Shown in pieces: positions 1 through 64,000 of a stretch of 64,000 bases of DNA. The position numbers were made by a program, and so were the translations under genes. The notes under the pieces are model-generated. The model saw only the letters and a list, made by a program, of their open reading frames with translations, was not told where the DNA came from and made no database searches. How positions within the stretch are numbered: the first letter of the stretch is position 1; every line of letters begins with the position of its first letter. Origin of the DNA: an uncultured Enterobacteriaceae bacterium (GTDB lineage Bacteria; Pseudomonadota; Gammaproteobacteria; Burkholderiales; SG8-39); contig CAZMGP010000021.1 in assembly GCA_964565875.1 (NCBI GenBank), positions 9,094 to 73,093 of the forward strand. Direction: 5' to 3'.

Positions 1-1
1 C

Positions 2-532
2 GCCACGGCGCGCGGCGGCGTGCGTGCAGGGCTCACCGCGGTGTTCGGCACGTTGAGCGGCGACTTCATCTACATGGTCTCGGCGGCGGCGGGCCTGGCC
101 GCCGTCATGCATGCGAATCCCATGGTGTTCAACGCGCTGCAGTGGTTCGGCGCAGGCTATCTCTGCTGGATGGGCTTGCAGCTCCTGCGCGCCAAGGCGC
201 GACCTGCCGGGGCACAGGTCCAAGCGGCGCGCAGCCGCTGGAGCTATTTCCGCCAGGCGTTCGCGGTCGCGGTGACGAACCCGAAAGTGATCATGTTCTT
301 CGTCGCCTTCTTTCCGCTTTTCCTGCGCGTCGATTCGTCCGCCGGGACACTGATTGCAATGATGGTGCACGTCACCACGCTCAGCTTCATCTACCAGTTG
401 AGCCTAGTGCTCGTCGGCAATGCCGTCGCCCAGCGCCTGCACGCCTACCCCTACGCCCGCCGGCTGACCGCGTGCGTGGCGGGCAGCGCACTCATCGCCT
501 TCGGCGTGAAGCTCGCTGCGAGCAACCGCTAG
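2..532 (+). CDS. LysE/RhtB-family amino-acid exporter; N-terminus lies left of the window
   Basis: The frame is open from base 2. The tail is a polytopic hydrophobic protein with a LysE-type pattern (NPKVIMFFVAFFPLF). It is roughly 35-40 aa shorter than typical family members, so the true start is off-window. Confidence 0.7.
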   Translation, partial: ATARGGVRAGLTAVFGTLSGDFIYMVSAAAGLAAVMHANPMVFNALQWFGAGYLCWMGLQLLRAKARPAGAQVQAARSRWSYFRQAFAVAVTNPKVIMFFVAFFPLFLRVDSSAGTLIAMMVHVTTLSFIYQLSLVLVGNAVAQRLHAYPYARRLTACVAGSALIAFGVKLAASNR

Positions 533-544
533 GCACGGCGGCGC

Positions 545-1090
545 ATGACAACTTGTGCCGCCTTATTGCGCGGCATCAACGTCGGGCGCGCGAAGCGCAT
601 CGCCATGGCCGATCTGCGCGGTCTCATCGAGAAACTGGGTTACGGCGAAGTCCGCACCCTGCTCAATAGCGGCAATGTCGTATTCGAAGCTTCCCGGCCG
701 AAGGCTAAGAAGATCGCAGCCGAACTGGAAGCGGCGATCGCGGACGCGTGCGGATTTCCGGTGCCGGTGGTGGTGATCACCGCCGCCGATCTCGCCGCCA
801 TTGTCCGCGCGAATCCCTTGGCGCAAGGTGCTCGCAACCCATCACGGCTCCTGGTGGCGTTCGTGTCGAAACCCGCCGTCCTCGTTCAGGCAAAGCCGCT
901 GCTCGCGCAATCCTGGGAGCCCGACGCACTGGCAATCGGCAGCAAGGCCGCCTATCTGTGGTGCGCGAACGGAGTGATCGAATCGAAGCTCATGCAGGGG
1001 TTTGCGCGTATCACCGGCGACGCGGCGACGACGCGCAACTGGGCGACGGTGCTGAAACTCCAGGCGCTCGCCGGCACGCGCGGAGGCTGA
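545..1090 (+). CDS. DUF1697 family protein
   Basis: The N-terminus MTTCAALLRGINVGRAKRIAMADLRGL...GYGEVRTLLNSGNVVF matches the characteristic DUF1697 opening (LLRGINVGG.k.i.MadLr). Length of 181 aa is typical. Confidence 0.75.
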   Translation: MTTCAALLRGINVGRAKRIAMADLRGLIEKLGYGEVRTLLNSGNVVFEASRPKAKKIAAELEAAIADACGFPVPVVVITAADLAAIVRANPLAQGARNPSRLLVAFVSKPAVLVQAKPLLAQSWEPDALAIGSKAAYLWCANGVIESKLMQGFARITGDAATTRNWATVLKLQALAGTRGG

Positions 1091-1107
1091 ACGCCGCCGC
1101 GCGACGC

Positions 1108-1662
1108 TCAATAGCGCTTCGGCAATAGCGGAACTTGCGCGCCGAACCCGGGCGGAGTCAGCTTCGGGTTGCCGCGAATGCCGATGTAGCGCGTCTTCAG
1201 TTTCCATGCGCCGGAGGCCGAGGTCCAGGCATCGAGCACAGCCCAAGTGATACGCCGCGAGTTGGAGGCTTGCCGCTCGTCGAGGTAGAAACTGACCAGC
1301 GTCGTCGCGCCGAAGTCGCGCACCGCCATTTCGCGCAGGTTCGGAACGCGCTCGCGCTGCCGGCTCGCCTCGGCGAATAACTCATCGAACGAGGTGGACT
1401 GGCCGAGTCCGGCTAGAGCGACGAGCTCGAACTGCGGATCAACCAAAGCGAGCGCTGCGGCGCGATCACCGCTTGCAAGCGCGTGGGCGAGCGCCTGCTC
1501 CCGCTCCGAAAACTCCGCCACCAGCCGCGTCGCCAGCGGTGCTGCCGCAATCGGTGCAGAAGGAAACGCCGTCTGTACCTGTGCTGCGAACGCCGTGGCG
1601 AGGAGGGCGAACGCGAGCGCGGCCCGTCCCGCTCGCCCGCATCCCCGCCGGACGCGTGTCAT
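1108..1662 (-). CDS. Secreted NTF2-like/SnoaL-like (DUF4440-type) protein
   Basis: Taken from internal ATG 1662 (MTRVRRGCGRAGRAALAFALLATAFAAQV, a signal-peptide-like start) of track ORF 1108..1872. The upstream 70 codons are Arg/Thr/Ser-rich and look like junk. The fold assignment is weak and rests only on pattern. Confidence 0.45.
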   Translation of the reverse strand: MTRVRRGCGRAGRAALAFALLATAFAAQVQTAFPSAPIAAAPLATRLVAEFSEREQALAHALASGDRAAALALVDPQFELVALAGLGQSTSFDELFAEASRQRERVPNLREMAVRDFGATTLVSFYLDERQASNSRRITWAVLDAWTSASGAWKLKTRYIGIRGNPKLTPPGFGAQVPLLPKRY

Positions 1663-1687
1663 CGTCGTTCGGTCGCTTCCCGCGGAT

Positions 1688-2812
1688 TCACTGCGCCAGC
1701 GTCGTCGCGTCGACGTAGCACTTGGAGTTGCTGGGCGCCAATGCCCTTTGGAGGAGGTAGTTGCGCAGGCCACCGCCCGCGGGCAGGGTCGCGTTGTAGT
1801 ACGCGCCGAAGTTCGTGCGCTGCAGCGATTGACCGTAGGTCCAGGCGCACTTGTCCGCGTTTTCGGAACCATTTGCGTCGTACCAGGCGTTCAACAGCGG
1901 ATCGGTCGCCGATTCCTCCAGCTCGTGCGCGATGGTCGACACCATGGCGTCGACGCCCGCGTTGCCGTTGGGACTGGTGCTCTGCACCGAGCAAGCGTTG
2001 AGGCAGCGATTGGCGTTGCCGACAAAGCCGAACTTGACCGGGGTCCGCGCGCTATCGAAGGACGTCGAATAAGTGTGCCAAGCGCAATACACCGTGCAGA
2101 AGCCCGAGGATTCGTTGACGTCGCTTGAGGTGAGCACGAGATAGACCGCGTTCGGGTTGGCCGTGGACCAGGCGTTGCCGCCTTTCGCCATCGCATTCTT
2201 CACGACCTTCAGAACGGCCGAGTCGGAGAGACTCCTCCCTTGGCTATAGCTGTCGGTATACGCATAAACGGTGGCCGAAGAGAACTGGCTCACCTTGCCG
2301 TTCCCGCTCTGCGTATATGCGCCCAGCGTTTGACTGCTTCCGGTCGTGATGCCGGCGTAATTGGTGTAGGGCGCACTCACGCTCTGCGCGAGGCCGTGCA
2401 GTGCGTCGAGGATGATCTGCTGGCCCGAAGGCGTGTCGCTGCCGTTGTTCTGATTCCAGTTGCCGTACCAGACCACGTAGATCGCGTTCACGCTGGTCAT
2501 CACCGGGCCGCCGTTATAGGAGATCGACGGCCGCATCTTTCCCGTGGAACCCGCTGGCGGAGCGGAGATCCGAGCACTCTTGGCGTCGGCGGCCCAGGGC
2601 GGAATCAAGTACACCTGCGGATTGAGGCGGTGAACGATCTTTTGCACGATCGTTCCGGACTTATCGATGTCCGGCTCTTTCGGCGGCTCGGCCGATGGAC
2701 CCGTCTCCGCGGCGGACACTGCGCGCAGCGCGAGCGCCATGCAGACGAGGGCGGCCCAGGGCCGTGCGCAGCGTAAAATAGCGTGGTGTCTTGCGCGCAT
2801 GGTCGCGATCAC
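1688..2812 (-). CDS. Secreted EXORDIUM / phosphate-induced protein 1 (PHI-1, Pfam Phi_1)-like protein
   Basis: Has a signal peptide (WAALVCMALALRAVSA). Blocks are collinear with plant EXO proteins: ISYNGGPVM..IYVVWYGNW; YLVLTSSDVNESSGFCTVYCAWH; FGFVGNANRCLNAC; PNGNAGVDAMVSTIAHELEESATDP; RNYLLQRALAPSNSKC. Confidence 0.7.
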   Translation of the reverse strand: MIATMRARHHAILRCARPWAALVCMALALRAVSAAETGPSAEPPKEPDIDKSGTIVQKIVHRLNPQVYLIPPWAADAKSARISAPPAGSTGKMRPSISYNGGPVMTSVNAIYVVWYGNWNQNNGSDTPSGQQIILDALHGLAQSVSAPYTNYAGITTGSSQTLGAYTQSGNGKVSQFSSATVYAYTDSYSQGRSLSDSAVLKVVKNAMAKGGNAWSTANPNAVYLVLTSSDVNESSGFCTVYCAWHTYSTSFDSARTPVKFGFVGNANRCLNACSVQSTSPNGNAGVDAMVSTIAHELEESATDPLLNAWYDANGSENADKCAWTYGQSLQRTNFGAYYNATLPAGGGLRNYLLQRALAPSNSKCYVDATTLAQ

Positions 2813-3016
2813 GATCGATATCCTCCTTTTTATGCGGCCGATGCGGCCAATCCCACGCAGTCTGGAGACTCGAATGCCTGCCTCGCATCGGGATCGACCC
2901 CTACCATGTGAACAGTAGAAGCCGCTGCGCCTGTTGCGCCGGATTAGGCAGGATTTGTTTGGGAGGAAGGGTGCAATCGCACTATTTGCCTTGGCTGGCC
3001 AAGCCAGTTGTCGTAC

Positions 3017-3095
3017 TTGGAACCCGTAACAAAAGTCGTTTGTTACGGGCTGATTTAGGGGAGCACGAGGGGAGGTATCCCCTCGTTTTGTTACA
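3017..3095. ncRNA. Copy A of a conserved two-hairpin element (candidate sRNA or 5' leader)
   Basis: Hairpin 1 is CCCGTAACAAA[AGTCG]TTTGTTACGGG. A spacer containing AGGGGAGC follows. Hairpin 2 is ACGAGGGGA[GGTA]TCCCCTCGT followed by TTTTGTT. The same architecture recurs at 59148-59222. Strand is uncertain; the plus strand gives the better terminator-like U-tract. Confidence 0.4.
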
Positions 3096-3202
3096 GACTC
3101 TTACAGCAACTCACCCGGAAAGAGATGCGGAAGATATGGGGAGCCCCTACAGAGCTGACCTAAAGGAACTCCTGGCGGCGACGCGAACGGAGCGCTGCTA
3201 GC

Positions 3203-3580
3203 ATGCTGCGCGAGGTGCTCAATGTGCAGCAGGCGCCGGGGGAAGCGAAGCGGCGCTGGTTCTTTTGCCACGAGCAGGATCTGTCGGTGTGGTTCGGCGA
3301 GGACGGCGCGCCGCTCGCGTTCCAGCTCGCCTACGGCAAATACCGCGACGAGCACGCCATCCGCTGGAAGGCGGGCCGCGGCTTCGCGCACGAGCGCGTG
3401 GACGACGGCGAGAATGGGGGTCCGGTCAAGGCGACGCCTATCGTGCTCGCCAACGGCTTGTTCCCGGCGCAGGAGGTGCTGGAGAAGTTTCTCGAGCTCT
3501 CCGCCGAGCTGCCGCCGGACATCGCCGAATTCGTCGCCGCGCGGCTGCGCGAGTATGCCGCCGCGGCCGCGAACCCGTGA
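3203..3580 (+). CDS. Hypothetical protein (125 aa)
   Basis: Clean ORF with protein-like composition. It lies about 110 nt downstream of two-hairpin element copy A. I recognise no family. Confidence 0.5.
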   Translation: MLREVLNVQQAPGEAKRRWFFCHEQDLSVWFGEDGAPLAFQLAYGKYRDEHAIRWKAGRGFAHERVDDGENGGPVKATPIVLANGLFPAQEVLEKFLELSAELPPDIAEFVAARLREYAAAAANP

Positions 3581-3642
3581 CTCGAAGCGTGCGATCGGCG
3601 TAGGATAAACGGAGGAAGGATCGCAAGCACCGGAGGAACGAT

Positions 3643-3993
3643 ATGGACGATTTCGTCTATCGCCGTGGCCGCTCATGCCGAGGCGCCGCCGACGCCTCGG
3701 TGGCCGCGCTTTGGTCGCAGTTGAAATCGCATCTCGAACGGCGCAGCAGCGAACTCAGCGGCGAGGTGCGGCACTATCCGACGCCGATCGCCCGCTGCGA
3801 CGAGCAGTTGACCAAGCTGATCGAGCAGCGCACGCGCGCCCTCACGCAACTCGAACGCGTCGCGGCCCTCGACCCCCGTCAGCTTGAGCGCTTGCGCGCC
3901 TTCGTCGCGAGCGCGGAGGCGGAAGACGAAATCGAGGCGGGGCTCCTCGCGCGGCTGCGTGCCGCGCTGACGCAAGAGCACACTTGCGCCTGA
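3643..3993 (+). CDS. Hypothetical protein (116 aa), predicted helical
   Basis: ORF on the same strand directly after 3203..3580. Helix-prone sequence (LTKLIEQRTRALTQLERVAALDPRQLERLRAF). Start codon is uncertain. Confidence 0.4.
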   Translation: MDDFVYRRGRSCRGAADASVAALWSQLKSHLERRSSELSGEVRHYPTPIARCDEQLTKLIEQRTRALTQLERVAALDPRQLERLRAFVASAEAEDEIEAGLLARLRAALTQEHTCA

Positions 3994-4025
3994 AGGCGGA
4001 CGCCGTCTGAAGCCGAGGGATCGGC

Positions 4026-5399
4026 TCAGTCGGCCGGAGCCGCGAGGCGCGCTTCCAGGGCGCGCAACTTTTCCGCGATCGCGGGGCCGACCACCATTTG
4101 TGGATTCGAAGCGCTGAGCTTCTGCGCGCGTTCGCGCTCGGCCACCGCATCGCGCGCCAGCCCGAACGCCGCGGTGAACGAGCGCGTGCGCCGCAGCGCC
4201 TCGTCGAAATAGGCCTTGCCGAACCAGGTGAATTCGGCGCCGTTCTGGCAGCCGAAGGACTGGTTGTGCGCATCGGTGGCGGTGATGACGAGCGTGTTGT
4301 CGTCCTTGAGCGGCTCGATGAACCCGCCCGAATAGCAGGCGGAGATGACCAGCACTTTCCACTTGATGCCGCTGTCGTGCAGGATGCGCGCGAGCGCGGC
4401 CGGCTTGATCTGGGTGAGTTCGAGCGGCGGCAGCTCCACCGAGAGCTCGCCCTGTTCCGAGCCGTGGGTGGTGATGTAGAGGAAGAGCACGTCTTCGTCC
4501 GCGTCAATCAGCTTGCCAAGCCCTTCGAGCGCCGCGCGCAGGTTGCTCGCGCTCGCGACGGGCAGCTCGGCTAACGTCGCCGGATCGTTGGAAAGCAATA
4601 GCGAGCGCCCGGCGGCGTCGAAGCGCGTGTCCATGATCTTCGACACGGTCTCGAGCTCGCGTTCGAACACGTCCTGCGTGCCGTGCGGGGCAAAACCGAC
4701 GAAATAGAGATCGCTGACCCCAGGGCGCTGCGGCTTCAGATCGCGCAGGCGTGCGGCGAGCAGGCCGTCCTGGGCGTGGAACAGCGACTCCTGCGCGATC
4801 GAGGCCTGCGGCGCGGATTCCACATCCGCGTCTTCGTCGGGCAGCCACAGCTCGTTGCGCGGCATGACGTCGACGAGCACGACGAGCAGCCCGACGAGGA
4901 GCGCGCTGCCCGCGATGAAGGGGCCGGCGCGCCAGCCCGCCGCCACCCAGAGCGAGCGCACCAGCACCGCCATCACCCACAGCGGATAGCCGAAGTAGAT
5001 CGCGAGCTGCACGCCGGCGGGCAGGCCGAGGTAGTCCTGCGCCAGCGCGATCGCTGCCGAGGCGAATTCAAACAGGGCGTCGGGCGCGATGACGATGAGC
5101 GCGATGGGAAGCAGCAGCTCGCGCCTGCGATAGAGCGAGGCGATCACTAGGCTCGCCAGCAGCAGGAGCGGAACTTCGGCGAGCGCCGCAGGCAGCGCGC
5201 CGTAGTCGATCGAGCCGGGAATACCGCCGCGCGCCACGCCGCCGGCGAGCCAGGCGATGAAGTTGAAGGCGACGAGCAGGGCGAAGTCGCCCGGCGCGAC
5301 GCGAAAGTAGTAGCGGTTCACCGGAAGGAATAGCGCGAGGCGCACGCCGGCGAGGAGATTGCGCTTCAACGCGAGCAGCATGGCCCAGGAGGATTTCAC
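4026..5399 (-). CDS. Membrane-anchored peptidase C13 (legumain/caspase-fold) family protein
   Basis: The N-terminal ~190 aa contain several hydrophobic helices. The C-terminal domain has a His-Gly / Ala-Cys catalytic dyad context (LYITTHGS ... LVISACYSGGF), as in C13 peptidases. Confidence 0.7.
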   Translation of the reverse strand: MKSSWAMLLALKRNLLAGVRLALFLPVNRYYFRVAPGDFALLVAFNFIAWLAGGVARGGIPGSIDYGALPAALAEVPLLLLASLVIASLYRRRELLLPIALIVIAPDALFEFASAAIALAQDYLGLPAGVQLAIYFGYPLWVMAVLVRSLWVAAGWRAGPFIAGSALLVGLLVVLVDVMPRNELWLPDEDADVESAPQASIAQESLFHAQDGLLAARLRDLKPQRPGVSDLYFVGFAPHGTQDVFERELETVSKIMDTRFDAAGRSLLLSNDPATLAELPVASASNLRAALEGLGKLIDADEDVLFLYITTHGSEQGELSVELPPLELTQIKPAALARILHDSGIKWKVLVISACYSGGFIEPLKDDNTLVITATDAHNQSFGCQNGAEFTWFGKAYFDEALRRTRSFTAAFGLARDAVAERERAQKLSASNPQMVVGPAIAEKLRALEARLAAPAD

Positions 5400-5411
5400 G
5401 TCGTCGCGTAC

Positions 5412-6542
5412 TTAGTCGGCGTAGGCGGACTTCACCGCCGCCACGCGCGCCGCGCGCAAGCGCGCGCCGATCCTGTGCGGCTCGGATTCCCCTGCGGCCA
5501 CGGCACCGGCGTCGAGCGCGCGCGCCGCGGCGAGGGCGCGCGCCAGCCGCGCCGCCGCAGTGAATGAACGCTTGCCGCGCGCGTACCAGCTCCCGGCCAC
5601 TTCGAGCAGCAGCGCGAAGCGCGCCGGCCGCCGCCAGGCGTCGCAGCTCTGGAATAAGGACACCGTCGCTTCCGCATCGAGCGTTGCACCGCGCCCGACC
5701 TCGTCGATATGCCTCAGCGCGAGCAGGGCGAGCTCGGCGCAATCGGAAGGTGCGCGCAGACGCGCATTCATGTGCTTCGCCTGCGCTTCGTCCGCATCAC
5801 TCTGAGCAAGCGCGCAGCCGAAGAGAGCATAGCGCACGGCGAGCGTTCGCCCCGCCCCGGCGGCATGGTCGAGCGCGGCGAGCGAGCGGGCGTAGCGGCT
5901 GCGGCTCGCCCAGGCTCTAGCGAGCTCGGGCAGCACGCGCGCGAGGGCAGCGCAGCGGCGCAGCAGCGCGAACATCTTCGATGGCGCTGCCTCCATCAGC
6001 CCGACGGCGAGTTCCTGCCACACGCGCTCGGGCACGAGCGCATCGGCTTCGCCCGCTGCGACCATGGCGCGCGCGAGTTTCAGCGTCGCTGGCGCCACTT
6101 CGAAGCTGAAGCGCGCAGCAAAGCGCGCCAAGCGCAGGATGCGCACCGGGTCTTCGGCGAAGGCGGGGCTGACATGGCGCAGGATGCCGCGCTTCAAGTC
6201 CGCCGCCCCGTCATAGGGATCGATGATGCGCCCGGCGGCGTCGCGGGCGATGGCGTTGATGGTGAGGTCGCGCCGCGCAAGGTCCTGCGCGAGCGTCACG
6301 TCGGGCGCGGCGTAGACCTTGAAGCCCTTGTAGCCGCGCGCCGTCTTGCGCTCGGTGCGCGCGAGCGCATATTCCTCGTGCGTCTGCGGATGCAGGAACA
6401 CGGGGAAGTCCTTGCCCACCGGCTTGTAGCCGAGGCGCACCATGTCCTCCGGCGTGGCGCCGACGACGACGTAGTCGCGATCCTTGACCGGCAGTCCGAG
6501 GAGTTCGTCGCGGACCGCGCCACCGACGGCGTAAATCTTCAC
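5412..6542 (-). CDS. cca: CCA-adding tRNA nucleotidyltransferase (class II)
   Basis: [26 protein letters not shown]...[13 protein letters not shown]...RRDLTINA are the canonical head-domain motifs. The C-terminal half lacks an HD dipeptide. Confidence 0.85.
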
Positions 6543-6551
6543 CGGGCGCGG

Positions 6552-7212
6552 TCAGGCGTAGGGTTCATCTGCGCGGATGAATTCCGTTTCGCGGCGCGCC
6601 GCGTCCATCCACGCCTGCACCCCGGGGAGCGCGAGCAGCGACTCGGCGTAGCGCTGCGCCGCCGGCGGCAGCGTCACACCGTAGGTGACGAAGCGCGTCG
6701 CCACCGGCGCGTAATAGGCGTCGGCGCAGGTGAAGTGGCCGAACAGCAGCCGGCCGTCCTTGCCGAAGCGCGCACGGCAGGAGGTCCAGATGTCGACGAT
6801 GCGGTCGATGTCCTTCTGCACCGCCGGGCTCATGCCCTTGCCTGGGTGCGACGCGCGGATATTCATCGGCATGCCACTGCGCAAGGCGCGAAAACCAGTG
6901 TGCATTTCGGCGCAGATGGAGCGCGCCACCTGGCGCGCGCGCGCATCTTCCGGCCACAACCGCTTCTCGGGAAAGAGCTCGGCCACCGCCTCGCAGATAG
7001 CGAGCGAATCCCACACCGGCTCGCCGTCGACGATCAGCACCGGCACTTGGCGCGTGGGCGAATGCGCTTCGATGCCGATGACCTTGCCGTCGTCGGCGAA
7101 CTTGAGCGCGATCTCCTCGAAGGCGATGCCGGCCTGGCTGAGCAGCACCCAGGGCCGCATCGACCAGGAGGAGTAGTTCTTGTTGGCGACGGCGAGCTTG
7201 AGCTGCTTCACG
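6552..7212 (-). CDS. Glutathione S-transferase family protein
   Basis: Taken from GTG 7212 (VKQLKLAVANKNYSSWSMRPWVLL...). GST N- and C-domain pattern (SPTRQVPVLIVDGEPVWDSLAICEAV). The rest of track ORF 6552..8012 is an Arg-rich alternate frame over the neighbouring gene. Confidence 0.75.
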
Positions 7213-7216
7213 CTGC

Positions 7217-8179
7217 CTACAGCTTTCTGCCGGCGTAGTTGCGCAGCGCGTAGTTGCGCCGGCGCGGGTCGTTCGTCCCTTGCAGATACGCCGGCGCGGC
7301 GGCCTCGAGCGGCGTCGGCTTCATGCCGAAGGGGAAGGGCGCGGGGCTGACATTGTCCTGCGACATCGACAGCACGTTGTCGCGGCTCATGAGCTTGCCC
7401 GGCAGATGCTCCATCACCCAGGCGAGCAGCATCGAATAGCCGGCGCTCAAGCCGATGATCGGGCGCGCATGGCCGCTCGCGCGGCCGGCGAAGCGCACCA
7501 GCTCGCGCAAGCTGTAGACCTTCGGCCCGACGAGGTCGAAGGTCTTGCCGAAGCTCATCGGCTCCTCGAGCGCGCGCACGAAGGCCTGCGCCACGTCCTC
7601 GACATACACCGGCTGGAACTTCGCGTTCGGACAGGCGAGCAGCACGATAGGCAGGACGCACTGCATCCCTGCGAAGACGTTGAGAAACTTGTCCTCCGGC
7701 CCGAACACCACCGAGGGGCGGAACACCGTCGTCTCCAGTCGCTTGCCTTCGGCGAACAACCAGTTCTCGCCGTCGCCCTTGGAGCGCAGATAGGCGCTCG
7801 GGCCCTTGCTCGACGCGTTGAGCGCGCTCATGTGCAGCAGGCGCGGGATGCGCAGGTGTTCGCACGCCGCCATCAGCTCGCGGGGCAGATCCGAGTGTGC
7901 GCGGCGAAAATCGGCACCATAGGGATGTCCGGAGCGGCTTTGCAGCACGCCCACCAGGTTGATCACCGCATCGCAGCCGCGCAGCAAGGCGGTAAGCTGC
8001 GCCGGCTCGCACACGTCGGCTTCGACCACTTCGACCGTGGGCAGCATGAACAGGTGCTTCGCCCGTTCGCGCCGGCGCGTCGGCACGAGGACGCGCTTGC
8101 CTTGTTCGGCAAGCAGGCGCACCACATGGCGGCCGATGAAGCCGCTGCCGCCGAGTACGGCGATGCGCTCGAGCGTCAT
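7217..8179 (-). CDS. NAD(P)H-binding, complex I NDUFA9-like / atypical SDR family protein
   Basis: Taken from ATG 8179 (MTLERIAVLGGSGFIGRHVVRLL, a Rossmann GxxGxxG motif). The start overlaps the slt stop as TGATG. Confidence 0.7.
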   Translation of the reverse strand: MTLERIAVLGGSGFIGRHVVRLLAEQGKRVLVPTRRRERAKHLFMLPTVEVVEADVCEPAQLTALLRGCDAVINLVGVLQSRSGHPYGADFRRAHSDLPRELMAACEHLRIPRLLHMSALNASSKGPSAYLRSKGDGENWLFAEGKRLETTVFRPSVVFGPEDKFLNVFAGMQCVLPIVLLACPNAKFQPVYVEDVAQAFVRALEEPMSFGKTFDLVGPKVYSLRELVRFAGRASGHARPIIGLSAGYSMLLAWVMEHLPGKLMSRDNVLSMSQDNVSPAPFPFGMKPTPLEAAAPAYLQGTNDPRRRNYALRNYAGRKL

Positions 8180-10290
8180 CAGGGCTCGCCTTCTTCGGCC
8201 GCGCGCTGCGCCATCAGCTTGTCGGCCGCGCCACGCGGCGCAATCACGCCCAAACGCGCTTTGAGCGTACGCACCGAGCCTCCCAGCATCGCGGCGTAAT
8301 ACATGGTGTTGTTCATCACCTTCTTCACGTAGTCGCGCGTTTCGTTGAACGGAATCGTTTCCGCGTAGATCGCGCCTTCCAGCGGGCGCGTGTCGCGCCA
8401 TTTGCGCGCCCTGCCGGGTCCAGCATTATAGGCCGCCGCGGCCAACACCGGATTGCCGTCCAGCACGTCGAGCACGTGGCGCAGGTAATAAGTCCCGAGC
8501 TGGGCGTTGACGCTGGCATCGGTGACCCGCGCCCAGGAATAGTCCTGCATGCGCATGCGCAGCGCGACCCATTTTGCGGTTGCGGGCATCAACTGCATCA
8601 GCCCCGCGGCGCCGGCCGCGGATTTGACTTCCGGCGCGAAGCGGCTCTCCTGGCGCACCAGGCCCAGCACCCAGGCTTCCTCGAGCTGCTGAGCGCGCGC
8701 GCCCTCGGCGAGCGGCTCGCGGTAAGGCGCGAGATAGCGCACGCTGAAATCGTGCAGCACCAGCGTCTTGTCGGCAGTGTTGATGGCGCGGTCGTACATC
8801 TCGTTCTGCCGCGCGAATTCGGCCGCAGCGAGCAAGGCCTTGTCGTCCATGCCGCGGATGGCCCAGACCCATTCGCGCGTCGCATCGTAGCGTTGGCCGA
8901 GACGGTAGAGTGCGACCGCGCGCTGGAATCCCGGCTGGCGGGCGATCGCCTCGACTTCTTCCCGCGTCGGCGTGTAGCCCTTGGGCGGCACGCTGAAGCT
9001 CGTTCCCAGCTCCTCGGCGGCGAGCTCGGCGTAGAAATGGTGCTCCTCGGCGATGCGTGCGAATAACGCCCGCGCCTCGACCGCGTCTCCCAGCGCCTGC
9101 AGCGCACGCCCGCGCCAGTAGACCCAGGTCGGCTCGCTTCTCTGTTGCGGCGACATCTTCTCCGTCGTCGCCTTCACTTCCGCCCAATCGCCCTGGCGCA
9201 GCGCCGCGCGCACGCGCCAAGCGAGTTGCTCGTCGCATAGCGGCGCCGCGTCCGCCTGGCGATACCAGTCGAGCGCCTCGGGGAGATTGCGCTTGGCCGC
9301 CTGCAGCGCAAGCCGCCCCCATAAGTAGGCCTGATCCTCGGCGGAAAACTTGGCGCGCAGCTTTGGCTCCCAGTGCGCCGCCGCCTCGAGCGGATCGCTC
9401 TGCGCCAGGCGCTGGAGCGCGAACAGGGTGAGTTCGCGCGCGGGGCGGCGGCGCAAGTCCTTCGTCTTGTCGGCGAGATAGCGCTGCGGTCCGGCGGCGA
9501 CCGAGTAGAGCTTCGCGCGCTCGGGCGCCTCTCCCGTCGGCAGGTATTCGGCCGTGCGCGAGGCGGCGCTGACCACACCCGCGTCGAGCAGGAGGCGGAT
9601 GCGCTGCCACAGCTCGCGGCTGCCGATCTTTCCGTTCGCGATCTGCGCTTCGGCGAGCGGCACGCAGCCCTCGGGCAGCTCGCGCGGCGCGATCCAGTAG
9701 GGGTGGAGCTCGTCCAGCGCGGAGGCGTCCTTCTGTTCCCAGCGCGCCTGCAGCGCATAGCAGACGACGTCGGCGTCGTCGTTGACGAGCAGCGGATGTT
9801 CGGCGCGGAACAAATCCCACTGCTGCCGCTTGCCGAGCGTCTTGAGCCAGTCCTTGCGCAGCAACTCGGCGACCAGCGTGCCCTGCTGCCGCGCGAGAAA
9901 GCCGCTCACCGCGTCTACGGCGACGTCTTCCAGCCGCCGGCGCAGCAGCCAGGACTCGACATAGGGTTCGAGCAGATAACCCTGGAGCTTGGCGTCGTAA
10001 TCGGCCAATTTGGCGTATTCGCCGGCGCGCGCCGCGGCGCGCGCGGCGAGGAATAGTTCCTCTTCGGTCTGCGGGCGCGGCGCAGCCTGCACGGCTAGCG
10101 CGGCGGCAGTGAGCGCCAACCCGCAGAGCAAGGGTGCTATAGTGAGCACGCGCGCGAATCGGCTCGTGAAAGAAGAAGGCCGAAAGGGAGCGCAAGGACC
10201 CCGGCGCTTCCGCCGGCCGCCTTCTAGAACTCCCGAATCAGGGCCGTTGAAAAGCGCTTCCCTCTTGCAGGGCATTACAAAGAGATCCAT
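8179..10290 (-). CDS. slt: Soluble lytic murein transglycosylase (Slt70-like)
   Basis: A long superhelical N-terminal region is followed by a C-terminal SLT catalytic domain (GLVRQESRFAPEVKSAAGAAGLMQLMPATA ... AAYNAGPGRARKW). The true start may be internal, for example GTG 10149 just before the signal-like LTIAPLLCGLALTAAALAVQA. Confidence 0.85.
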   Translation of the reverse strand: MDLFVMPCKREALFNGPDSGVLEGGRRKRRGPCAPFRPSSFTSRFARVLTIAPLLCGLALTAAALAVQAAPRPQTEEELFLAARAAARAGEYAKLADYDAKLQGYLLEPYVESWLLRRRLEDVAVDAVSGFLARQQGTLVAELLRKDWLKTLGKRQQWDLFRAEHPLLVNDDADVVCYALQARWEQKDASALDELHPYWIAPRELPEGCVPLAEAQIANGKIGSRELWQRIRLLLDAGVVSAASRTAEYLPTGEAPERAKLYSVAAGPQRYLADKTKDLRRRPARELTLFALQRLAQSDPLEAAAHWEPKLRAKFSAEDQAYLWGRLALQAAKRNLPEALDWYRQADAAPLCDEQLAWRVRAALRQGDWAEVKATTEKMSPQQRSEPTWVYWRGRALQALGDAVEARALFARIAEEHHFYAELAAEELGTSFSVPPKGYTPTREEVEAIARQPGFQRAVALYRLGQRYDATREWVWAIRGMDDKALLAAAEFARQNEMYDRAINTADKTLVLHDFSVRYLAPYREPLAEGARAQQLEEAWVLGLVRQESRFAPEVKSAAGAAGLMQLMPATAKWVALRMRMQDYSWARVTDASVNAQLGTYYLRHVLDVLDGNPVLAAAAYNAGPGRARKWRDTRPLEGAIYAETIPFNETRDYVKKVMNNTMYYAAMLGGSVRTLKARLGVIAPRGAADKLMAQRAAEEGEP

Positions 10291-10370
10291 TTTTGCGTTT
10301 TGGGGAAGCGTTTCTCAATCACTCGCAACCCCATGATGGAACTAGTATAAACGCTCTAAATCGAACCGGG

Positions 10371-11081
10371 ATGACAGGGATCGAGCAAATGCAGCACACC
10401 GAACTCATGGCTTGGCGCAAGCGCCTGCGCGCGGAGCTCCTCGCGCGCCGGGATGCGGTCGGTGCCGGCGAGCTCCATACCTGGCGGCAGGCGATGGACC
10501 GGCATTTGCGCCACGGGTTCCCGGGGCTCGCCAAGGGGGTGGTCGCCATTTGCTGGCCGATCCGCAACGAGTACGATGCGCGCTTCCTCGCGCGCGAGCT
10601 GCGCGGGCGCGGCGCGATCACGGCCCTGCCCGTGGTGGTGGCGCCGAAGGCGCCGCTCGCCTTTCGTGCTTGGCATCCGGGGACGAAGATGGCGCTGGGC
10701 AAGCTCGACATTCCCTATCCGGTGGAAGGCGCAGAAGTCGTGCCGAACACGGTGCTGCTGCCCATGAACGGCTTCGACCGGGCGGGCTATCGCTTGGGCT
10801 ACGGCGGCGGCTTCTTCGACCGCACCCTCGAGGGCTTCGGCGAGAAGAAGCCGCTGGTGATCGGCGTGACTTTCGAACTCGCGGCGATCGAAACCATCCA
10901 GCCTCAGCCCTGGGACATTCCGGTCGATTACGTCGTCACCGAGCGCGGCGTGTACCAACGCGACGGCGGAAAGCTCGAATTCCTCGGCGTGCCGCGGGCG
11001 CCGCGCACCGAGCTGAGCTCGCCCGTGTGCTATGCGTCGGAGATCGCGCCGGGCTATTTCGGCGAAGATCCGGACGAGTAG
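10371..11081 (+). CDS. 5-formyltetrahydrofolate cyclo-ligase
   Basis: WRKRLRAELLARR ... LPMNGFDRAGYRLGYGGGFFDRTL is the family signature. The start was chosen at ATG 10371, in frame with track ORF 10293. Confidence 0.75.
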   Translation: MTGIEQMQHTELMAWRKRLRAELLARRDAVGAGELHTWRQAMDRHLRHGFPGLAKGVVAICWPIRNEYDARFLARELRGRGAITALPVVVAPKAPLAFRAWHPGTKMALGKLDIPYPVEGAEVVPNTVLLPMNGFDRAGYRLGYGGGFFDRTLEGFGEKKPLVIGVTFELAAIETIQPQPWDIPVDYVVTERGVYQRDGGKLEFLGVPRAPRTELSSPVCYASEIAPGYFGEDPDE

Positions 11082-11100
11082 GCGCCGCGATCGAGTCGTT

Positions 11101-12612
11101 TTAGCCGAGGAACAGGCGGTAAGCGGGATTCTTGCTCTCGTCCCAGAAGGGATAGCCGAGTTCGTGCAGGAAGCGGTGGAACTGCGCCATTTCCTTCGGC
11201 GGCACCTGCATGCCCACCAGCACCCGGCCGTAGTCGGCGCCGTGGTTGCGGTAGTGGAACAGGCTGATGTTCCAATCCGGCCGCATGCTGTTCAGGAACT
11301 TCATCAAGGCGCCGGGCCGCTCGGGAAATTCGAAGCGGTAGAGTAGTTCGTGCTTGGCGAGCGGCGCGTGCCCGCCGACCAAATGGCGCACGTGCAGTTT
11401 CGCCATTTCGTTGTCCGACAAATCGATGGTCTTCAGGCCCTGATGGCGCAGCTTGCGGATCAGGCGCTCGGTCTCTTCGCGGTTGTGCACCTCGACGCCG
11501 ACGAACACATGCGCCTCTTTCGCGTCGGCGATGCGGTAGTTGAATTCGGTGACGTTGCGCGCGCCCAGCGTCGCGCAGAATTTCTTATAGCTGCCGGGGC
11601 GCTCGGGAATGGTCACGGCGAGGATGGCTTCGCGGTGCTCGCCCACCTCGGCGCGCTCGGCGACGAAACGCAGGCGGTCGAAATTGGTGTTCGCGCCGCA
11701 GGCAACCGCGACGAAGGTGTGGCCGCGCACGCCCTTCTGTTCGACATAGGCTTTGACGCCGGCGATGGCGAGCGCGCCCGCCGGCTCGAGGATGGAGCGC
11801 GTTTCCTCGAACACGTCCTTGATCGCGGCGCAGGTCTCGTCGGTGTCGACCAGGATGATGTCGTCGACCAGTTTCTTGCACAGGCGGAAGGTTTCGCGTC
11901 CCACCTGCTTCACCGCTACGCCGTCGGCGAACAGGCCCACCTGCGCCAGGCGCACGCGCCGGCCGGCCTTGAGCGAGCGCGCCATGGCGTCCGAATCCAC
12001 CGGCTGCACGCCGATGATCTTGATCTCCGGGCGCAGGCGCTTGACGTAGGCGGCGATGCCCGAGATCAGTCCGCCGCCGCCGATGGCGACGAAAATGGCG
12101 TCGATCGGCCGCGTCGTCTGGCGCAGGATTTCCATGCCTATGGTGCCTTGCCCCGCGATGACGTCTGGGTCGTCGTAGGGATGGACGAAGGTGAGCTTGC
12201 GCGCGCGCTCCAGCTTCAGCGCGTGGCGATAGGCCTCGTCGTAGGAATCGCCCTGCAGCACGACTTCGGCGCCGCGCGCCATGACCGCATCGACTTTGAT
12301 GCGCGGCGTGGTGACCGGCATCACGATCACCGCCTTGGTGCCCAGGCGCTGCGCCGCGAGCGCCACGCCCTGCGCATGGTTTCCCGCGGAGGCGGCGATG
12401 ACGCCGCGCTTGAGCTTCACTACGGGGAGCTGCGCCATCTTGTTGTACGCGCCGCGCAGCTTGAACGAGAATACCGGCTGCACGTCCTCGCGCTTCAGCA
12501 GCAGCCGGTTGCCGAGCCGCGCCGACAGGATGGGCGCGTACTCCAGGGGCGACTCGACGGCGACGTCGTAGACGCGAGCTTTGAGGATCTTTTCCAGATA
12601 ATCCGGTTGCAT
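11101..12612 (-). CDS. ilvA: Threonine ammonia-lyase, biosynthetic
   Basis: Taken from ATG 12612 (MQPDYLEKILKARVYDVAVESPL...KREDVQPVFSFKLRGAYNKM, PLP lysine motif). Has two C-terminal ACT-like regulatory repeats. 503 aa. Confidence 0.9.
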   Translation of the reverse strand: MQPDYLEKILKARVYDVAVESPLEYAPILSARLGNRLLLKREDVQPVFSFKLRGAYNKMAQLPVVKLKRGVIAASAGNHAQGVALAAQRLGTKAVIVMPVTTPRIKVDAVMARGAEVVLQGDSYDEAYRHALKLERARKLTFVHPYDDPDVIAGQGTIGMEILRQTTRPIDAIFVAIGGGGLISGIAAYVKRLRPEIKIIGVQPVDSDAMARSLKAGRRVRLAQVGLFADGVAVKQVGRETFRLCKKLVDDIILVDTDETCAAIKDVFEETRSILEPAGALAIAGVKAYVEQKGVRGHTFVAVACGANTNFDRLRFVAERAEVGEHREAILAVTIPERPGSYKKFCATLGARNVTEFNYRIADAKEAHVFVGVEVHNREETERLIRKLRHQGLKTIDLSDNEMAKLHVRHLVGGHAPLAKHELLYRFEFPERPGALMKFLNSMRPDWNISLFHYRNHGADYGRVLVGMQVPPKEMAQFHRFLHELGYPFWDESKNPAYRLFLG

Positions 12613-12732
12613 AGGCGTTCGAATGGCTGAGAGCGGGTCGGTGAAGGGAGCGGGCGCGACGTGCGAATCCAGGAGCGTAGCAGGATGTGCTTTGCCGCGG
12701 CAAGGCGCAACCGTGCTTGAAGGGGAGGCGCT

Positions 12733-13134
12733 TTGATCGGCGCCGAAGCGAGCCTCGCGTCGCTGCTCGCAGCGAGTTTCCTCGCCTCGACGCTGATTCC
12801 GGTGAGCTCGGAAGCGGCGCTGTTCGCGGTGCTGAAGCTGCACGGCGAGCTCATCTGGCCGGCGATCGGCGTGGCCACGCTCGGCAACACCTTGGGAGGC
12901 CTCACCACTTACTGGATTGGGCGCTATATCGGCACGAAAAAGCCGCTTACCCAGCTCGAGCGCGTGCGCAAGTACGGCAGCCCGGTGCTCGCCTTGGCCT
13001 GGCTGCCATTCGTCGGCGATGGTCTGTGCCTCGCCGCGGGCTGGGCCAAGCTCGATTGGCGCGCGGTGGCGCTATGGTCGGCCCTGGGGCGCTTCGCACG
13101 CTACTGGGTGGTCGCGCAGGGAGCACTTTGGTAA
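12733..13134 (+). CDS. YqaA/DedA-related small membrane protein
   Basis: TTG start 5 nt after AGGGGAGG. 133 aa, hydrophobic, with a YqaA-like pattern (STLIPVSSEAALFAVL ... LAWLPFVGDGLCLAAGW). Confidence 0.65.
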   Translation: MIGAEASLASLLAASFLASTLIPVSSEAALFAVLKLHGELIWPAIGVATLGNTLGGLTTYWIGRYIGTKKPLTQLERVRKYGSPVLALAWLPFVGDGLCLAAGWAKLDWRAVALWSALGRFARYWVVAQGALW

Positions 13135-13220
13135 GCTATCCCCACCTTCCAAGCCGCGCAACGATCCGCCATTCAATAATAGGAACGCGTGAGGCTCGTC
13201 TCTTCACGCACACGACGTCC

Positions 13221-13490
13221 ATGACCAAGAAAGCCGCCAGAAAGTCGAACAAGCCGAAGCCATTCTGGGAACGCGGCTACCTGTCGCACGGCTACTGGCG
13301 CGGCAACGAGCGCCTGGGCACGGTGCAACTCGGCGAGCGCGGCGACTGGGACGGCATCTACCGCTGGCAGGCGGGCCATCACGCGGGGGAGGCGAAGACG
13401 CTCGCCGAAGCCAAGCGCGCCGTCGAGGCGACGGTCGAATTCGGCGCGAGCCAACTCGGCCTGTTCGACGCCGCGCCACCCTCGAGCTGA
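13221..13490 (+). CDS. Hypothetical small basic protein (89 aa)
   Basis: ATG 13221 lies within track ORF 12687..13490. The upstream part of that ORF overlaps yqaA out of frame. I recognise no family. Confidence 0.4.
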   Translation: MTKKAARKSNKPKPFWERGYLSHGYWRGNERLGTVQLGERGDWDGIYRWQAGHHAGEAKTLAEAKRAVEATVEFGASQLGLFDAAPPSS

Positions 13491-13525
13491 AGTTCGACGC
13501 GGCGCTCGAGCGAGCGCCTTGCGTC

Positions 13526-15664
13526 TCAGGCGGCGGTGAGCTTGGCGTACTCCAGCGCCAGCCACTTCATGCCCTGGCGGCCGAAATTGACCTGCACGCG
13601 CGCATCCGGCCCCTGGCCTTCGGCATTGACGATCACTCCCTGGCCGAACTTGGCGTGGACCACGTTCTGGCCGATGCGCCAGCCCATGTCGCTGGCGCGC
13701 GGCTGCGCTCTCGGTATGGCGCTGTCGCGCGCCGACGCCAGCACCGGCGCCGGCTGACCCGCGAGGCGCGGCGTCAGCCATTTCACCAGGCCCGCTGGGA
13801 TTTCGTCGAGGAATCTCGAAGCGACGTTGTAGCGCGTCTGGCCGTGCAGCATGCGATTCTGCGCGAACGACAAGTACAGGCGTTGTCTGGCGCGCGTAAT
13901 GGCGACGTACATCAGACGGCGTTCCTCTTCCAGGCCGTCTTCCTCGTTGCGGCTCTGCTCGTGCGGAAACAGGCCCTCTTCCAGCCCGGTGACGAACACC
14001 GCCTGGAATTCCAGGCCCTTGGCGGAATGCACGGTCATCAACTGCAGCGCGTCCGCCCCTTCGCCCGCCTGATGCTCGCCCGCCTCGAGCGCGGCATGGG
14101 CGAGGAAGGCCTGCAGGTCTTGGCTCTCTTCCTCTTCCTGCACGAAGGTCGCGGCGGCGTTCACCAGTTCCTCAAGGTTCTCCACTCGGTCGGCGCCGTC
14201 CTTCTCCGCTCTGAAATGCGCGAGCAGCCCCGAGCGCGCGAGCATGTGCTCGACGATCTCGGGCAGGGGCAGCCCTTGCGCTTCCTTGCGCAAGGCTTCG
14301 ATCGTGCCGACGAAGGCCGCGAGCGCGTTGCCCGCCTTGCCGGCGAGCTTGGGCACGGCGTTGTAGAGGCTGGTGCCGCCGGCCTTGGCCGCATCCTGCA
14401 GCGCTTCCAGCGTGCGCGCGCCGATGCCGCGCGCCGGGAAATTCACCACCCGCAGGAAAGCGCTGTCGTCCTCCGAGCTCGCGACCAGGCGCAGGTACGC
14501 CAGCGCGTGCTTGATTTCCATGCGCTCGAAAAAGCGCAGGCCGCCGTAGACGCGATAGGGGATGCCGGCGGAGAAAAGCGCGTGTTCGAGCAGGCGCGAT
14601 TGCGCGTTCGAGCGGTAGAGCACGCCGATTTCGCGCCGCGCCATGCCTTCGCGTGCCAGCGTCTGCACTTCCTCGGCGAGCCAGTTCGCCTCGTAGCCGT
14701 CGGTCTGTGCCTCGTAGACGCGCAGCGGCTCGCCCGATCCGGCCGAAGTCCACAGGTTCTTGCCCAGGCGCTTGCGGTTGTTCGAGATCAGCGCGTTCGC
14801 CGCATCGAGGATGTTGCCGTGCGAGCGGTAGTTCTGCTCCAGGCGGATCACGTTCTCGACGTGGAAATCGCGCTCGAAGTCCGCCATGTTGCCCACGTTC
14901 GCCCCACGGAAGGCGTAGATCGACTGGTCGTCGTCGCCGACCGCGAACATCACGCTGCCGCCGCCCGCGAGCAGCTTCAACCAGCGGTACTGCAGGCGAT
15001 TGGTGTCCTGGAATTCGTCCACCAGGATGTGGCGGAAGCGCGCGCGGTAATGCTCGCGCAGCATTTCGTTGCGCGACAGAAGCTCGTAGCTGCGCAGCAG
15101 TAGCTCGGCGAAATCGACCACACCCTCGCGCTGGCACTGCTCGTCGTAGACGCCGTAGATTTCCGCATAGCGGCGGCTGAACTCGTCGTGGGTCTCGACC
15201 GCATTGGCGCGCCGGCCCTCTTCTTTGTTGGCGTTGATGAAATACTGCACTTCCTTAGGCGGAAAGCGGTCTTCGTCGGCGTTCATCGACTTCAGCACCC
15301 GCTTTACCAGCGACAGCTGGTCGGCCGAATCGAGAATCTGAAACAGTTGCGGCAGCGCGGCGTCGCGGTAATGCGCGCGCAGCAGCCGGTTGCAGAGGCC
15401 GTGGAAGGTCCCGACCCACATGCCGCGGGTGGAAATCGGCAGCATGGCGGAAATGCGCGTCAGCATTTCCTTCGCCGCCTTGTTGGTGAAGGTGACGGCG
15501 AGTAGACCCGAAGGGCTGACATTCCCCGTCTGAATCAGCCAGGCGATGCGCGTAGTCAAGACGCGCGTCTTGCCCGAGCCGGCGCCGGCGAGGATCAGCG
15601 CCGACTGGTTGGGCAGCGTCACCGCGGCGAGCTGCTGCGGATTGAGGTTTTCGAGGAGGGTCAT
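13526..15664 (-). CDS. uvrD: DNA helicase II (UvrD)
   Basis: Taken from ATG 15664: MTLLENLNPQQLAAVTLPNQSALILAGAGSGKTRVLTTRIAWL (Walker A). Also VDEFQDTN, and the full set of SF1 motifs is present. 712 aa. Confidence 0.9.
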   Translation of the reverse strand: MTLLENLNPQQLAAVTLPNQSALILAGAGSGKTRVLTTRIAWLIQTGNVSPSGLLAVTFTNKAAKEMLTRISAMLPISTRGMWVGTFHGLCNRLLRAHYRDAALPQLFQILDSADQLSLVKRVLKSMNADEDRFPPKEVQYFINANKEEGRRANAVETHDEFSRRYAEIYGVYDEQCQREGVVDFAELLLRSYELLSRNEMLREHYRARFRHILVDEFQDTNRLQYRWLKLLAGGGSVMFAVGDDDQSIYAFRGANVGNMADFERDFHVENVIRLEQNYRSHGNILDAANALISNNRKRLGKNLWTSAGSGEPLRVYEAQTDGYEANWLAEEVQTLAREGMARREIGVLYRSNAQSRLLEHALFSAGIPYRVYGGLRFFERMEIKHALAYLRLVASSEDDSAFLRVVNFPARGIGARTLEALQDAAKAGGTSLYNAVPKLAGKAGNALAAFVGTIEALRKEAQGLPLPEIVEHMLARSGLLAHFRAEKDGADRVENLEELVNAAATFVQEEEESQDLQAFLAHAALEAGEHQAGEGADALQLMTVHSAKGLEFQAVFVTGLEEGLFPHEQSRNEEDGLEEERRLMYVAITRARQRLYLSFAQNRMLHGQTRYNVASRFLDEIPAGLVKWLTPRLAGQPAPVLASARDSAIPRAQPRASDMGWRIGQNVVHAKFGQGVIVNAEGQGPDARVQVNFGRQGMKWLALEYAKLTAA

Positions 15665-15749
15665 GTCGCGACAGGCGAATTGCAGAAGCGCGATTCTACC
15701 GCAGCCGCCTGCCCGCTCTGCCGCCGAATTGCAGCTTTTCCCGTTCGGG

Positions 15750-19357
<3,608 letters not shown>

Positions 19358-19374
19358 AGCTGCGGAGGCTAGTC

Positions 19375-19884
19375 ATGCGCGTATTGGCGATCTTTGCGTT
19401 GGCGGCGGCGACTGCCGCCTGCGGCTTTCACTTGCGCGGCCAGGCGAGCCTGCCGTTCGAAACGCTGTATGTCGCGATCCCCGAAGTGTCGCCGGTGGGC
19501 ATCGAACTGAAGCGCAACCTCATCGCCGGCACGCGCACCAAGCTGGTGAACGACCCGTCGCAGGCGCAGGCCGTGCTCCAGTTGATCTCGGAAGAGCGCG
19601 GCAAGGCCATTCTCTCGCTCGACACCTCCGGCCGCGTGCGCGAGTTCCAGCTGCGCTACCGCCTGGTGTTCCGCGTGCACGACGCCAAGGGCCGCGACTA
19701 CATCCCGCAAAGCGACATCCGCCTCACACGCTATATTTCGTTCAACGACACCCAGGTGCTGTCGAAGGAAGTCGAAGAACAGCTGCTGTTCCGCGACATG
19801 CAGTCGGACATGGTGCAGCAGATCCTGCACCGCCTCGCCGCCGCGCCGGCCGAGCCCGTGGCCGTCGATGCAACTGCGCGTTGA
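19375..19884 (+). CDS. lptE: LPS-assembly lipoprotein LptE
   Basis: Lipobox LAAATAACGFHLRG. Conserved position directly after leuS and before holA. 169 aa. Confidence 0.85.
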   Translation: MRVLAIFALAAATAACGFHLRGQASLPFETLYVAIPEVSPVGIELKRNLIAGTRTKLVNDPSQAQAVLQLISEERGKAILSLDTSGRVREFQLRYRLVFRVHDAKGRDYIPQSDIRLTRYISFNDTQVLSKEVEEQLLFRDMQSDMVQQILHRLAAAPAEPVAVDATAR

Positions 19885-20872
19885 AGAACTCGAGCGCCAC
19901 CTCGCGCGCAGCCTCGCCGGCCTGTACCTTATCCACGGCGACGAGCCGCTGCAGGCGCTCGAGGCGGCGGACGCGATCCGCGCCGCGGCGCGCCGGCGCG
20001 GCTATGCCGAGCGCGAAGTGCTCGCAGTCGAGCGCGGTTTCGACTGGAAACAGCTCTACGTCAGCGGCGCGAGCCTGTCGCTATTCTCCGCGAAGAAGCT
20101 GATTGAGCTGCGCATCCCCGGCGGCAAGCCCGGGACCGACGGCGCGGCGGCGATCGTCGACTACTGCGCCGCGCTCGCGCCCGATGTGCTCACCCTGGTG
20201 AGCCTGCCGCGGCTGGACAAGCGCTCGCAGGAGACGGCGTGGTTTCGCGCGCTCGCGGCAAAGGGCGTGCTGGTGAACGTCTATCCGATCGAACGCGGAC
20301 AGTTGCCGCAATGGATCGCGGCGCGGCTGGCGCGGCAAAAGCAGAAGGCGGCTCGAGAAACCCTGCAGTTCCTCGCCGACAGCGTCGAGGGCAATCTCCT
20401 CGCCGCCCATCAGGAAATCCAGAAGCTGGGCCTCTTGTTTCCGCCTGGGGAACTCGGCTTCGAAGCGGTGCGCGGCGCGGTGCTGAACGTCGCGCGCTAC
20501 GACGCCTTCAAGCTGAACGAGGCGATGCTCGCGGGCGACAAGGCGCGACTGGCGCGCATGCTCGACGGGCTTAAGAGCGAGGGCGAAGCCCCGCCCAAGG
20601 TCCTGTGGGTGCTGTCGGAGGAGATCCGCGCCGTGGCCAAGCTGCAAGCGGGACTCGCCGCCGGCGAAGATCTGCAGCAGACGCTGCGCGCCAATCGCAT
20701 TTGGGGCGAGGCACGCCAGCGTCTGGTGGGCGACGCCTCTCGCCGGCTGAAGGCAGCGGCGCTGGGGGAGGCGCTGCGCCACGCGGCGCGCATCGACCGC
20801 ATGGTGAAGGGTCTGGCGCGCGGCGACGTGTGGGACGAGTTGCTGCAGCTTTGCCTGCGCTTTGCACGCTGA
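19868..20872 (+). CDS. holA: DNA polymerase III subunit delta
   Basis: LYLIHGDEPLQALEAADAIR... is a typical HolA N-terminus. Position in leuS-lptE-holA synteny. 334 aa. Confidence 0.85.
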   Translation: MQLRVEELERHLARSLAGLYLIHGDEPLQALEAADAIRAAARRRGYAEREVLAVERGFDWKQLYVSGASLSLFSAKKLIELRIPGGKPGTDGAAAIVDYCAALAPDVLTLVSLPRLDKRSQETAWFRALAAKGVLVNVYPIERGQLPQWIAARLARQKQKAARETLQFLADSVEGNLLAAHQEIQKLGLLFPPGELGFEAVRGAVLNVARYDAFKLNEAMLAGDKARLARMLDGLKSEGEAPPKVLWVLSEEIRAVAKLQAGLAAGEDLQQTLRANRIWGEARQRLVGDASRRLKAAALGEALRHAARIDRMVKGLARGDVWDELLQLCLRFAR

Positions 20873-20955
20873 CCAGCTTTTTGGGCTCGTAGATTGACCG
20901 CTGCCGACAATTGCTTTAGCTTGATCGCGTCTTGCACAGTCCGCGGGAGAATGCC

Positions 20956-21240
20956 ATGAACAAGCACTGGATCGCCTTAGCCGCCACTTGCACCCTTCTA
21001 TCGTTCGCCTGCAATGCCTTCGCCGGTCTCCCCTGTCCGCACGACGACAAGAAGGTGCCGGAGAAGACCAAGGTGTGCCGCTACGGCACCATCCACCAGT
21101 GCGTCGACGGGCAATGGGTAAGCACGGGCGCAAAATGCACGCAGAAGCTGCAGGAAGATGCGGCGGCGGCGAAGTTGCAGCGCGTGCTGGGAACTGCGCG
21201 AAACGAGCGGCTGAGCGCGCGCCTCGTAGAGCGCAGCTAA
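20956..21240 (+). CDS. Small secreted Cys-containing protein (94 aa), unknown function
   Basis: GGGAGA RBS 5 nt before ATG 20956. Signal peptide MNKHWIALAATCTLLSFACNAFA. The mature part has 4 Cys residues. Confidence 0.5.
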   Translation: MNKHWIALAATCTLLSFACNAFAGLPCPHDDKKVPEKTKVCRYGTIHQCVDGQWVSTGAKCTQKLQEDAAAAKLQRVLGTARNERLSARLVERS

Positions 21241-24200
21241 GGCTGGCGCCGCACCGCCTCCGCGCTCCGCGCAAAGCCCGCAGCATCTGCATCGAGCCGC
21301 AACGCCAGGCTTGCCGCGGGCGCGCGCAGTGAGGGGCCGTTCTCGCGCTCGCCCGGCGCGAACCAGATCGCGGCAGCGCCCAAGAGCAGCGCCAGGCTAA
21401 GCCCGGCTGCCGGCGCCAGCGAGCGGCGCAGTTGCGCCGCCAAGTGCCGCAGAAAAAGTCTGGCTCGAGCTAGCATAGCGCGCCTGCGCGCCGCAGCCTC
21501 GCTGCGCCGCTGGGCTTCGATCTCCGCCGCTTCGCGCTCGCGTTCCGCGCGTGCAAGCGCCGCCTGCAATGCGGCTTCCTCGGCGCTGCGCTTCTCAGTT
21601 TCGGCCTGGGCGAGCCGCCGTTCCGCTTCGAGGCGCGATTGCGCCTGCTGTTCGAGCTCGCGCTCACTCGCCGCACGCGCAAGCGCCACCTCCCTTTCGG
21701 CTTCCACCGCCGTGCGTGCACGCGCCGCGGCTTGTTCCGCTTCGGCCTCGGCCCGGGCGCGTTCGGCCACCGCGGCCTGGGCGGCGAGCTCGGCTTGCGT
21801 CCGCTTCTCGGCTGCTGCCTGAGCAGTGCGCTCCCGCTCGCTGCGCCCTTGCAGGCGCGCAGTCGCTTCGCGTTCAGCGCTTTCGCGCGAACGCGCCTGG
21901 GCCGCTGCCGCCTCCTCGACTTCATTCTGGTTCTTAGCCGCCGCTTCCAGGGCGGCCTCCTGCTGCTGCCGTTGCCTCGCGGCTTCTGCGGCGCCCGCTT
22001 CCGCCCGGATGCGCTCCTTCGTCTGCGCTTCGGCGCGCTCGATCGCCGCCGCCGCGAGTTGCGCTGCCTGTGCGGCTTGCACTTCTGCCTGTGCGCGTGC
22101 GTTCGCAGCGTCGGTCGCCAAGCGCATTGCAGCACTGCGCTCTTCCGCCGCCGATTGCGACCGGCGTTCCTGCTCCGCGCGCCGCTCGGCGAGCGCCGCG
22201 GCTCCACCCTCGGCGGCCTCGCGTGCCTGCGCTGCCGCAGCCGCCGTTTGCTCTTCTTGTTCGCGCGCCGCCGCGGCGGCTTCGGCCGCAGCCTCCTGTC
22301 GCGCGCGAGCCTGCGCGGCTTCGCTCGCTCGGCGTTGTAGCTGAGCGTGCTCCTTCGCCGCAGCTTGAGCAAGTTCTTCGCTCGCCAGCCGCGCTGCGGC
22401 GGCGCCTTGCGCTTTGAGTTCCGCCGCGGCCCGGCTCTTCTCCGCCGCGAGCGCCTCCTGTTCCGCCGCGAGCCTGGCCTGTGCCGCGTCCTGGAGCCTG
22501 TTCTCTTCCGCAGTGCGCCGCTCTGCCTGGTCCTGCGCCGCTCGTTCCGCGTCCGCTCTGCCGCGTGCGGTCTCGGCGAGCTTGCGCTCCTCCGCCTCGC
22601 GCGCTTGCAGCGCTGCGAGGGCCTGCGCCTCCCGCTGCACGCGCTGCTTCGCCGCCTGCTCTGCGCTTTCCTCAGCGACAGCGCGTTCGGCGATGGCGTT
22701 ACGCGCCGCCTCCTCGGCCTCCGCACGTTCCCGGGCGAGTCGCGCCGCTTCCTCTTCGCTGCGAACGCGCGCTGCGGCGGCGGCGATCGCCCGAGATTCG
22801 CTTTCGGCCCTTGCCGCGGCTTCAGCCCGCGCGCGCTCCTCTTGAGTAAGCCGTTCCCGCGCGCTGCGTGCTGCGGCCGCTTCCGCTTGCACGCGTTCGT
22901 CCGCGCGCTGCTTCGCCTGTTCTTCGGCCTGTAAGCGCAGCGCGAGCGCCTTCACCGCTGCGGCATCGGCTTCTTCGCGGCTGCGCGCGAGCACCGCGGC
23001 TTCTTCCTCCGCTTTGGCTTTTGCCGCCAGGGTTTCGGCTAAGGCTTGCTCCGCCACCTCGCGCTCGCGCACGTGCGCGAGGCCCTGCGCCTCGATGCGC
23101 GCCCGCTCTTCGGCCGCCGCCTGAGCGAGCTTCTCTTTTTCGATGCGTTCCCGCGCTCGCAAAGACGCCGCCAGTTCGGCTTCGACTCGCTGGCTCGCAC
23201 TCGCGCGTGCCGCCTCTTCCGCCAGCAGGCGCAATGCGGCTGCCTCCGCCGCCGCGGCCTCCTGCTCTTCGCGCCTCGCCGCCTCCTGCGTAGCGAGCGA
23301 CTCCGCCTGAACACGCTCGCGCGTCGCATCCTGTTCGGCACGTTCGGCTTGCGCGCGGGCAACTGCCGCCTGCTCGGCCTGCGCGTCTGCCAGCCGTCGT
23401 GCCTCCGCTTGGGCCGCAGCTTGCCGCTCGGCTTCCAGCCGTTCGCGCGCGAGCTGCGCAGCAGCCTGCTCCGCTTCTGTCCTCGCCCGTGCCGCTGCGG
23501 CGCGCTGCGCCTGCGCTTCGCCATGTTCCCGCGTCAATTGCGCGGCAGCCTGCTCGAGCGCAAGCCGTTCCCGCGCCTGGGCCTCGGCCTTCGTTTCCGC
23601 TTCAGTGCGAGCGCGTTCTTCGTTGCGGGCGAGTTGCTGTGCCAGCGCCAGCGCCTTGGCCCGTGCGGCGGCAGCGGCCTCGCTTGCCCGCCGATCCTCG
23701 GCGGCCTTGCGTCGCGCTCGCTCGCCCTCCGCGCGCTGCCTGAGCTCGGCCAACTGCGCCTGTTCTCGCCTGGCCTCGGCTTCGCGACGCCCGCCCGCAG
23801 CCGTTGCTTCCGGTGTGTCGCGCCGCGCGGTCAGCGCCTTAGCGCCGGTAGCTTGCGCCAAAGCTTGGACCTCTTCCGGCGAAAAGCTCTGCCTTACCTG
23901 GCGCTGCTGTCCCTCAGCTGCCAGCCGCTGGCGCACTTCGGCCCAATAGCGCTCGTCCTGCTGCGCCGCGCCCTCCTCGCCGCGTTCGCCTCCCTCCAAC
24001 GCTAGCCGCCGCCTGACCTCGGCCCAGTATTGCTCGTCCTGTGCCGCCCGCGCCGTGGACTTGCCCTGCGCGCTCGCCTGCCCGCCGGCGGCGGATTTCG
24101 GCGGCGCGGCGGGAGTAGGGGCCTCCGCGGCAGGACGCTGCGATCGCGTTTCGCGGCGTTTGCGCTCGGCGTTTTTCAGATGATCGAGCAGGCGGCTCAT
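21237..24200 (-). CDS. 987-aa Ala/Glu/Arg/Gln-rich predicted long alpha-helical protein with one C-terminal hydrophobic (TM-like) segment
   Basis: This is the only frame of six with a protein-like beginning (MSRLLDHLKNAERKRRE), a duplicated QDE.YWAEVR.RLA.EG motif, about 800 aa of charged helix-type low complexity, and a hydrophobic segment near the end (LSLALLLGAAAIWF). All other frames are open but encode Arg/Pro/Cys/Leu-rich nonsense. Confidence 0.65.
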   Translation of the reverse strand: MSRLLDHLKNAERKRRETRSQRPAAEAPTPAAPPKSAAGGQASAQGKSTARAAQDEQYWAEVRRRLALEGGERGEEGAAQQDERYWAEVRQRLAAEGQQRQVRQSFSPEEVQALAQATGAKALTARRDTPEATAAGGRREAEARREQAQLAELRQRAEGERARRKAAEDRRASEAAAAARAKALALAQQLARNEERARTEAETKAEAQARERLALEQAAAQLTREHGEAQAQRAAAARARTEAEQAAAQLARERLEAERQAAAQAEARRLADAQAEQAAVARAQAERAEQDATRERVQAESLATQEAARREEQEAAAAEAAALRLLAEEAARASASQRVEAELAASLRARERIEKEKLAQAAAEERARIEAQGLAHVREREVAEQALAETLAAKAKAEEEAAVLARSREEADAAAVKALALRLQAEEQAKQRADERVQAEAAAARSARERLTQEERARAEAAARAESESRAIAAAAARVRSEEEAARLARERAEAEEAARNAIAERAVAEESAEQAAKQRVQREAQALAALQAREAEERKLAETARGRADAERAAQDQAERRTAEENRLQDAAQARLAAEQEALAAEKSRAAAELKAQGAAAARLASEELAQAAAKEHAQLQRRASEAAQARARQEAAAEAAAAAREQEEQTAAAAAQAREAAEGGAAALAERRAEQERRSQSAAEERSAAMRLATDAANARAQAEVQAAQAAQLAAAAIERAEAQTKERIRAEAGAAEAARQRQQQEAALEAAAKNQNEVEEAAAAQARSRESAEREATARLQGRSERERTAQAAAEKRTQAELAAQAAVAERARAEAEAEQAAARARTAVEAEREVALARAASERELEQQAQSRLEAERRLAQAETEKRSAEEAALQAALARAEREREAAEIEAQRRSEAAARRRAMLARARLFLRHLAAQLRRSLAPAAGLSLALLLGAAAIWFAPGERENGPSLRAPAASLALRLDADAAGFARSAEAVRRQP

Positions 24201-24391
24201 GCGGACAGCGCGCTGCTGACGTGAATCGACATTACCCCCCCCTCGATGGCAGGCGCGTTAGGCCTTGGCCTACCGACCGTCCCCTCGCTATTGTATGCTT
24301 AGCCCATTCTTCGAATGCGCGCGTCTCCTGCAAACCCCGGCCGAGACGCCGACTCTATCCGCAGCTTTCATTCTCCCAGAAAAGGAAATCG

Positions 24392-25363
24392 ATGAAGAAG
24401 ACCCTGCTCGCCCTTGCCGTTCTCGCCGGACTAACGTTCACAACAGTCGCCGCAGCAGCCGACGCCTATCCGCTGAAGCCGGTGCGCATCGTCGTCCCCT
24501 TTGCGGCGGGCGGCGCCATCGACATCATCGTGCGCGCCGCCGCGCAGCAGCTATCGCAAGAACTGGCGCAGCCGGTGATAGTCGACAATCGGCCGGGGGC
24601 GGGCGGGAACATCGGCGCCGACATGGTGGCGAAAAGCGCCCCGGACGGCTACACGCTGCTCGCGGGAACGTCGGCGACCCACGGTGCTAATCCGGGCTTG
24701 TACGCCAAGATGCCCTACGATGCGCGGCGCGATTTCGCGCCGATCGCCCATATCGCCGGTGTGCCCAACGTGCTGGTGGTGACGCCGGCCTCGGGCCTGC
24801 GCAGCGTCGATGACTTGGTGCGCGAGGCACGCGCCCATCCGGGCAAGTTGAGCTACGGCTCGGCGGGCAGCGGCACGTCCTTGCACCTCGCCGGCGAACT
24901 CTTCCGCGGCGCGGCCCAGGTGGACTTGCTGCACGTGCCTTACAAAGGTGCCGCGCCCGCCACCACCGACCTGCTCGGCGGCCAGATCACCATGATGTTC
25001 AATACCGTGCCGGTGGCGCTGCCGCTCATTCGCTCGGGGAAGCTGACTGCACTCGCCGTCACCTCACGCGAGCGCCACTTCGCGCTACCCGAGGTGCCGA
25101 CCTTCGTGGAAAAGGGCTACAAGTCGGTGGAATCGGCTACCTGGGTCGGGCTGTTCGCACCGACTGGGACGCCGCGCGAAGCGATCGACAAGCTGGCGCA
25201 GGCGATGGACCGGGCGCTGCGCGACAAGACAGTCGCCGGCACTTTGCGCGCCCAGGGGGCCGAACCGCAATTCTTGCCGCCCGAGGCGTTCGGACGCTAT
25301 GTCGATGCGGAAATCGCGCGCTGGGGTGCGGTGGTGCGCACAGCCGGCATCAAGCTCGACTGA
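24392..25363 (+). CDS. Bug-family (TctC-like) tripartite tricarboxylate transporter substrate-binding protein, orphan
   Basis: Taken from ATG 24392: MKKTLLALAVLAGL...AYPLKPVRIVVPFAAGGAIDIIVRAAAQQL...VIVDNRPGAGGNIG is the canonical Bug signature. Confidence 0.85.
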   Translation: MKKTLLALAVLAGLTFTTVAAAADAYPLKPVRIVVPFAAGGAIDIIVRAAAQQLSQELAQPVIVDNRPGAGGNIGADMVAKSAPDGYTLLAGTSATHGANPGLYAKMPYDARRDFAPIAHIAGVPNVLVVTPASGLRSVDDLVREARAHPGKLSYGSAGSGTSLHLAGELFRGAAQVDLLHVPYKGAAPATTDLLGGQITMMFNTVPVALPLIRSGKLTALAVTSRERHFALPEVPTFVEKGYKSVESATWVGLFAPTGTPREAIDKLAQAMDRALRDKTVAGTLRAQGAEPQFLPPEAFGRYVDAEIARWGAVVRTAGIKLD

Positions 25364-25436
25364 GCCTGCCGCGGACGCGCCGGCGAGCCGCCCTCGCCGC
25401 GTGGCGTCGCAGCCTCCACTAGCGTAAGATTGGCCG

Positions 25437-26714
25437 ATGAATTTAGTAGCAGAAATCGCCGATATTCGGGCCTACATGCGCAAAATCGGGGAGCAGGCGC
25501 GCGCCGCTTCGCGCCTGCTCGCGCGCGCCGACACGACCAGCAAGGATCGCGCCTTGGCCGCTGCGGCCGAGGCCATCCGGCGCGATAGCGCCAAGCTCCT
25601 CGCCGCGAATGCGGCCGACGTCGCCGAAGCGCGGGCCGAGGGGCTCGAGCCGGCGCTGCTCGACCGCCTGCAGCTTGACGCCGACAGCATCGAGGCCATG
25701 GCCGAAGGCCTGGAGCAGATCGCCCGGCTGCCAGATCCCATCGGCGCCATCACCGACGTGCAGGAGCGCCCGAGCGGCATCCGCGTCGGCAGGATGCGCG
25801 TGCCCCTGGGCGTGATCGGCATCATTTACGAGTCGCGTCCGAACGTCACCGCCGACGCCGCCGGCCTGTGCCTGAAGTCGGGCAACGCCGCCATTCTCCG
25901 CGGCGGCAGCGAGGCGCTGCGCTGCAACCAAGCGATCGCCGCCTGCATGCGCGAAGGCCTGAAGGCCGCCGGATTGCCGCTCACCGCAGTGCAGGTGATC
26001 GCCACCACCGACCGCGCGGCGGTGGGCGAGCTGCTGCGCATGAACGAATACGTCGACATCATCGTCCCGCGCGGCGGCAAGGGGCTGGTCGAGCGGGTGA
26101 TGGCGGAATCGCGCATACCCATGATCAAGCACCTGGACGGGGTGTGCCACGTCTACATCGACGACCGCGCCGACTTCGACAAGGCGGTAAGCATCGCCGA
26201 CAACGCCAAGACGCAGCGCTACGGCACCTGCAACACCATGGAAACGCTGCTGGTGGCCGAAGCCATCGCACCGAAAGTGCTGCCGCCGCTTGCCAAGATC
26301 TATTGCGCCAAGGGCGTGGAATTGCGCGGCGACGAAAGCGCGCGCGCCCTCGTGCCGGGCATGCTGCCGGCGAGCGAGGACGACTGGTATGCGGAATACT
26401 TGGCGCCCATCCTGGCGGTGCGCGTGGTGAAGGATCTGGACCAAGCGATGGAGCACATCGAGAAATACGGCTCGCACCATACCGACGCCATCGTCACCGA
26501 GGACGACGCGCGCGCGCAGCGCTTCCTGCGCGAAGTCGATTCGAGTTCGGTGATGGTCAACGCCTCGACGCGCTTCGCCGACGGCTTCGAATACGGCCTG
26601 GGAGCCGAGGTGGGCATCTCCACCGACAAGCTGCACGCGCGCGGACCGGTCGGGCTGGAAGGCCTCACTTCGCAGAAATACGTCGTCCTCGGCGACGGCC
26701 AGATCCGCACATGA
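25437..26714 (+). CDS. proA: Glutamate-5-semialdehyde dehydrogenase
   Basis: 425 aa. [32 protein letters not shown] ... CNTMETLLV (catalytic Cys region) are typical ProA motifs. Confidence 0.9.
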
Positions 26715-27337
26715 CGGCGCTGGTCTGGTACTTCGACTTCGTTTCGCCCTATTCCTACCTGCAGATTGCGGCCTATCCGCAGCTCGTGCGTGAATCCATA
26801 CTGCGGCCGGTGCTGTTTGCGGGACTCCTCGGGCACTGGGGCGGCAAGGGTCCGGCGGAAGTGCCGGCCAAGCGCCTGCAGACCTACCGCTTCACCGCCT
26901 GGCAGGCGGACAAGCGCGGCATTCCCATGCGCTACCCACCGGCGCACCCCTTCAATCCGCTGCCGGCGCTGCGTCTTGCCCTTGCGCTCGAGTCCCGCTA
27001 TGAGCCGGTGCGGAGCATTTTCGACTTCATCTGGGGCGAAGGCCGGTCGATCGCCGACGAGTGGCCGGCGCTCGCCGAGCGCCTGGGTCTCGGCCTCGCC
27101 CAGGCCGAGGCGATGATCGCCGAGCCGCGGGTGAAGGAGGCGCTCGCCGCAAACGGGCGCGAAGCAGTCGCGCGCGGCGTCTATGGCGTGCCCACCTTCG
27201 ACACCGGCAAGGAGCTGTTCTGGGGGTTGGATGCCACCGACATGCTCTGCGACTACCTGGCCGACGCGGCGCTGTTCGACGCGCCGGAAATGCAGCGCAT
27301 CGCGAACCTGCCGGTCGGCGCCGCGCGTAAGGGCTGA
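26711..27337 (+). CDS. 2-hydroxychromene-2-carboxylate isomerase / DsbA-like family protein
   Basis: The ATG overlaps the proA stop (ATGA). [17 protein letters not shown] ... [17 protein letters not shown] is the HCCA-isomerase-type pattern. Confidence 0.7.
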
Positions 27338-27345
27338 CTCCCCGC

Positions 27346-28020
27346 TTGAGCGCCTCCCACCTGAACGTCTGCGGCATCCTCGGCGGTACCTTCGACCCTG
27401 TTCACCTGGCGCATGTCGCGCTCGCCGAAGCGGCGCTGCGCGCGCTGCCCTTGGACGAAATCCTGTGGCTGCCCACGGGCAGTCCCGGCCATCGGGCGCC
27501 GCCCGCCGCGAGCGCCGAAGCGCGCATGGCGATGCTGCGGCTCGCCACTGCCGGCAATCCACGCTTTCGCATCGACGACGCGGAGCTGAAGTCGGGTGAG
27601 ACCACTTACACCGTGCACAGCCTCACGCGGCTACGCGCGCAGCTGGGCGACCGAGCGCCGCTGGTGCTGCTGCTCGGAGCGGACTCCTTCCTAAGCCTGC
27701 CGACTTGGTTGCGCTGGAAAGAGCTGTTCCAACTCGCGCATATCGCCATCGCGGACCGCCCCGGGCATCCCGCCATCGACGGCACGCTCCCCGCGGAGCT
27801 GACAGCCGAGACCGCCGCCCGACTCGGCGCTCCTGCCGAACTGCGCGAGCGGGCGGCAGGCAGAATCGTGACCTTCCCCATGCCGCAGCTAGACATTTCG
27901 GCATCGGCCGTGCGAGCCAGCGTCGCCACCGGGGCGGACGCGAGCGCCGTGCTTTCCCCTACAGTGCTCGCCTATATTCAAACGCATCGTCTTTATCGAA
28001 AGGAGCCACACACCAACTGA
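27346..28020 (+). CDS. nadD: Nicotinate-nucleotide adenylyltransferase
   Basis: GILGGTFDPVHLAHV is the (H/T)xGH nucleotidyltransferase motif. Synteny with rsfS and rlmH. Confidence 0.85.
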   Translation: MSASHLNVCGILGGTFDPVHLAHVALAEAALRALPLDEILWLPTGSPGHRAPPAASAEARMAMLRLATAGNPRFRIDDAELKSGETTYTVHSLTRLRAQLGDRAPLVLLLGADSFLSLPTWLRWKELFQLAHIAIADRPGHPAIDGTLPAELTAETAARLGAPAELRERAAGRIVTFPMPQLDISASAVRASVATGADASAVLSPTVLAYIQTHRLYRKEPHTN

Positions 28021-28400
28021 TGGATATCCGCAAAATGGAAAAAGCAGTCGTCGCCGCACTCGAGGACATCAAGGCGCGCGACATCGCCGTGTTCAAGGTG
28101 GCGCATCTCTCCCCCTTGTTCGAGCGCATGGTCATCGCCAGCGCCGACTCGGCACGGCAGGTCAAAGCGCTCGCGAACAACGTGCAGGAAAAACTGAAGG
28201 CGCTCGGCGCCCAGCCGCTGTCGGTCGAGGGAGAACAGAGCGGCGAATGGATCCTGGTCGACCTCGGCGCGATCGTGGTGCACATCATGCAGCCCGCCGT
28301 GCGCCAGTATTACAACCTGGAGGAACTGTGGGGTCAGCCCGAACCCAAACGGCCGCGCGCGAAGAAGAAAGCGGCTCACGCCAAGTCGGCAGCAGGCTGA
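28020..28400 (+). CDS. rsfS: Ribosome silencing factor RsfS
   Basis: The ATG overlaps the nadD TGA by 1 nt. [15 protein letters not shown]...[19 protein letters not shown]...[24 protein letters not shown] is the canonical RsfS sequence. Confidence 0.9.
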
Positions 28401-28437
28401 GTGCGGCGCCCGGCGGCGCAGCCGCACGGCGCGGCCG

Positions 28438-28908
28438 ATGAAGCTCGCGATCGTCGCCGTCGGCACCCGCATGCCCGAATGGGTCGATGCGGCCTATCAC
28501 GAATACGCCAAACGCATGCCGCGCGGCGCCGGCCTGGAACTCGTCGAAATCAAACCTGAACCGCGCGCGGGCGGCAAATCCGTCGCGCAGCTCCTCGCTG
28601 CGGAGGCAGCGCGCATCCGCCAGGCGCTGCCCAAGGGCGGGCGCGTCATCGCACTCGACGAGCGCGGACGGGAATTCGACAGCGTGCGCCTGGCGCGCGA
28701 GCTTGAAGCCTGGATGCAGGCAGGCGGGGCGGCGAGCTTTCTCATCGGCGGCGCCGACGGCCTGGACGAGGGATTGAAACGGAGCTGCGACCTGCAGCTG
28801 CGGCTGTCCAGCCTGACCCTGCCGCACGGCCTGGCGCGCGTGCTTTTGGCGGAACAGCTCTACCGCGCGCTGAGTATAATCGGCGGCCACCCATACCACC
28901 GCGAGTGA
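28438..28908 (+). CDS. rlmH: 23S rRNA (pseudouridine1915-N3)-methyltransferase
   Basis: [27 protein letters not shown]...[20 protein letters not shown]...LSSLTLPH. 156 aa, SPOUT family, RlmH. Confidence 0.9.
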
Positions 28909-29528
28909 CCGTGCCGGTACGACATACACGCATCTACCTTGCCTCGCGCAGCCCGCGCAGGCGCGAACTGCTGCGCCAGATCGGCGTGCACCACGACGTG
29001 CTGATGCTGCGCGTACGGCCGCCGCGCGCCCGCGACGTGAACGAGGACGCGCTCCCCGGGGAAGATCCGCGCAGCTACGTGATGCGCGTCTGCCGCGACA
29101 AGGTCGAAGCGGGCTGGAGTTGCCTGCTCGAGCGCCGGCTGCCGCCGCGCGCGGTGCTTGCCGCGGACACCACCGTGACCCTGGACAACGAGATACTCGG
29201 CACGCCGGCGGACGCGGCGGAAGCCGCGCGCTTTCTCGAACTCCTCTCCGATCGCGAGCACACCGTGCTCACCGCGATTGCGCTCAAGTTCCAGGAGCGC
29301 ACCGAGCTGCAGCTCTCGACCACGGCGGTGCGCTTCCGCGAGCTGGAGCGCGCCGAAATCGAGCGCTACGTCAGGAGCGGCGAGCCCATGGACAAGGCCG
29401 GCGCGTACGGCATCCAGGGGCAGGCGGGCGCGTTCATCGCCGAGATCCGCGGCAGCTATTCCGGCGTCATGGGTCTGCCGCTGTACGAAACCGCGCTCCT
29501 GCTCAAGCGCTTCGGCCTGCGCGACTGA
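28905..29528 (+). CDS. maf: Maf-like nucleoside triphosphate pyrophosphatase
   Basis: GTG start overlapping the rlmH end. [18 protein letters not shown] ... [10 protein letters not shown] are Maf signatures. Confidence 0.85.
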
Positions 29529-29588
29529 ACGAACCGGCCGCGGCGCTTGCGCGGAAGTGGATTCGGCGCACGCTGCTAGAATGCGCGC

Positions 29589-31064
29589 ATGAGCGAAGAC
29601 ATCCTGATCAACGTCACGCCGCAGGAGACGCGCGTCGCGGTGATGGCAAGCGGCGTGGCGCAGGAATTGCACATCGAGCGCGCCGCGAACCGCGGCCTGG
29701 TCGGCAATATCTACATGGGCAAAGTCGCGCGCGTGCTGCCCGGCATGCAGTCCGCCTTCGTCGAAGTCGGCTTGGAGCGCGCCGCCTTCCTCCACGTCGC
29801 CGACATCTGGGAGGAACGGCAGAACGGCCACGCCGGCACGGAAGCGGGCAAGGCGCATAAGCCGATCGAGAAGATCCTCGCCGAAGGCCAGCCGCTGCTG
29901 GTGCAGGTGGTGAAGGACCCGATCGGCACCAAGGGCGCGCGCCTGTCGACCCAGATCAGCATCGCCGGCCGCATGCTGGTCTACCTGCCGCAGGACCCGC
30001 ATATCGGCATTTCGCAGCGGATCGAGGACGAAAGCGGTCGGGCGCTGTTGCGCGACAAGGTGCAGCAGATGCTGCCGGCGGACGAGAAAGGCGGCTTCAT
30101 CATCCGCACCATGGCGGAAACCGCCACCGATGCCGAGCTGATGAACGACATCCAGTACCTGCGCAAGCTGTGGCAGGACCTGCGCGCGAAAAGCGCCTCC
30201 TCGGCCGCGCCTTCGCTTCTGTACCAGGACTTGTCGCTTGCGCAGCGGGTACTGCGCGACCTGGTGAACGAGAACACCGGGCGCATCCTCATCGACTCGC
30301 GCGAGAACTTCGTCAAGCTGCAGACGTTCGCGCGCGACTACACGCCGAACGTGCTGACGAAGCTCGACCACTATACCGGCGAGCGGCCGCTGTTCGACCT
30401 CTACGGCGTCGAAGAGGAAATCGAGCGCGACCTGGCGCGCCGCGTCGAGCTGAAGTCCGGCGGCTATCTGATCATCGACCAGACCGAGGCGATGACCACC
30501 ATCGACGTCAATACCGGCGGCTTCGTCGGCGTGCGTAACTTCGACGACACCATCTTCAAGACCAACCTAGAGGCGGCGCAGGTGATCGCGCGCCAACTGC
30601 GCCTCCGCAACCTCGGCGGCATCATCATCATCGACTTCATCGACATGGACACCGAGGAGCACCGCTCGGCCGTGCTGCTCGAGTTCAACAAGGCGCTGGC
30701 GCGCGACCGCACGCGCATGACCGTGAGCGGCTTCACTCAGCTCGGGCTGGTCGAAATGACGCGCAAGCGCACGCGCGAGTCGCTCGCCCACGTGCTGTGC
30801 GAAGCCTGTCCCACCTGCGGCGGCCGCGGCCAGGTGAAGACCGCGCGCACCGTGTGCTACGAAATCCTGCGCGAGATCCTGCGCGAATCGCGCGAGTTTT
30901 CCGCGCGCGAATTCCGCATCCTCGCCGCGCAGGTGGTAATCGACCTATTCCTGGAGGAAGAATCGCAGTCGCTCGCGATGCTCGAGGACTTCATCGGCAA
31001 GCCGGTGTCGATGCAGGCCGAATCGAGCTACAGCCAGGAGCAGTTCGACATCGTGCTGCTCTAA
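29589..31064 (+). CDS. rng: Ribonuclease G
   Basis: 491 aa. The S1 domain region (GNIYMGKVARVLPGMQSAFVEVG) plus the RNase E/G catalytic core (IIDQTEAMTTIDVNTG). Follows maf, as in many proteobacteria. Confidence 0.9.
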   Translation: MSEDILINVTPQETRVAVMASGVAQELHIERAANRGLVGNIYMGKVARVLPGMQSAFVEVGLERAAFLHVADIWEERQNGHAGTEAGKAHKPIEKILAEGQPLLVQVVKDPIGTKGARLSTQISIAGRMLVYLPQDPHIGISQRIEDESGRALLRDKVQQMLPADEKGGFIIRTMAETATDAELMNDIQYLRKLWQDLRAKSASSAAPSLLYQDLSLAQRVLRDLVNENTGRILIDSRENFVKLQTFARDYTPNVLTKLDHYTGERPLFDLYGVEEEIERDLARRVELKSGGYLIIDQTEAMTTIDVNTGGFVGVRNFDDTIFKTNLEAAQVIARQLRLRNLGGIIIIDFIDMDTEEHRSAVLLEFNKALARDRTRMTVSGFTQLGLVEMTRKRTRESLAHVLCEACPTCGGRGQVKTARTVCYEILREILRESREFSAREFRILAAQVVIDLFLEEESQSLAMLEDFIGKPVSMQAESSYSQEQFDIVLL

Positions 31065-31073
31065 AGATAGTCG

Positions 31074-31385
31074 ATGCCGGAAGACAAGCTCTCAGCCAAA
31101 GAAGCCGCCCTCGTCGCCGCCGCGCGCGCCGCTGTCGAGCGCGAGGAAGCCCCGCCTGCGGCGCAATCGGTAGCCGCGCCGGCGGAGCCGATGCCAGAGA
31201 AGGCGCGGAATGAGCGGTCGGCAGATATGGCCGAGCGGCTGGCAGCGATGTTTGCCGCGGAGCGCGAGCGTTCGGAGCGGCTGCGCCGGCGCCAGCGGCT
31301 GCTTCTCGTCTGGACGCCTTCGGCGTTCGCGATCTGCGTCGGCCTGTGGACGCTCGTCTGGATGTGGCGGCAGTTCCGCGGTTGA
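31074..31385 (+). CDS. Hypothetical membrane-anchored protein (103 aa)
   Basis: ORF directly after rng, with one C-terminal hydrophobic helix (LLLVWTPSAFAICVGLWTLVWMW). Confidence 0.45.
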   Translation: MPEDKLSAKEAALVAAARAAVEREEAPPAAQSVAAPAEPMPEKARNERSADMAERLAAMFAAERERSERLRRRQRLLLVWTPSAFAICVGLWTLVWMWRQFRG

Positions 31386-31499
31386 GCGCGGCGATGCGCC
31401 TTGGGGGAAGCTCTAAGTAATGGCCTATTTCCCCGGAACGGACGATGAGCTTCCCTCTGAAGTGAGGGATATACGCCCCGAAGGAAGTCCCCTCGGGGG

Positions 31500-31522
31500 A
31501 CAAGGGGGCCGTGCCCCCTTGT
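31500..31522. terminator. Perfect 9-bp GC-rich hairpin between convergent genes (candidate bidirectional terminator)
   Basis: ACAAGGGGG[CCGTG]CCCCCTTGT lies between the 3' ends of 31074..31385 (+) and 31533..32141 (-). There is no clear U-tract on either strand. Confidence 0.4.
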
Positions 31523-31532
31523 TCGAACCTAT

Positions 31533-32141
31533 CTAGCGGCGCTCGCGCCCGAGAGTGTAGAACTCCTCGTTCGGCCGCATGTTGACGAGGTTGGCCATGC
31601 GGTTCGACAGCGCGAAAAACGAGGCGACCGCACCGATGTCCCAGATGTCCTCGTCGGAAAAACCGTGGCCGCGCAGCGCGTCGAAGTCCGCGTCGCCGAT
31701 GGTCCAGGGTTCGAGCGCGGTCTTCATCGCAAAATCGAGCATCGCCCGCTGCTTCGGGGTGATATCGGCCTTGCGGTAGTTGACCGCCACCTGGTCGGCG
31801 ATCAGCGGGTTCTTCGCGCGGATGCGCAGAATGGCGCCATGGGCGACGACGCAGTACTGGCACTGGTTCGCGCCCGAGGTCGCCACCACGATCATCTCGC
31901 GCTCCGCTTTGGTCAAGCCACTTTGTTTCTCCATCAGCGCATCGTGATAGGCGAAGAATGCGCGAAATTCGTCCGGGCGATGCGCGAACGCGAGGAACAC
32001 GTTCGGAATGAAGCCGGACTTCTCCTGCACTGCGAGGATGCGCTCGCGAATGTCCTGCGGCAGCTCTTCCAGCTTCGGTACGGGATAACGGCTGATCGCG
32101 CTCAAGCTCTTCTCCTGATCATGACTGCTGTACGCCGGCAT
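31533..32141 (-). CDS. Peroxidase-related enzyme, AhpD/carboxymuconolactone decarboxylase family
   Basis: CxxC-type motif in CMD context (ATSGANQCQYCVVAHG). 202 aa. The start abuts the stop of the upstream Bug gene. Confidence 0.7.
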   Translation of the reverse strand: MPAYSSHDQEKSLSAISRYPVPKLEELPQDIRERILAVQEKSGFIPNVFLAFAHRPDEFRAFFAYHDALMEKQSGLTKAEREMIVVATSGANQCQYCVVAHGAILRIRAKNPLIADQVAVNYRKADITPKQRAMLDFAMKTALEPWTIGDADFDALRGHGFSDEDIWDIGAVASFFALSNRMANLVNMRPNEEFYTLGRERR

Positions 32142-33113
32142 TCAGTCAGCGTAAACGCCCGCCTTCTTGATGATCGGGCCCCACTTCTCGATTTCCGACT
32201 TCAGGTGCGATTGCAGCGCCGCCGGCGTTGCGAGCGCCTGCGGCACGGGCTCCGTTCCCAGATCGGCGAGCCGCGCCTTGACGTTCGCATCCTTCAATGC
32301 CGCCTGCAGCGAGGCGACGAGCCGGTCCATCACGGGCTTGGGCGTGCCCTTGGGCGCATAGATGCCGTGCCACACGGCCACCTCGAAGCCTTTGAGCCCC
32401 TGCTCGTCCAGCGTCGGGATGTCCTTGAGCGAAGGCACGCGGGTCTTGGTGGTGACGCCGTAGACCTTCACCTTGCCGCCTTTGATCTGCGACGTGGTGT
32501 TGGTCGTTTGGTCGCACATGAAATCGACCTGGCCGCCGAGCAGGTCGTTCATCGCCGGCGCCGTGCCTTTGTACGGCACGGTGGTGAGATCGGTCTCGAT
32601 CGCGCTCATGAACAGCAGCCCGCACAGATGCGAGGCCGCCCCCAGGCCGGCGTTGGCGTAGGTGACCTTGGCCTTGTTCGCTTTCACGTAGGCGAGGAGG
32701 TCCTTGAAATTGGTGGCCGGGAAGTCCTTGCGCGCGATCATGGTCATCGGCACGTCGGCGACCATGCCGACGTATTCGAAGTCGGCGAGCGGCTTGTACG
32801 GCAGATTGCGGTACAGCGCCGGCGCGGTGGACATGCCGATGTGGTGCAGCAGGATGTAATAGCCGTCGGGCGTCGCCTTGGCGACGCGGTTGACGCCTAT
32901 GGTGCCGCCGGCGCCACCGACGTTCTCAATCATCACCGTCTGTTTCAGGTCGACCGTCATCGCCTGGGCGATGGTGCGGCCGAGGGTATCGGTCGGCCCG
33001 CCGGCGGAAAACGGCACCACCATGGTAATCGGCTTGGTCGGATAGGTTTGCGCCTGGGCGGCGCCGGCCAAGAGCGCGAGCAATGCTGCCTGCGCGAAGC
33101 GTTTTAGTCTCAT
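32142..33113 (-). CDS. Bug-family (TctC-like) substrate-binding protein, orphan
   Basis: Taken from ATG 33113: MRLKRFAQAALLALLAGAAQAQTYPTKPITMVVPFSAGGPTDTLGRTIAQAM... is the Bug signature. Confidence 0.85.
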   Translation of the reverse strand: MRLKRFAQAALLALLAGAAQAQTYPTKPITMVVPFSAGGPTDTLGRTIAQAMTVDLKQTVMIENVGGAGGTIGVNRVAKATPDGYYILLHHIGMSTAPALYRNLPYKPLADFEYVGMVADVPMTMIARKDFPATNFKDLLAYVKANKAKVTYANAGLGAASHLCGLLFMSAIETDLTTVPYKGTAPAMNDLLGGQVDFMCDQTTNTTSQIKGGKVKVYGVTTKTRVPSLKDIPTLDEQGLKGFEVAVWHGIYAPKGTPKPVMDRLVASLQAALKDANVKARLADLGTEPVPQALATPAALQSHLKSEIEKWGPIIKKAGVYAD

Positions 33114-33197
33114 CCTGGTAACCCCTTTAGTAATTATGGTAAAAGCGGATGCTAATCTAGCCCGCAGGCGTGCCATTGATCAAGATCAAGCACGGGG

Positions 33198-33232
33198 GGC
33201 GCGAAGCGCGACCGGCTGGCGCGCTTCGCGCC
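33198..33232 (-). terminator. 12-13-bp perfect GC hairpin, candidate original terminator of tRNA-Arg, now displaced by the island
   Basis: GGCGCGAAGCGC[..11 nt..]GCGCTTCGCGCC lies ~25 nt beyond the distal att repeat, in the direction of tRNA transcription. No strong U-tract. Confidence 0.35.
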
Positions 33233-33255
33233 GCGCTGATCGGCCGACTGGGATT

Positions 33256-33272
33256 TGGCGCGCCCGACAGGA
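33256..33272. repeat. Distal att direct repeat (TGGCGCGCCCGACAGGA)
   Basis: Exact 17-bp copy of the 3'-terminal 17 nt of the tRNA-Arg gene (complement strand) found at 47422-47438. Confidence 0.8.
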
Positions 33273-33308
33273 TGAATCTGGGCACTGGCTAGAGATTATA
33301 ACCTTGCT

Positions 33309-33599
33309 CTAACCGCGGATGTTCGCAACGGCGATGCCTTGCGCGGCGCAATTACTCGTGTCGATGCCGTCCGCGCCGGTCGCCGCTACCGCGATCAAGC
33401 GAAGATCGGGCAGTTGTTGCACCGCCTCTGCTGTAAGTCGTGTCCTGTTTACGATCGCGACCGCGGCACCGATCAAGCGCGCCACCACTTCTTCTGGCCG
33501 CGTGTAACCGTATTCGATCAATCTATGCGCGAAGCCTGGCTTGCGCTGGTGAATCTGCGAGGCGATAGTGGCACGGTCGAGACAGACGATTTTCCGCAC
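33309..33599 (-). pseudogene. Truncated D-isomer-specific 2-hydroxyacid dehydrogenase (N-terminal 96 codons only)
   Basis: GTG start; MRKIVCLDRA...LRLIAVAATGADGIDTSNCAAQGIAVANIRG is the N-terminal substrate-binding lobe. The NAD-binding GxGxxG domain and the catalytic residues (about 220 aa) are missing. The ORF stops 37 bp from the att repeat. Confidence 0.7.
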
Positions 33600-33600
33600 G

Positions 33601-35655
33601 TCAGATTGAGGGGCGCGCGTGCAGGCAACGTTTTGCCGCGGTGACGACCGCCGCTGAGGTGATGCCGAAATGCTGATAGAGGACGTCGGCAGGTCCGGAG
33701 GCGCCGAAGCCGGTCATGCCGACGAATTCGCCGAACTCGCCAAGGTAACGGTCCCAGCCGAAACGCGCGGCCGCCTCAACTGCCACCCGTGCGCCAGTTG
33801 CCGGGAGGATGGACGATCGGTACGCCTTGTCTTGCGCTTCGAACAGTTCCCAGCTCGGCATTGAGACCACGGCTGTTGCTATGCCCTCGGACTGCAGCAT
33901 CGAGCGAGCCTGCAGGGCGAGCGTAACCTCCGATCCGGTCGCCAGGAGCGTAACCTCGCGACTGGCGCCATCGGCCTCGGCCAGCACGTAAGCGCCTCGC
34001 CGTGACAGGTTTTCGTCCGCGTGCAGGCTGCGTACGCTCGGCATCGCCTGTCGCGCAAAAATCATCGATACCGGGCCAGTGCGATGCTCCAGCGCGATCT
34101 CCCAGCATTCCGCCGCTTCCACTGCGTCGGCGGGCCGGAACACCAGCATGTTGGGCATGGCGCGCAACGCAGCGAGAATCTCGACGGGTTGATGGGTGGG
34201 CCCGTTCTTGCCCACACCGATGGAATCGTGGCTGAACACGAACTTTACCGGCAAGCCCATCAGGGCTGCCATGCGTAGCGATGGGCGTTCGTAATCGGCA
34301 AATGCGAGGTAGGTGACCGCAAGAGGAATAATTCCGCCATGCGCGGCCATGCCTACGGCCATCGCCCCCATAACGTGCTCGCGTACGCCGCAGTGCACAT
34401 AAGCACCGCTTCGGTCTTGTGCGGTAAACGCCTTCAGACGACGTTTGTGACTGGTGGGCGCCTCCAGATCGGCGCATGCCACCATGCGCTCGGGCAAGAG
34501 TTCGACCAGCAAATCGTTGATCTCGCCTGAGAGCATGATTCCGCCTTGCGGCGGATTCTGCGCGGGTGCGCCGCGCTTGTATTCGAGCAGTTTGTCGCGC
34601 CATCCATCGGGCAGTTCTCCCGCAATGACGCGATCGAACTCCGCTCGGTCTGCGTCGGACAAGGCCGCACGGCGCTCTTGCCACGCCTTGTACTCTGCAG
34701 CGCTGCGCCGGCCCGCGGCCCGCCACGTGCTTAGCACTGCCGCGGGCACTTCGAACGGCGGATGGGGCCAACCGAGCGCTTCCCGCGCCGCCTGCGCATC
34801 TTCATCATATAGCCTGGCGCTGTGACCGCCGCGCTGACCTTGCAGACGCATGATGCCTCGCGCGATGACCGTACGGCAGGCAATCAAGGATGGACGCGGA
34901 TCTCGCTTAGCCTGCGCAATGGCGGCGGATGCCGCCTCAATATCATGACCGTCAATCTCGATCACATGCCAATCTGCCACTCGGAATCGCGCAGCGACAT
35001 CCTCGCTGATCGACAGCGCCGTTCCACCGTCGTCGGTGATGCGGTTGTCGTCCCAGAACAGAACCAGCTTGCCGAGTCGCAGATGACCTGCCAGCGCGAT
35101 CATTTCTTGTCCGATGCCTTCCTGCAGGCAACCGTCGCCGACGAAGGCGTAAGTAAAATGGTTTACCAGGTTCGCGCCGAAACGCGCGTTCAGATACGCC
35201 TCGGCGACCGCCATGCCCAGGGCGTTGGCGATCCCCTGACCCAGTGGTCCCGTCGTTACCTCGATGCCGTGCGCCGGGTTGTGTTCTGGATGACCTGCGC
35301 AATGTGAGCCCAATTCGCGGAATCGCTTGATCTCGTCAAGCGAGATCGCCTCATAACCGGTCAGATACAGGAGCGAATAGAGCAGCATCGATCCGTGACC
35401 GTTGGAGAGCACGAAGCGGTCGCGATCCGGCCAAGTCGGGTCTGCAGGATTGAACTTCAAATGGCGAGAGAAAAGCGCAGTGGCGATCTCCGCCATGCCC
35501 AGAGGAACGCCCTGGTGGCCCTCAGTGGCACGCACGATCGCGTCAATCGACAGGAAGCGGATCGCATGCGCCAGCAACTGCGAATCGACTCCAGTAGCGG
35601 AAACAGGACGCTCCCCAATCTCCCGCGCGTTCGAATTACTTGCCATCGGCGTCAT
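33601..35655 (-). CDS. tkt: Transketolase (full-length, 684 aa)
   Basis: GHQGVPLGMAEIATALF...RDRFVLSNGHGSMLLYSLLYLTGY...GPLGQGIANALGMA...GDGCLQEGI are canonical TPP-binding motifs. Confidence 0.9.
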   Translation of the reverse strand: MTPMASNSNAREIGERPVSATGVDSQLLAHAIRFLSIDAIVRATEGHQGVPLGMAEIATALFSRHLKFNPADPTWPDRDRFVLSNGHGSMLLYSLLYLTGYEAISLDEIKRFRELGSHCAGHPEHNPAHGIEVTTGPLGQGIANALGMAVAEAYLNARFGANLVNHFTYAFVGDGCLQEGIGQEMIALAGHLRLGKLVLFWDDNRITDDGGTALSISEDVAARFRVADWHVIEIDGHDIEAASAAIAQAKRDPRPSLIACRTVIARGIMRLQGQRGGHSARLYDEDAQAAREALGWPHPPFEVPAAVLSTWRAAGRRSAAEYKAWQERRAALSDADRAEFDRVIAGELPDGWRDKLLEYKRGAPAQNPPQGGIMLSGEINDLLVELLPERMVACADLEAPTSHKRRLKAFTAQDRSGAYVHCGVREHVMGAMAVGMAAHGGIIPLAVTYLAFADYERPSLRMAALMGLPVKFVFSHDSIGVGKNGPTHQPVEILAALRAMPNMLVFRPADAVEAAECWEIALEHRTGPVSMIFARQAMPSVRSLHADENLSRRGAYVLAEADGASREVTLLATGSEVTLALQARSMLQSEGIATAVVSMPSWELFEAQDKAYRSSILPATGARVAVEAAARFGWDRYLGEFGEFVGMTGFGASGPADVLYQHFGITSAAVVTAAKRCLHARPSI

Positions 35656-35666
35656 GACTTGCTCCG

Positions 35667-36671
35667 TCAGCCGAGCCAGCCCTTGATGCGACGTGCCAGT
35701 GCCTCGCGACTGATGCCGTAACGCTCGTGCAGTGTCGGCAGCGCCCCGGCGTCGAGGAAGGCGTCGGGGAGACCGGCTAGTTCAAAACGAGCCGGCTGCA
35801 CGCGGTGGCGCATCAGCGCGCTCGCCACTGCCTCCCCCAAACCACCCACCACGGAGTGGTTCTCGGCCACGACGACCAGCCGGTGCTTGTAACGCACCGC
35901 TTCGACGATGGTCTCCTCGTCCAGCGGCTTGATGGTGGGACAGTGCAGCACCGCGACACTCACTTTGTCACCAGCCAGTGTCTCGGCCGCCTCCAGCGCA
36001 CGCATGGTCATGAATCCGCTGGAGATCACGACCACGTCTGCGCCGTCGCGCAATTGTTTGGCCTTGCCCAGCTCGAAACGGTAGTCGTACGCATCGAGCA
36101 CGAGCGGGACGTTACCCCGAAGCAGGCGCATGTAGACGGGGCCTTTGTGCGCATAAATCTGCGGCACGGCCTGCTCAATATCGAGCGCGTCGCAGGGATC
36201 GACAATGGTCATGCCCGGGATGGCGCGCATCATGGCGAGGTCTTCAGTGGCCTGATGGCTTGGGCCATACCCGGTTGTCAGGCCCGGCAGCGCACAACAC
36301 ATCTTGACGTTCAGGTTTTCCTCGGCGATCACCTGGTGGACAAAGTCGTAAGCGCGCCGTGTCCCGAAGACCGCATAGGTCGTCGCGAACGGCACAAATC
36401 CCTCCTTGGCAATGCCGCCGGCCGCACCCATGAGCAACTGCTCAGCCATGCCCATCTGGTAGAACCGCTCAGGGAATGCCTGAGCGAACAGGTGCAAGTC
36501 GGTGTACTTGGAAAGATCGGCCGTCATGCCGACAATGTCAGTGTGCTTCTCGGCGAGTTCCACCAGCGCTTTGCCGAACGGTGCTGCTTTGACGCGTTGC
36601 CCTTCCGCCGCGATCGACGCGATCATCGCCGACGTCGTCAGGCGCGGCTTTTTTTCCGTGACGGTGCTCAT
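35667..36671 (-). CDS. Split transketolase, C-terminal (pyrimidine-binding) subunit
   Basis: 334 aa. FGKALVELAEKHTDIVGMTADLSKYTDL..FPERFYQMGMAEQLLMGAAGG is the TktB-type subunit. It overlaps the upstream subunit gene by 4 nt. Confidence 0.85.
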   Translation of the reverse strand: MSTVTEKKPRLTTSAMIASIAAEGQRVKAAPFGKALVELAEKHTDIVGMTADLSKYTDLHLFAQAFPERFYQMGMAEQLLMGAAGGIAKEGFVPFATTYAVFGTRRAYDFVHQVIAEENLNVKMCCALPGLTTGYGPSHQATEDLAMMRAIPGMTIVDPCDALDIEQAVPQIYAHKGPVYMRLLRGNVPLVLDAYDYRFELGKAKQLRDGADVVVISSGFMTMRALEAAETLAGDKVSVAVLHCPTIKPLDEETIVEAVRYKHRLVVVAENHSVVGGLGEAVASALMRHRVQPARFELAGLPDAFLDAGALPTLHERYGISREALARRIKGWLG

Positions 36672-37534
36672 GCGGGGGCTCCTTCGAATTGCATCTGTGG
36701 TTGGTTCCGGTCAAGAACATCGATCGCCTGCTTCCACTCGGGCGGGTCGACTCTTATGAAATGGTTCTTCTCGCGCTGTTCAAGGAAGGGCACACCTTTG
36801 CCCATCAGCGTGTCGAAGAGGATGACGCGCGGCTTCGCGTCCTGCAGCCCGCGCGCCGCGTCGAACGCGGCAACGACTGCCGGCAAGTCATTACCGTTCA
36901 CGCGCTGCACCTGCCATCCGAAGGCGGCCCACTTGTCCGCTAGTGGCTCGAAGCCGAGGACTTTGCTTGACGGACCATCGGCCTGCTGATTGTTGATGTC
37001 CACCAAGCAAATCAGGTTCGCGAGCCTGAGGTGCGCCGCCGCCATTGCCGCCTCCCAGGTGGATCCCTCGTCGAGTTCGCCGTCGGACATCGAGTTGTAG
37101 ACAAAGGCGGGATTGCGCTTCTGCGCCAGACCCAACGCCATGCCCACGGCGATCGGCAGTCCCTGCCCGAGCGAGCCACCGGAGATCTCCATGCTTGGTG
37201 TGTAACTTGCCATACCCGACATCGGCAAGCGGCTATCGTCGCTGCCGTAGGTGTCGAGTTCGGACTCAGGAATGAGGCCCGCCTCGATGAGCGCTGCGTA
37301 AAAAGCGATGGCATAGTGGCCATGCGATAGCAGGAAGCGGTCGCGGCCCTCCCAATGCGGATCGTCCGGGCGGAATTTCATGGCGTGGCAGTAAGCGACG
37401 GCCAGAACGTCGGCATAGCCGAGCGCCTGACCGATGTAGCCTTGTCCCTGCACCTCGCCCATGCGAAGGGCGAAGCGCCGGATCCGATAGGCCCGCTGCG
37501 CAAGCTTGGCGAGCGTGGCAGTGTTATTGCTCAT
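36668..37534 (-). CDS. Split transketolase, N-terminal (TPP-binding) subunit
   Basis: 288 aa. GYIGQALGYADVLAVAY...RDRFLLSHGHYAIAFYAAL...GSLGQGLPIAVGMA is the TktA-type subunit. Confidence 0.85.
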   Translation of the reverse strand: MSNNTATLAKLAQRAYRIRRFALRMGEVQGQGYIGQALGYADVLAVAYCHAMKFRPDDPHWEGRDRFLLSHGHYAIAFYAALIEAGLIPESELDTYGSDDSRLPMSGMASYTPSMEISGGSLGQGLPIAVGMALGLAQKRNPAFVYNSMSDGELDEGSTWEAAMAAAHLRLANLICLVDINNQQADGPSSKVLGFEPLADKWAAFGWQVQRVNGNDLPAVVAAFDAARGLQDAKPRVILFDTLMGKGVPFLEQREKNHFIRVDPPEWKQAIDVLDRNQPQMQFEGAPA

Positions 37535-37567
37535 CGAAGTTTCTCCTGTGTAAGCAGTTTTCGCGAC

Positions 37568-38827
37568 TCAGAATATAGTCAGCCAGGGCAGATAGGCGAA
37601 CGCGAGCAGGAGCCCCAGCCCTACGGCATAGAACGGAATCAACTCGATTACGACGTCGCCGATGCGGACCTTGGCCAGCGTGCTGGTAATGAACAAAGTC
37701 GTGCCGATCGGCGGGTGATACAGTCCGATCGAAAGGTTCACGATCATCATTATGCCCAGTTGGACGGTGTCCATCCCCACCGCGGCCGCGAGCGGAACGA
37801 ACATCGGTGTCAGCAGGAGCACCGCCGCCGGCAGGTCGATGAACATCGCTGTCGCGAGCATGATCAGATTCATGGCAAGGATGATCAGCCATGGCGATTT
37901 AAGTGTCTGCGTTGCGTAGCGCGTGAATTCGGCTGGCAACTGCTCGTAGGTCACGATCCAGCCTACGATGCTCGATGCCATGATGATCAGCAGGACGACT
38001 CCGGTGGAAATTCCGGCCTCGACGGCGGCGGTTTTGATCTTCGCCACAGTGAGATCGCGATAGATCAGCCCGGCGACGAGCAGCGCGTACAGCGTCGACA
38101 TCACGCTCACCTCGGTCGGCGTGGCCACACCGAAGCGCAGGAAGATGATGATCAGGACCGGCATCGCCAGGGCGGGACCCGAGTGTGCGAGCTGGCGCCA
38201 GAATGCCGGCCACTGAAAGGGCGTGGTGTCGCGCGGGAAATTGCGGCGGCGCCCCTGCACGTAACACACGGCCATAAATCCGGCGCACATAAGCAAGCCA
38301 GGAAGAAGGCCTGCGACGAACAGCGCGCCGATCGAGGCGCCCGAGACCAGAGCGTAGATGATCATCGGGATCGACGGCGGAATCAGAATGTCGATGGTAG
38401 CTGCGGCCGCAAGCGAACCGGCCGCAAACGCGGGCGGATAGCCGAGCTTCTTCAGCCAGGGAATCAGCATCGATCCGATCGCGGAGGCGTCGGCTACGGC
38501 CGAGCCTGACACGCCGCCGAAGATGGTGGAGGACAACACGCCGACCTGCGCCGGCCCGCCATGGATGCGCCCGATCAGCATCGAAAGCAAAGTCACCAGA
38601 CTTTGCCCGAGTTTGCCGCTCACCATCAGCGCCCCCGTCATCATGAAGAACGGGATGGCGATCAGCGGAAAGCTTTGCGTCTGCGCGAGCATCTGCTCGA
38701 CCGCAAGGTGGACTGGAATCTTGTCCGCGATAAGCAGTCCGCCGACCGATGCCAGCACGAGCGCGTGCGCGATCGGGATCGATAGGAGCGCAGCCGCAAT
38801 GAAGAGCGCGATGATCAGCGTTGTCAC
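37568..38827 (-). CDS. dctM: TRAP transporter large permease (DctM family)
   Basis: The GTG at 38827 follows the dctQ stop after a 1-nt spacer (VTTLIIALFIAAALLSIPIAHALVL...). Polytopic, about 420 aa. The longer track ORF adds an Arg-rich extension overlapping dctQ. Confidence 0.85.
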   Translation of the reverse strand: MTTLIIALFIAAALLSIPIAHALVLASVGGLLIADKIPVHLAVEQMLAQTQSFPLIAIPFFMMTGALMVSGKLGQSLVTLLSMLIGRIHGGPAQVGVLSSTIFGGVSGSAVADASAIGSMLIPWLKKLGYPPAFAAGSLAAAATIDILIPPSIPMIIYALVSGASIGALFVAGLLPGLLMCAGFMAVCYVQGRRRNFPRDTTPFQWPAFWRQLAHSGPALAMPVLIIIFLRFGVATPTEVSVMSTLYALLVAGLIYRDLTVAKIKTAAVEAGISTGVVLLIIMASSIVGWIVTYEQLPAEFTRYATQTLKSPWLIILAMNLIMLATAMFIDLPAAVLLLTPMFVPLAAAVGMDTVQLGIMMIVNLSIGLYHPPIGTTLFITSTLAKVRIGDVVIELIPFYAVGLGLLLAFAYLPWLTIF

Positions 38828-38828
38828 G

Positions 38829-39353
38829 TTAAACGCCCTGCCTCGCGTCCGTCGTCGCATCGTCATGTCCGTGCGCATCCGCCTTCCCAGCCCAGACGTC
38901 GGGGAGCCGGCACAAAGTCGCCAGGGCAAGCAGCGCGAAACCGACCATCAGGCAGCCGACGCTCGCCGAGCCCGGCACTTTCAGCACGGGTGTGCGTTCG
39001 TCTGCTGCGACCTGCAGTACCGGCCAGGAGATCCACGCCAATGAGGTATACAGCGCGGCCACGGTTAGCGATCCGGCTGCAAGCACCCAGCGCCGTGCCG
39101 CGCCGAGCTTTTGCGTCAGGATTACAACCGAGATGTGCGAGCCGTGCTGGGCCGCGAGCACGACGCCGGCCATGATGAGCCACGGAAACAGCAATTCCGG
39201 AAGCTCGGAGGCCCACGCCAGGCTGCCGCCCGCCATGTAGCGCAGCGGTACATTGACCCCGAGGATGGCAAACACCACGGCGAGCGTCACGTACAGCACG
39301 CCGCGGCAAACAAAACCGATCGCACTATCGATAAGTCGTAAGAGTGCCATCAC
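38829..39353 (-). CDS. dctQ: TRAP transporter small permease (DctQ family)
   Basis: 174 aa with four hydrophobic helices, lying between the dctP and dctM homologues. Confidence 0.8.
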   Translation of the reverse strand: MMALLRLIDSAIGFVCRGVLYVTLAVVFAILGVNVPLRYMAGGSLAWASELPELLFPWLIMAGVVLAAQHGSHISVVILTQKLGAARRWVLAAGSLTVAALYTSLAWISWPVLQVAADERTPVLKVPGSASVGCLMVGFALLALATLCRLPDVWAGKADAHGHDDATTDARQGV

Positions 39354-39363
39354 GGATTTCGCC

Positions 39364-40350
39364 TTAGTTTGCCTGGCTGACGACGCGCTTGACGAAATCG
39401 CCGATCGAACCAGACGACCACTTGCTGTAGACGGATTTGGTCGCTTCGACGAAGGCTTTGTTATCGACCGTGTCGATCTGTACGCCCTTCGCTTTCAGCT
39501 CCGCAGCAAGTTTGTCGTCCGCTTCTTTAGACAATTTGCGCTGTAGCTGGGTGGCTTCGGCGGCCGCTTCAGCAAAGATCTTCTGGTCCGCAGCGGCTAG
39601 GCGGTCCCAGGTGCGTTTGCTGACCACGAAAGGCGTGGCCTCGTATTTGTGGCCGGTCAGGCTGAGATACTTCTGCACCTCGTAGAGCTTCGACGACGCG
39701 ATGTTCGCGAGCGGATTTTCCTGGCCGTCCACCACCCCCTGCTGCAACGCGACATAGAGCTCAGCAAACTTGATCTGCTGCGTGGCCGCACCGAGGGCCT
39801 GCATGATATCTGCGGTCATCTCGTCGGGCGGGATGCGGATCTTCAACCCTTTCACGTCCGCCGGCGACTTGATCGGCCGCTTGCTATTGGTGATGTGGCG
39901 GATGCCGTTGTCCCAGTAACCGAGGACAACCATGCCTTTGGCCGCGTTCAGCTTGGCCAGATCGGCACCGATCGGGCCGTCGAGCAGCTTCCAGGCCTTT
40001 TGCACGTCATTGAAAAGGAACGGCAGTCCGAGTGCGGCGTACTCCGGGACGACGTTCGCCATTGCACCCTGGCTATTGGCCGACATGTCCAGCGTGCCGG
40101 AGCGCAGTGCGGTAACCATTGCTGCGTCATCGCCGAGTTGGGCGGAATGGGCCACTTGGATCTCAATGCGACCGGCCGTCTTCGCCTTCACCCTTTCGGC
40201 GAATAGCACCGCCGCCTCGTGCCGCGGATTACCGGGCGCGGCGCCGTGTCCGAGAGTCAGTTTGACCGCTTGTGCCTGCACCGCAAGCGGCGCCATCAGT
40301 GCGCCGAGCGCCAAGGCAATCGCCGCGCGAAAGAATACTTTGCGTTCCAT
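39364..40350 (-). CDS. dctP: TRAP transporter substrate-binding protein (DctP family)
   Basis: Taken from ATG 40350: MERKVFFRAAIALALGALMAPLAVQAQAVKLTLGHGAAPGNPRHEAA...GTLDM is the DctP pattern. Confidence 0.85.
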   Translation of the reverse strand: MERKVFFRAAIALALGALMAPLAVQAQAVKLTLGHGAAPGNPRHEAAVLFAERVKAKTAGRIEIQVAHSAQLGDDAAMVTALRSGTLDMSANSQGAMANVVPEYAALGLPFLFNDVQKAWKLLDGPIGADLAKLNAAKGMVVLGYWDNGIRHITNSKRPIKSPADVKGLKIRIPPDEMTADIMQALGAATQQIKFAELYVALQQGVVDGQENPLANIASSKLYEVQKYLSLTGHKYEATPFVVSKRTWDRLAAADQKIFAEAAAEATQLQRKLSKEADDKLAAELKAKGVQIDTVDNKAFVEATKSVYSKWSSGSIGDFVKRVVSQAN

Positions 40351-40393
40351 GATTTCCCCCCTCCTTCGAAAATGCGCCGCCAATCGGCGCCGA

Positions 40394-41143
40394 TTAGTGA
40401 ATCAACATGCCGCCATTTACATCGAGCGTAATGCCCGTGAGATAGCTGGAAAGATCGCTCGCCAGGAACAGACAGCAGTTCGCGACATCGAGCGCATCAC
40501 CGAGCCGATTCAACGGAATCCCTTTCAGGATTTCCGCCTTCAGTTCGGGCGTGAGCTTTCCGCCGGTGATGTCGGTCTGGATCAGGCCTGGCGTCACAGA
40601 ATTGACGCGCACGTTGTCCGGGCCCAGTTCGCGCGCCATGGCCTTATGCAGACCGAGAACGCCCGCCTTGGCTGCGGAGTAGTGCGGTCCGCCGAAGATA
40701 CCGCCACCGCGCTGAGCCGAAACCGACGAAAGGCAAATGATCGATCCCGCTTTGCGCTGGCGCATGTGCGGGATCACGGCTTGACTCATGTAGAGCGTGC
40801 CCCGCAGCGACACATCGGTCACGGCTTCGTAGTTTTCTGGTTGAATTTCCATCAGTTTCAGCGGTTGCGTGATGCCGGCGTTGTTCACGAGTATGTCGAC
40901 GCGTCCGAGCTTCTCAATGACGGCCGCTGCCGCGCGTTCGCAATCGCTCTTTTTTGTCACGTTGCACGCGAGCCCGATGTGGTCGGAGCCAATGTCGGCA
41001 GCGGCAGCCGCCGCCGCGTCCGCACTCAAATCCAGTATGGCAACACGCGCGCCCTGTTCTGCGAAGAGTCGAGCCGTCGCTTTACCGATACCACGCGCCG
41101 ATGCAGCCCCCGTAACGATGGCAACCCTGTCCTTTAAAAGCAT
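40394..41143 (-). CDS. SDR-family oxidoreductase (FabG-like)
   Basis: Taken from ATG 41143: MLLKDRVAIVTGAASARGIGKATA (TGxxxGxG motif), NNAG, and YSAAK (YxxxK catalytic motif). Confidence 0.85.
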   Translation of the reverse strand: MLLKDRVAIVTGAASARGIGKATARLFAEQGARVAILDLSADAAAAAAADIGSDHIGLACNVTKKSDCERAAAAVIEKLGRVDILVNNAGITQPLKLMEIQPENYEAVTDVSLRGTLYMSQAVIPHMRQRKAGSIICLSSVSAQRGGGIFGGPHYSAAKAGVLGLHKAMARELGPDNVRVNSVTPGLIQTDITGGKLTPELKAEILKGIPLNRLGDALDVANCCLFLASDLSSYLTGITLDVNGGMLIH

Positions 41144-41290
41144 GAGACCTCCCTCTGTCAGTCGGTGACATGCAAAGCGCCGCCACCGCAATTCCGTGTC
41201 TGGAATTCTGGGCATGGATGATCATGAAGACAAGAGATACTTTATCAGCGTAAGATGACGTTTTGTCATGTTACCTACATAGCGATAGTG

Positions 41291-42172
41291 ATGAGCTCGC
41301 ATCCGCCGATCAGCAATTTGCTTGCTTTCGAGACCGTCGCCCGACGCCGCAGTTTTGCGGTGGCCGCCAAGGAACTACACCTCACCGCCTCGGCGGTGAG
41401 TCATCAGGTTGCGCGTCTGGAATCTGCATTGGGCGTGCGCTTGTTCGAGCGCAATGCGCACGGCGTGAAACTGAGCGCTGCAGGCGAGCGCTATTTGACG
41501 CGTGTGAGCGGAGCGCTTGCAGCCATCAACAGCGCGAGCGACGACCTGCGCCAGGGCGTCGGCAACAGTTTGTATCTGCACGCTTCGCCCAGCTTTGCCA
41601 GCCTTTGGCTGATGCCCCGCCTCAGCGACTTCACGCGGTCGCATCCAGAGGTCTCGCTCAATCTTTCGGCTGCGCATACGCACAGTGATTTCGCGCTCGG
41701 ACAGGCCGATCTCGACATCCGCTATGGCGTGCCGCAGTGGCCGGATCTTGAAATCGTTCCACTCTTCGAGGAAAGGATTCTTCCCCTGGCCAGCCCGTGG
41801 TTCATTCGCGAGCATAGGCTGCGGCGAGCGGAACGTTTGCGCGATGCCCCGCTGATACAAAGCAACGTTAATGTCGTACAGTGGTCCGACTGGCTGCGTC
41901 GCTTCACGAATTTGCAAACGCCTGAGCGCTTCGCGCTGCGATTCGATCGCGCGCAGATGTCACTCGATGCGGCGATACAGGGTCTGGGCATTGCGCTGGA
42001 AAGTGCCACCATTGCCGGCAAGCACATCCGCGAGGACAAGCTGCGGCCGGTTTTCGGACTCGACAAAGCGATCAAGGTTAAGGCGCATTTTGCGGTGTAC
42101 CCGGCGCGACACGCTCGGCGCCCCACTGTTGCGACTTTTCTGCATTGGTTGCATAGGCAGTCTGCAACGTAA
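41291..42172 (+). CDS. LysR-family transcriptional regulator (GcvA-like), divergent from the SDR-TRAP-transketolase operon
   Basis: Taken from ATG 41291: PISNLLAFETVARRRSFAVAAKELHLTASAVSHQVARLESALGVRLFER is the LysR wHTH domain. Confidence 0.85.
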   Translation: MSSHPPISNLLAFETVARRRSFAVAAKELHLTASAVSHQVARLESALGVRLFERNAHGVKLSAAGERYLTRVSGALAAINSASDDLRQGVGNSLYLHASPSFASLWLMPRLSDFTRSHPEVSLNLSAAHTHSDFALGQADLDIRYGVPQWPDLEIVPLFEERILPLASPWFIREHRLRRAERLRDAPLIQSNVNVVQWSDWLRRFTNLQTPERFALRFDRAQMSLDAAIQGLGIALESATIAGKHIREDKLRPVFGLDKAIKVKAHFAVYPARHARRPTVATFLHWLHRQSAT

Positions 42173-42486
42173 CGTCGGCAAGATACTTTGTTGGATCGGG
42201 GCATCGTCCAGAATGATTCCTTTGGCTCGATAGCGCCAGTTTGTCCTTAGAACATGTAGCAGAAGATCATCGGCGCAAAGCGGTCGGAAGGAATTTCGCG
42301 CTCAGAGCTACTGAATGGAGTGGAATCGTCGGTGTCGCCACCTCGCGACGACCGCCCGCAGCGCAAGCGAGGACGGACGCCGCGAGGCGGCGGACCTGGT
42401 CAGCCTGGCCCCCGTTGTGTAGTAACACGGGGGCCTACGGATACAACAGCCCCCTTTCTGCCCTCGTTTGCCTGATTCCAACTTTC

Positions 42487-43125
42487 CTAAAGCAATCCGC
42501 GCTCGGCAAAGCTCAGAGTCTTGTTGCCTGCGATGATGAAGTGATCCAGGGTTTTGACGTCAACCAGCGCCAATGCCTGCTTTAGCGTACCCGTAAGCAG
42601 TTCGTCTGCCCGGCTGGGCTCGGCTACGCCGGAGGGGTGATTGTGGGCAAAGATCACGGCGGCAGCATTGACCTTTAGTGCGGCCTTTACCACCTCCCGA
42701 GGATAAACGCTTGCCTGCGTCAGCGTGCCCCGGAACAGTTCTTCGGTAGTAATAACCCGGTTCTGGGCGTCCAGAAAGATCACGGCAAAGACTTCATGCG
42801 GCAGACCTGCAAGGCGAAGTCTAAGGAAATCACGCACAGCGGCCGGACTGCATAGGGCGTCCCGGTGCTTCAGCTCTTCGGCCAGGGATCGGGCGGCTAG
42901 TTCCTTGGCTGCCTGCAGCTTGGTCAGGGGGTCGCCCGTATAGCTGCGCTTCACTTCAGAACAAAAGAGGTCGCCCGCTTCCTGCGGGGTCTGGTGCAGC
43001 AGGGCATACAGGGACCCTTTCGCATTGCGTAGCAGAGTTTCCGCCGTCTTACGGTTACCTAACAGCACGGTAAGCAGTTCGATATCGGAAGATGCCGAGA
43101 TAATCATTTCAGAGTTGAGCAGCAT
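42487..43125 (-). CDS. radC: RadC-family JAB/MPN domain protein
   Basis: AAGGAGG RBS. The C-terminal JAMM motif context is [20 protein letters not shown]. RadC is a typical passenger of integrative elements. Confidence 0.85.
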
Positions 43126-43389
43126 TTGCGCCTCCTTTGCGCTGGTTAAAAACTGCTGCTCATGCGAAGTTCTCTTCGCCTCCCCCTGGGGGGACGGGAG
43201 GGGGAGGTTTAGGTTGGAAATGCTTTAGCCGCCCAGCTTCGGCGGCTTGTCTTTGCTGCTCACGCTTTCGTCCCCTTCACTCGAAGATGAGGGGCGAAAG
43301 AAAGAGAGCAGCGACCATGCCGCGTTGGGCGGTGCGTTTCGGATGGGCTACGGGGGGCAAGGCGACGCGGCAGTTCGCGTCGTAGGTTT

Positions 43390-43490
43390 GCAACCGCGTG
43401 ACAGGAAGCTTTGTCCTGGCGCGTGCGTTGCGGGGGCGAGGTAAGCAGCAATCACGTGACAGGGTGGTTCATCCTGGCGCGTGGGTTGCG
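43390..43490. repeat. Two tandem copies (period 58 bp) of a ~43-bp unit, each an imperfect long hairpin
   Basis: 43390-43432 is GCAACCGCGTGACAGGAAGCTTTGTCCTGGCGCGTGCGTTGCG. 43448-43490 is GCAATCACGTGACAGGGTGGTTCATCCTGGCGCGTGGGTTGCG. In each unit, GTGACAGG.. and ..TCCTGGCGCG, and the outer GCAA./.GTTGC, are self-complementary. Confidence 0.6.
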
Positions 43491-43622
43491 TAAGGCTGGC
43501 GCCTCTATTTGTGGGGATCATGGCTTGCCGGGCCCGCGAGAACTAGCGACGATTAACGAGCATCGAAGAGATCCAGCGAACTCCAAGCGCAATATCGAGC
43601 GGGAATTGGCGACCTGTATAAA

Positions 43623-43651
43623 TTGACAGCCTCTAGGATTTCGTCTAAGCT
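43623..43651 (+). promoter_or_regulatory. Sigma70-like promoter for the 43805-45628 module
   Basis: TTGACA, a 17-nt spacer, then TAAGCT, ~150 nt upstream of ATG 43805. It is followed by repeated AAGCTT/CAGCTT palindromic half-sites at 43647-43674. Confidence 0.4.
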
Positions 43652-43804
43652 TTGCGAACAGCTTGGATAGAAGCTTGCCGCCCACCAGTAGGCGCAGTCG
43701 CTCCGACACTATCGGCAATTCAAATCTTTTTTCGGTGAGCTTAGTCGCAGCCGGATCATAAGTGGGCGGTGATTCAATGCTGCATGGACTAGGAGCACTG
43801 AGAG

Positions 43805-44356
43805 ATGCCTGATGTAATCGTCATTCCCTCCGCGGCGGTTGAGGCGCTACGCCGCAAGGCCAAGAAGCTACGCAAGGAACAAGGGGTGCCGCATCACGCG
43901 GCGCTCGATGCGGTTGCGCGCGCGGGCGGCCGGTTTCCCGACTGGCACCATTTGATCGAAGCGGCAAAGGCGACGGAGCCCGCCGAAGAAGCCTTCAAGC
44001 ACGGCCTTGTGATCGGCATGGACATCAAGGACGCGCTGCAGATGCCTGCGGCGAAACTTACCCATTTCATCGAAGATGAACGACTGCAGTACTTTGTCTT
44101 CGATGACTTCGACCTGCACCCGACGGGTGGCCTGGGGGTGGACGAAGATTTGCGCATCGACTCGGTTTATCAAACCGTGTTCTACCGGTCGCGCCGGATC
44201 GTGCCCGCATCGCTTGAAGAAGCGTTCAAATTATGCCGCGCGGATTTCTTCTTCGCGCCACGGTACGTGCGCCTGGGCGGCATCGTCATGTTCGATGTGG
44301 TGGTGGGTGAAGAGGGCGAAGAGGATGAAGATGGCAAAGGGGGGCGCGATGAATGA
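43805..44356 (+). CDS. Hypothetical protein (183 aa) with acidic C-terminal tail
   Basis: AGGAG RBS. Protein-like sequence. The N-terminal segment (ALRRKAKKLRKEQGVPHHAALDAVARAGGRFPDWHHL) resembles a short motif I recall from many island-borne hypothetical proteins. Function unknown. Confidence 0.5.
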   Translation: MPDVIVIPSAAVEALRRKAKKLRKEQGVPHHAALDAVARAGGRFPDWHHLIEAAKATEPAEEAFKHGLVIGMDIKDALQMPAAKLTHFIEDERLQYFVFDDFDLHPTGGLGVDEDLRIDSVYQTVFYRSRRIVPASLEEAFKLCRADFFFAPRYVRLGGIVMFDVVVGEEGEEDEDGKGGRDE

Positions 44357-45440
44357 AGCACCGGCGCCTGGAGTAAAGCTCCTGCTCTTCGGGTGCGACA
44401 CCATCGAATGCGCCTATTACCTGCAGCCGGGACGCGGGCAGGGTCTGGACTTTGGCGGGCTCATCCTGGAACGCGAGCGCCTGCGCCAGAGCAAGAGCCG
44501 GGATCCCAAGCTCGTGACCTTGGGCGGGATGGAATTCCTGCTGCAGCGCTACGGTTCGAGCTCCGGCTACCCGATCGTGCTCGATAACGCCGACATGACC
44601 ATCCAATGCGGCGAGCTCAATAGTCCGTCTTTCTTCGTCACCTACCGTTCGGAAGCCCTCTGGCGAGATTCCCCGCAGGTGCTGCACGACCGGTTCATGT
44701 CCTGGGCGGATGGCCTGGGATTCCAGGCGCAAAAGCGCGAAGGCTTATCGAGGGTAGATTTCACCTTCGATTATCACCTGCCAGCGGTCGATTTCGATGA
44801 GGAGAGCTTCGTATCGCTCTCCTCTGCCGATAGCAAGTTCCGGCGCGACCGCAAGCTCCGGGGGGTGGCCTTCGGGCAGTCCGACGTACGGCTGCGGGTC
44901 TATGACAAGGTGGCGGAGATCGAGGAGCAAAGCCTCAAGGTCTGGTTCTATGACCTCTGGGGCCGTAAGGACGAAGTCTGGCGCATCGAATGGCAGGTAA
45001 GGAAGGAAGTCTTGAAGCGCTTTGGCATCCGCACCTTTGCGGATCTGGCGGATCAGCAAGGCGACGTACTGCGTTACCTCGCCACGGAACACGATACCTT
45101 GCGCATCCCGAACTCGGATCCGAATCGCTCACGCTGGCCGCTGCACCCTCTTTGGATCGACCTGCAGGCGCAAATCGCGCAGCTCCCGGCCCAGGGCGTG
45201 TATCGGGAGATGGACCCCCAGGCTGCGCTGCGCGAGCGCCTCTACCGCCTCGCCATCAGCATGTACGGCAATCTGAAGCGCCTGGCGGCGCTCGATGGCG
45301 TACAGCGCGGCGCGGCGGAGGTATCCAAGATCGAGGCCATGGAACGGCTAAGTGAGCTCGTTAGCCGGGTGCACGATCCTCTCAACTGGCAGATCGACGT
45401 GCAAAAGCGCATCGACCAGGTGAGGCTGGGGCAATGGTGA
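44349..45440 (+). CDS. Replication initiation factor (Rep_trans / phage gene II-like rolling-circle initiator) family protein
   Basis: ATG 44349 follows AAGGGGGG and overlaps the upstream ORF by 8 nt. Motifs LSRVDFTFDY, VRLRVYDKVAEIEE and EVWRIEWQVRKEVL fit the RvD..D / YDK..E / wRvE pattern of this family as I remember it. Confidence 0.55.
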   Translation: MNEAPAPGVKLLLFGCDTIECAYYLQPGRGQGLDFGGLILERERLRQSKSRDPKLVTLGGMEFLLQRYGSSSGYPIVLDNADMTIQCGELNSPSFFVTYRSEALWRDSPQVLHDRFMSWADGLGFQAQKREGLSRVDFTFDYHLPAVDFDEESFVSLSSADSKFRRDRKLRGVAFGQSDVRLRVYDKVAEIEEQSLKVWFYDLWGRKDEVWRIEWQVRKEVLKRFGIRTFADLADQQGDVLRYLATEHDTLRIPNSDPNRSRWPLHPLWIDLQAQIAQLPAQGVYREMDPQAALRERLYRLAISMYGNLKRLAALDGVQRGAAEVSKIEAMERLSELVSRVHDPLNWQIDVQKRIDQVRLGQW

Positions 45441-45628
45441 TGCTGCAGGCGATCGTCGATGCGCTGAACGCCCGCAAGAACAAAGTGCTGCTGCTTGCGC
45501 AGGCTGCGCTGCCGGATACGCAGTTTCAGGCATTTCGCAAGCTCTTTCTCGGTGAATTTGGCAGGGACGGACTGGAACGGGAGTTGGAACACCTCTTCGC
45601 CGGGAAAGACAAGGAACGGAGCCGCTAG
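45434..45628 (+). CDS. Small hypothetical protein (64 aa)
   Basis: The ATG overlaps the Rep-like stop (ATGGTGA), suggesting translational coupling. Helical sequence with no recognisable family. Confidence 0.4.
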   Translation: MVMLQAIVDALNARKNKVLLLAQAALPDTQFQAFRKLFLGEFGRDGLERELEHLFAGKDKERSR

Positions 45629-45666
45629 GGCGGGAATAGACATGCAAGAAAGGAGGTGCGCTATGT

Positions 45667-45837
45667 GTGCGAGACGACACGAACAATTCCGAAGTCCGAA
45701 ACGTCAATGTGGTGTTTAGGCGGGACTTCAAAGATGGGACGCTCTCAGAACGGGAGCGGGAGTGCCTGCGCGCATTCCTGCCCGGACTGATAATGGAGCT
45801 CGTCCAAACAGGTTTGCAGGATCACGACGAGGAGTAA
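45667..45837 (+). CDS. Possible small ORF (56 aa, GTG start) ending 6 nt before the recombinase ATG
   Basis: Not in the track because it is under 60 aa. VRDDTNNSEVRNVNVVFRRDFKDGTLSERERECLRAFLPGLIMELVQTGLQDHDEE. AGGAGG lies 10 nt upstream. A competing 18-codon ATG ORF at 45663 has better spacing. Confidence 0.25.
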   Translation: MRDDTNNSEVRNVNVVFRRDFKDGTLSERERECLRAFLPGLIMELVQTGLQDHDEE

Positions 45838-45843
45838 TCGATC

Positions 45844-47451
45844 ATGGCGGCAGCGCTCTATGCTCGGGTATCGACCACACGGCAGGCGGAGAACGAGCTC
45901 TCCATTCCGGACCAGTTGCAGCAGATGCGCGACTGGTGCAAGGCGCAGGGCATGCTCGTCGCCAAGGAATACGTGGAGCCGGGGGCCTCGGCGACAGATG
46001 ACCGGCGCCCGGTGTTCCAGGACATGATCGCGGATGCCACGATCAGCCCGGCGCCCTTCGAGGTCATAGTGGTGCATAGCCTGTCGCGCTTCTTTCGGGA
46101 CGCGATCGCCCTGGGGCTGTATGAGCGAAAGCTCGCCAAGCATGGCGTGAAAGTGATCTCGATCACGCAGCAGACGAGTGATGACCCCTCAGGCGAGCTC
46201 ACCCGGCGCATCTTCTCGGTGTTCGATGAGTATCAGAGCAAGGAAAACGCCAAGCACACCTCCCGTGCCATGCGCGAGAACGCAAGACGCGGGTACTTCA
46301 ACGGCTCGCACGCCCCCTTTGGCTACCAGGTGGTCGCTACCGAAGCGATCGGCAACCGCGGCCGCAAAAAGAAAAAACTCGCCATCGATGAAGGGGAATC
46401 AACCATCGTGCGGCGCATCTATGAACTCTATCTCGAAGGGCTCGACGGCAGGACGATGGGGATCAAGGAGATCGCCAAATACCTGAACGCCAGGGGGCAA
46501 CTCATGCGCGGCCGGCCCTGGCGCATCCAGAAGGTGCACGAGGTGCTATCTGGCCGGGCCTATCTCGGTGAGCACTACTTCAACGTCAAGGACTCCCGCA
46601 CCAAGAAGAAGCGCCCGCCGTCTGAGTGGATCAAGGTCATGGCCGATCCGATCGTGGACGAGGAAACCTTCGAGCGGGTGCGCCAGCGGCGCGAGGAACG
46701 CTCGCCGGCCACGCAGGCGCCACGCCTGGTGTCTTCCCCTACCCTACTCACAGGCTTGCTCAAATGCGGGCATTGCGGCGCGGGTATGACCTTGACGACG
46801 GGCAAGAGCGGCCGCTACCGGTATTACAAGTGCACGAATCGCTTGAGTAAGGGCAATGCGCAGTGCGCAAGCGCGAATGTCCCGATGGAGAAACTTGACG
46901 AACTGGTGATCGAGCGGCTCGCTGATCGCGCCTTCACCCCGGAACGGCTGCAGCTGATGCTGGCAGAAGCACGCCATCTGCTGAACGCCAGGCAATCGGA
47001 AGACAAGGCGAAGCTTGCGACCCTGCAAGCGGATTTGAAGCGTGCGGAGGGCCGGCTAAATCGGCTCTACGATGCGCTTGAAACCGGTGTGGTCGAGCTC
47101 GATGACACCTTCCAGCGCCGGGCTCACCAGGCCAAGGCTGGGCGCGAATCGGTGCTGATCGAAATGGCGGGCTTGAGAAGGCGTCAGGCACTGCCGCTTG
47201 CGCGCATCCTGCCAAGCCATGTTGCGGCGTTCTCCAAGGTCATACGGGCGCGGCTTCGGGACAAGTCCTCAGGATTCGCCAAAGACTACCTGCGTGCCGT
47301 GGTGGACGAGATCCGTATCGAAGGGAAGGCAGCGACGATTTCGGGAAGTTATGAACGGCTGGTCGCAGCGGTTGCAAACAAAAAAGAGGGCACCGGTCTA
47401 GTGCCCTCTTTTATGCGTGAATGGCGCGCCCGACAGGAGTCGAACCTGTGA
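45844..47451 (+). CDS. Large serine recombinase (integrase of the island)
   Basis: [14 protein letters not shown] carries the catalytic Ser. A resolvase-type domain ([11 protein letters not shown]), a recombinase domain, a Cys-rich zinc-ribbon segment (CGHCGAGM...[15 protein letters not shown]) and a long helical tail follow. The last 30 nt overlap tRNA-Arg. Confidence 0.85.
47422..47438. repeat. Proximal att direct repeat, the 3' end of tRNA-Arg (TGGCGCGCCCGACAGGA)
   Basis: Identical to 33256-33272. It covers part of the T-stem 3' arm, the acceptor 3' arm, the discriminator base and CCA. Confidence 0.8.
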
Positions 47452-47498
47452 CCTTTGGCTTCGGAAACCAACACTCTATCCAGCTGAGCTACGGGCGC
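47422..47498 (-). tRNA. tRNA-Arg (anticodon CCG), 77 nt with encoded CCA
   Basis: Folded by hand. Acceptor GCGCCCG/CGGGCGC, D-arm GCTC/GAGT, anticodon arm TTGGT-[TTCCGAA]-GCCAA, variable loop AGGTC, T-arm ACAGG-[TTCGACT]-CCTGT, discriminator G, CCA. Confidence 0.9.
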
Positions 47499-47507
47499 GT
47501 AGGCGAA

Positions 47508-47513
47508 AGTATA
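47508..47513 (-). promoter_or_regulatory. Possible -10 box (TATACT) for tRNA-Arg
   Basis: On the minus strand, TATACT lies 9 nt upstream of the mature tRNA 5' end. The -35 region is poor (TGGAGG at a 17-nt spacing). Confidence 0.3.
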
Positions 47514-47693
47514 CCGGCTTTTGCCCTTAGCCTCCATGCGCACGCGCTTTCAAGGGGTTGGCGTTTGCGACTATAATGCGCGCGTTTGCAAGGACTTAAG
47601 AGCGCTCGCCAGGCTTGAGCCGGCGGGCGCGAGAACAGAGGGAGAACAAGGGCGCGCGCCCGCAAAGCGGAGTGCCGACGCCAGAGGAAATCC

Positions 47694-48476
47694 ATGAGCC
47701 AGAACGAGAAACACGAAGGGCACGAAAGCCCGATCAAAACCCCCAAGCAGCTGATCACCGTGGTCGCGATCGCATTTCTCGCGCCGATCGCGATCATCGT
47801 GCTGCTGTCGCAGTTCGTCGCCAACATGCGCCACATCGACCCGAACAGCGCGGAAATGGCGCACGACGCCGTAGCCAAGCGCCTGAAGCCGGTCGGCGAC
47901 GTGGCGTTCGCCGAAAGCGGTACCGGCGCAGCCGCGGCGGGGCCGAAGAGCGGCGAAGACGTATTCAAGGCCGTGTGCAGCGCCTGCCACGCGAGCGGCG
48001 CCGCGGGCGCGCCCAAGCTGGGCGACAAGAGCGATTGGGCGCAGCGCATCAAGAAAGGCGACAAGATGTTGATCCGGACGGCGATCAAGGGCATCCGTGC
48101 CATGCCGCCGCGCGGCGGTGCCGCCGACCTGAGCGATCTCGAGGTCGCGCGTGCGGTCGTGTTCATGGCGAACAAGGCCGGCGCGAATTTCAAGGATCCG
48201 GCCGCACCGGCCGCGGCCCCCGCAGCCGCCGCCAAGGTCGACGGCAAGAAGGTGTATGAAGGCACCTGCGTCGTCTGCCATGGCGCAGGGGTGGCCGGAG
48301 CGCCGAAAGCCGGCGACAAGGCAGCCTGGGCGCCGCGGCTGAAAGCGGGCATCCAAGCCCTCTACGGCAGTGCGCTGAAGGGCAAGGCCGCCATGCCGCC
48401 CAAGGGCGGCAATGCTGCTCTCAACGAAGCCGAAGTCAAAGCCGCGGTCGATTACCTCGCCGGCCTGGCCAAGTAG
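47694..48476 (+). CDS. Membrane-anchored dihaem cytochrome c5-family protein
   Basis: N-terminal TM helix (LITVVAIAFLAPIAIIVLL). Two CxxCH haem motifs (CSACH, CVVCH), each followed by GAAGAPK.GDK..W and MPP.GG, as in cytochrome c5 domains. Confidence 0.85.
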   Translation: MSQNEKHEGHESPIKTPKQLITVVAIAFLAPIAIIVLLSQFVANMRHIDPNSAEMAHDAVAKRLKPVGDVAFAESGTGAAAAGPKSGEDVFKAVCSACHASGAAGAPKLGDKSDWAQRIKKGDKMLIRTAIKGIRAMPPRGGAADLSDLEVARAVVFMANKAGANFKDPAAPAAAPAAAAKVDGKKVYEGTCVVCHGAGVAGAPKAGDKAAWAPRLKAGIQALYGSALKGKAAMPPKGGNAALNEAEVKAAVDYLAGLAK

Positions 48477-48661
48477 CAGCGGCGCATTCCAGACAAAGGG
48501 GCGGGATCCGCCCTGCTTCGTACGCGCGGCAAGCGCGGCGAATTGACAGTCGCGACCACCCAGGGTCACACTTCCATGGCTTGCCGGTCCATGCGATGCC
48601 GCAAGGCACGCACGACATCCCGGCCTGGATAGAACACCAACAACCCTGGAGGAGAAAGACT

Positions 48662-49630
48662 ATGTTGAGCTTTGCGTGGCGCTTTGCGTCTGGCGTCTTC
48701 GTCGCGGCCTTGATCGCATCGTCGGCGTGGGCCGCGTACCCCGATCGGCCGCTGACCTTGATCGTCCCCTGGGGTGCGGGCGGCGGCACCGACGCGACCG
48801 CGCGCATCATCGGCAGCCTGCTCGAGCGGGAACTCGGCCAGCCGGTGAACGTGGTCAACCGCACCGGCGGCTCCGGCGTGGTCGGCCATCAGGCGATTGC
48901 TTCGGCCGCGCCGGACGGCTACACCATCGGGATGCTGACGGTCGAGATCGCGATGATGCACCATATGAAGCTGACGGAGCTGACCCCGGCGAACTACACG
49001 CCGATCGGCATGGTCAACGTCGACCCGGCGGCGGTGCAGGTGCGCGCCGACGCTCCGTACAAGAACCTCAACGACCTGATCGCGGCCATCAAAGCGCATC
49101 CGGGCAAGTTCAAGGCCTCCGGCACCGGCCAGGGCGGCATCTGGCACCTGTCCATCGCCGGTCTGCTCAAGGATCTGAAGATCGATCCGGCCGCCTTGCC
49201 CTGGGTGCCGAGCCAGGGTGCGGCCCCGGGACTGAACGACCTCGTCGCCGGCGGCGTCGAAGTCGTGCCCTGCTCCCTGCCGGAGGCGCGTGCGCTGATC
49301 GAGGCGGGGAAAGTGAAGAGCCTCGCCATCATGGATGCGCAGCCGGCCGCGCTGTTCCCGAACATCCCGACGGTGAAGAAGGAAACCGGCAGCGACTGGA
49401 CGATGGCCGTCTGGCGCGGAATCGGTGCGCCGAAGAACATTCCGAAAGACGTCGAGAACCGGCTCGCCGCTGCGCTGAAGAAAGTCTACGACAGCAAGGA
49501 ATACAAGGATTTCATGGCCGCGCGCGGCTATGGCGTGGCCTGGGCGCCGCAAGCGGAGTTCGGCAAGGTCATGGCGAAGACCGATGCCGATATGGGCACG
49601 GTCATGAAAGCCGTCGGCATCGCCAAGTAG
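48662..49630 (+). CDS. tctC: Tripartite tricarboxylate transporter substrate-binding protein
   Basis: Taken from ATG 48662: signal peptide, then YPDRPLTLIVPWGAGGGTDATARIIGSLLERELGQPVNVVNRTGGSG. It is followed by tctB and tctA. Confidence 0.85.
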   Translation: MLSFAWRFASGVFVAALIASSAWAAYPDRPLTLIVPWGAGGGTDATARIIGSLLERELGQPVNVVNRTGGSGVVGHQAIASAAPDGYTIGMLTVEIAMMHHMKLTELTPANYTPIGMVNVDPAAVQVRADAPYKNLNDLIAAIKAHPGKFKASGTGQGGIWHLSIAGLLKDLKIDPAALPWVPSQGAAPGLNDLVAGGVEVVPCSLPEARALIEAGKVKSLAIMDAQPAALFPNIPTVKKETGSDWTMAVWRGIGAPKNIPKDVENRLAAALKKVYDSKEYKDFMAARGYGVAWAPQAEFGKVMAKTDADMGTVMKAVGIAK

Positions 49631-49679
49631 GGCCGCCAGCCCGCTCGCGGGGCGCGGCCGGAACGGATCGGACGACGAC

Positions 49680-50153
49680 GTGAAGCTGAACGACGCGATC
49701 ATGGGCGCGCTGCTGCTCGCGCTCGCGCTCGCGATCCTGGTTCATATCCAGGGCTTCCCGAACATACCGGGACAGAACATCGGACCGGCGGCGTTTCCGG
49801 GCCTGCTCGCCGTGCTGCTCGCCGGCTGCTCCCTTGCGCTGATCTGGCGCGGCTGGCATGCGCGCCACGGCACGGCCTGGGTCGAATTCGGTTCCTGGCT
49901 CGCATCACGCGAACACGTGGTGAATTTCCTGGTGACGGTCGGCGGGCTGGTGTTCTACCTTCTCGCGGCGGATTATCTCGGATTCCTGATCACCGGCACG
50001 CTGCTGCTCGCGGTCATGTTCCTGACGCTGCGCGTGCGATTGACGCTGATCCTGCCGATCGCGCTCGTCGCGACGCTCGCCGTACATACCATTTTCTACA
50101 AGCTGCTGCGCGTCCCCCTGCCGTGGGGTCTGCTGCAGCCGATCGCCTGGTGA
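49680..50153 (+). CDS. tctB: Tripartite tricarboxylate transporter TctB-family small membrane protein
   Basis: 157 aa with four hydrophobic helices, lying between tctC and tctA. GTG start. Confidence 0.75.
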   Translation: MKLNDAIMGALLLALALAILVHIQGFPNIPGQNIGPAAFPGLLAVLLAGCSLALIWRGWHARHGTAWVEFGSWLASREHVVNFLVTVGGLVFYLLAADYLGFLITGTLLLAVMFLTLRVRLTLILPIALVATLAVHTIFYKLLRVPLPWGLLQPIAW

Positions 50154-50157
50154 TCGC

Positions 50158-51672
50158 GTGAGCGCACTCTTCGCGCACTACGCGGCGGCATTCGCGCTGG
50201 TGTTCGATCCCTACGTGCTGCTGGTCATCCTGTGTTCGGCGCTGTTCGGCCTGTTCGTCGGCTGCGTTCCCGGGTTCACCGCCACGCTCGCGACGGCGCT
50301 GCTCGTGCCGATCACCTTCTTCATGCCCCCCGTCCCCGCGGTCGCGGCGATCGTCACCGCGACCGCGATGGCGATCTTCTCCGGCGACATCCCGGGGGCG
50401 CTGCTGCGCATCCCCGGCACACCCGCCTCCGCCGCGTACACCGACGAGGCCTATGCCATGACGCTGAAGGGGCAGGCCGAGATCGCCCTTGGCGCCGGGC
50501 TGGTGTTCTCGGCGATCGGGGGGCTCTTCGGCACCGCGGTGATGGTCACCTCGGCGCCGGTGCTTGCCGAGATCGCGCTGAAATTCACCTCCTTCGAATA
50601 CTTCTGGCTGGTGGCGCTCGGGCTCGCCGGCGCGGTGTTCATCGGCAACATGAGCATCCTGAAGGCGTCGATATCGCTGATCCTCGGCCTGCTCGTGGCC
50701 TGCATCGGCGGGGAGAACCCGGCCGGCTTCCCGCGCTTCACCTTCGGCAATGTGGACCTGCTCGGCGGTGTGGACCTGATCCCGATGATGGTGGGCATGT
50801 TCGCGATCTCCGAGATCCTGCGCTTCGTCGTGAACATGGATCCGCCGGCGGCGATCGCCACCGAAAACATAGGCAACGTGTTCAAGGGCATGTGGGGCCT
50901 GCTGTTGAAGTACCCTTGGCCGCTGGTGCGCGGCAGCGCGCTCGGCACCATCATCGGCATCCAGCCCGGCTCGGGCGCGGACATGGCCTCGTGGATGTCC
51001 TATGCGATGAGCAAGAAGCTGTCGAAAGAGCCGGAGAAGTTCGGCACCGGCCACGTCGAAGGCATCGTCGAGTCCGGCGCCGCCAACAACAGCTCGCTCG
51101 CGGGCGCCTGGATACCGGCGATCGTGTTCGGCATCCCCGGCGATTCGATCACGGCGATCGGCATCAGCGTGCTCTACCTGAAAGGGATGAATCCGGGACC
51201 GACCATCTTCACCAATCACCCGGAGAACATCTACGCCATCTTCCTGGTGTTCATCCTCGCCAACATCATCATGATTCCGCTCGGCTGGCTGACGATCAAG
51301 GTGGCGACCCAGGTGCTGCGCGTGCCGCGCCGCATACTCATGCCTATCATCCTGCTGTTCTGCGTGGTCGGTTCCTTCGCCATCAACAACTCGTCCTACG
51401 GCATCGTGGTGATCCTCGTATCCGGACTGATCGCCTTCCTGCTCGAGGAAAACGGCTTCCCGGTGGCGCCGGCCATTCTCGGCGTCGTGCTCGGCAAAAT
51501 GCTCGAGGACACGTTCATCACCTCGATGATCAAGTCCGACGGCAGCCTGGCGACGTTTTTCGAGCGGCCGATCTCCGCGGGTCTCGGGATTTCGACCTTC
51601 ATCATCCTGTTCTGGCCGGTCGGGACCTGGCTCTGGCGGGAATACGGCCGGCGCAGGCTGCGCCCGGCCTAG
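50158..51672 (+). CDS. tctA: Tripartite tricarboxylate transporter large permease TctA
   Basis: 504-aa polytopic protein. GLFVGCVPGFTATLATALLVPITF and GIQPGSGADMASWMSY are TctA-type motifs. Confidence 0.85.
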   Translation: MSALFAHYAAAFALVFDPYVLLVILCSALFGLFVGCVPGFTATLATALLVPITFFMPPVPAVAAIVTATAMAIFSGDIPGALLRIPGTPASAAYTDEAYAMTLKGQAEIALGAGLVFSAIGGLFGTAVMVTSAPVLAEIALKFTSFEYFWLVALGLAGAVFIGNMSILKASISLILGLLVACIGGENPAGFPRFTFGNVDLLGGVDLIPMMVGMFAISEILRFVVNMDPPAAIATENIGNVFKGMWGLLLKYPWPLVRGSALGTIIGIQPGSGADMASWMSYAMSKKLSKEPEKFGTGHVEGIVESGAANNSSLAGAWIPAIVFGIPGDSITAIGISVLYLKGMNPGPTIFTNHPENIYAIFLVFILANIIMIPLGWLTIKVATQVLRVPRRILMPIILLFCVVGSFAINNSSYGIVVILVSGLIAFLLEENGFPVAPAILGVVLGKMLEDTFITSMIKSDGSLATFFERPISAGLGISTFIILFWPVGTWLWREYGRRRLRPA

Positions 51673-51820
51673 CACCCCCGGCTGCATCCCAGCCGCGAAC
51701 GCGGCGCGAAGCCGCCCGGCGCCTGCGCCGCGCTGCTAGAATCGACCTTCCGATTCGACACCGAGGCCGTCTGGGCGCCGGTATTCGCCCCAGGCAAGCC
51801 GCGACAAACCGCGCCCCCCG

Positions 51821-52765
51821 ATGAAGATTGCGATCATCCTCGACCCACTGGACGGCATCAAGACCTACAAAGACACGACCTACGCCATGATGGTCGAGGC
51901 CGCCGGACGCGGCCACGAACTGCACGTGCTGATGCAGGACGGCATCCTGTGGAAGCACGGCCGCGTGATCGGCGAGTCCTCCCGCCTGGAGCTCACCGGC
52001 GATGCGGAGCACTGGTATCGCATCGAGCCGGCGCGCGAGACGCCACTCACCGATTTCGACGCGGTGCTGATGCGCAAGGACCCGCCTTTCGACATGGAGT
52101 ACGTCACCGCGACCTGGCTGCTCGAGCTCGCCGGGCGTGAGGGCGCCCGGGTGTTCAACGATCCGCGCGCGCTGCGCGACCACAGCGAGAAGCTCGCCAT
52201 CGCCGAGTTTCCGCGCTTCACCGCGCCGACCCTGGTGACGCGGCTGGAGGCGCAGATTCACGCCTTCATCGACGCGCACGCGGACGTGGTGGTAAAGCCT
52301 CTGGACGGCATGGGCGGCGCGCAGGTGTTCCGCGTCACCGACGCCGACCCCAATCGCAACGTCATCGTCGAGACGCTCACCTGCCATGGCACACGCTCGA
52401 TCATGGCGCAGCGCTACATTCCGGAAATCCGCGACGGCGACAAGCGCATCCTGCTGATCGCCGGGGAAGCCGTGCCCTATAGCCTGGCGCGGATTCCCAA
52501 GCCGGGGGAGTCGCGCGGCAATCTGGCGGCGGGCGGCACCGGTGTCGCGCGGCCGCTGTCGCCGCGCGACGCGGAGATCGCGGGCGCGCTCGGGCCCGAG
52601 CTCGCGCGACGCGGGCTCCTGCTCGTCGGCCTGGACGTGATCGGCGACTATCTCACCGAGGTCAACGTCACCAGTCCGACCTGCTTTCAGGAGATCCGCG
52701 CCCAGACTGGATGCAACGTCGCCGGCCTGTTCATCGACGCGCTCGAAAAGGCGTGCGCGCGCTGA
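51821..52765 (+). CDS. gshB: Glutathione synthase
   Basis: MKIAIILDPLDGIKTYKDTTYAMM...VLMRKDPPFDMEYVTATWLLE...VVKPLDGMGG...GDKRILLI are canonical GshB (ATP-grasp) motifs. Confidence 0.9.
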   Translation: MKIAIILDPLDGIKTYKDTTYAMMVEAAGRGHELHVLMQDGILWKHGRVIGESSRLELTGDAEHWYRIEPARETPLTDFDAVLMRKDPPFDMEYVTATWLLELAGREGARVFNDPRALRDHSEKLAIAEFPRFTAPTLVTRLEAQIHAFIDAHADVVVKPLDGMGGAQVFRVTDADPNRNVIVETLTCHGTRSIMAQRYIPEIRDGDKRILLIAGEAVPYSLARIPKPGESRGNLAAGGTGVARPLSPRDAEIAGALGPELARRGLLLVGLDVIGDYLTEVNVTSPTCFQEIRAQTGCNVAGLFIDALEKACAR

Positions 52766-53172
52766 CGCTCGTCGCCCTCGTGGCGGCGGCGCTGCCGGCT
52801 TGGCCGGCGCAGCCGGAGCCAGCGGCGCCGCCAGGCAGGGGCGCAAACTCCGCGGCGGAGGACAAAGCCGCGACGGACGCGGCATTGCAGCTTTATCGCG
52901 CCATGCTGCTGCAGTCCGCCATGCAGCGCCGCGGCTATCCGGCGCAGGCGCTCGCTCGCCGCCTCAGCGGCGCCGTCGACATCGAGATCACCGTCGGCGC
53001 GGATGGTAAACTGCAACACGAGACCCTGATCGGCAGCAGTGGGCACACCCTGCTCGACGAGGATGCGCTCGGCTTGCTGCAACTGGCGGTGCCGCTCACT
53101 GCGATTCCGCCCGCGCTCGTCGGCCGCGCCTTCCGCCTGACGGTCAGCGTCAATTACGCTATTCCAGAGTGA
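52753..53172 (+). CDS. TonB C-terminal-domain-like periplasmic protein
   Basis: GTG 52753 overlaps the gshB end. Signal-like LTLVALVAAALPAWPA, then a TonB_C-like pattern (YPAQALARRLSGAVDIEITVGADGKL..ETLIGSSGHTLLDEDAL). Confidence 0.55.
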   Translation: MRALTLVALVAAALPAWPAQPEPAAPPGRGANSAAEDKAATDAALQLYRAMLLQSAMQRRGYPAQALARRLSGAVDIEITVGADGKLQHETLIGSSGHTLLDEDALGLLQLAVPLTAIPPALVGRAFRLTVSVNYAIPE

Positions 53173-53177
53173 GAACG

Positions 53178-53591
53178 ATGGTCGGAATCCTGATAGTCGC
53201 GCACGGGGCCTTCGGCGAAGCCCTCATCCATTGCGCGAGCCACGTGCTAGGCAAGCGCCCGCCGCGCGTGCTGCAACTCGGCGTCACCGTGCACGACGAC
53301 CCCGAGGCGATCCTGCCGCAAGCGGTGGAAATGGTGAAGCAGCTCGACCAAGGCCAGGGCGTGCTGGTGTTCAGCGACATACTCGGCGCCACGCCGTGCA
53401 ATATCGCGACCCGGCTGCTGGTGCCGGGCAGGATCGAGGGGGTATCCGGCATCAACCTGCCGATGCTGATCCGCGCCCTCACCTACCGCGAAGAGCCGCT
53501 CGCGACCGTCGTCGCCAAAGCTATCAGCGGCGGCCTGGCGGGCGTCGTTCACCTGACTACCGATTCCTGCAATGCCACAAATCGAAGCTGA
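53178..53591 (+). CDS. PTS EIIA component, mannose/fructose family (regulatory)
   Basis: MVGILIVAHGAFGEALIHCASHVLG contains the phosphorylatable His context of EIIA-Man. No EIIB/C/D genes lie nearby. Confidence 0.75.
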   Translation: MVGILIVAHGAFGEALIHCASHVLGKRPPRVLQLGVTVHDDPEAILPQAVEMVKQLDQGQGVLVFSDILGATPCNIATRLLVPGRIEGVSGINLPMLIRALTYREEPLATVVAKAISGGLAGVVHLTTDSCNATNRS

Positions 53592-53841
53592 CATCTGCAA
53601 CAAGCTTGGGCTGCACGCGCGCGCTTCCGCCAAACTGACCCAGCTCGCGAGCGGGTTTCAAAGCGAAATCTGGCTCACGCGCAATGGACGCCGGGTGAAC
53701 GCGAAGAGCATCATGGGGGTGATGATGCTCGCGGCCGGCAAGGGCGCGAGGATCAGCATCGAAACTAAAGGCAGCGACGCCGATGCGGCCTTGCAGGCCA
53801 TCGTGAAGCTGATCGACGACAAATTCGGGGAAGGCGAGTGA
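53572..53841 (+). CDS. ptsH: HPr-family phosphocarrier protein
   Basis: 89 aa. NKLGLHARASAKL (active-site His) and KSIMGVMML (regulatory Ser region). Confidence 0.85.
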   Translation: MPQIEADICNKLGLHARASAKLTQLASGFQSEIWLTRNGRRVNAKSIMGVMMLAAGKGARISIETKGSDADAALQAIVKLIDDKFGEGE

Positions 53842-53908
53842 GCGCAGTCGCATACGCCAAGCAGCCGACTGCAGCGAAGAGATTCGCGCGCAAGCCGAGC
53901 GCCGCGCC

Positions 53909-55633
53909 ATGAGCTTCATCCTGCACGGCGCCGGCGCAGGCGGCGGCATCGCCATCGGCCAGGCGCACCTCTTTTCCAGCGCGCGGCTGGAGGTCGCGCG
54001 CTACGAAATCGAGCCGAGCCAAACCGAGCTCGAAGTGATGCGCTTTTCCACGGCGGTGGACAAGGTGCGCGCGGAATTGCAGGCGCTGCGGCGCAGCGTC
54101 CCGGCCGGCGCGCCGGCCGAACTGGCCGCCTTCCTCAACCTGCACCTGATGATCCTCGACGATTCCACGCTGTCGCAGGCGCCGCGCGAGCTGATCCGCA
54201 GCATGCGCTGCAACGCCGAATGGGCGCTGGTGACGCAGATGGATTATCTCGCCGCGCAATTTGACAAGATCGAGGACGCGTATCTGCGCGAGCGCAAGGC
54301 GGACATCGTGCAGGTGGTGCAGCGCGTGCTGGACGCCATGCTGGTCGAGCCGCGCCGCCCGAGCAGCGCGCCGGCCCACGAAGAAAGCGTGATCGTGGTG
54401 GCGCACGATCTGTCGCCCGCCGACATGATCCTGTTCAAGCAGCACCAGTACGCCGGCTTCGTCACCGACCTGGGCGGCGTGACTTCGCATACCGCCATCC
54501 TCGCGCGCAGCCTCAACATCCCGGCCATCGTCGGCGCGCACACGGCGCGGCGCATGGTGCGCGAAGGCGAGCTGCTGATCGTCGACGGCGTGCAAGGCGT
54601 GCTCATCGTCAACCCGGACAAGCTGGTCCTCGCCGAATACCAATGGCGCAAGCACCAGCTCGAGCTGGGACGGCAGAAGTTGAAGGGCCTGCGCGGCACG
54701 CTCGCCGCCACGCGCGACGGCACGCCGGTCGACCTGCACGCCAACATTGAGCTGCCGCAGGACATCGAACAGGTGCGCGAATCCGGCGCCACCGGCGTCG
54801 GGCTGTTCCGCAGCGAATTCCTGTTCCTCAATCGCGAGGATCTGCCGGGCGAGGACGAGCAGTTCGAAGCCTATCGCCAGGTGGCGCAGGCGATGGAAGG
54901 CATGCCGGTGACCATCCGTACGCTCGACCTGGGGGCCGACAAAACGGTGAACGGCGGGGCGCGCGGCGGCCCCAACCCGGCGATGGGCCTGCGCGCGATC
55001 CGCCTGTGCCTGGCCGAGCCGCAGATGTTTCTCACCCAGCTGCGCGCCATCCTGCGCGCTTCGCATTACGGCAAGATTCGGCTGCTGATTCCGATGCTCG
55101 CGCATGCGCACGAAATCGAACAGGCGCTCGCCATGATCGCGCAGTCGAAGCAGGTGCTGGACGAGCAGAACGTGCCCTACGATCGCGGCATCCAGGTAGG
55201 CGGCATGATCGAGGTGCCGGCGGCGGCACTTGCGCTCGGCGTGTTCGTGCGCAAGCTCGATTTTCTGTCCATCGGCACCAACGACCTGATCCAGTACACG
55301 CTCGCCATCGACCGCACCGACGATGCCGTGTCGCACCTGTACAACCCGCTGCACCCGGCGGTGCTGCATCTGATCGCTCACACCATCAAGACCGGCAACG
55401 GCAGCAAGGTGCCGGTGGCGGTGTGCGGCGAGATGGCCGGGGACGCCATGCTCACTCGGCTGCTCCTCGGTTTCGGATTGCGCCAGTTCTCCATGCACCC
55501 GGCGAACCTGCTCACCATCAAGCAGCAGGTACTGAGCAGCGATATCGCCAAGCTCGCCGAGCTTTCCGACCGCATTCTGCACGCGGAGGAGCTGGATCAA
55601 GCGCGAGAGCTGCTCGACAAGTTAAACGCTTAA
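53909..55633 (+). CDS. ptsI: Phosphoenolpyruvate--protein phosphotransferase (Enzyme I)
   Basis: 574 aa. GGVTSHTAILARSLNIPAIVG (phospho-His), IRTLDLGADK, and SIGTNDLIQYTLAIDR...CGEMAG. Confidence 0.9.
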   Translation: MSFILHGAGAGGGIAIGQAHLFSSARLEVARYEIEPSQTELEVMRFSTAVDKVRAELQALRRSVPAGAPAELAAFLNLHLMILDDSTLSQAPRELIRSMRCNAEWALVTQMDYLAAQFDKIEDAYLRERKADIVQVVQRVLDAMLVEPRRPSSAPAHEESVIVVAHDLSPADMILFKQHQYAGFVTDLGGVTSHTAILARSLNIPAIVGAHTARRMVREGELLIVDGVQGVLIVNPDKLVLAEYQWRKHQLELGRQKLKGLRGTLAATRDGTPVDLHANIELPQDIEQVRESGATGVGLFRSEFLFLNREDLPGEDEQFEAYRQVAQAMEGMPVTIRTLDLGADKTVNGGARGGPNPAMGLRAIRLCLAEPQMFLTQLRAILRASHYGKIRLLIPMLAHAHEIEQALAMIAQSKQVLDEQNVPYDRGIQVGGMIEVPAAALALGVFVRKLDFLSIGTNDLIQYTLAIDRTDDAVSHLYNPLHPAVLHLIAHTIKTGNGSKVPVAVCGEMAGDAMLTRLLLGFGLRQFSMHPANLLTIKQQVLSSDIAKLAELSDRILHAEELDQARELLDKLNA

Positions 55634-55762
55634 CGCGGCTGCGGATTGACAGCAGCCGGCCTTCGCGGGTATCTTTCAACCACAGCGCCGATTTGATAGT
55701 CAGCTTGCGGGCGCCGTCGGTCTTCCAACCGAGCGAAAAACAAATACGGCTAAAGCGCGGGA

Positions 55763-55797
55763 AACCCGTTTAGCAGGCAAGCTGAACGGGTTTTTTC
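55763..55797 (+). terminator. Intrinsic terminator hairpin plus U-tract in the ptsI-metX spacer
   Basis: AACCCGTT[14 nt]AACGGGTT is followed by TTTTTT. It lies 130 nt after the ptsI stop and ~75 nt before the metX ATG. Confidence 0.6.
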
Positions 55798-55870
55798 ATT
55801 TGGGACTCCGCTGACGAAAGCCCTGCGCTCGACGCCGCGCGGTCTTTCGTTTCGGCAACGGAATTGGACG

Positions 55871-57028
55871 ATGGGCGAACCACGCTCGGTCGGTGTTGTC
55901 CGGCCGCAGATCATGCAGTTCGACACGCCGCTCGCATGCAGGAGCGGCGCGCAGCTCGATCGCTACGAGCTGATGTACGAGACCTACGGCACGCTGAACG
56001 CCGACAAATCGAACGCGGTGCTGGTGTGCCATGCGCTCAACGCCTCGCACCATGTCGCGGGTTACTACGCCGACAATCCCAAGAACGTCGGCTGGTGGGA
56101 CAACATGATCGGCCCGGGCAAGCCCCTGGACACCGAGCGCTTCTTCGTCGTCGGGGTGAACAATCCCGGCGGCTGCTTCGGTTCCACCGGTCCGGCCTCG
56201 ATCGACCCCAAGACCGGAAAGCACTTCGGCTCGAGCTTTCCGGTGGTCACCGTGGAGGACTGGGTCGAAGCGCAGGCGCGGCTCGCCGACCGCCTCGGCA
56301 TCAAGCGCTTCGCCGCCGTGATGGGAGGAAGCCTGGGCGCGATGCAGGCGCTGCAATGGGCGATCAGCTATCCCGAGCGGATCGCCAATGCGATCGTCGT
56401 CGCCGCTGCGCCGAAGCTATCGGCGCAGAACATCGCCTTCAACGAGGTCGCGCGCCAGGCGATCACCACCGACCCGGATTTCCACGGCGGCGACTACTAC
56501 GCCCACGACGTGGTGCCGCGCCGCGGCCTGCGCCTCGCGCGCATGATCGGGCACATCACCTATCTGTCGGACGACGCCATGATGGAGAAGTTCGGCCGCA
56601 GCCTGCGCTCCGGTGCGATCAACTTCCACTTCGACGTCGACTTCGAGGTCGAATCCTACCTGCGCTATCAGGGAGACAAGTTCTCGGAATATTTCGACGC
56701 CAACACCTATCTGCTCATCACCCGCGCGCTCGACTATTTCGATCCGGCGGAGGCGGCGAACGGCGATCTGTCGCGCGCGCTGGCGCAGGTGCAGGCGCGC
56801 TTCTTCGTCGCCTCGTTCACCTCCGACTGGCGCTTCTCCCCCGCGCGCTCGCGCGAAATCGTCAAGGCGCTGCTCGACAACGGCAGAGACGTCTGTTACG
56901 CGGAAATCGACGCGCCGCACGGGCACGACGCTTTCCTGCTCGACGACGCGCGCTACCACGCCCTGGTGCGCGCCTATTTCGAAAACATCGCCCGCGAGTG
57001 CGGCGCCACGACGGGAGCGGCGGCATGA
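55871..57028 (+). CDS. metX: Homoserine O-acyltransferase MetX
   Basis: [17 protein letters not shown]...[33 protein letters not shown]...[12 protein letters not shown] (nucleophile elbow). Confidence 0.9.
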
Positions 57029-57140
57029 GCAGGGAGCAGGGGCCCCGTCTCGGCCTGACGGGGATGCGACCGGCCGCGATTGCCGCCGGCCGCCGACGGA
57101 GATCGGGTAAGCACTATCACGCAGGTTCGGAGGCGGCAGC

Positions 57141-57764
57141 ATGAACGCGGCGCTCGCGTTGCCGCAGCTCGTCGGCCGCGCCGACCTCGACGCCATCGCC
57201 GCCTGGGTGCCGCAGGGCGCGAGCGTGCTCGACCTGGGCTGCGGCGAAGGCCTGCTCTTGAAATATCTCAAACAAAGCCGCGGCGTGCGCGGCTACGGCA
57301 TTGAGATCAGCGACGCCAACGTGCTCGCCTGCGTGAAGAACGGCGTCAACGTGATCCAGAGCGACCTCGAGGCGGGCCTCGCCGGCTTCGACGTCGGATC
57401 GTTCGACTGCGTCATCCTGTCGCAGACGCTGCAGGCGATGCATCACACCGAGCAGATCATCATGGAAATGCTGCGCGTCGGGCGCCAGGGCATCGTTTCC
57501 TTCCCCAATTTCGGCTACTTGCCGCAGCGGCTGCAAATCATGCGCGGCCGCATGCCGGTATCGGACGTTCTGCCCTATTCTTGGTACGACACGCCCAACG
57601 TACATCTGTGCACGCTTGCCGACTTCGAGGATTTCTGCGCGAGCCATGCGCTGCGCATCCTCGAGCGCATCGTCATGAAAGACGGCCGCCCGATCCGCTT
57701 TGCGCCCAACCTGCGCGGCAGCGTCGCGGTCTATCGCTTCGAAAAGGCTGCGCCGGGGAGCTGA
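57141..57764 (+). CDS. metW: Methionine biosynthesis protein MetW
   Basis: VLDLGCGEGLLLKYL ... VILSQTLQAM..TEQI..EMLRVGRQGIVSFPNFGY is the canonical MetW sequence, downstream of metX. Confidence 0.9.
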   Translation: MNAALALPQLVGRADLDAIAAWVPQGASVLDLGCGEGLLLKYLKQSRGVRGYGIEISDANVLACVKNGVNVIQSDLEAGLAGFDVGSFDCVILSQTLQAMHHTEQIIMEMLRVGRQGIVSFPNFGYLPQRLQIMRGRMPVSDVLPYSWYDTPNVHLCTLADFEDFCASHALRILERIVMKDGRPIRFAPNLRGSVAVYRFEKAAPGS

Positions 57765-57799
57765 ACGACCAACGTCCTAGCTAGGCCGGCTGCGCCCTT

Positions 57800-59044
57800 T
57801 TACGCCGGCTGCGCCGCGTCGACAGCGGCGATGACGGCGCGCATTCGCCAGGCCAGCCACAGCCCGGGTAGCGCGGCGAGGAAAGTGAGGACGAAGAAGT
57901 TCGCCCAGCCCATCGCTTCGACCAGGGCGCCGGTTGCCGGGCCGAACAGGATGCGACCGAGCGAAGCCACCGCCGAGAGCAGCGCGTATTGCGTGGCGGA
58001 GAAGCTGTGGTTGCACAACGCCATGGCGAAGGCGACGAAGGCCGCGGTGCCCATGCCGCTCGCGAGATTTTCGAAGCCGACCGCGAATACCAGCAGCGCA
58101 TAGCTCTTGCCCGCCCAGGCGAGCACGGCGAAAGACAAGTTCGATATCGCCTGCAGCCCGCCGAAAAAGAGCAGCGCGCGCGTGAGCGACATGCGCACCA
58201 GCAGCACACCGCCCACCAGGCCGCCCACCAGGAGCGAGGCGAGCCCCAGGACTTTGTTGATGGTGCCGACGTCGGTGAGCGAGAAGCCGACGCCGCGCAG
58301 GAGGAACGCCGTGGTCAGGGTGCCGGCGAGCGCATCGCCGAACTTGTACAAGGCGATGAGCGCAAGCAGTTGCAGCGCACCGGGGCGATGCAGGAGATCA
58401 GCGAGCGGATCGATCACCGCCGCGCGCAGGCTGCGCGGCGGGCTGGCGCGCACTGCGGGCTCGGGCGCGACGAGGCTGGTGACGATGCCTACCCCCATCA
58501 GCGCCGCCATACACAGCAACGTCTGCCGCCAGCCCAGTTGATCGGCGAGGATGAGGGCGAGCCCGCCCGAGGCGAGCATGGCGACGCGATAGCCGAGCAC
58601 GCCGACCGCCGCCCCCATGCCGCGCTCCTGCGCCGGCAACAGATCGGTGCGATAGGCATCGATGACGATATCCTGCGACGCCGAAGCGAACGCCACCGCA
58701 ACCGCAATCCAGCCGAGCAGCCACAGCTGTTCGCGCGGCGCGCTGTAGGCCATGGCGACGATGCCGAGGATGAGCGCGAGCTGTGTGAGCAGTATCCAGC
58801 CGCGCCGGCGGCCGAGGAACGGCGGCACATAGCGGTCCATCAGCGGCGACCACAGGACCTTGAGCAGATAGGGAATGCCGATCCAGGAGAACCAGGCGAT
58901 GGTCAGGATGTCCACGCCGGAGACGGTAAGCCAGGCCTGCAGCGTCCCGCCGGTGAGCGCAAGCGGCAGCCCAGAGGAAAATCCGAGGAGCAGCACGGCG
59001 GCGATGCGCGGGCTGCGCAGGATCTCCAGATAGGGCGACGACAT
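57800..59044 (-). CDS. ampG: AmpG-family muropeptide MFS permease
   Basis: LLLGFSSGLPLALTGGTLQAWL...IPYLLKVLWSPLMDRY.PPFLGRRRGWIL is the AmpG signature. 414 aa. Confidence 0.85.
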   Translation of the reverse strand: MSSPYLEILRSPRIAAVLLLGFSSGLPLALTGGTLQAWLTVSGVDILTIAWFSWIGIPYLLKVLWSPLMDRYVPPFLGRRRGWILLTQLALILGIVAMAYSAPREQLWLLGWIAVAVAFASASQDIVIDAYRTDLLPAQERGMGAAVGVLGYRVAMLASGGLALILADQLGWRQTLLCMAALMGVGIVTSLVAPEPAVRASPPRSLRAAVIDPLADLLHRPGALQLLALIALYKFGDALAGTLTTAFLLRGVGFSLTDVGTINKVLGLASLLVGGLVGGVLLVRMSLTRALLFFGGLQAISNLSFAVLAWAGKSYALLVFAVGFENLASGMGTAAFVAFAMALCNHSFSATQYALLSAVASLGRILFGPATGALVEAMGWANFFVLTFLAALPGLWLAWRMRAVIAAVDAAQPA

Positions 59045-59147
59045 GGGCGGATTCTACCTGCGTTGCCGGGCATCAAGGTTGATTTGGCAGGAGAAAGCCG
59101 GTAGCCTTGGGGAAATCCGCCAGCGTCTCAGCGAGAGCGGAAAATGC

Positions 59148-59222
59148 TTTGAACCCGCAACAATTGCTGTTGCGGGGCAAATCAGGGGAGCACGAGGGGA
59201 TCTGTCCCCTCGTTTCGTCACG
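59148..59222. ncRNA. Copy B of the conserved two-hairpin element
   Basis: CCCGCAACA[ATTGC]TGTTGCGGG, a spacer containing AGGGGAGC, then ACGAGGGGA[TCTG]TCCCCTCGT followed by TTCGTC. It ends ~27 nt upstream of the DUF883 gene ATG. Confidence 0.4.
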
Positions 59223-59248
59223 CAATCCAATTAGAAAGGCAATAAATC

Positions 59249-59560
59249 ATGAGCAACAGCACCGACGCATCAAGGGAGAAGCTTGCCTCCGACTTCAGGG
59301 TCGTCATTGCCGATGCTGAAGAATTGCTGCGCGCCACCGCCGGCCAAGTGGGAGAGAAAGCGGTCGTTGCGCGCGAGCGTGTCGAGGAAAGCCTGCGCGT
59401 AGCCAAAGATAAGCTCGCACGCGCCGAGGAAGTCATGGTCGACCGCACCAAGGCTGCGGCGCGCGCCACCGACGATTACGTGCACGATCATCCCTGGGGA
59501 GCGGTCGGCATCGCCGCCGCCGTCGGCCTCGTGCTCGGCATGCTGATCAGCCGCCGCTAG
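59249..59560 (+). CDS. DUF883 (ElaB/YqjD/YgaM) family membrane-anchored stress protein
   Basis: 103 aa. DFRVVIADAEELLRATAG...DYVHDHPWGAVGIAAAVGLVLGMLISRR is the canonical family C-terminus. Confidence 0.85.
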   Translation: MSNSTDASREKLASDFRVVIADAEELLRATAGQVGEKAVVARERVEESLRVAKDKLARAEEVMVDRTKAAARATDDYVHDHPWGAVGIAAAVGLVLGMLISRR

Positions 59561-59562
59561 GC

Positions 59563-59958
59563 ATGGCAGAACGGGAAGGCGCCGCGCACGGCGGCCTTCT
59601 GCATTCGATTCGACATTTCGGAGCCGCGCTGCTCGCCGCCGGGCAGACGCGACTGGAGATCCTCGCCACCGAGATCGAAGAGGAGCGCATGCGGCTGGAG
59701 CAGCTGCTGCTCCTCGCCCTGGCGGCTGCGTTTTGCCTCGGCATGGGATTGGTACTTGTCGTCGCCTTCATCGTCATCTATTTCTGGGACACGCATCGCC
59801 TGCTCACCGTGGGCGTGCTTGCGCTCGCCTTCCTCAGCGTGGCCGCGGCCTGCGCGACTGGCTTGTACGCCAAACTGAAATCGCGGCCGAAGCCGTTCGC
59901 GGTGACGCGGGGCGAACTCGCCAAGGATGTGCACGCGCTGCGGGAGCCGCCGCCATGA
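59563..59958 (+). CDS. YqjE-like (phage-holin-family) membrane protein
   Basis: 131 aa. TRLEILATEIEEERMRL followed by two TM helices. Position after the DUF883 gene, as in the yqjD-yqjE-yqjK operon. Confidence 0.7.
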   Translation: MAEREGAAHGGLLHSIRHFGAALLAAGQTRLEILATEIEEERMRLEQLLLLALAAAFCLGMGLVLVVAFIVIYFWDTHRLLTVGVLALAFLSVAAACATGLYAKLKSRPKPFAVTRGELAKDVHALREPPP

Positions 59959-60242
59959 ACGCGCGCCTCGCCGCCATCGAGGCGAAGCGGGCACGGCTGG
60001 TCGAGCGTGCCGCACGCGAGCGCGAGGACGTGGTACAGACCTTCGCGCTATGGGCGCGACCGCTCGCGTTCGCCGACCGCTGCGTGGCAGCGGTCTCTTA
60101 TGTCGTCTCGCGCCCGCCGCTGGTGATCGCTGCAGTCGCGCTCTTCACCCTGCTCCGCCCGCAGCGCGGTTGGCGCTTGTTGCGTCGCGCCTGGAGCATG
60201 TGGCAAGCCTATCGCTGGCTGGCCAAGAAGGTGGCGATCTAA
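59955..60242 (+). CDS. YqjK-like protein
   Basis: The ATG at 59955 overlaps the yqjE-like stop. RLAAIEAKRARLVERAAREREDV ... then a hydrophobic helix. 95 aa. Confidence 0.6.
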   Translation: MNARLAAIEAKRARLVERAAREREDVVQTFALWARPLAFADRCVAAVSYVVSRPPLVIAAVALFTLLRPQRGWRLLRRAWSMWQAYRWLAKKVAI

Positions 60243-60245
60243 CCC

Positions 60246-60554
60246 ATGCATAAGCCGGCCGTCGTTCAATCCCTGCTGGACATGATGGATCGGGAGCGAA
60301 AGTACGTTCTCGGCGAAGTCGTGCAAGTGACGGGCTTGATGCCGTTGCTGATGAAACCGCGCAACAAGCAGAAGTGGACGCCCGAGGACAAGCGCCAGAT
60401 CGTCGAACACCTGCGCCGGCTGTCCATGGTCAGTCCCTATCTTGCGGTGATGGTGATGCCCGGCTCGTTCGTGGTGCTGCCGGCGCTCGCCTGGTGGCTC
60501 GACCGGCGGCGGCAATTGCGCAAGGGTCTTCCGCCCGGCAGCAGAACCGCCTAG
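60246..60554 (+). CDS. Hypothetical membrane protein (102 aa)
   Basis: Starts 3 nt after the preceding gene. One hydrophobic helix (YLAVMVMPGSFVVLPALAWWL). The segment before it is reminiscent of LETM1-type proteins; this is a weak call. Confidence 0.45.
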   Translation: MHKPAVVQSLLDMMDRERKYVLGEVVQVTGLMPLLMKPRNKQKWTPEDKRQIVEHLRRLSMVSPYLAVMVMPGSFVVLPALAWWLDRRRQLRKGLPPGSRTA

Positions 60555-60742
60555 GCTCCGCCTCTGGCTCGATGCGGTTCCGCCGCACGCTTGCGCATGC
60601 ACCAAGACAACGCGGGCATGCACCAAGCAATCGCATTTTTCGCTTCTCCTGCGACGACCACTAGCGTCTCTTCCCTCTGAACGCTGCTATGGCACAGCCC
60701 TTGCGTTAGTCGGGCGGTCACCCGTTCAACCAGGAGAATGCC

Positions 60743-62017
60743 ATGTCTTCGTCGTCCGTCCAGGCAGTCCGCCTCGAGGCTGCCGTGCCGTCCGTGCTTG
60801 ATAACCGCTGGGTGCAGTTGGGCCTGGGGCTCATTTGCATGATGGCGATTTCCAGCCCGCAATACGTCTGGGCGCTGCTCACCAAGCCGATGATGGCTGC
60901 GTTCGGCGTCAAACTTTCCCAACTGCAAGTCACCTTCTCCATGCTAATCGTGTTCCAGACCTTTCTTTCGCCGTTCCAAGGCTATCTGATAGACCGCTTC
61001 GGCCCGCGCATGCTGCTGTCGATCGGCGGCGTGCTAACCGGAATGAGCTGGGTCCTGGCGTCCCAAGTGAGCGACCTCAGCCATCTCTATCTCAGCTATG
61101 GCCTTCTCGGCGGCATCGGTACCGGCGTCATCTATGTCGGCATCGTCGGCCAGATGGTGCAGTGGTTCCCGGACCGCAGGGGCTTCGCTACCGGCATCGT
61201 AGCGGCCGGCTACGGCATGGGCGCGGTGCTGACGACGTTTCCGGTTTCGTCCAGCATCGCGGCGATCGGCTACCAGCAGACGCTGCTGCAATTCGGTCTG
61301 CTGTTCGGCGCCATCGCCTTGCTCGCCGCGCAGGGCATGCGCCGCGCGCCGGTCGACTGGATGACGCATGCCGTCGATCAGTCGAAGAGCGCCGCAGGCG
61401 CAGGCCCTGCCACGATGCTGCGTTCGCCGGTATTCTGGTTGATGTTCCTGATGTTCTCGCTGATGTCCACCTCGGGACTGATGGTGATCTCGCAGATGGG
61501 CGCGTTTGCGAAGGACTTCGGCATCACCTCGGTCGAGGTATTCGGCATGGCGGCGCTGCCGCTCGCGCTGACCATCGATCGCTTCACCAATGGCCTGACT
61601 CGGCCGTTCTTCGGCTGGGTATCCGACCGCATCGGCCGCGAAGCGACCATGCTCATTGCCTTCGCCCTCGAAGGCCTGGCGATGACGCTGTGGCTGCTCA
61701 CCCGCGACAACGCTCTGCTGTTCGTGCTCTTGTCGGGCGTGGTGTTCTTCGGCTGGGGCGAGATCTTCTCGCTCTTCCCGTCGACCCTGACCGATACCTT
61801 CGGCAAGAAGCATGCGACGACGAACTACGGGTTTCTCTACATGGCCCAGGGAATCGGCTCGATACTCGGCGGGCCGCTCGCCGCGTGGATGCATGAAGCC
61901 ACCGGCAACTGGACGAGCGTCTTCGCGGTGGTCATCACCCTCGACTTCGTCACTGCATTCCTCGCCATTGCAGTGCTGAGGCCGATGCGCAAGAGGCTAT
62001 TGACCGTGCAGGCCTGA
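60743..62017 (+). CDS. MFS transporter, oxalate/formate antiporter (OFA) family
   Basis: 424 aa, 12-TM pattern. NRWVQLGLGLICMMAISSPQYVW...FQGYLIDRFGPR is the OFA-type N-terminus. Confidence 0.75.
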   Translation: MSSSSVQAVRLEAAVPSVLDNRWVQLGLGLICMMAISSPQYVWALLTKPMMAAFGVKLSQLQVTFSMLIVFQTFLSPFQGYLIDRFGPRMLLSIGGVLTGMSWVLASQVSDLSHLYLSYGLLGGIGTGVIYVGIVGQMVQWFPDRRGFATGIVAAGYGMGAVLTTFPVSSSIAAIGYQQTLLQFGLLFGAIALLAAQGMRRAPVDWMTHAVDQSKSAAGAGPATMLRSPVFWLMFLMFSLMSTSGLMVISQMGAFAKDFGITSVEVFGMAALPLALTIDRFTNGLTRPFFGWVSDRIGREATMLIAFALEGLAMTLWLLTRDNALLFVLLSGVVFFGWGEIFSLFPSTLTDTFGKKHATTNYGFLYMAQGIGSILGGPLAAWMHEATGNWTSVFAVVITLDFVTAFLAIAVLRPMRKRLLTVQA

Positions 62018-62027
62018 TCGGCGAAAT

Positions 62028-62047
62028 ACCGCCGGAGCCCCGGCGGT
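62028..62047. terminator. 8-bp GC hairpin between convergent OFA transporter and xthA genes
   Basis: ACCGCCGG[AGCC]CCGGCGGT lies in the 32-nt spacer between the two stop codons. Confidence 0.4.
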
Positions 62048-62049
62048 CT

Positions 62050-62835
62050 TCAGCTCTTCGGCCAGGCGTAATCGACGGTGAGCGGCGCGTGATCGGAAAA
62101 GCGCTGCTCTTTGTAGACCGAAGCCTTTTTCGCCTGAGCCGCGATCCCGGGTGTCGTGATCTGATAGTCGATGCGCCAACCGACGTTCTTCGCCCAGGCC
62201 TGGCCGCGGTTGGACCACCAAGTGTAGGCCTCGCCGGTCGTATCCGGGTGAAGGCGGCGGTAGACGTCCACCCAGCCCTGCTTCTCGAACACTTCGGTGA
62301 GCCAGGCGCGCTCCTCGGGTAGGAAGCCGGAGTTCTTCTGGTTACTGCGCCAGTTCTTCAGGTCGATTTCCTTGTGCGCGATGTTCCAGTCGCCGCAGAT
62401 CACGATTTCGCGGCCGCTCGCCTTCAGCTTGGCCAAATGCGGCATGAACTCGCCGAGGAAGCGGAACTTCGCCTGCTGACGTTCCTCCGAGCTCGACCCC
62501 GAAGGCAGATAGACGGAGATCACGCTCAGCTTGCCGAAATCGGCGCGCAGGTAACGCCCCTCGGCATCGAATTCCTTCGAGCCAAAGCCTTTCTTCACCT
62601 TATCCGGCTCGCTGCGGCAGTACATGCCGACGCCGCTGTAGCCCTTCTTCTCGGCGCAATCGAAATGGCCCGAATAAGGGTGATGGTTGAGCGTCTCGGG
62701 CGCGAGGTCGGGCAACTGCGCCTTGACCTCCTGCATGCAGACGATGTCGGCCTTCTGCTTGCTCAGCCAGGGCAGCAAGCCTTTGCTGACCGCCGAGCGT
62801 ATGCCGTTGAGATTGATCGTGATAATGCGTAACAT
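62050..62835 (-). CDS. xthA: Exodeoxyribonuclease III
   Basis: MLRIITINLNGIRSAVSKG...ADIVCMQEVK ... RIDYQI...SDHAPL are the canonical ExoIII/APE motifs. Confidence 0.9.
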   Translation of the reverse strand: MLRIITINLNGIRSAVSKGLLPWLSKQKADIVCMQEVKAQLPDLAPETLNHHPYSGHFDCAEKKGYSGVGMYCRSEPDKVKKGFGSKEFDAEGRYLRADFGKLSVISVYLPSGSSSEERQQAKFRFLGEFMPHLAKLKASGREIVICGDWNIAHKEIDLKNWRSNQKNSGFLPEERAWLTEVFEKQGWVDVYRRLHPDTTGEAYTWWSNRGQAWAKNVGWRIDYQITTPGIAAQAKKASVYKEQRFSDHAPLTVDYAWPKS

Positions 62836-62980
62836 GGCTGGATTAGAAAAAGCATCGCGGCCGCGGCGGGCCGCCCGCGCAGAAGGAATGACGCATATTC
62901 CGTCCCCTTCGGCAACCTAGAGTCCCGCGCGTGCCGCGCGGGCGCGAAGGGTCGAGGCAGTACGCCGCCCGCACCAACGA

Positions 62981-63631
62981 ATGTCGGATTTTCGCAAAGA
63001 ATTCATCTCCTTCTGCATCGATTGCGGCGTGCTTCGCTTCGGCCAGTTCACAACCAAGGCCGGCCGCATGTCGCCCTATTTTTTTAACGCCGGATTGTTC
63101 AACGACGGCGCCATGCTCGCGCGCCTCGGCGAATTCTACGCGAAAGCCATACTCGCGGCTGGCGCGCGCTTCGACATGCTGTTCGGTCCCGCATACAAGG
63201 GAATTCCGCTCGCGGCGAGCGTCGCCATTGCCCTGGCACGCGCCGGGCGCAACGTTCCCTACAGCTTCAACCGCAAGGAAGCAAAGGACCACGGCGAAGG
63301 CGGTAGCACCATCGGCGCGCCGCTCGCCGGAGGGGTGCTGATCGTCGACGACGTGATTTCCGCCGGGACCTCGGTGCGCGAATCGGTAGACCTCATCCGC
63401 GCTGCAGGCGCGACGCCCTGCGGCGTCGCCATCGCGCTCGACCGCCTGGAGCGCGGCAGCGGCGCCCGCTCCGCGGTGCAGGAAGTGCGCGAAGGTCTGG
63501 GCCTACCGGTCATCGCCATCGCCGACCTCGACGATCTGGTGCGGCTGCTTGCCGCCAAACCCGAACTGAAGAGCCATCTTGCAGCCATCGAACACTACCG
63601 CCAACTCTATGGAGCGGACGCCCATGTCTGA
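62981..63631 (+). CDS. pyrE: Orotate phosphoribosyltransferase
   Basis: [23 protein letters not shown]...[11 protein letters not shown]...[17 protein letters not shown] (PRPP-binding motif). Confidence 0.9.
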
Positions 63632-64000
63632 AGCCCATTCGATCGCAAAGCGCAGTCCCCTTTCGCCCCTCGCCGGTTCGCTGGCGCTCGCGGCCATCGC
63701 GCTCACGCTCGTGGCGCCCGGCGCGCTTGCCCAGCAGCATCTGTACAAGTGCAAGGACGCGAAGGGCAAGACCTACTACACGCAGACTCCGCCGGCGGAG
63801 TGCCTGGGCAAGGAAATGGACGAATTGTCCAAACAGGGCACAGTAGTGAAGAAGCGCGAAGCGACGCTCACGCCCGAGCAGCAAGAGGCGCGAGACGCCG
63901 AGGAAAAGCGCAAGAAGGCGGAGGAGCTGGCGGCGAAGGAGGAGCGGCGCAAGAACCAGGCGCTGCTCAATACGTATTCGAGCGAGAAGGATATCGAAGA
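63624..64000 (+). CDS. DUF4124-domain protein, 3' end beyond the window
   Basis: The ATG at 63624 overlaps the pyrE end. Signal peptide, then [21 protein letters not shown] (DUF4124 signature), then a charged helical region. The frame is still open at base 64000. Confidence 0.65.

Follow-up and report, generated by a model that had tools for sequence, protein, structure and literature searches.

Hairpin elements in a genome of an uncultured Burkholderiales genus are copies of an IS5-type MITE

The two hairpin elements of the window, by which we mean the whole stretch of 64,000 nucleotides that was analysed, are copies of a lineage-specific IS5-type MITE, that is, of an ordinary genomic parasite and not of a dedicated regulatory RNA. 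The original prediction had been a candidate structured RNA; against it stand more than 100 copies in the genome, inverted-repeat ends, target-site duplications and empty sites in relatives, and the element proved to be a generic dispersed repeat, the outcome that had been named beforehand as contrary to such an RNA. With a probability of about 0.88, we assign the element to the non-autonomous derivatives (MITEs) of IS5-family IS of the two-ORF type, with DUF4096 and DDE_Tnp_1. It is a new member, with no Rfam match, of the well-known class of IS5-type MITEs.

Some 100 look-alikes of a 'structured RNA' in each genome of an uncultured Burkholderiales genus are thus one MITE, which should be masked before searches for sRNAs or riboswitches. 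The family is also a clear bacterial case of CTWAG targeting by an IS5-type element, which restores the stop codon or ribosome-binding site that it hits. The remaining interest lies in an internal module that is over-conserved.

Copies in the window and in the genus

Both copies were found where they had been described, at 3017-3095 (copy A) and 59148-59222 (copy B), folding as proposed around an identical core, and only their extent had to be lengthened slightly, to 3020-3100 and 59151-59230 (Table 1). The 30-nt core, AGGGGAGCACGAGGGGA-N4-TCCCCTCGT, occurs exactly twice in the window, with 0 expected in 100 shuffles, and each copy forms two hairpins on either strand, with z-scores of -4.0 to -6.8.

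Table 1. Positions of the two copies and of their parts in the window.
Feature	Position	Strand	Remarks
Copy A, left target-site duplication	3017..3019	+	TTG, 1 change from TTA; C3016 precedes
Copy A, MITE body, 81 bp, subfamily 1	3020..3100	+	nhmmer 94.7 bits; covariance model 103.5 bits
Copy A, left inverted repeat GAACCCGTAACAAAAG	3020-3035	+	end read from sequence
Copy A, right inverted repeat	3085-3100	+	reverse complement = GAGTCTGTAACAAAAC
Copy A, hairpin 1: CCCGTAACAAA / TTTGTTACGGG, 11 bp, loop AGTCG	3023..3049	+	fold; covariation in 11/11 pairs
Copy A, conserved module: spacer TAGGGGAGC (3056-3064) + hairpin 2 ACGAGGGGA-GGTA-TCCCCTCGT (3065-3086)	3056..3086	+	
Copy A, right target-site duplication TTA	3101..3103	+	sequence
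Copy B, left target-site duplication	59148..59150	+	TTT, 1 change from TTA; C59147 precedes; empty-site alignment
Copy B, MITE body, 80 bp	59151..59230	+	nhmmer 63.8 bits; covariance model 76.2 bits
Copy B, hairpin 1: CCCGCAACA / TGTTGCGGG	59154..59176	+	fold
Copy B, conserved module: spacer CAGGGGAGC + hairpin 2 ACGAGGGGA-TCTG-TCCCCTCGT	59183..59213	+	
Copy B, right target-site duplication TTA, then G	59231..59233	+	matches GTTAG/GTCAG site of empty loci

The neighbouring genes named originally were confirmed by Pfam. Copy A has a Phi_1/EXORDIUM-like gene on one side (1688-2812, minus strand) and an unknown 125-aa ORF on the other (3203, plus strand). Copy B is flanked by an AmpG-like MFS gene (57800-59044, minus strand) and by a DUF883/ElaB gene at 59249 on the plus strand, which is followed by a gene for a holin-X-like membrane protein; a promoter-like block that is conserved and has a leader hairpin precedes the site of copy B, and the elaB ribosome-binding site comes after it.

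That the element is present twice holds within the window. In the whole genome to which the window belongs (G000; 5.1 Mb in 155 contigs, a 94%-complete assembly), the core has 62 matches on both strands at up to 3 mismatches, compared with 1 for the reversed control pattern, and a profile built from the core matches (nhmmer) gives 116 matches, 79 of them near full length. The copies are mostly intergenic, and about one in eight of the near-full copies overlaps a crude ORF call. Each of the 22 further genomes of this GTDB genus also has the core, with 7-96 matches, and 18 outgroup genomes, taken from different genera and families within the order, gave 0 matches. Most of the named public records that contain the element are MAGs of an uncultured 'Burkholderiales bacterium' or 'Betaproteobacteria bacterium'.

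Ends, subfamilies and insertion sites

The family consensus reads C-TTA-[GAACCCGTAACAAAAGTCGTTTGTTACGGGC TGATT TAGGGGAGC ACGAGGGGA GGTA TCCCCTCGT TTTGTTACAGACTC]-TTA-G, with a body of about 81 bp and no transposase ORF. The terminal inverted repeats are GARYCYGTAACAAAA, the family form of the ends being GA(A/G)YCYGTAACAAAA; the left end, GAACCCGTAACAAAAG, resembles the reverse complement of the right end, GAGTCTGTAACAAAAC, and subfamilies 2 and 3 have a weaker right repeat. Hairpin 1 consists of the left inverted repeat paired with its complement (in copy A the 5' arm is the left inverted repeat itself), and hairpin 2 immediately adjoins the T-rich right inverted repeat. Three main subfamilies are distinguished in hairpin 1, by GTAACAAA, G(T/C)TGCAAAA and CCATTTCAGAA, and by one pair of hairpin 2, which is either C:G or T:A. 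About a quarter of the copies carry one to three additional hairpin units of about 27 nt within the loop of hairpin 2.

The sequences on either side of the element carry the mark of insertion. Flanking triplets in G000 were concordant in 30 of 30 cases (19 TTA/TTA and 11 TAA/TAA) and discordant in none; across 184 distinct copies from more than 20 genomes, TWA flanks were concordant in 56 and discordant in 6, and TCA/TCA and TGA/TGA pairs occur as well. The target-site duplication is a 3-bp TNA, mostly TWA, within a CTWAG target. Since the element has G as its first base and C as its last, CTWAG is restored at both sides, so that an insertion leaves intact a stop codon (TAA or TAG) or a ribosome-binding site (CTAAGGAG) at its target.

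Furthermore, about ten copies of relatives have exact empty sites in G000, as where CC-TCA-GTG in this genome faces CCT-TCA-[element]-TCA-GTG in a relative. Copy B itself is absent from the ampG-elaB spacer of 11 aligned relatives (G001-G005, G009, G011, G014, G016, G021 and G022), in which the spacer goes directly from GAGCGGAATTTACTC to GTTAGAGAGGCAA...ATG, and eight further genomes (G010, G012, G013, G015 and G017-G020) have abutting BLAST HSPs at the copy B point; by abutting BLAST pieces, its absence extends to at least 17 related genomes. The rest of the elaB leader is conserved in the relatives without copy B. Copy B is an insertion specific to G000, and it is an older copy with a degenerate right end. 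For copy A, no orthologous locus was found in the genus by blastn.

Insertion sites differ between species, and consequently the family can be used as a strain or species marker. Some 50 locus comparisons yielded no orthologous copy common to different species; two cases that fell in the same spacer were ruled out as shared copies, being independent insertions of different subfamilies. Copies A and B would represent two independent insertions, copy B having probably entered the 5' leader of the elaB operon in this lineage only.

Related insertion sequences

We class the element as an IS5-type MITE because the same ends and the same duplication flank annotated IS5-family IS in Cupriavidus plasmids. 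The IS on plasmid NZ_CP038639.1 of Cupriavidus oxalaticus X32 (WP_135707447.1), whose host belongs to the same order, Burkholderiales, reads cac-TAA-GAAGCCCTAACAAAATGA...TCATTTTGTTAGGCCCTC-TAA-g. It is identical to the MITE at 13 of 16 repeat positions (GAAGCCCTAACAAAATGA versus GAACCCGTAACAAAAG) and makes the same 3-bp TWA duplication (TAA/TTA) inside CTWAG; the copy of this IS in Cupriavidus sp. USMAA2-4 has a TTA duplication. Its two overlapping ORFs correspond to DUF4096 (3e-25) and DDE_Tnp_1 (2.3e-21). The plasmid IS is about 0.9 kb long and encodes a transposase, whereas the MITE, at about 81 bp, has no ORF, and the interior of the MITE (the 3' arm of hairpin 1, TAGGGGAGCA and hairpin 2) has no counterpart in the IS. 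Similar inverted repeats have been published for other IS5-family members, namely ISNme1 (GAGACCTTTGCAAAA) and ISPg4 (GAGACTGTTGCA) (PMC4596501, Table 2).

A search for the end motif in 301 Burkholderiales genomes led to another genus of the order (genomes G302 and G219) with TWA|GAGCGCGTAACAAAATGA ends. There, these ends bound MITEs of 130-170 bp as well as a multi-copy IS that is cut at contig edges. One end of this IS reads GGGGAGG-N5-ATG and then encodes the N-terminus MPKPLIEDELWAHIE; the other end encodes an IS5-like C-terminus, ...RVRYERLPSMHEAFLRLGACIICWRFLKAA*, which by tblastn matches annotated IS5-family transposases of Burkholderiaceae plasmids. Pfam gave no match for the 33-aa transposase C-terminus.

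From these elements of other genera we infer that an IS5-family DDE transposase would move the copies in trans, as no partner IS was found in G000 or in the genus sample. Neither an IS with the MITE ends nor an IS5-type transposase of this group turned up in G000, and the Cupriavidus transposase has no tblastn match in it. The MITE ends were found at none of 30 DDE_Tnp_1 loci sampled in the genus and at none of the DUF4096 loci sampled there. Two candidate partners were rejected. The only DDE_Tnp_1 gene of G000, which is IS1182-like and lies on C59, lacks MITE-like inverted repeats, and its left end, TTTAG|GAGTCAGAC, like that of a relative in G009, CTAG|GAGTCTGTCGG, has only the first few bases in common with the MITE. 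An IS427-like IS of six congeneric genomes has the repeat GGGSCTGTTGACATTC and a TA duplication, and so is not the partner. Draft MAGs often lose IS copies, and all genomes of the genus used here are draft MAGs; the missing partner may be an artefact of MAG assembly.

Structure and its conservation

The compensatory change first seen between the two copies (GTAAC/GTTAC in one, GCAAC/GTTGC in the other) is real and belongs to a general pattern. A covariance model with an explicit two-hairpin structure recovered 114 copies from the window and 99 loci, and in their alignment double changes occur in all 11 pairs of hairpin 1. Standard pairs fill 90.6% of the pair cells, compared with 74.0% in shuffles. 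The covariation score is 0.374; shuffles give 0.120, none of the 500 attaining the observed score, and slid partners no more than 0.075. These pairing and covariation figures are upper bounds, because the copies share their descent and were aligned so as to fit the structure.

When each copy was folded independently, a hairpin 1 of 8 or more pairs formed in 98% of 182 copies; its arms occur in 123 different sequences. RNAalifold on a MAFFT alignment missed hairpin 1, since the subfamilies were out of register in it. Hairpin 2 is almost invariant, with 99.3% of its cells paired. A test of strand by G:T versus A:C mismatches was not informative for hairpin 2 (15 versus 9), and in hairpin 1 the minus-strand excess stems from an inherited feature of the consensus.

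The module made of the TAGGGGAGC spacer and hairpin 2 has 90-99% column conservation in 184 copies. Within subfamilies, mismatches to the consensus amount to 5-6.5% in the module (TAGGGGAGCA and the stems of hairpin 2), 10-18% in the inverted repeats and hairpin 1, and 15-34% in the loops and the first spacer. The internal module is therefore kept better than the transposon ends, which is unusual for a MITE. Two points speak against the MITE reading: inverted repeats that are less conserved than an internal module are atypical of the DDE type, and the double-strand recognition of a DDE transposase does not require strong covariation in hairpin 1. Three explanations may be offered for the covariation of hairpin 1 and the conservation of the module. 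One is a constraint on the master copies, another is selection on the copies that survive, and the third is self-correction of the quasi-palindrome as it is replicated, by which hairpin 1 could stay paired even if no selection acted on it.

Orientation and possible effects on transcripts

Copies occur in all four gene configurations and show a preferred orientation relative to the genes around them, in counts of orientation and position that rest on crude GC3-based ORF calls. Between co-directional genes the ratio of sense to antisense copies is 64:30 (p=6e-4), and it is 56:20 (p=4e-5) where neither neighbour is more than 300 nt away. The stop codon of a gene adjoins the 5' end of the element in 63 cases and the 3' end in 36, and a gene starts no more than 40 nt from the 3' end in 53 cases and from the 5' end in 28. 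Orientation showed no link with GC skew (24:28) and no replication-strand bias, so that the bias follows transcription and not replication.

If transcribed in the sense direction, the RNA would form hairpin 1 and a highly stable hairpin 2 with the U-rich right repeat behind it, and is predicted to act as a weak-to-moderate intrinsic terminator or as a stabiliser of 3' ends. Antisense RNA would expose a free anti-Shine-Dalgarno-like GCUCCCCU, which could mask a nearby ribosome-binding site. Either or both of these effects would account for the two- to three-fold sense excess and for the better-kept internal module. As judged from the sequences, module conservation and sense bias together are hints of an effect on transcripts, possibly on termination. 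The terminator or attenuator that had been read on the plus strand stands in part: in copy A and in subfamily 1, hairpin 2 with its T-run passes a simple terminator scan, whereas copy B, with the tail TTCGTCAC, fails it, and no attenuator is tied to genes 3203 and 59249. The terminator reading is likewise weak for subfamily 2 and copy B, with tails UUUCGUAA and UUCGUCAC, and two of the three subfamilies have weak U-tracts. Nor would a strong terminator lead one to expect a sense bias inside operons.

These observations bear on the one alternative of any weight, in which the element is still a MITE and its conserved module serves as a portable intrinsic terminator, an RNA-stability site or a protein-binding site, either co-opted by the host or maintained because selection acts on the copies that survive. 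In addition to the sense excess and the stop codons at the 5' end, it draws on the two to three times fewer mismatches of the module than of the inverted repeats in each subfamily, and on the same-ended MITEs of another genus, which also have a G/C-run hairpin beside the T-rich right repeat. However, none of about 50 locus comparisons gave an orthologous copy in two species on which constraint after insertion would show, uneven conservation could equally come from constraint on master copies, and the U-tracts of most subfamilies are weak; we consider co-option possible and rather unlikely. A further reading seems to us about as unlikely, namely that the module (TAGGGGAGCA and the 9-bp GAGGGGA/TCCCCTC hairpin beside the T-rich right repeat) may be a portable functional unit, whether intrinsic terminator, RNA 3'-end stabiliser or protein-binding site, owing to which an insertion at the end of a gene is tolerated or even of use; the conservation of the module and the sense excess would then both be due to selection on transcripts. 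If the module does affect transcripts, the family would be a mobile element that brings a terminator with it and whose insertions at gene ends are tolerated for that reason.

Other explanations

A repeat of the REP/BIME type, which a RAYT (Y1/HUH) transposase would spread in the form of single-stranded DNA hairpins, would fit hairpins that are maintained by covariation and not by sequence, an internal hairpin conserved better than the ends, and small G4/C4 hairpin units shuffled between repeat families as in BIME mosaics. Against this, G000 has no Y1_Tnp/RAYT gene (PF01797), the 3-bp target duplication is clear and the inverted-repeat ends are identical in type to those of IS5-family elements; orientation is unlinked to GC skew, and a unit of about 81 bp with two different hairpins exceeds the size of a REP. 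We regard such an origin as highly improbable.

Even less can be said for a dedicated cis-acting leader RNA, attenuator- or riboswitch-like, in control of genes 3203 and 59249: both window copies do lie upstream of and in sense with plus-strand genes, their hairpins covary, and hairpin 2 of copy A with its T-run is terminator-like, yet more than 100 copies lie beside unrelated genes in every configuration, the element is missing from the orthologous elaB leader of relatives, whether aligned or compared by BLAST pieces, and its inverted-repeat ends and target duplications record insertion events.

Minus-strand small RNA genes related to the betaproteobacterial toxic small RNA (RF02278), with CU-rich anti-Shine-Dalgarno motifs, are just as improbable. 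The minus strand does carry CCUCCCCU and GCUCCCCU and folds well (z = -6.8 and -4.0), and the host and the CU-rich stretches on one strand are points of likeness to RF02278. However, Rfam searches, at the gathering score over the window and at E<=10 around copies A and B, returned nothing relevant, only chance miRNA and snoRNA matches, so that RF02278 is not matched either; one of the CU motifs lies inside the stem of hairpin 2 and not in a loop, no promoter-like site turned up near copy A or copy B, and the copies, more than 100 in all, lie in both orientations relative to genes, with the hallmarks of a transposon. The likeness to a toxic small RNA suggested at first was not borne out.

Relation to known repeats

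The IS5-type MITE described here has its nearest published parallels in ATR of Neisseria meningitidis (ISNme1) and BrickBuilt/MITEPgRS of Porphyromonas gingivalis, which are likewise IS5-derived, non-autonomous and intergenic, with tens of copies, and whose inverted repeats (GAGACCTTTGCAAAA and GAGCCCTTTGCA) resemble the GAGCCCGTTGCAAAA of the MITE (PMC4596501). Their hosts and interiors differ from those of the MITE; BrickBuilt has a 23-nt minisatellite and irregular duplications, whereas the MITE duplicates TWA regularly and exceeds 100 copies per genome.

A SPRITE-like terminator repeat is also dispersed, about 100 nt long and has a terminator-like hairpin as its main predicted feature. Its sequence and host are unrelated, and for the MITE termination is only predicted, and only in subfamily 1.

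The Correia (NEMIS/CREE) and ERIC/IRU repeats are likewise MITEs dispersed between genes. They measure about 100-150 bp, carry inverted repeats and TA-containing duplications, fold into hairpins, are co-transcribed with the genes beside them and affect expression in a way that depends on orientation (PMC3184786). They have no sequence relation to the MITE, and their ends pair into one long hairpin, whereas the MITE forms two separate internal hairpins and its ends are unpaired with each other.

The native ampG-elaB spacer

In the spacer between ampG and elaB, where one copy of the 81-bp (approximate length) IS5-type MITE is found, the block AAGGTTGATTTGGCRGGAGAAAGCCGGTAGCCTTG is conserved in 12 of 12 aligned genomes and possibly contains a -35 (TTGATT) and a -10 (TAGCCT) element. 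It is followed by a conserved hairpin, CCGCC(A/G)GCG...GAGCGG, and block and hairpin together are probably the true elaB promoter and leader.

A distinct insertion of about 90-150 bp, with palindromic ends AAGCTTC...GAAGCTT, lies immediately upstream of the ampG start in three related genomes and is not present at the ampG site of the genome under study; it is a further small repeat family.

Adjoining copies and further elements

Adjacent MITE copies, tandem or nested, occur on three contigs and share a CTTAG junction, an arrangement consistent with repeated insertion, each time into the CTWAG target that a previous copy had regenerated at its end. The same genome carries a 275-bp element whose ends are of the kind seen in the 81-bp MITE; it represents a second MITE family, of greater length. 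The genome also has an IS1182-family transposase gene; the left terminus of this IS1182-family element reads TTTAG followed by GAGTCAGAC, and a relative in a congeneric genome (G009, locus L174) has perfect 20-bp repeats, CCTAGGAGTCTGTCGGACTT.

MITEs with ends TWA followed by GAGCGCGTAACAAAATGA were also observed in two genomes of another Burkholderiales genus, G302 (L199, L200) and G219 (L202, L203). Their internal hairpins, CCCTCTCCC...GGGAGAGGG, adjoin the T-rich right repeat and parallel hairpin 2, the internal 9-bp stem of the 81-bp MITE, and at least five contigs of G302 are broken at the matching IS5-type IS.

Features of the window and of related genomes
Feature	Location	Details
AAGGTTGATTTGGCRGGAGAAAGCCGGTAGCCTTG block, native ampG-elaB spacer	window 59066-59140
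G/C-run modular repeat	window 31452-31530	CCCTCTGAAGTGAGGGATATACGCCCCGAAGGAAGTCCCCTCGGGGGACAAGGGGGCCGTGCCCCCTTG
Adjacent MITE copies	C5:61962-62137; C84:3499-3660; C86:15465-15600	tandem or nested
275-bp element	C51:31790-32064 (outside window)	inverted ends, TWAG then GAACCTGTTGCAGRATGA
Further sites of its family	C29:52863; C44:24224 (outside window)
IS1182-family transposase gene	C59:25244-26686 (outside window)	480-aa open frame, at contig end
Insertion upstream of ampG	L155 (G001:C2:11700-12150); L156 (G009:C475); L157 (G014:C44)

Other observations

A second modular repeat in the window is built from G/C-run hairpin units of about 27 nt, which are also found inside the hairpin 2 loop of about one quarter of the MITE copies and at no fewer than 18 other sites in the genome. 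The shuffling of these units looks similar to that of BIME mosaics.

Several public MAG records carrying the MITE, a Burkholderiales-specific repeat (L016, L028, L031, L042, L046, L049 and others), bear the labels Klebsiella pneumoniae, uncultured Enterobacteriaceae, Streptomycetaceae, Maritimibacter or Thermoanaerobaculia; the bins behind these records probably have a wrong label or contain foreign sequence.

Follow-up and report, generated by a model that had tools for sequence, protein, structure and literature searches.

The window is a stretch of DNA of 64,000 nt. Its interval from 33256 to 47498 carries, from left to right, a short repeat, a transport and catabolism operon with its divergent regulator, a group of smaller genes, a recombinase gene and a tRNA gene, laid out as follows.

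33256..33272, plus strand: distal copy of the 17-mer TGGCGCGCCCGACAGGA, identical to the tRNA 3' end, with host DNA to its left
33271..33292, plus strand: conserved element terminus (P' arm) GATGAATCTGGGCACTGG, GGGCAC 24 nt from TGG
33309..33599, minus strand: truncated D-2-hydroxyacid dehydrogenase, N-terminal 96 aa only (Pfam 2-Hacid_dh positions 21-91 of 134)
33601..35655, minus strand: full-length transketolase, cargo
35667..37534, minus strand: split transketolase, cargo (C-terminal-half subunit 35667-36671, N-terminal-half subunit 36668-37534, both minus)
37568..40383, minus strand: TRAP transporter DctPQM, cargo (DctM 37568-38929, true start probably near 38810; DctQ 38829-39353; DctP 39364-40383; all minus)
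40394..41215, minus strand: short-chain dehydrogenase/reductase (SDR), first gene of the cargo operon
41255..42172, plus strand: LysR-type regulator, divergent from the operon, cargo
42407..42446, plus strand: family-conserved hairpin, GGCCCCCGT-loop-ACGGGGGCC then CTACGGATACA, inner border of the cargo slot
42487..43125, minus strand: RadC-family JAB-domain protein, otherwise only in the closest relative, L089
43390..43490, plus strand: two 43-nt imperfect palindromes, 81% alike, starts 58 nt apart
43805..44356, plus strand: orf183, accessory family gene with relatives in L089, L105, L110 and L111
44325..45440, plus strand: putative Rep_trans-fold rolling-circle initiator or relaxase-like protein, from homologues and a fold match
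45434..45628, plus strand: orf64, small protein of the family core, conserved at 47 related loci
45667..45837, plus strand: orf56, small ORF directly upstream of the integrase, with relatives in L089 and L090
45844..47451, plus strand: large serine recombinase (LSR), 535 aa
47382..47412, strand not assigned: conserved hairpin GAGGGCAC...GTGCCCTC in the 3' end of the integrase gene, holding the P-arm motif
47422..47498, minus strand: intact tRNA-Arg(CCG), from ARAGORN and Rfam (66.8 bits)

An earlier note on this DNA had described a pair of 17-mers, one of them at the end of a tRNA, and both points are borne out. Across the whole window and with up to 2 mismatches allowed, exactly two copies are found, at 33256-33272 and 47422-47438 on the same strand, and in 100 shuffles no sequence matched more than once; the proximal copy is the final 17 nt of tRNA-Arg(CCG), CCA included. 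The comparison of composition and codon usage that the note had set beforehand also separates the interval from its surroundings. G+C is 0.58-0.63 within it versus 0.66-0.70 outside, gene GC3 is 0.65-0.80 versus 0.85-0.92 in both flanks, and the GC3 switch falls exactly at both 17-mer copies. The gene content, i.e. a recombinase adjoining the tRNA, RadC, LysR and a divergent operon, is as described there.

The gene that the note had called simply a recombinase does adjoin the tRNA and can be refined to an LSR with Resolvase, Recombinase and Zn_ribbon_recom domains; a tyrosine integrase is rejected on these domains. The catalytic motif is YARVS (R8, S10), with R8 and S10 invariant across 30 LSR homologues. 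The final 30 nt and the stop codon of the gene lie inside the tRNA gene. Among 84 related LSR loci from metagenomes and genomes, 54 have an intact opposite-strand tRNA overlapping the end of the LSR ORF by 12-66 nt, and in the rest a tRNA 3' fragment is mostly present, or the sequence ends too early to tell. Seven tRNA species are used by the LSR family: Arg ACG, Arg CCG, Arg CCT, Glu, Asn, Thr and His. Large serine recombinases are said not to target tRNA genes.

Both ends of the interval carry motifs conserved in the family. An 18-nt terminus (33271-33288) overlaps the final two bases of the distal repeat and extends inward. Its P' motif matches once in the window, even when as many as 3 mismatches are tolerated (of 100 shuffled sequences, 3 had any match), and bounds 16 further related elements at the same offset, their left ends carrying TGG, a start that resembles a tRNA, and GGGCAC at +24. 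At the other end, GTGCCC stands 15 nt ahead of the CCA-end TGG in essentially all tRNA-overlapping LSR loci. In the window the P-arm motif AGTGCCC (47400-47406) lies within the integrase-end hairpin, which is scored as a minus-strand intrinsic terminator, directly downstream of the tRNA.

The identity run between left end and tRNA is 6-18 nt in the 16 other loci. Since some attL/attR pairs share only 6 nt, the crossover would lie at the CCA end, probably somewhere in the first ~6 nt of the 17-mer, and most of the 17-mer would be attP that resembles the tRNA. From these sequence comparisons the 17-bp repeat appears not to be the crossover segment, the remainder beyond ~6 nt being attP that mimics the tRNA. 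The reconstructed attP dyad has its centre at base 5 of the tRNA 3' end, within the shared 6 nt, and on a base rather than between two because its spacer is odd. Around this centre the window has only palindromic dinucleotides (CG or GC), a difficulty for a serine integrase needing a polar overlap, and this counts against the explanation favoured below.

The core of the family consists of the conserved hairpin, a Rep_trans-fold rolling-circle protein, the 64-aa ORF and the LSR, and its hosts are Beta-, Gamma- and Zetaproteobacteria. Mapped elements at 16 other loci range from 2993 to 9847 bp, typically 5-7 kb, and the window's element, at 14.2 kb, is the largest mapped member; in L088 the same two ends are just 3.4 kb apart. 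About 8 related loci gave no recognisable distal end within the 8-10 kb available upstream. Hairpin and tRNA are separated by 3.3-3.9 kb in most mapped elements, while the space between distal end and hairpin measures anywhere from 1.1 to 9.2 kb. This latter space is the cargo slot, whose contents differ between elements and include restriction, reverse-transcriptase or toxin-antitoxin genes in other members.

Of 35 loci, 27 conserve the hairpin GTAACACGGGGG, which occurs once in the window, at 42407-42446, and may serve as a rolling-circle origin/oriT or as an operator. In L089 RadC stands on the other side of this hairpin, and from this difference in order the core is taken to be rearranged. 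The pair of palindromes sits in a 680-nt spacer upstream of orf183, whose N-terminus weakly matches NCBIfam PRK05973. The Rep-like protein (entry P0121 of the protein collection, where it is called at 371 aa) itself has no Pfam, NCBIfam or PHROG match. The putative Rep_trans label, which the earlier note had also used, rests on its homologues, 24 of 28 of which match PF02486, and on an AlphaFold model (pLDDT 84) that matches the Rep_trans structures 4cij and 4cwe (E 6e-12). The small protein encoded by orf64 may be a directionality factor or regulator. Integrase, Rep-like gene, orf64, both att arms and hairpin are all intact, with zero frameshifts.

The cargo of the window's element is a sugar-type transport and catabolism operon of about 9 kb, placed in the variable slot between P' arm and hairpin. 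The note had taken the operon as complete, and this does not hold, as its last gene is truncated. The D-2-hydroxyacid dehydrogenase is without its NAD-binding domain and forms the left breakpoint of the cargo; its stop codon (33309-33311) is at a distance of 37 nt from the final base of the distal repeat, with 36 nt between them, in line with the cut-off that the note had reported at 37 bp. The truncation attests to one or more events that were not site-specific, and mobility could have suffered from this.

The host locus is poorly covered by near relatives. In the nearest genome of the species collection the neighbouring cytochrome c is only 66% identical, and 80 Burkholderiales loci that conserve the tRNA-Arg(CCG)/cytochrome c pair all lack this integrase. 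L145, a closer host relative (GshB 89% identical), has this tRNA occupied by another member of the family. In four runs from the source sample, island depth equals flank depth and contigs are continuous across the distal junction. The assembled contigs of these runs hold no empty site and no circular or variant junction, and contigs cannot reveal rare excision.

The interval 33256-47438 is best explained, with a probability of about 0.8, as a small integrative element, present as a single integrated copy, to which cargo was added. The note's proposal, that the interval was acquired as a single element at a tRNA 3' end, with or without captured cargo, is supported more strongly than by the repeat alone, because of the conserved terminus, the recombinase family at tRNA 3' ends and the operon in the cargo slot. 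Observed directly are both junctions, the association with tRNAs across the family, the conservation of the ends, the variability of the slot and the break in composition. As to mechanism, the LSR would recombine the element's attP with the 3' end of a tRNA gene. This attP would be the inverted pair AGTGCCCAG ... CTGGGCACT, ~37 nt apart, with its left arm inside the integrase gene 3' end and a segment between the arms that imitates the tRNA 3' end (TGGCGCGCCCG..GGAT). Strand exchange in the first ~6 nt of the CCA end would leave the tRNA intact, the element contributing at most the last few bases of the tRNA plus a new terminator hairpin, and the integrated integrase reading frame would continue into the antisense of the tRNA. 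The slot would then have acquired about 9 kb of foreign chromosomal DNA, the LysR-regulated dehydrogenase/TRAP transporter/transketolase operon, cut inside its last gene presumably via illegitimate recombination. The excised circle may be replicated or mobilised by the Rep_trans-like protein acting at the hairpin, orf64 may aid excision, and the present copy could still be able to move.

Whether it moves is where the most serious alternative departs: a real element, now a fixed immobile remnant, in which the 9-kb insertion or rearrangement disabled excision, replication or transfer, kept as a host metabolic island. The uniform depth over island and flanks, the lack of variant junctions in the four runs, the unusual size and the RadC/hairpin order unlike L089 all fit this reading; however, the core genes, att arms and hairpin are without frameshifts, both 17-mers are still identical and rare excision is invisible in contigs, so that it is possible but rather unlikely. 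Two-step accretion, in which an earlier island of this family at the tRNA left behind the distal att and operon and a small RadC-Rep-LSR element arrived afterwards, is more doubtful still. Second islands beside the LSR element (L088, L099, L101, L117, L118, L134), P-core-P' junctions (L124, L150), the truncated last cargo gene and the cargo G+C of 0.615, slightly off the 0.599 of the core, speak for two elements. An extra tRNA-like core and P' arm would then be expected between 42.2 and 43.8 kb, but the P' motif is single and no TGGCGCGCCCG-like copy lies there, and the operon sits where every mapped member has its variable genes.

That the family's members are satellites or remnants of filamentous (inovirus-like) phages, with a gpII-type Rep and spread via helper-phage packaging, is very improbable. 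RS1/TLC-type satellites are similar in size to elements of 3-7 kb, and PF05144 (Phage_CRI, gpII N-terminal domain) is weakly matched by 16 of 28 Rep homologues (best E 1.3e-5); yet the stronger Rep matches are plasmid Rep_trans proteins, no morphogenesis or coat genes are present in the window or the sampled slots, Rep tblastn gave zero matches among 50,697 phage records, and only 4 relatives are among 2.9 million IMG/VR contigs. A chance recurrence of the 17-mer, or a second copy that is just a stray piece of tRNA, with no mobile element, is already refuted: short G+C-rich words do recur in G+C-rich DNA, and TGGCGCGCCCG with one mismatch is as frequent as chance predicts, but the shuffles never gave two copies of the full 17-mer, the adjoining 18 nt match the family-conserved terminus and GC3 switches at both copies.

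The favoured reading, an integrated element with added cargo, places the window beside several known systems. The serine integrases phiC31, Bxb1, A118, TP901-1, SPbeta SprA/YokA, CcrAB and TndX share the three-domain architecture and catalytic serine of the window's LSR, and phage/ICE members likewise use short att sites from inverted half-sites. The window's LSR is distant from SPbeta YokA (E 1e-12) and scores 140 bits against CcrB, for which the cut-off is 900 bits. Known targets of phage/ICE serine integrases are protein-coding genes or intergenic sites, usually disrupted (PMC5704250), whereas the window's family uses several tRNA genes and leaves them preserved. AICEs (pSAM2, SLP1, pMEA300) share tRNA 3'-end integration and rolling-circle replication of the excised form, and have mostly tyrosine integrases and an FtsK-like Tra for double-stranded DNA transfer (PMC2440964); unlike in AICEs, no Tra homologue was found among the genes of the window's element. 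Prochlorococcus tycheposons are also tRNA-targeting and cargo-carrying with their own replication genes. They belong to marine cyanobacteria, are overwhelmingly tyrosine-integrase elements with primase/helicase/polymerase replication, and have a large serine recombinase in a minority, 27 of 937 (bioRxiv 10.1101/2020.12.28.424599). The window's family differs in its Rep_trans protein.

Gram-positive IMEs are alike in being small, in pairing an integrase with a Rep_trans-family protein (rolling-circle initiator and/or relaxase), and in having cargo and no conjugation pore genes. [quoted passage not shown] Tyrosine-integrase tRNA islands (Islander-type, P4-like) have the same layout: the tRNA is intact at one end and a displaced 3' fragment of it marks the far end, the integrase gene adjoins the tRNA, and there are internal cargo and a break in composition. 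In contrast, the window's family uses an LSR, would exchange strands at the CCA end (<=6 nt) and not in the anticodon or T loop, and has one att arm within the integrase coding sequence. The window's element thus belongs to a large and apparently undescribed family of small tRNA-targeting serine-integrase elements, and a serine integrase at tRNA genes occupies a type of target that such enzymes are said to avoid.

The interval 33256-47438 is read here, with a probability of about 0.8, as one integrated member of a serine-integrase/Rep_trans family with captured cargo. The 17-mer TGGCGCGCCCGACAGGA occurs in exactly two copies in the 64-kb window, both on the same strand (33256-33272 and 47422-47438), with no third copy there at up to two mismatches; two copies were seen in 0 of 100 dinucleotide-preserving shuffles. 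The proximal copy is the final 17 nt, CCA included, of tRNA-Arg(CCG), which is called by ARAGORN at 47498..47422 on the minus strand and with which Rfam agrees at 66.8 bits. An exact 17-bp direct repeat formed from the 3' end of this tRNA, as described in an earlier note on this DNA, is thus borne out. Across the interval between the repeats G+C drops from 0.66-0.70 to 0.58-0.63. The G+C profile apparently dips already from about 30.5 kb, and the border is settled by GC3 (third codon position). GC3 is 0.85-0.91 in the left-flank genes (RNase G, a CMD-family gene and TctC), 0.65-0.80 in the 15 ORFs that lie between them (small ORFs and the truncated dehydrogenase counted along with the genes) and 0.85-0.92 in the right-flank genes (cytochrome c, TctCBA and GshB), and the shift coincides exactly with both repeats. 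Tetranucleotide distance is elevated from 33 to 48 kb. The interval therefore differs from its flanks in G+C, GC3 and tetranucleotide distance, a comparison that the earlier note had left to be computed. An intact tRNA gene with a distal repeat of its 3' end, an adjoining integrase gene and deviant composition, the marks of a tRNA island, are all present. The strongest composition outlier of the window (G+C 0.72-0.74, AT skew about -0.5) is a 987-aa ORF at 21237-24200 on the minus strand; it consists almost wholly of Ala, Glu, Arg and Gln repeats and is probably a coiled coil, and a hydrophobic stretch lies close to its C terminus.

Features of the interval, in order

33256-33272, distal copy of the 17-mer
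33309-33599, minus strand, N-terminal stump (96 aa) of a D-2-hydroxyacid dehydrogenase, stopping 37 nt from the repeat
then a full-length transketolase, a split transketolase (C-half, N-half), DctM, DctQ and DctP
then a short-chain dehydrogenase, a divergent LysR regulator, RadC (minus strand), a 680-nt spacer and orf183
44325..45440, plus strand, Rep-like protein, 366-371 aa and profile-less
then two small ORFs of 64 and 56 aa (orf64, orf56)
45844-47451, plus strand, 535-aa recombinase
47422-47498, minus strand, tRNA-Arg(CCG), its last 17 nt being the proximal copy

The LysR-regulated operon that had been called complete is present, and its completeness fails at the final gene, of which only the 96-aa stump remains. 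The left edge of the cargo cuts this dehydrogenase gene about 20 nt from the P' arm (the conserved element terminus running inward from the distal repeat), and cargo entry would have involved at least one break that was not site-specific. Flanking the cargo there is no transposase, and no repeats above chance of the kind left by an IS element or cassette mechanism; nor does the window hold a second internal att site as accretion would leave. Searched against plasmids by megablast for a donor, the cargo gave only gene-level nucleotide matches of about 74%, to Paraburkholderia and Caballeronia chromids. Within the long RadC-orf183 spacer, at 43390-43490, lie two imperfect palindromes of 43 nt each, which are 81% alike, begin 58 nt from one another and together have a folding energy of -50 kcal/mol; as a motif they did not recur across the family.

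The recombinase is a large serine recombinase (LSR), with matches to Resolvase (PF00239, 1.4e-27), Recombinase (PF07508, 5.6e-19) and Zn_ribbon_recom (PF13408, 5.3e-18). Catalytic R8 and S10, and cysteines C308, C311, C330 and C341, are invariant across 30 aligned homologues, and its relatives number in the thousands at 55-85% identity over full coverage. The frame stays open until the TGA at 47449-47451, 30 nt within the tRNA gene. Invariant in the protein alignment are also W527 and R528, encoded by TGG-CGN, which is the antisense of the CCA end plus the two preceding bases.

This tie to tRNA 3' ends is general in the family. Among 84 fetched loci (4 relatives on long contigs and 80 metagenome loci obtained via the 30-homologue alignment), an intact tRNA gene lies on the opposite strand at the LSR end in 54, or 55 with the window included, and in those 54 the LSR ORF stops 12-66 nt inside the tRNA gene. 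Most loci with no called tRNA end too early or have a tRNA 3' fragment at the same place. Often such a fragment is the 3' half of a tRNA broken at the anticodon loop, with other foreign DNA beyond the cut. A tRNA represented by its 3' half only stands beside the LSR element in L088 (11579-11640), L099, L101, L114, L117, L118 and L134, and in L088 the foreign DNA beyond it includes a tyrosine integrase. Loci of this kind indicate that one tRNA has taken up two elements in tandem, the serine-integrase element at its CCA end and a tyrosine-integrase island at its anticodon loop.

tRNA genes at the LSR end

Arg(ACG), 17 loci
Arg(CCG), 13 loci, window included
Arg(CCT), 2 loci
Glu(TTC), 7 loci
Asn(GTT), 11 loci
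Thr(TGT), 3 loci
His(GTG), 2 loci

Whatever the tRNA, GTGCCC stands 15 nt ahead of TGG in essentially all loci, where it forms the right half of a hairpin with an A-run and a T-run on its sides. The hairpin of the window (47382-47412), directly downstream of the tRNA, has the score of an intrinsic terminator when read on the minus strand.

The opposite end of the element can be recognised as well. At L088 the tRNA-side junction reads ...AGTGCCCTCTTTTATGAGTGAT/TGGCGCGCCCGAGAGGATTCGAAC (slash at the junction) and, 3.4 kb upstream of it, the sequence is ...AAAAA/TGGCGCGCCCGGACGGATGAATCTGGGCACTGGCAG; the distal site of the window reads /TGGCGCGCCCGACAGGATGAATCTGGGCACTGGCTAG. Every locus was searched for GGGCAC placed 24 nt past a start matching the 3' end of its own tRNA. 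Distal ends were found in 15 further metagenome or genome loci and one Rhodocyclus tenuis isolate (GCA_016583865.1, NRRZ01000002.1, element at about 495.8-501.6 kb), giving the consensus TGGcGCGCCcga.agGATGAAtCTGGGCACTGG; in about 8 loci with 8-10 kb of upstream sequence no distal end was recognised. Another carrier in culture is Methylomonas sp. 11b (GCA_000515215.1). In the window GATGAATCTGGGCACTGG is single, even at 3 mismatches.

Element lengths (L086 and L087 are one element on two contigs)

L125, 2993 bp
L088, 3420 bp
L086, 4665 bp
twelve loci, 5.2-7.0 kb
L160, 9847 bp
window, 14166 bp

Within these limits a core recurs. When the related loci were searched by tblastn with the window proteins, the 366-aa Rep-like protein turned up in 48 of them, orf64 in 47 and orf183 in 4; RadC has a counterpart in L089 alone, a locus with an 85% identical LSR. 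A further conserved feature, present upstream of the Rep-like gene in 27 of 35 loci and once in the window (42407-42446), is the hairpin CCCCCGT-loop-ACGGGGG(G) with CTAyAAATACA after it. This hairpin lies 3.3-3.9 kb from the tRNA in most mapped elements and 5.0 kb from it in the window, with RadC and orf183 added; since it is left of RadC in the window and right of RadC in L089, the region has been rearranged. L125 (8595-11588, 3.0 kb) is without the Rep-like gene and has only two cargo genes and, beside the LSR, the hairpin. Distal end and hairpin are 1.07-3.2 kb apart elsewhere and 9.17 kb apart in the window, and this variable stretch is the cargo slot. Slots elsewhere hold GmrSD-type restriction enzymes, an FRG-domain protein, a fused methylase/HsdR-N/specificity protein, a reverse transcriptase, a GGDEF-TPR protein, an ArsP permease, HicB and a trypsin-like protease; those of the larger L160 and L089 hold TctC, a D-serine-dehydratase-like gene and phosphatases. 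Cargo genes typically end 20-80 nt from the P' arm, as does the truncated dehydrogenase of the window. Genes of phage-defence type are frequent in the one-to-three-gene slots of small members (L105, L109, L121, L166, L104), and several slot proteins of small members lack any Pfam match. The earlier proposal of one acquired element, or an element plus captured cargo, in the tRNA 3' end is supported, and is sharpened by the family ends, core and slot.

The Rep-like protein of the window has no match in Pfam, NCBIfam, PHROGs or PDB sequences (for PF02486, none at E <=0.01), and the same libraries gave nothing for orf64 and orf56; the Rep-like protein could be named only through its homologues and a fold search. 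Sub-threshold matches to PF02486 (Rep_trans) occur in 24 of 28 homologues (best E 9.6e-7) and likewise sub-threshold ones to PF05144 (Phage_CRI) in 16 of the 28, and two homologues are labelled replication-initiation-factor or replication-domain proteins by NCBI. An AlphaFold2 model built from the alignment (mean pLDDT 84, pTM 0.72) has as top Foldseek matches the Rep_trans structures 4cij and 4cwe (E 6e-12 to 1.5e-7, TM 0.56-0.58 on target), followed by TBP folds. The Rep_trans (TBP-like) fold is therefore present in the model, with PF02486 staying below the Pfam threshold. Tyrosines Y31 and Y251 are invariant and are candidate catalytic residues. In annotated collections sequence matches are confined to 28% identity with 'replication initiation factor' genes of Bacillus megaplasmids, with no phage matches there, and only 4 relatives are found among IMG/VR viral contigs. 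Among 90%-identity protein clusters the relatives of the Rep-like protein at E 1e-5 or better exceed 1,100, and their sources are beta-, gamma- and zetaproteobacterial. Rep_trans proteins initiate rolling-circle replication at a hairpin origin, and the related MobT proteins are relaxases of ICEBs1/Tn916-type and some mobilizable elements (PMC5704250, PMC7563843). That the Rep-like protein acts at the 42.4-kb hairpin has, on our estimate, an even chance of being correct.

In any one element the overlap dinucleotide has to be present at both junctions. The run common to attL and attR is 17 nt in the window and 18 nt in L160, only TGGCGT in L086, L106 and L113, and TGGTGCG in L125. In the short-run elements the P' sequences that follow (TGGCGTGCCATACCGGATGAA, TGGCGTGCCAAGCATGATGAA, TGGCGTGCCATAGAGGATAAA) are mutually alike and do not look like a decayed host tRNA. 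Because some junction pairs share only 6 nt, the crossover is placed within the first ~6 nt, which comprise CCA, the discriminator base and a further two bases, and a crossover at the CCA end is accordingly regarded as probable. The whole 17-mer as crossover segment, in the style of a tyrosine integrase, is rejected on L086, L106 and L113, with their six shared nucleotides and like P' arms. With the crossover at the CCA end, the remainder of the window 17-mer is predicted to be attP imitating the tRNA. Reconstructed attP has an inverted repeat, AGTGCCCAG and CTGGGCACT, with its dyad centre on base 5 of the tRNA 3' end, which would give independent support to that placement. Fitting a serine-integrase cut poorly are the attP spacer, which is odd in length, and the window dinucleotides around the dyad centre, which are palindromic (CG, GC), the only polar ones being TG and GG of the CCA end. 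For the attP x attB recombination predicted of the LSR, with a 2-bp staggered cut, the position is bounded only to the first ~6 nt of the CCA end.

The start of the P' arm varies with the target: TGGCTCCCC for Asn, TGGCGT for Glu and Arg-CCT, and TGG(C/T)GCGCC for Arg. Elements do move between tRNAs, because L145 has an Arg(ACG)-type P' arm in tRNA-Arg(CCG). A tentative and rather doubtful proposal is that the LSRs form a large, undescribed family that reads the CCA end plus acceptor/T-arm geometry, is retargeted by altering the tRNA mimic in attP, carries an att arm and a terminator in the integrase 3' end, and has its C-terminal tail changed on integration. Contiguous attP-like P-core-P' junctions, P being the left attP arm inside the LSR gene 3' end, are seen in L124 (1-160), with a 70-nt copy of the integrase 3' end before its own distal end, and in L150 (3570-3680), with an integrase, one P' arm and a second P'-like arm 45 nt on. 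They could be tandem copies or arrays, or circular-form read-through, in other family members. A pattern search of IMG/VR for free attP gave 11 matches, about the estimated chance number, and none near an integrase. In L169, a 6.6-kb IMG/VR contig, the integrase is followed at 5039-5075 by TGGCTCCCCGTCCTGGGCACT, which is P'-like and 11 nt closer than in all other members; this shortened P-core-P'-like junction may be a deleted site or a free form.

A mine-drainage metagenome is the source of the host, an uncultured betaproteobacterium. With the neighbouring cytochrome c as query in a species-genome collection, the nearest genome has 66% identity in that protein. The tRNA-Arg(CCG)/cytochrome c pair is conserved across Burkholderiales, and neither the integrase nor the left-flank genes of the window stand beside it in any of 80 loci, all from distant relatives. 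Absence from these distant loci fits acquisition and does not amount to an empty-site allele. In L145, a closer host (GshB 89% identical), the same tRNA holds a different member of 6.3 kb, with an LSR 55% identical. An exact-protein look-up of the left-flank TctC returned no record. The orthologous tRNA-Arg(CCG) of Massilia sp. BSC265 (L039, 9752-9827 and 2641-2712) is accompanied, at a distance of 7 kb, by a partial copy of tRNA-Arg, which belongs to a different island that lacks the integrase of the window. Between cytochrome c and gshB, at 48581-51672, the window has a TctC-TctB-TctA transporter cluster whose GC3 looks native; since gshB directly follows cytochrome c in L005 and L145, the closest two relatives seen, the cluster has been inserted here or lost from those two.

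Contigs of four mine-drainage runs over 31000-49500 show the island at flank depth with its distal junction intact. No joints that skip the island or join it back on itself occur in these contigs, which cannot reveal rare excision. In the Logan contigs of both source runs (L001/L002 and L003/L004) there is a break in the tRNA at 47442-47451, with a 10-nt overlap. It is not evidence for an alternative junction; because depth rises there, it probably reflects tRNA words shared with other community members.

In the proposed working of the element, the circular form would hold attP, with the tail of the integrase gene providing the left arm. The integrase would pair attP with the tRNA 3' end and exchange strands at the CCA-proximal bases, so that the tRNA sequence would be kept and the hairpin terminator of the element gained. 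Once integrated, the integrase ORF would end in tRNA antisense (...WRARQESNL) and not in the P' arm (...WRARQDESGHWLEIITLL). Excision would need the integrase and a directionality factor, the obvious candidate being the conserved orf64. Replication of the excised circle, or its nicking for transfer, would fall to the Rep_trans-like protein. Capsid and mating-pore genes are absent; intercellular spread must therefore rely on a helper or transformation. For the 14.2-kb unit the predicted circle junction is ...CTCTTTTATGCGTGAA/TGGCGCGCCCGACAGGA/TGAATCTGGGCACTGGC... and the predicted repaired tRNA site ...GGCCGACTGGGATT/TGGCGCGCCCGACAGGA/GTCGAACCTGTGACC....

Several known kinds of element resemble this one in part. 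Like an IME, it has its own integration module and is without mating-pore genes; of the oriT and relaxase of an IME, only the Rep_trans-fold protein and the conserved hairpin were found in the element. Actinomycete ICEs of the pSAM2 type have an FtsK-like Tra translocase, whereas none is seen among the scanned window ORFs; domain scans of the ORFs in 33256-47438 gave no T4SS, coupling-protein or FtsK-like gene. An inovirus or satellite has morphogenesis and coat genes or a known dependence on a helper, traits that do not describe the window element, and domain search of the window ORFs and sampled cargo slots gave no inovirus Zot/pI morphogenesis or coat genes. tRNA genes are classic landing sites of tyrosine integrases. 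The island signature is common to classic tRNA islands and the window family, with tyrosine integrases in the former and an LSR in the latter. In a reference work on tRNA islands, serine integrases are not known to use tRNA genes (PMC4383910), and in a review of mobilizable elements, serine-integrase elements insert inside dispensable genes (PMC5704250). In a later survey tyrosine enzymes again predominate strongly at tRNA sites (PMC10484663), and among tycheposons a few serine-recombinase members, 27/937, are at tRNAs (bioRxiv 10.1101/2020.12.28.424599). No published description of a tRNA-targeting serine-integrase family matching the clade was found, which is limited evidence. The concept, a tRNA island with cargo, is ordinary; the enzyme family is unexpected and the compact att design unusual.

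A single island in one genome is routine, and the interest lies in the family revealed. The clade uses at least seven tRNA genes, which are left intact, and if the reading is true it would be the first defined serine-integrase clade dedicated to tRNA genes. Serine integrases are preferred tools for inserting large DNA because short sites suffice and no host factors are needed. The conserved tRNA-end target, with an attP that apparently co-varies, makes the family a candidate for wide-host-range integration vectors and specificity-reset studies; if true, this would be a naturally 'reprogrammable' serine integrase with landing sites in nearly every genome. In this genome the TRAP-transporter/transketolase operon is marked as horizontally acquired. 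With small elements (3 kb minimum) and a slot of one to three genes, often for phage defence, the family is a compact and little-noticed vehicle for defence and metabolic genes in environmental bacteria.

Follow-up and report, generated by a model that had tools for sequence, protein, structure and literature searches.

Textbooks reserve tRNA genes as integration targets for tyrosine integrases. Serine integrases act with a 2-bp crossover on short att sites of about 40–50 bp that have imperfect dyad symmetry, and the large serine recombinases (LSRs) require a recombination directionality factor for excision. The CcrB/SCCmec recombinases are LSRs which insert at a conserved gene 3′ end and leave direct repeats of 15–20 bp; they differ from the enzyme described below in their target rlmH, in their Gram-positive hosts, and in that CcrA and CcrB act as a pair. 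The integrases of SPbeta, A118, and TP901-1 have their attB sites in protein genes or intergenic DNA, and the genes of these enzymes are not known to cross attP. In phage lambda, the element sib lies across attP from int and influences int expression only as long as the phage is not integrated; it works at the RNA level via an RNase III site. Here we analyzed a stretch of 64,000 nucleotides (the window) that contains an LSR gene ending inside a tRNA gene.

Islands in the ssrA gene of Dehalococcoides carry the LSR DsiB (PMC3146451). The locus in the window shares with them an LSR of about 540 aa at the island end beside the att site, a stable-RNA gene targeted at its tRNA-like 3′ end, and the character of small integrative islands without transfer genes that occur in tandem arrays; the 20-bp direct repeat of the target 3′ end in the DsiB islands also resembles the repeat in the window (PMC3146451). 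In contrast to the window, the target of DsiB is tmRNA and not tRNAs, and its islands encode a second, small serine recombinase, DsiA, of which no counterpart was seen here (PMC3146451). The parts of this paper that bear on the comparison make no mention of an ORF crossing att or of alternative tails, and the two systems were compared by description only.

The Int protein of phiRSM is a serine recombinase whose attP consists of the 3′ 13 bases of tRNA-Ser (Askora et al., 2011; PMC4471427). A preliminary description of the window had named phiRSM as a precedent, which holds for a serine-family enzyme of Betaproteobacteria with a tRNA 3′ end as target, but not for an LSR: as far as described there, phiRSM Int is of the small resolvase/invertase type without Recombinase and zinc-ribbon domains, and its attP is located between two genes and not in the recombinase ORF (PMC4471427). 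In cluster N and P mycobacteriophages, which show integration-dependent immunity, attP lies in a coding region overlapping a tRNA gene, so that integration alters the C-terminus and removes a functional tail (Broussard et al., 2013; PMC5764923). There a tyrosine integrase splits the gene of a repressor whose tail is an SsrA-like degradation tag (PMC5764923), whereas in the window the split gene is that of the serine integrase itself. Unlike lambda sib, the window sequence across attP is translated. By analogy, mycobacteriophage immunity and lambda sib may be the comparable cases for a readout of the integration state.

Recombinase and island at tRNA-Arg(CCG)

The features of the locus are listed in Table 1. 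The LSR ORF matched the Pfam families Resolvase (PF00239; 1.4e-27, residues 3–150), Recombinase (PF07508; 5.6e-19, residues 185–286), and Zn_ribbon_recom (PF13408; 5.3e-18, residues 301–359) as well as PHROG 95 "integrase" (2.3e-104). Across 113 homologues, R8 and S10 of the catalytic opening YARVSTTRQ and C308, C311, and C330 of the zinc ribbon are invariant and C341 is nearly so. A long coiled coil is predicted for residues 366–448, where AF2 placed helices at 366–414 and 421–448 (pLDDT 85–95). The nearest solved structures are the serine integrases of SPbeta (SprA/YokA), A118/LI, and TP901-1, with which the protein shares the domain order, the zinc ribbon, the coiled coil, and a putative attP of about 50 bp, as is usual for such sites, with inverted motifs at its outer ends, but only a distant sequence likeness (E 2e-12 to 4e-7). 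The best NCBIfam likeness was to CcrB (NF047343; 8.8e-41, residues 4–493); with 140.2 bits compared to a cut-off of 900, the window LSR is not a CcrB equivalog. With 535 aa and its Recombinase and zinc-ribbon domains, it is not a small serine integrase of the phiRSM type either.

Table 1. Positions of the recombinase gene, the island, and the attachment-site features in the window.
Feature	Position	Strand	Basis
LSR gene, integrated-form ORF, 535 aa, ends ...WRARQESNL*	45844..47451	+	ORF list, Pfam, PHROG
tRNA-Arg(CCG), integration target	47422..47498	-	ARAGORN; same tRNA at empty site in L147 and L148
attR copy of the 17-bp repeat (tRNA positions 1–17 from the CCA end)	47422..47438		Sequence; inferred exchange in 47422–47432
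attL copy of the 17-bp repeat, island far end	33256..33272		Sequence
Island body: transketolases, TRAP transporter, SDR, LysR, RadC, then orfB-orfC-LSR	33273..47421		Pfam, GC, absence in relatives
Conserved module 5′ of LSR: orfB (about 363 aa) and overlapping orfC (64 aa)	44349..45628	+	tblastn
P-arm motif GTGCCC-NNN-TTT (codons V-P-S-F), candidate recombinase-binding motif	47401..47412	+	103-locus comparison
P′-arm motif GAA-NNN-GGGCAC, mirror of P-arm motif	33274..33285	+	Window sequence, metagenome junctions
Putative intrinsic terminator for the reconstituted tRNA, inside LSR coding region	47382..47412	-	13-bp stem, 6 GC pairs, T-run
Predicted P′ "exon": last base of D codon, 12 further codons (ESGHWLEIITLL), stop, after excision	33273..33312	+	Sequence reading; 28 homologous copies

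Because tRNA-Arg(CCG) occupies the opposite strand at this position, the final 30 nt of the LSR ORF (nine codons and the stop codon) are antisense to the tRNA 3′ end. The 17-mer TGGCGCGCCCGACAGGA is present there and again at the far end of a 14.2-kb segment with a GC content of 0.58–0.63, compared to 0.65–0.70 outside. This segment is an insertion: it is missing from two genomes of the same genus, G011 (locus L147) and G007 (locus L148), in which the left flank with the TctC gene continues directly into the same tRNA-Arg(CCG) and then the right flank, the distance from the TctC gene to the tRNA being 92–142 bp. As in the Islander signature, an intact tDNA and a displaced 3′ fragment flank the island and the integrase gene lies beside the tDNA; the tyrosine-family integrase that Islander also expects has no counterpart in the island. 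Pfam scans of the island ORFs revealed no tyrosine integrase and the LSR as the sole recombinase, and of the 13 matches to PF00589 obtained when the whole genome was searched in six frames, none lay on the contig of the window. The preliminary description had thus correctly reported the LSR architecture, the integrated-form end ...WRARQESNL*, which agrees with the translation of the ORF, the identity of the last ten codons (nine and the stop, according to the ARAGORN overlap) with the reverse complement of the tRNA 3′ end, and the lack of a tyrosine integrase in the island.

Our main reading is that the 14.2-kb segment is an integrative island that was probably put into the CCA/acceptor end of tRNA-Arg(CCG) by its own LSR. 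We give it a probability of about 0.65, a single joint figure for LSR-driven insertion, strand exchange at the CCA end, and the tail-swap model together. The genes orfB and orfC were found by tblastn in 51 and 40 loci, respectively, always immediately upstream of the LSR gene, and had no family in searches of Pfam, PHROG, and NCBIfam; the 64-aa OrfC is a candidate recombination directionality factor.

For the source, a single mine-drainage sample, four DNA runs and no RNA run were listed, and its Logan contigs were searched for the free form. An excised circle, i.e., a joint from 47438 to 33273, was not observed in these contigs, nor was a clean empty site found in them, and terminal overlaps were absent from the 35 whole short contigs inspected for them. 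A single record skipping 14198 nt carried 32 foreign letters and is the tRNA-Arg of another organism, not an empty site. The lack of a circle and of terminal overlaps counts against the main reading.

A family of recombinases at tRNA 3′ ends

Species-representative genomes contain at least 573 loci encoding relatives of the window LSR. Of 103 loci that were fetched, 56 have an ORF ending within a complete tRNA gene called by ARAGORN, with Arg, Asn, Glu, Ser, Ala, or Lys tRNAs as targets, and in every one of these 56 the TGG codon for tryptophan coincides with the CCA end. On the LSR tree, target tRNAs cluster, with 8 changes compared to 26.2 in shuffles. Among the 120 best homologues, 113 have tRNA-encoded tails and four, namely P0014, P0027, P0083, and P0120, have tails of the DE.GHW type. 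The tails of the integrated forms are dictated by the tRNA sequence and range in length from 4 to 16 residues. This ORF/tRNA geometry is repeated in dozens of unrelated genomes, with the same fixed reading frame relative to the CCA end in loci from several phyla; the hosts include Beta-, Gamma-, and Alphaproteobacteria, Thermodesulfobacteriota, Nitrospirota, and others. Cultured carriers include Vogesella alkaliphila, Azonexus hydrophilus, Polaromonas eurypsychrophila, Geobacter sp. AOG1, Devosia pacifica, and Nitratireductor aquimarinus.

An LSR ORF laid across the att site is therefore apparently common to a very large, undescribed family of tRNA-targeting serine integrases. The pairing of recombinase and target, which had been called uncommon, is so in the literature but not in nature. 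A large and phylogenetically broad LSR clade at tRNA 3′ ends runs against the textbook assignment of these targets, and integrases recognizing the conserved ends of tRNA genes might be developed into ready landing-pad systems for many bacteria.

These data also bear on a different origin of the insertion, in which the LSR would be a passenger or a resolvase and another enzyme, e.g., a tyrosine integrase acting in trans, would have inserted the island. The genome does encode 13 tyrosine recombinases elsewhere, and islands with tyrosine integrases do enter the same tRNAs, as exemplified by the P4-type integrase in L070. We nevertheless consider this origin very improbable, since the contig contains no tyrosine recombinase, the in-frame position of the LSR gene relative to CCA is fixed in the 56 loci with complete tRNAs from several phyla, and mirrored motifs with the spacing of LSR attP sites are present in the att arms (see below). 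We rejected a tyrosine integrase as the enzyme acting on the island because PF00589 had no match on the contig.

In some loci, the LSR gene is followed by a partial tRNA of about 45 nt that is cut in the anticodon loop. A longer att core was at first suspected in these cases; they are now read as the result of other islands having later entered the same tRNA. In L070, the P4-type tyrosine integrase gene is located 220 nt past the 45-nt fragment, and the ORFs tested in L010, L040, and L057 gave no match, so that L070 is the single case in which the later-insertion reading is shown.

Attachment site and position of strand exchange

Mirrored motifs, GTGCCC-NNN-TTY and RAA-NNN-GGGCAC, bound a putative 51-bp attP, with the peak of its dyad symmetry at position 5 to 5.5 (47426/47427). 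This attP of about 51 bp would extend across the 3′ end of the recombinase gene, with a P arm closing the ORF body, a TGG that is both the codon of W527 and the complement of CCA, and a P′ arm that appears first to mimic the acceptor and T-stem strand of the tRNA and then to run into GAA-NNN-GGGCAC. On the P side, GTGCCC is present at -21 to -16 from the tRNA end in 80 of the 103 loci; Val-Pro is encoded there in 88 loci, 80 of which use exactly GTG CCC. For the P′ side, a metagenome scan for attP-type junctions yielded 30 loci, which served as a P′-arm sample and not as proof of excision, most of them being tandem or LSR-remnant junctions and not free elements. GAA and GGGCAC were present in all 30, although the search pattern permitted GAR, GGN, and CAY and thus left the third positions free. 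The P-arm motif may double as part of the terminator hairpin of the tRNA; a canonical terminator was found at the corresponding place in 33 of the 103 loci, compared to 0.2 expected from shuffles. Being located within the ORF, this terminator might also give rise to non-stop transcripts.

The position of the exchange was derived from differences between related elements. In L135, L112, and L029, the attL and attR copies differ at T-stem positions 12–15 and the attL bases are unpairable with the host T stem; in L135, three of the five T-stem pairs would be broken. In L016, the attL copy differs at position 15 in a wobble-compatible manner. Near-identical elements residing in different tRNAs are identical up to the junction and begin to differ at position 7 (L068/L072) or position 11 (L039/L041). 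In the P′ arms of L031, L033, L123, and L138, the likeness to the tRNA ends after 6–9 nt. From these comparisons, strand exchange most likely takes place within the first 6–11 bp from the CCA end. With exchange at this place, almost the entire tRNA would remain that of the chromosome, and the island would add only the CCA-proximal bases and a new terminator. As part of the main reading, the 17-bp repeat would mostly reflect likeness between the P′ and B′ half-sites, i.e., tRNA mimicry, and not the overlap region. The earlier premise that exchange occurs within the repeat can thus be kept for its 6–11 bp at the CCA end, but not for the full 17 bp. Exchange at the CCA end combined with P′ mimicry provides a testable account of how an enzyme with a 2-bp crossover could give rise to direct repeats of 12–18 bp.

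Exchange at the inner end of the repeat, at tRNA positions 16–17 on the T-loop boundary, would instead have the island supply the last 15–17 nt of the tRNA. This is the location usually inferred for tRNA islands, and the same has been inferred for the ssrA islands with DsiB in the account given there (PMC3146451); moreover, the exact 17-bp identity stops at the T loop, and both attB half-sites would fall in conserved tRNA sequence. It is improbable in view of the attL T-stem bases of L135, L112, and L029, which are incompatible with the host tRNA, of the short tRNA likeness in the four P′ arms, of the near-identical elements, which diverge only inward from position 7 or 11, and of a symmetry center at position 5. 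A crossover at positions 16–17 was rejected on the basis of the attL/attR differences and the pairs of near-identical elements.

Two observations on the att site count against the main reading. Serine integrases usually need a polar central dinucleotide at the symmetry center, and in the Arg-type cores (TGGCGCGCC) all dinucleotides at positions 3–8 are palindromic, which makes them a poor fit. In addition, the left half of attB would lie in flanking DNA that is unconserved even between congeners.

Alternative C-termini of the recombinase

Since attP lies inside the LSR ORF, integration alters the C-terminus of the recombinase, the feature that defines integration-dependent switches. The ORF crosses the exchange point, and consequently the free or tandem-junction form and the inserted form encode different tails. 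Joining 47438 to 33273 reads ...WRARQDESGHWLEIITLL*, exactly the circular-junction tail that had been predicted in the preliminary description. The tail predicted for the excised form of the window, DESGHWLEIITLL, matches the conserved P′-encoded exon. In general, the free or tandem-junction form would end with ...W-x4-DE-x-GHW followed by a hydrophobic end of 6–7 residues, and on insertion this P′ tail would be swapped for tRNA-encoded residues (ESNL in the window). The state-dependent tail proposed earlier has gained strong comparative support, as the predicted DE.GHW-type tail is present in four full-length homologues and in 28 unique attL or junction copies and shows coding-type conservation.

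This conservation is evident from the 28 unique P′ exon copies. The stop codon is located 6–7 codons past GHW-W in 21 of them, and the second position of codons 15 and 17 is T in 89%, with near-random first and third positions (H about 1.7–1.9 bits). Over nt 34–54 (21 nt), the mean pairwise nucleotide identity is only 0.38, and a comparable stop pattern is absent from the two remaining reading frames. Copies that were outside the selection by the search pattern (WIN, L016, L029, L048, and L031) share the layout. Diverged DNA with a retained hydrophobic periodicity and stop position indicates that the P′ exon is under protein-level selection, as judged from these sequences.

The P′-encoded tail may be a working part of the enzyme that reads the integration state: its loss on insertion would change the activity or stability of the enzyme and provide a built-in readout. 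We tentatively propose that the two C-terminal isoforms constitute a built-in state sensor, the hydrophobic P′ tail being made only when P and P′ are joined. This proposal includes its alternative routes, namely that the P′ tail is needed for, or biases the enzyme toward, attP x attB integration, or that it targets the free-form enzyme for turnover; the isoform with the tRNA-encoded tail, made after insertion, would behave otherwise, e.g., be excision-competent with OrfC, or be inert. One gene with two isoforms, the second one specified by a conserved C-terminal exon hidden at the far end of the island, offers a new and simple way to approach directionality and regulation, which for serine integrases are the main practical question still open. 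If the proposal is true, directionality or dosage control would be written into the att site, within a family landing on the universal CCA/acceptor end of tRNA genes.

The tail swap might also be a neutral by-product of an attP at the gene 3′ end, with the P′ conservation caused by constraints at the DNA level such as recombinase binding or an island-end promoter or terminator. The invariance of GATGAA and GGGCAC even at third codon positions is a DNA-level signature, elements persist with integrated tails of very different length, and AF2 gave the C-terminal tail as a low-confidence strand (pLDDT about 57) behind a disordered linker. We regard such neutrality as unlikely, because 3′ of the motif the copies are only 38% identical while the alternating second-position T and the stop are kept, the latter in one frame of three, a pattern that neither shared ancestry nor a DNA site would yield. 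In a predicted complex of the LSR core with the 33-residue tail of P0083, the score was 0.02. The P′ tails of the more distant members L033, L037, L071, and L081 are without GHW, which counts against the main reading, as does the low-confidence tail model. The tails are not obviously SsrA-like (...LAA) and end with ...LLP, ...VII, or ...VLLA.

Insertion, gene content and recombinase of the island

The 17-mer TGGCGCGCCCGACAGGA is present twice in the window, and the G+C content between the two copies is 0.58-0.63 compared to 0.65-0.70 outside. Two genomes of the same genus lack the island and have both flanks contiguous with an identical tRNA-Arg(CCG) between them; the segment between the repeats is a real insertion. 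According to Pfam, its metabolic cargo comprises three transketolase genes, a TRAP transporter, an SDR and a LysR protein, followed by RadC, two genes of no described family and the large serine recombinase (LSR). The LSR possesses Resolvase (1.4e-27), Recombinase (5.6e-19) and Zn_ribbon_recom (5.3e-18) domains, arranged as is usual for a large serine recombinase; this is the architecture read from the sequence alone in the preliminary description. The protein matches PHROG 95 'integrase' with 2.3e-104. Among solved structures, those of the SPbeta, TP901-1 and A118 serine integrases are closest, and CcrB is the best NCBIfam likeness, though far under the cut-off. As the description had also stated, the island contains no tyrosine integrase: a six-frame PF00589 search found 13 tyrosine recombinases in the genome, all on contigs other than that of the window. 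The serine recombinase is the sole candidate integrase. An excised circle was sought in the contigs of the source sample, where no circular joint was found, and short contigs showed no terminal overlaps.

Coordinates of features in the window and in homologous loci
Feature	Position	Strand	Remark
Repeat, attL copy	33256-33272		TGGCGCGCCCGACAGGA
P' exon	33273-33312		...GHWLEIITLL, then stop; matches consensus
Two 43-nt imperfect direct repeats	43390-43490		81% identical, with a spacing of 58 nt; between radC and the orfB module
orfB and overlapping orfC	44349-45628	+	directly 5' of LSR in 51 (orfB) and 40 (orfC) loci
LSR ORF	45844-47451	+	535 aa, C-terminus WRARQESNL
Terminator hairpin with its A-runs and T-runs	47382-47416		runs lie on both sides of the hairpin
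Repeat, attR copy	47422-47438		TGGCGCGCCCGACAGGA
Arg-type core	47422-47430		TGGCGCGCC
tRNA-Arg(CCG)	47422-47498	-	ARAGORN
LSR stop codon	47449	+
~45-nt tRNA 3' fragment in other loci	about 11576-11625		L010, L040, L050, L057, L066, L069, L070, L080, L085, others
L142, Enterobacter hormaechei plasmid pCAV1668-85 (NZ_CP011583.1)	5223-7614

Together with the LSR, orfB (~363 aa) and orfC (64 aa) form a three-gene core kept in 40-51 loci (L001, L006, L009, L016, L018, L029, L040, L081 and others). Neither had a family match in Pfam, PHROG or NCBIfam. OrfC is a candidate directionality factor, and OrfB may act in replication or mobilisation. The 43-nt direct repeats could be an origin or operator array.

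The recombinase family and its tRNA targets

The LSR has thousands of full-length relatives, with at least 573 loci in species-representative genomes, of which 80 were fetched along with 31 from IMG/VR. Hosts range across Beta-, Gamma- and Alphaproteobacteria, Thermodesulfobacteriota, Nitrospirota, Nitrospinota and Bdellovibrionota. In 113 of the 120 best cluster representatives, the tail consists of residues translated from the antisense strand of a tRNA 3' end (W-[RCL]-[AP]-...-[DE]-S-N...); four have a ...DE.GHW... tail like that predicted for the excised form of the window element, and three have neither. The W codon TGG falls exactly on the complement of the tRNA's CCA in the 103 loci with an alignable C-terminus, and ARAGORN found a complete minus-strand tRNA at this codon in 56 of them (Arg-ACG/CCG/CCT/TCG, Asn-GTT, Glu-TTC/CTC, Ser-TGA/GGA, Ala-CGC, Lys-CTT). 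In the window, the position of tRNA-Arg(CCG) makes the final nine LSR codons and the stop antisense to the tRNA 3' end. The ORF coordinates, the tRNA prediction and the 17-mer thus confirmed that the ORF ends inside the tRNA/att repeat, and the interpretation given to this in the preliminary description is supported and could be extended to a whole clade: judged from sequence, overlap of attP with the end of the integrase gene is a clade trait.

Target tRNAs were strongly clustered when mapped onto a maximum-likelihood tree of 52 complete proteins (8 changes versus a shuffled mean of 26.2), and a single branch (support 82/84) had all 21 Asn users on the same side. Nearly identical integrases were found in different tRNAs, namely in L068 (Arg-CCG) and L072 (Arg-ACG) and in L039 (Glu-TTC) and L041 (Arg-CCT), the latter two tRNAs sharing positions 1-10 (counted from the tRNA end, the T of TGG being 1). 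Therefore, one enzyme can use several tRNAs with the same acceptor end.

The window element belongs to a large, apparently undescribed clade of tRNA-end-targeting LSRs. A limited literature search, which leaves novelty unproven, found no description of such a family, nor of a serine integrase gene that extends across its own attP and has an alternative, conserved C-terminus. The precedent named in the preliminary description does exist: phiRSM Int, a small serine recombinase, uses an attP made of the 3' 13 bases of tRNA-Ser (PMC4471427). Of the systems described so far, the closest is that of the Dehalococcoides ssrA islands, whose CcrB-like DsiB (roughly 540 aa) leaves the tmRNA 3' end repeated over 20 bp (PMC3146451).

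In many loci the LSR runs into a ~45-nt tRNA 3' fragment ending in the anticodon loop; the complete tRNA-Asn follows 8-10 kb beyond the fragment in L040 and L050, and in L070 a P4-type tyrosine integrase lies 220 nt past it. The arrangement suggests that unrelated islands inserted into the same tRNA at a later time. Plasmids of Enterobacter and Klebsiella carry a more distant family member (42% identity) behind Trb conjugation genes. Its copy in L142 comes after trbL-F-G-I and the DUF6516 and HTH genes and ends abruptly after TGGCGCGCC, next to IS elements and the remains of a class 1 integron (sul1, qacEdelta1, aadA1); a resistance plasmid appears to have captured a conjugative element of which this is the integrase.

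Attachment-site anatomy and the exchange point

On the LSR-side half of attP (P arm), GTGCCC occupies -21 to -16 in 80 of 103 loci, followed by NNN-TT[TC]. Since 80 of the 88 loci encoding Val-Pro here use exactly GTG CCC, the constraint is at the DNA level. The far-end half (P' arm) was read from the attL of the window, L016, L029 and L048 and from 30 metagenome junctions, found by a search pattern leaving third positions free; all 30 junctions carry GAA-NNN-GGGCAC at +19 to +30. The two 12-bp motifs are mirror images bounding a 51-bp site centred on position 5, a size and layout as expected of a serine-integrase attP. When pattern-fixed pairs were ignored, the symmetry score peaked at 0.40 at position 5 to 5.5 (background ~0.25). 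P' looks like an old tRNA 3' half, with an acceptor strand, a T-stem strand and then GAT-GAA in place of the tRNA's GATTCGAA. In attL left flanks, a GTGCCC-like hexamer (L016 GTGCCC, L048 TAGCCC) lies 11 nt from the tRNA end compared to 15 nt in P arms; in these two native flanks, the difference may correspond to the shift by which attB-type zinc-ribbon motifs are expected to differ from attP-type ones.

The repeat length varies between elements (12, 14, 17 and 18 nt). In three elements (L135, L112, L029) the attL and attR copies are not identical: at T-stem positions 12-15 the attL copy has diverged and is unable to pair with the host T-stem 5' strand, with three of five pairs broken in L135. 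Such a copy cannot stem from the 3' end that the host tRNA had before insertion and has to be element DNA, i.e., P'. The L016 difference, at position 15, is still wobble-compatible and not decisive alone. In P' arms directly after intact or remnant LSR genes (L031, L033, L123, L138), likeness to the tRNA ends at 6-9 nt. The nearly identical elements have no mismatch before the junction, in the last 36 nt (L068/L072) or 42 nt (L039/L041), and first differ at positions 7 and 11, respectively. These three comparisons, which led us to reject exchange at the T loop, appear to confine exchange to positions 1-11, probably 1-6, in agreement with the symmetry centre. The remainder of the 17-bp identity would be likeness between the P' and B' half-sites. 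In Arg-type cores (TGGCGCGCC, which includes GGCGCGCC), all dinucleotides at positions 3-8 are palindromic, so that a polar crossover would need TGG itself or CC (positions 8-10), at a distance of a few bp from the symmetry centre. A palindromic core sits awkwardly with a serine integrase keeping polarity if it cuts at that centre.

The P-arm motif of the window doubles as the descending strand of a 13-bp hairpin that, on the minus strand, is a canonical terminator beginning 10 nt past the tRNA end. A canonical terminator occurs at the corresponding site in 33 of 103 loci (0.2 expected); thus, the island supplies the tRNA's new terminator, antisense within the last codons of the integrase. Given the A- and T-runs on both sides of the hairpin, int transcripts could also stop before the stop codon, which would yield non-stop mRNAs and involve trans-translation.

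Two alternative C-termini

The ORF crosses the exchange point wherever exactly the crossover falls. When P is joined to the tRNA, the tails are tRNA-dictated and extend 4-16 residues past the variable fifth codon; when P is joined to P', the ORF continues to ...D-E-x-G-H-W and a short end. Joining 47438 to 33273 yields ...WRARQDESGHWLEIITLL and a stop, the same reading as in the preliminary description, whose idea of a state-dependent tail gains support from the four DE.GHW-tailed representatives and from coding-type conservation in 28 unique P' copies. In these, the stop follows the W of GHW after 6 or 7 codons in 21 copies and after 6-9 codons in 24. Codons 15 and 17 have a second-position T in 89% (V/I/L/F), with first and third positions almost random (H 1.7-1.9 bits), in a 21-nt stretch with a mean pairwise identity of 0.38; the other two reading frames revealed no comparable stop pattern. 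Conservation as a DNA-binding site or by shared descent would not produce second-position T and a fixed stop in such divergent DNA. The pattern is what purifying selection would leave if it acted on a translated peptide with alternating hydrophobic residues. Outside the pattern selection, consensus-type P' exons were present in the window, L016, L029, L048 and L031.

Most metagenome attP-type junctions are tandem or remnant: an LSR 3' remnant, the core and the P' of the next island, with a complete downstream island including its own LSR and tRNA-Arg in L112, L135 and L136. Family members can therefore insert beside a resident element's P arm, and an LSR in an array has a P'-type tail while integrated. 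Many junctions among L112-L141 keep just 28-230 LSR 3' codons before an intact P-core-P' site; the rest of the island has decayed around a surviving P arm and terminator, which then flank the next insertion.

The ORF/tRNA geometry, CCA-end exchange and the conserved hidden exon are solid on comparative evidence, and we infer a functional, possibly regulatory effect of the tail swap. Lambda sib is a conceptual parallel. Another is integration-dependent immunity: the attP there overlaps a tRNA and lies inside a repressor gene, whose product loses a C-terminal degradation tag upon integration (PMC5764923). In an AF2 model of P0083, one of the four homologues with an attP-type tail, the core is confident (mean pLDDT 81), residues 516-539 are disordered and a beta strand is predicted at 539-545 (pLDDT ~57), which is suggestive only.
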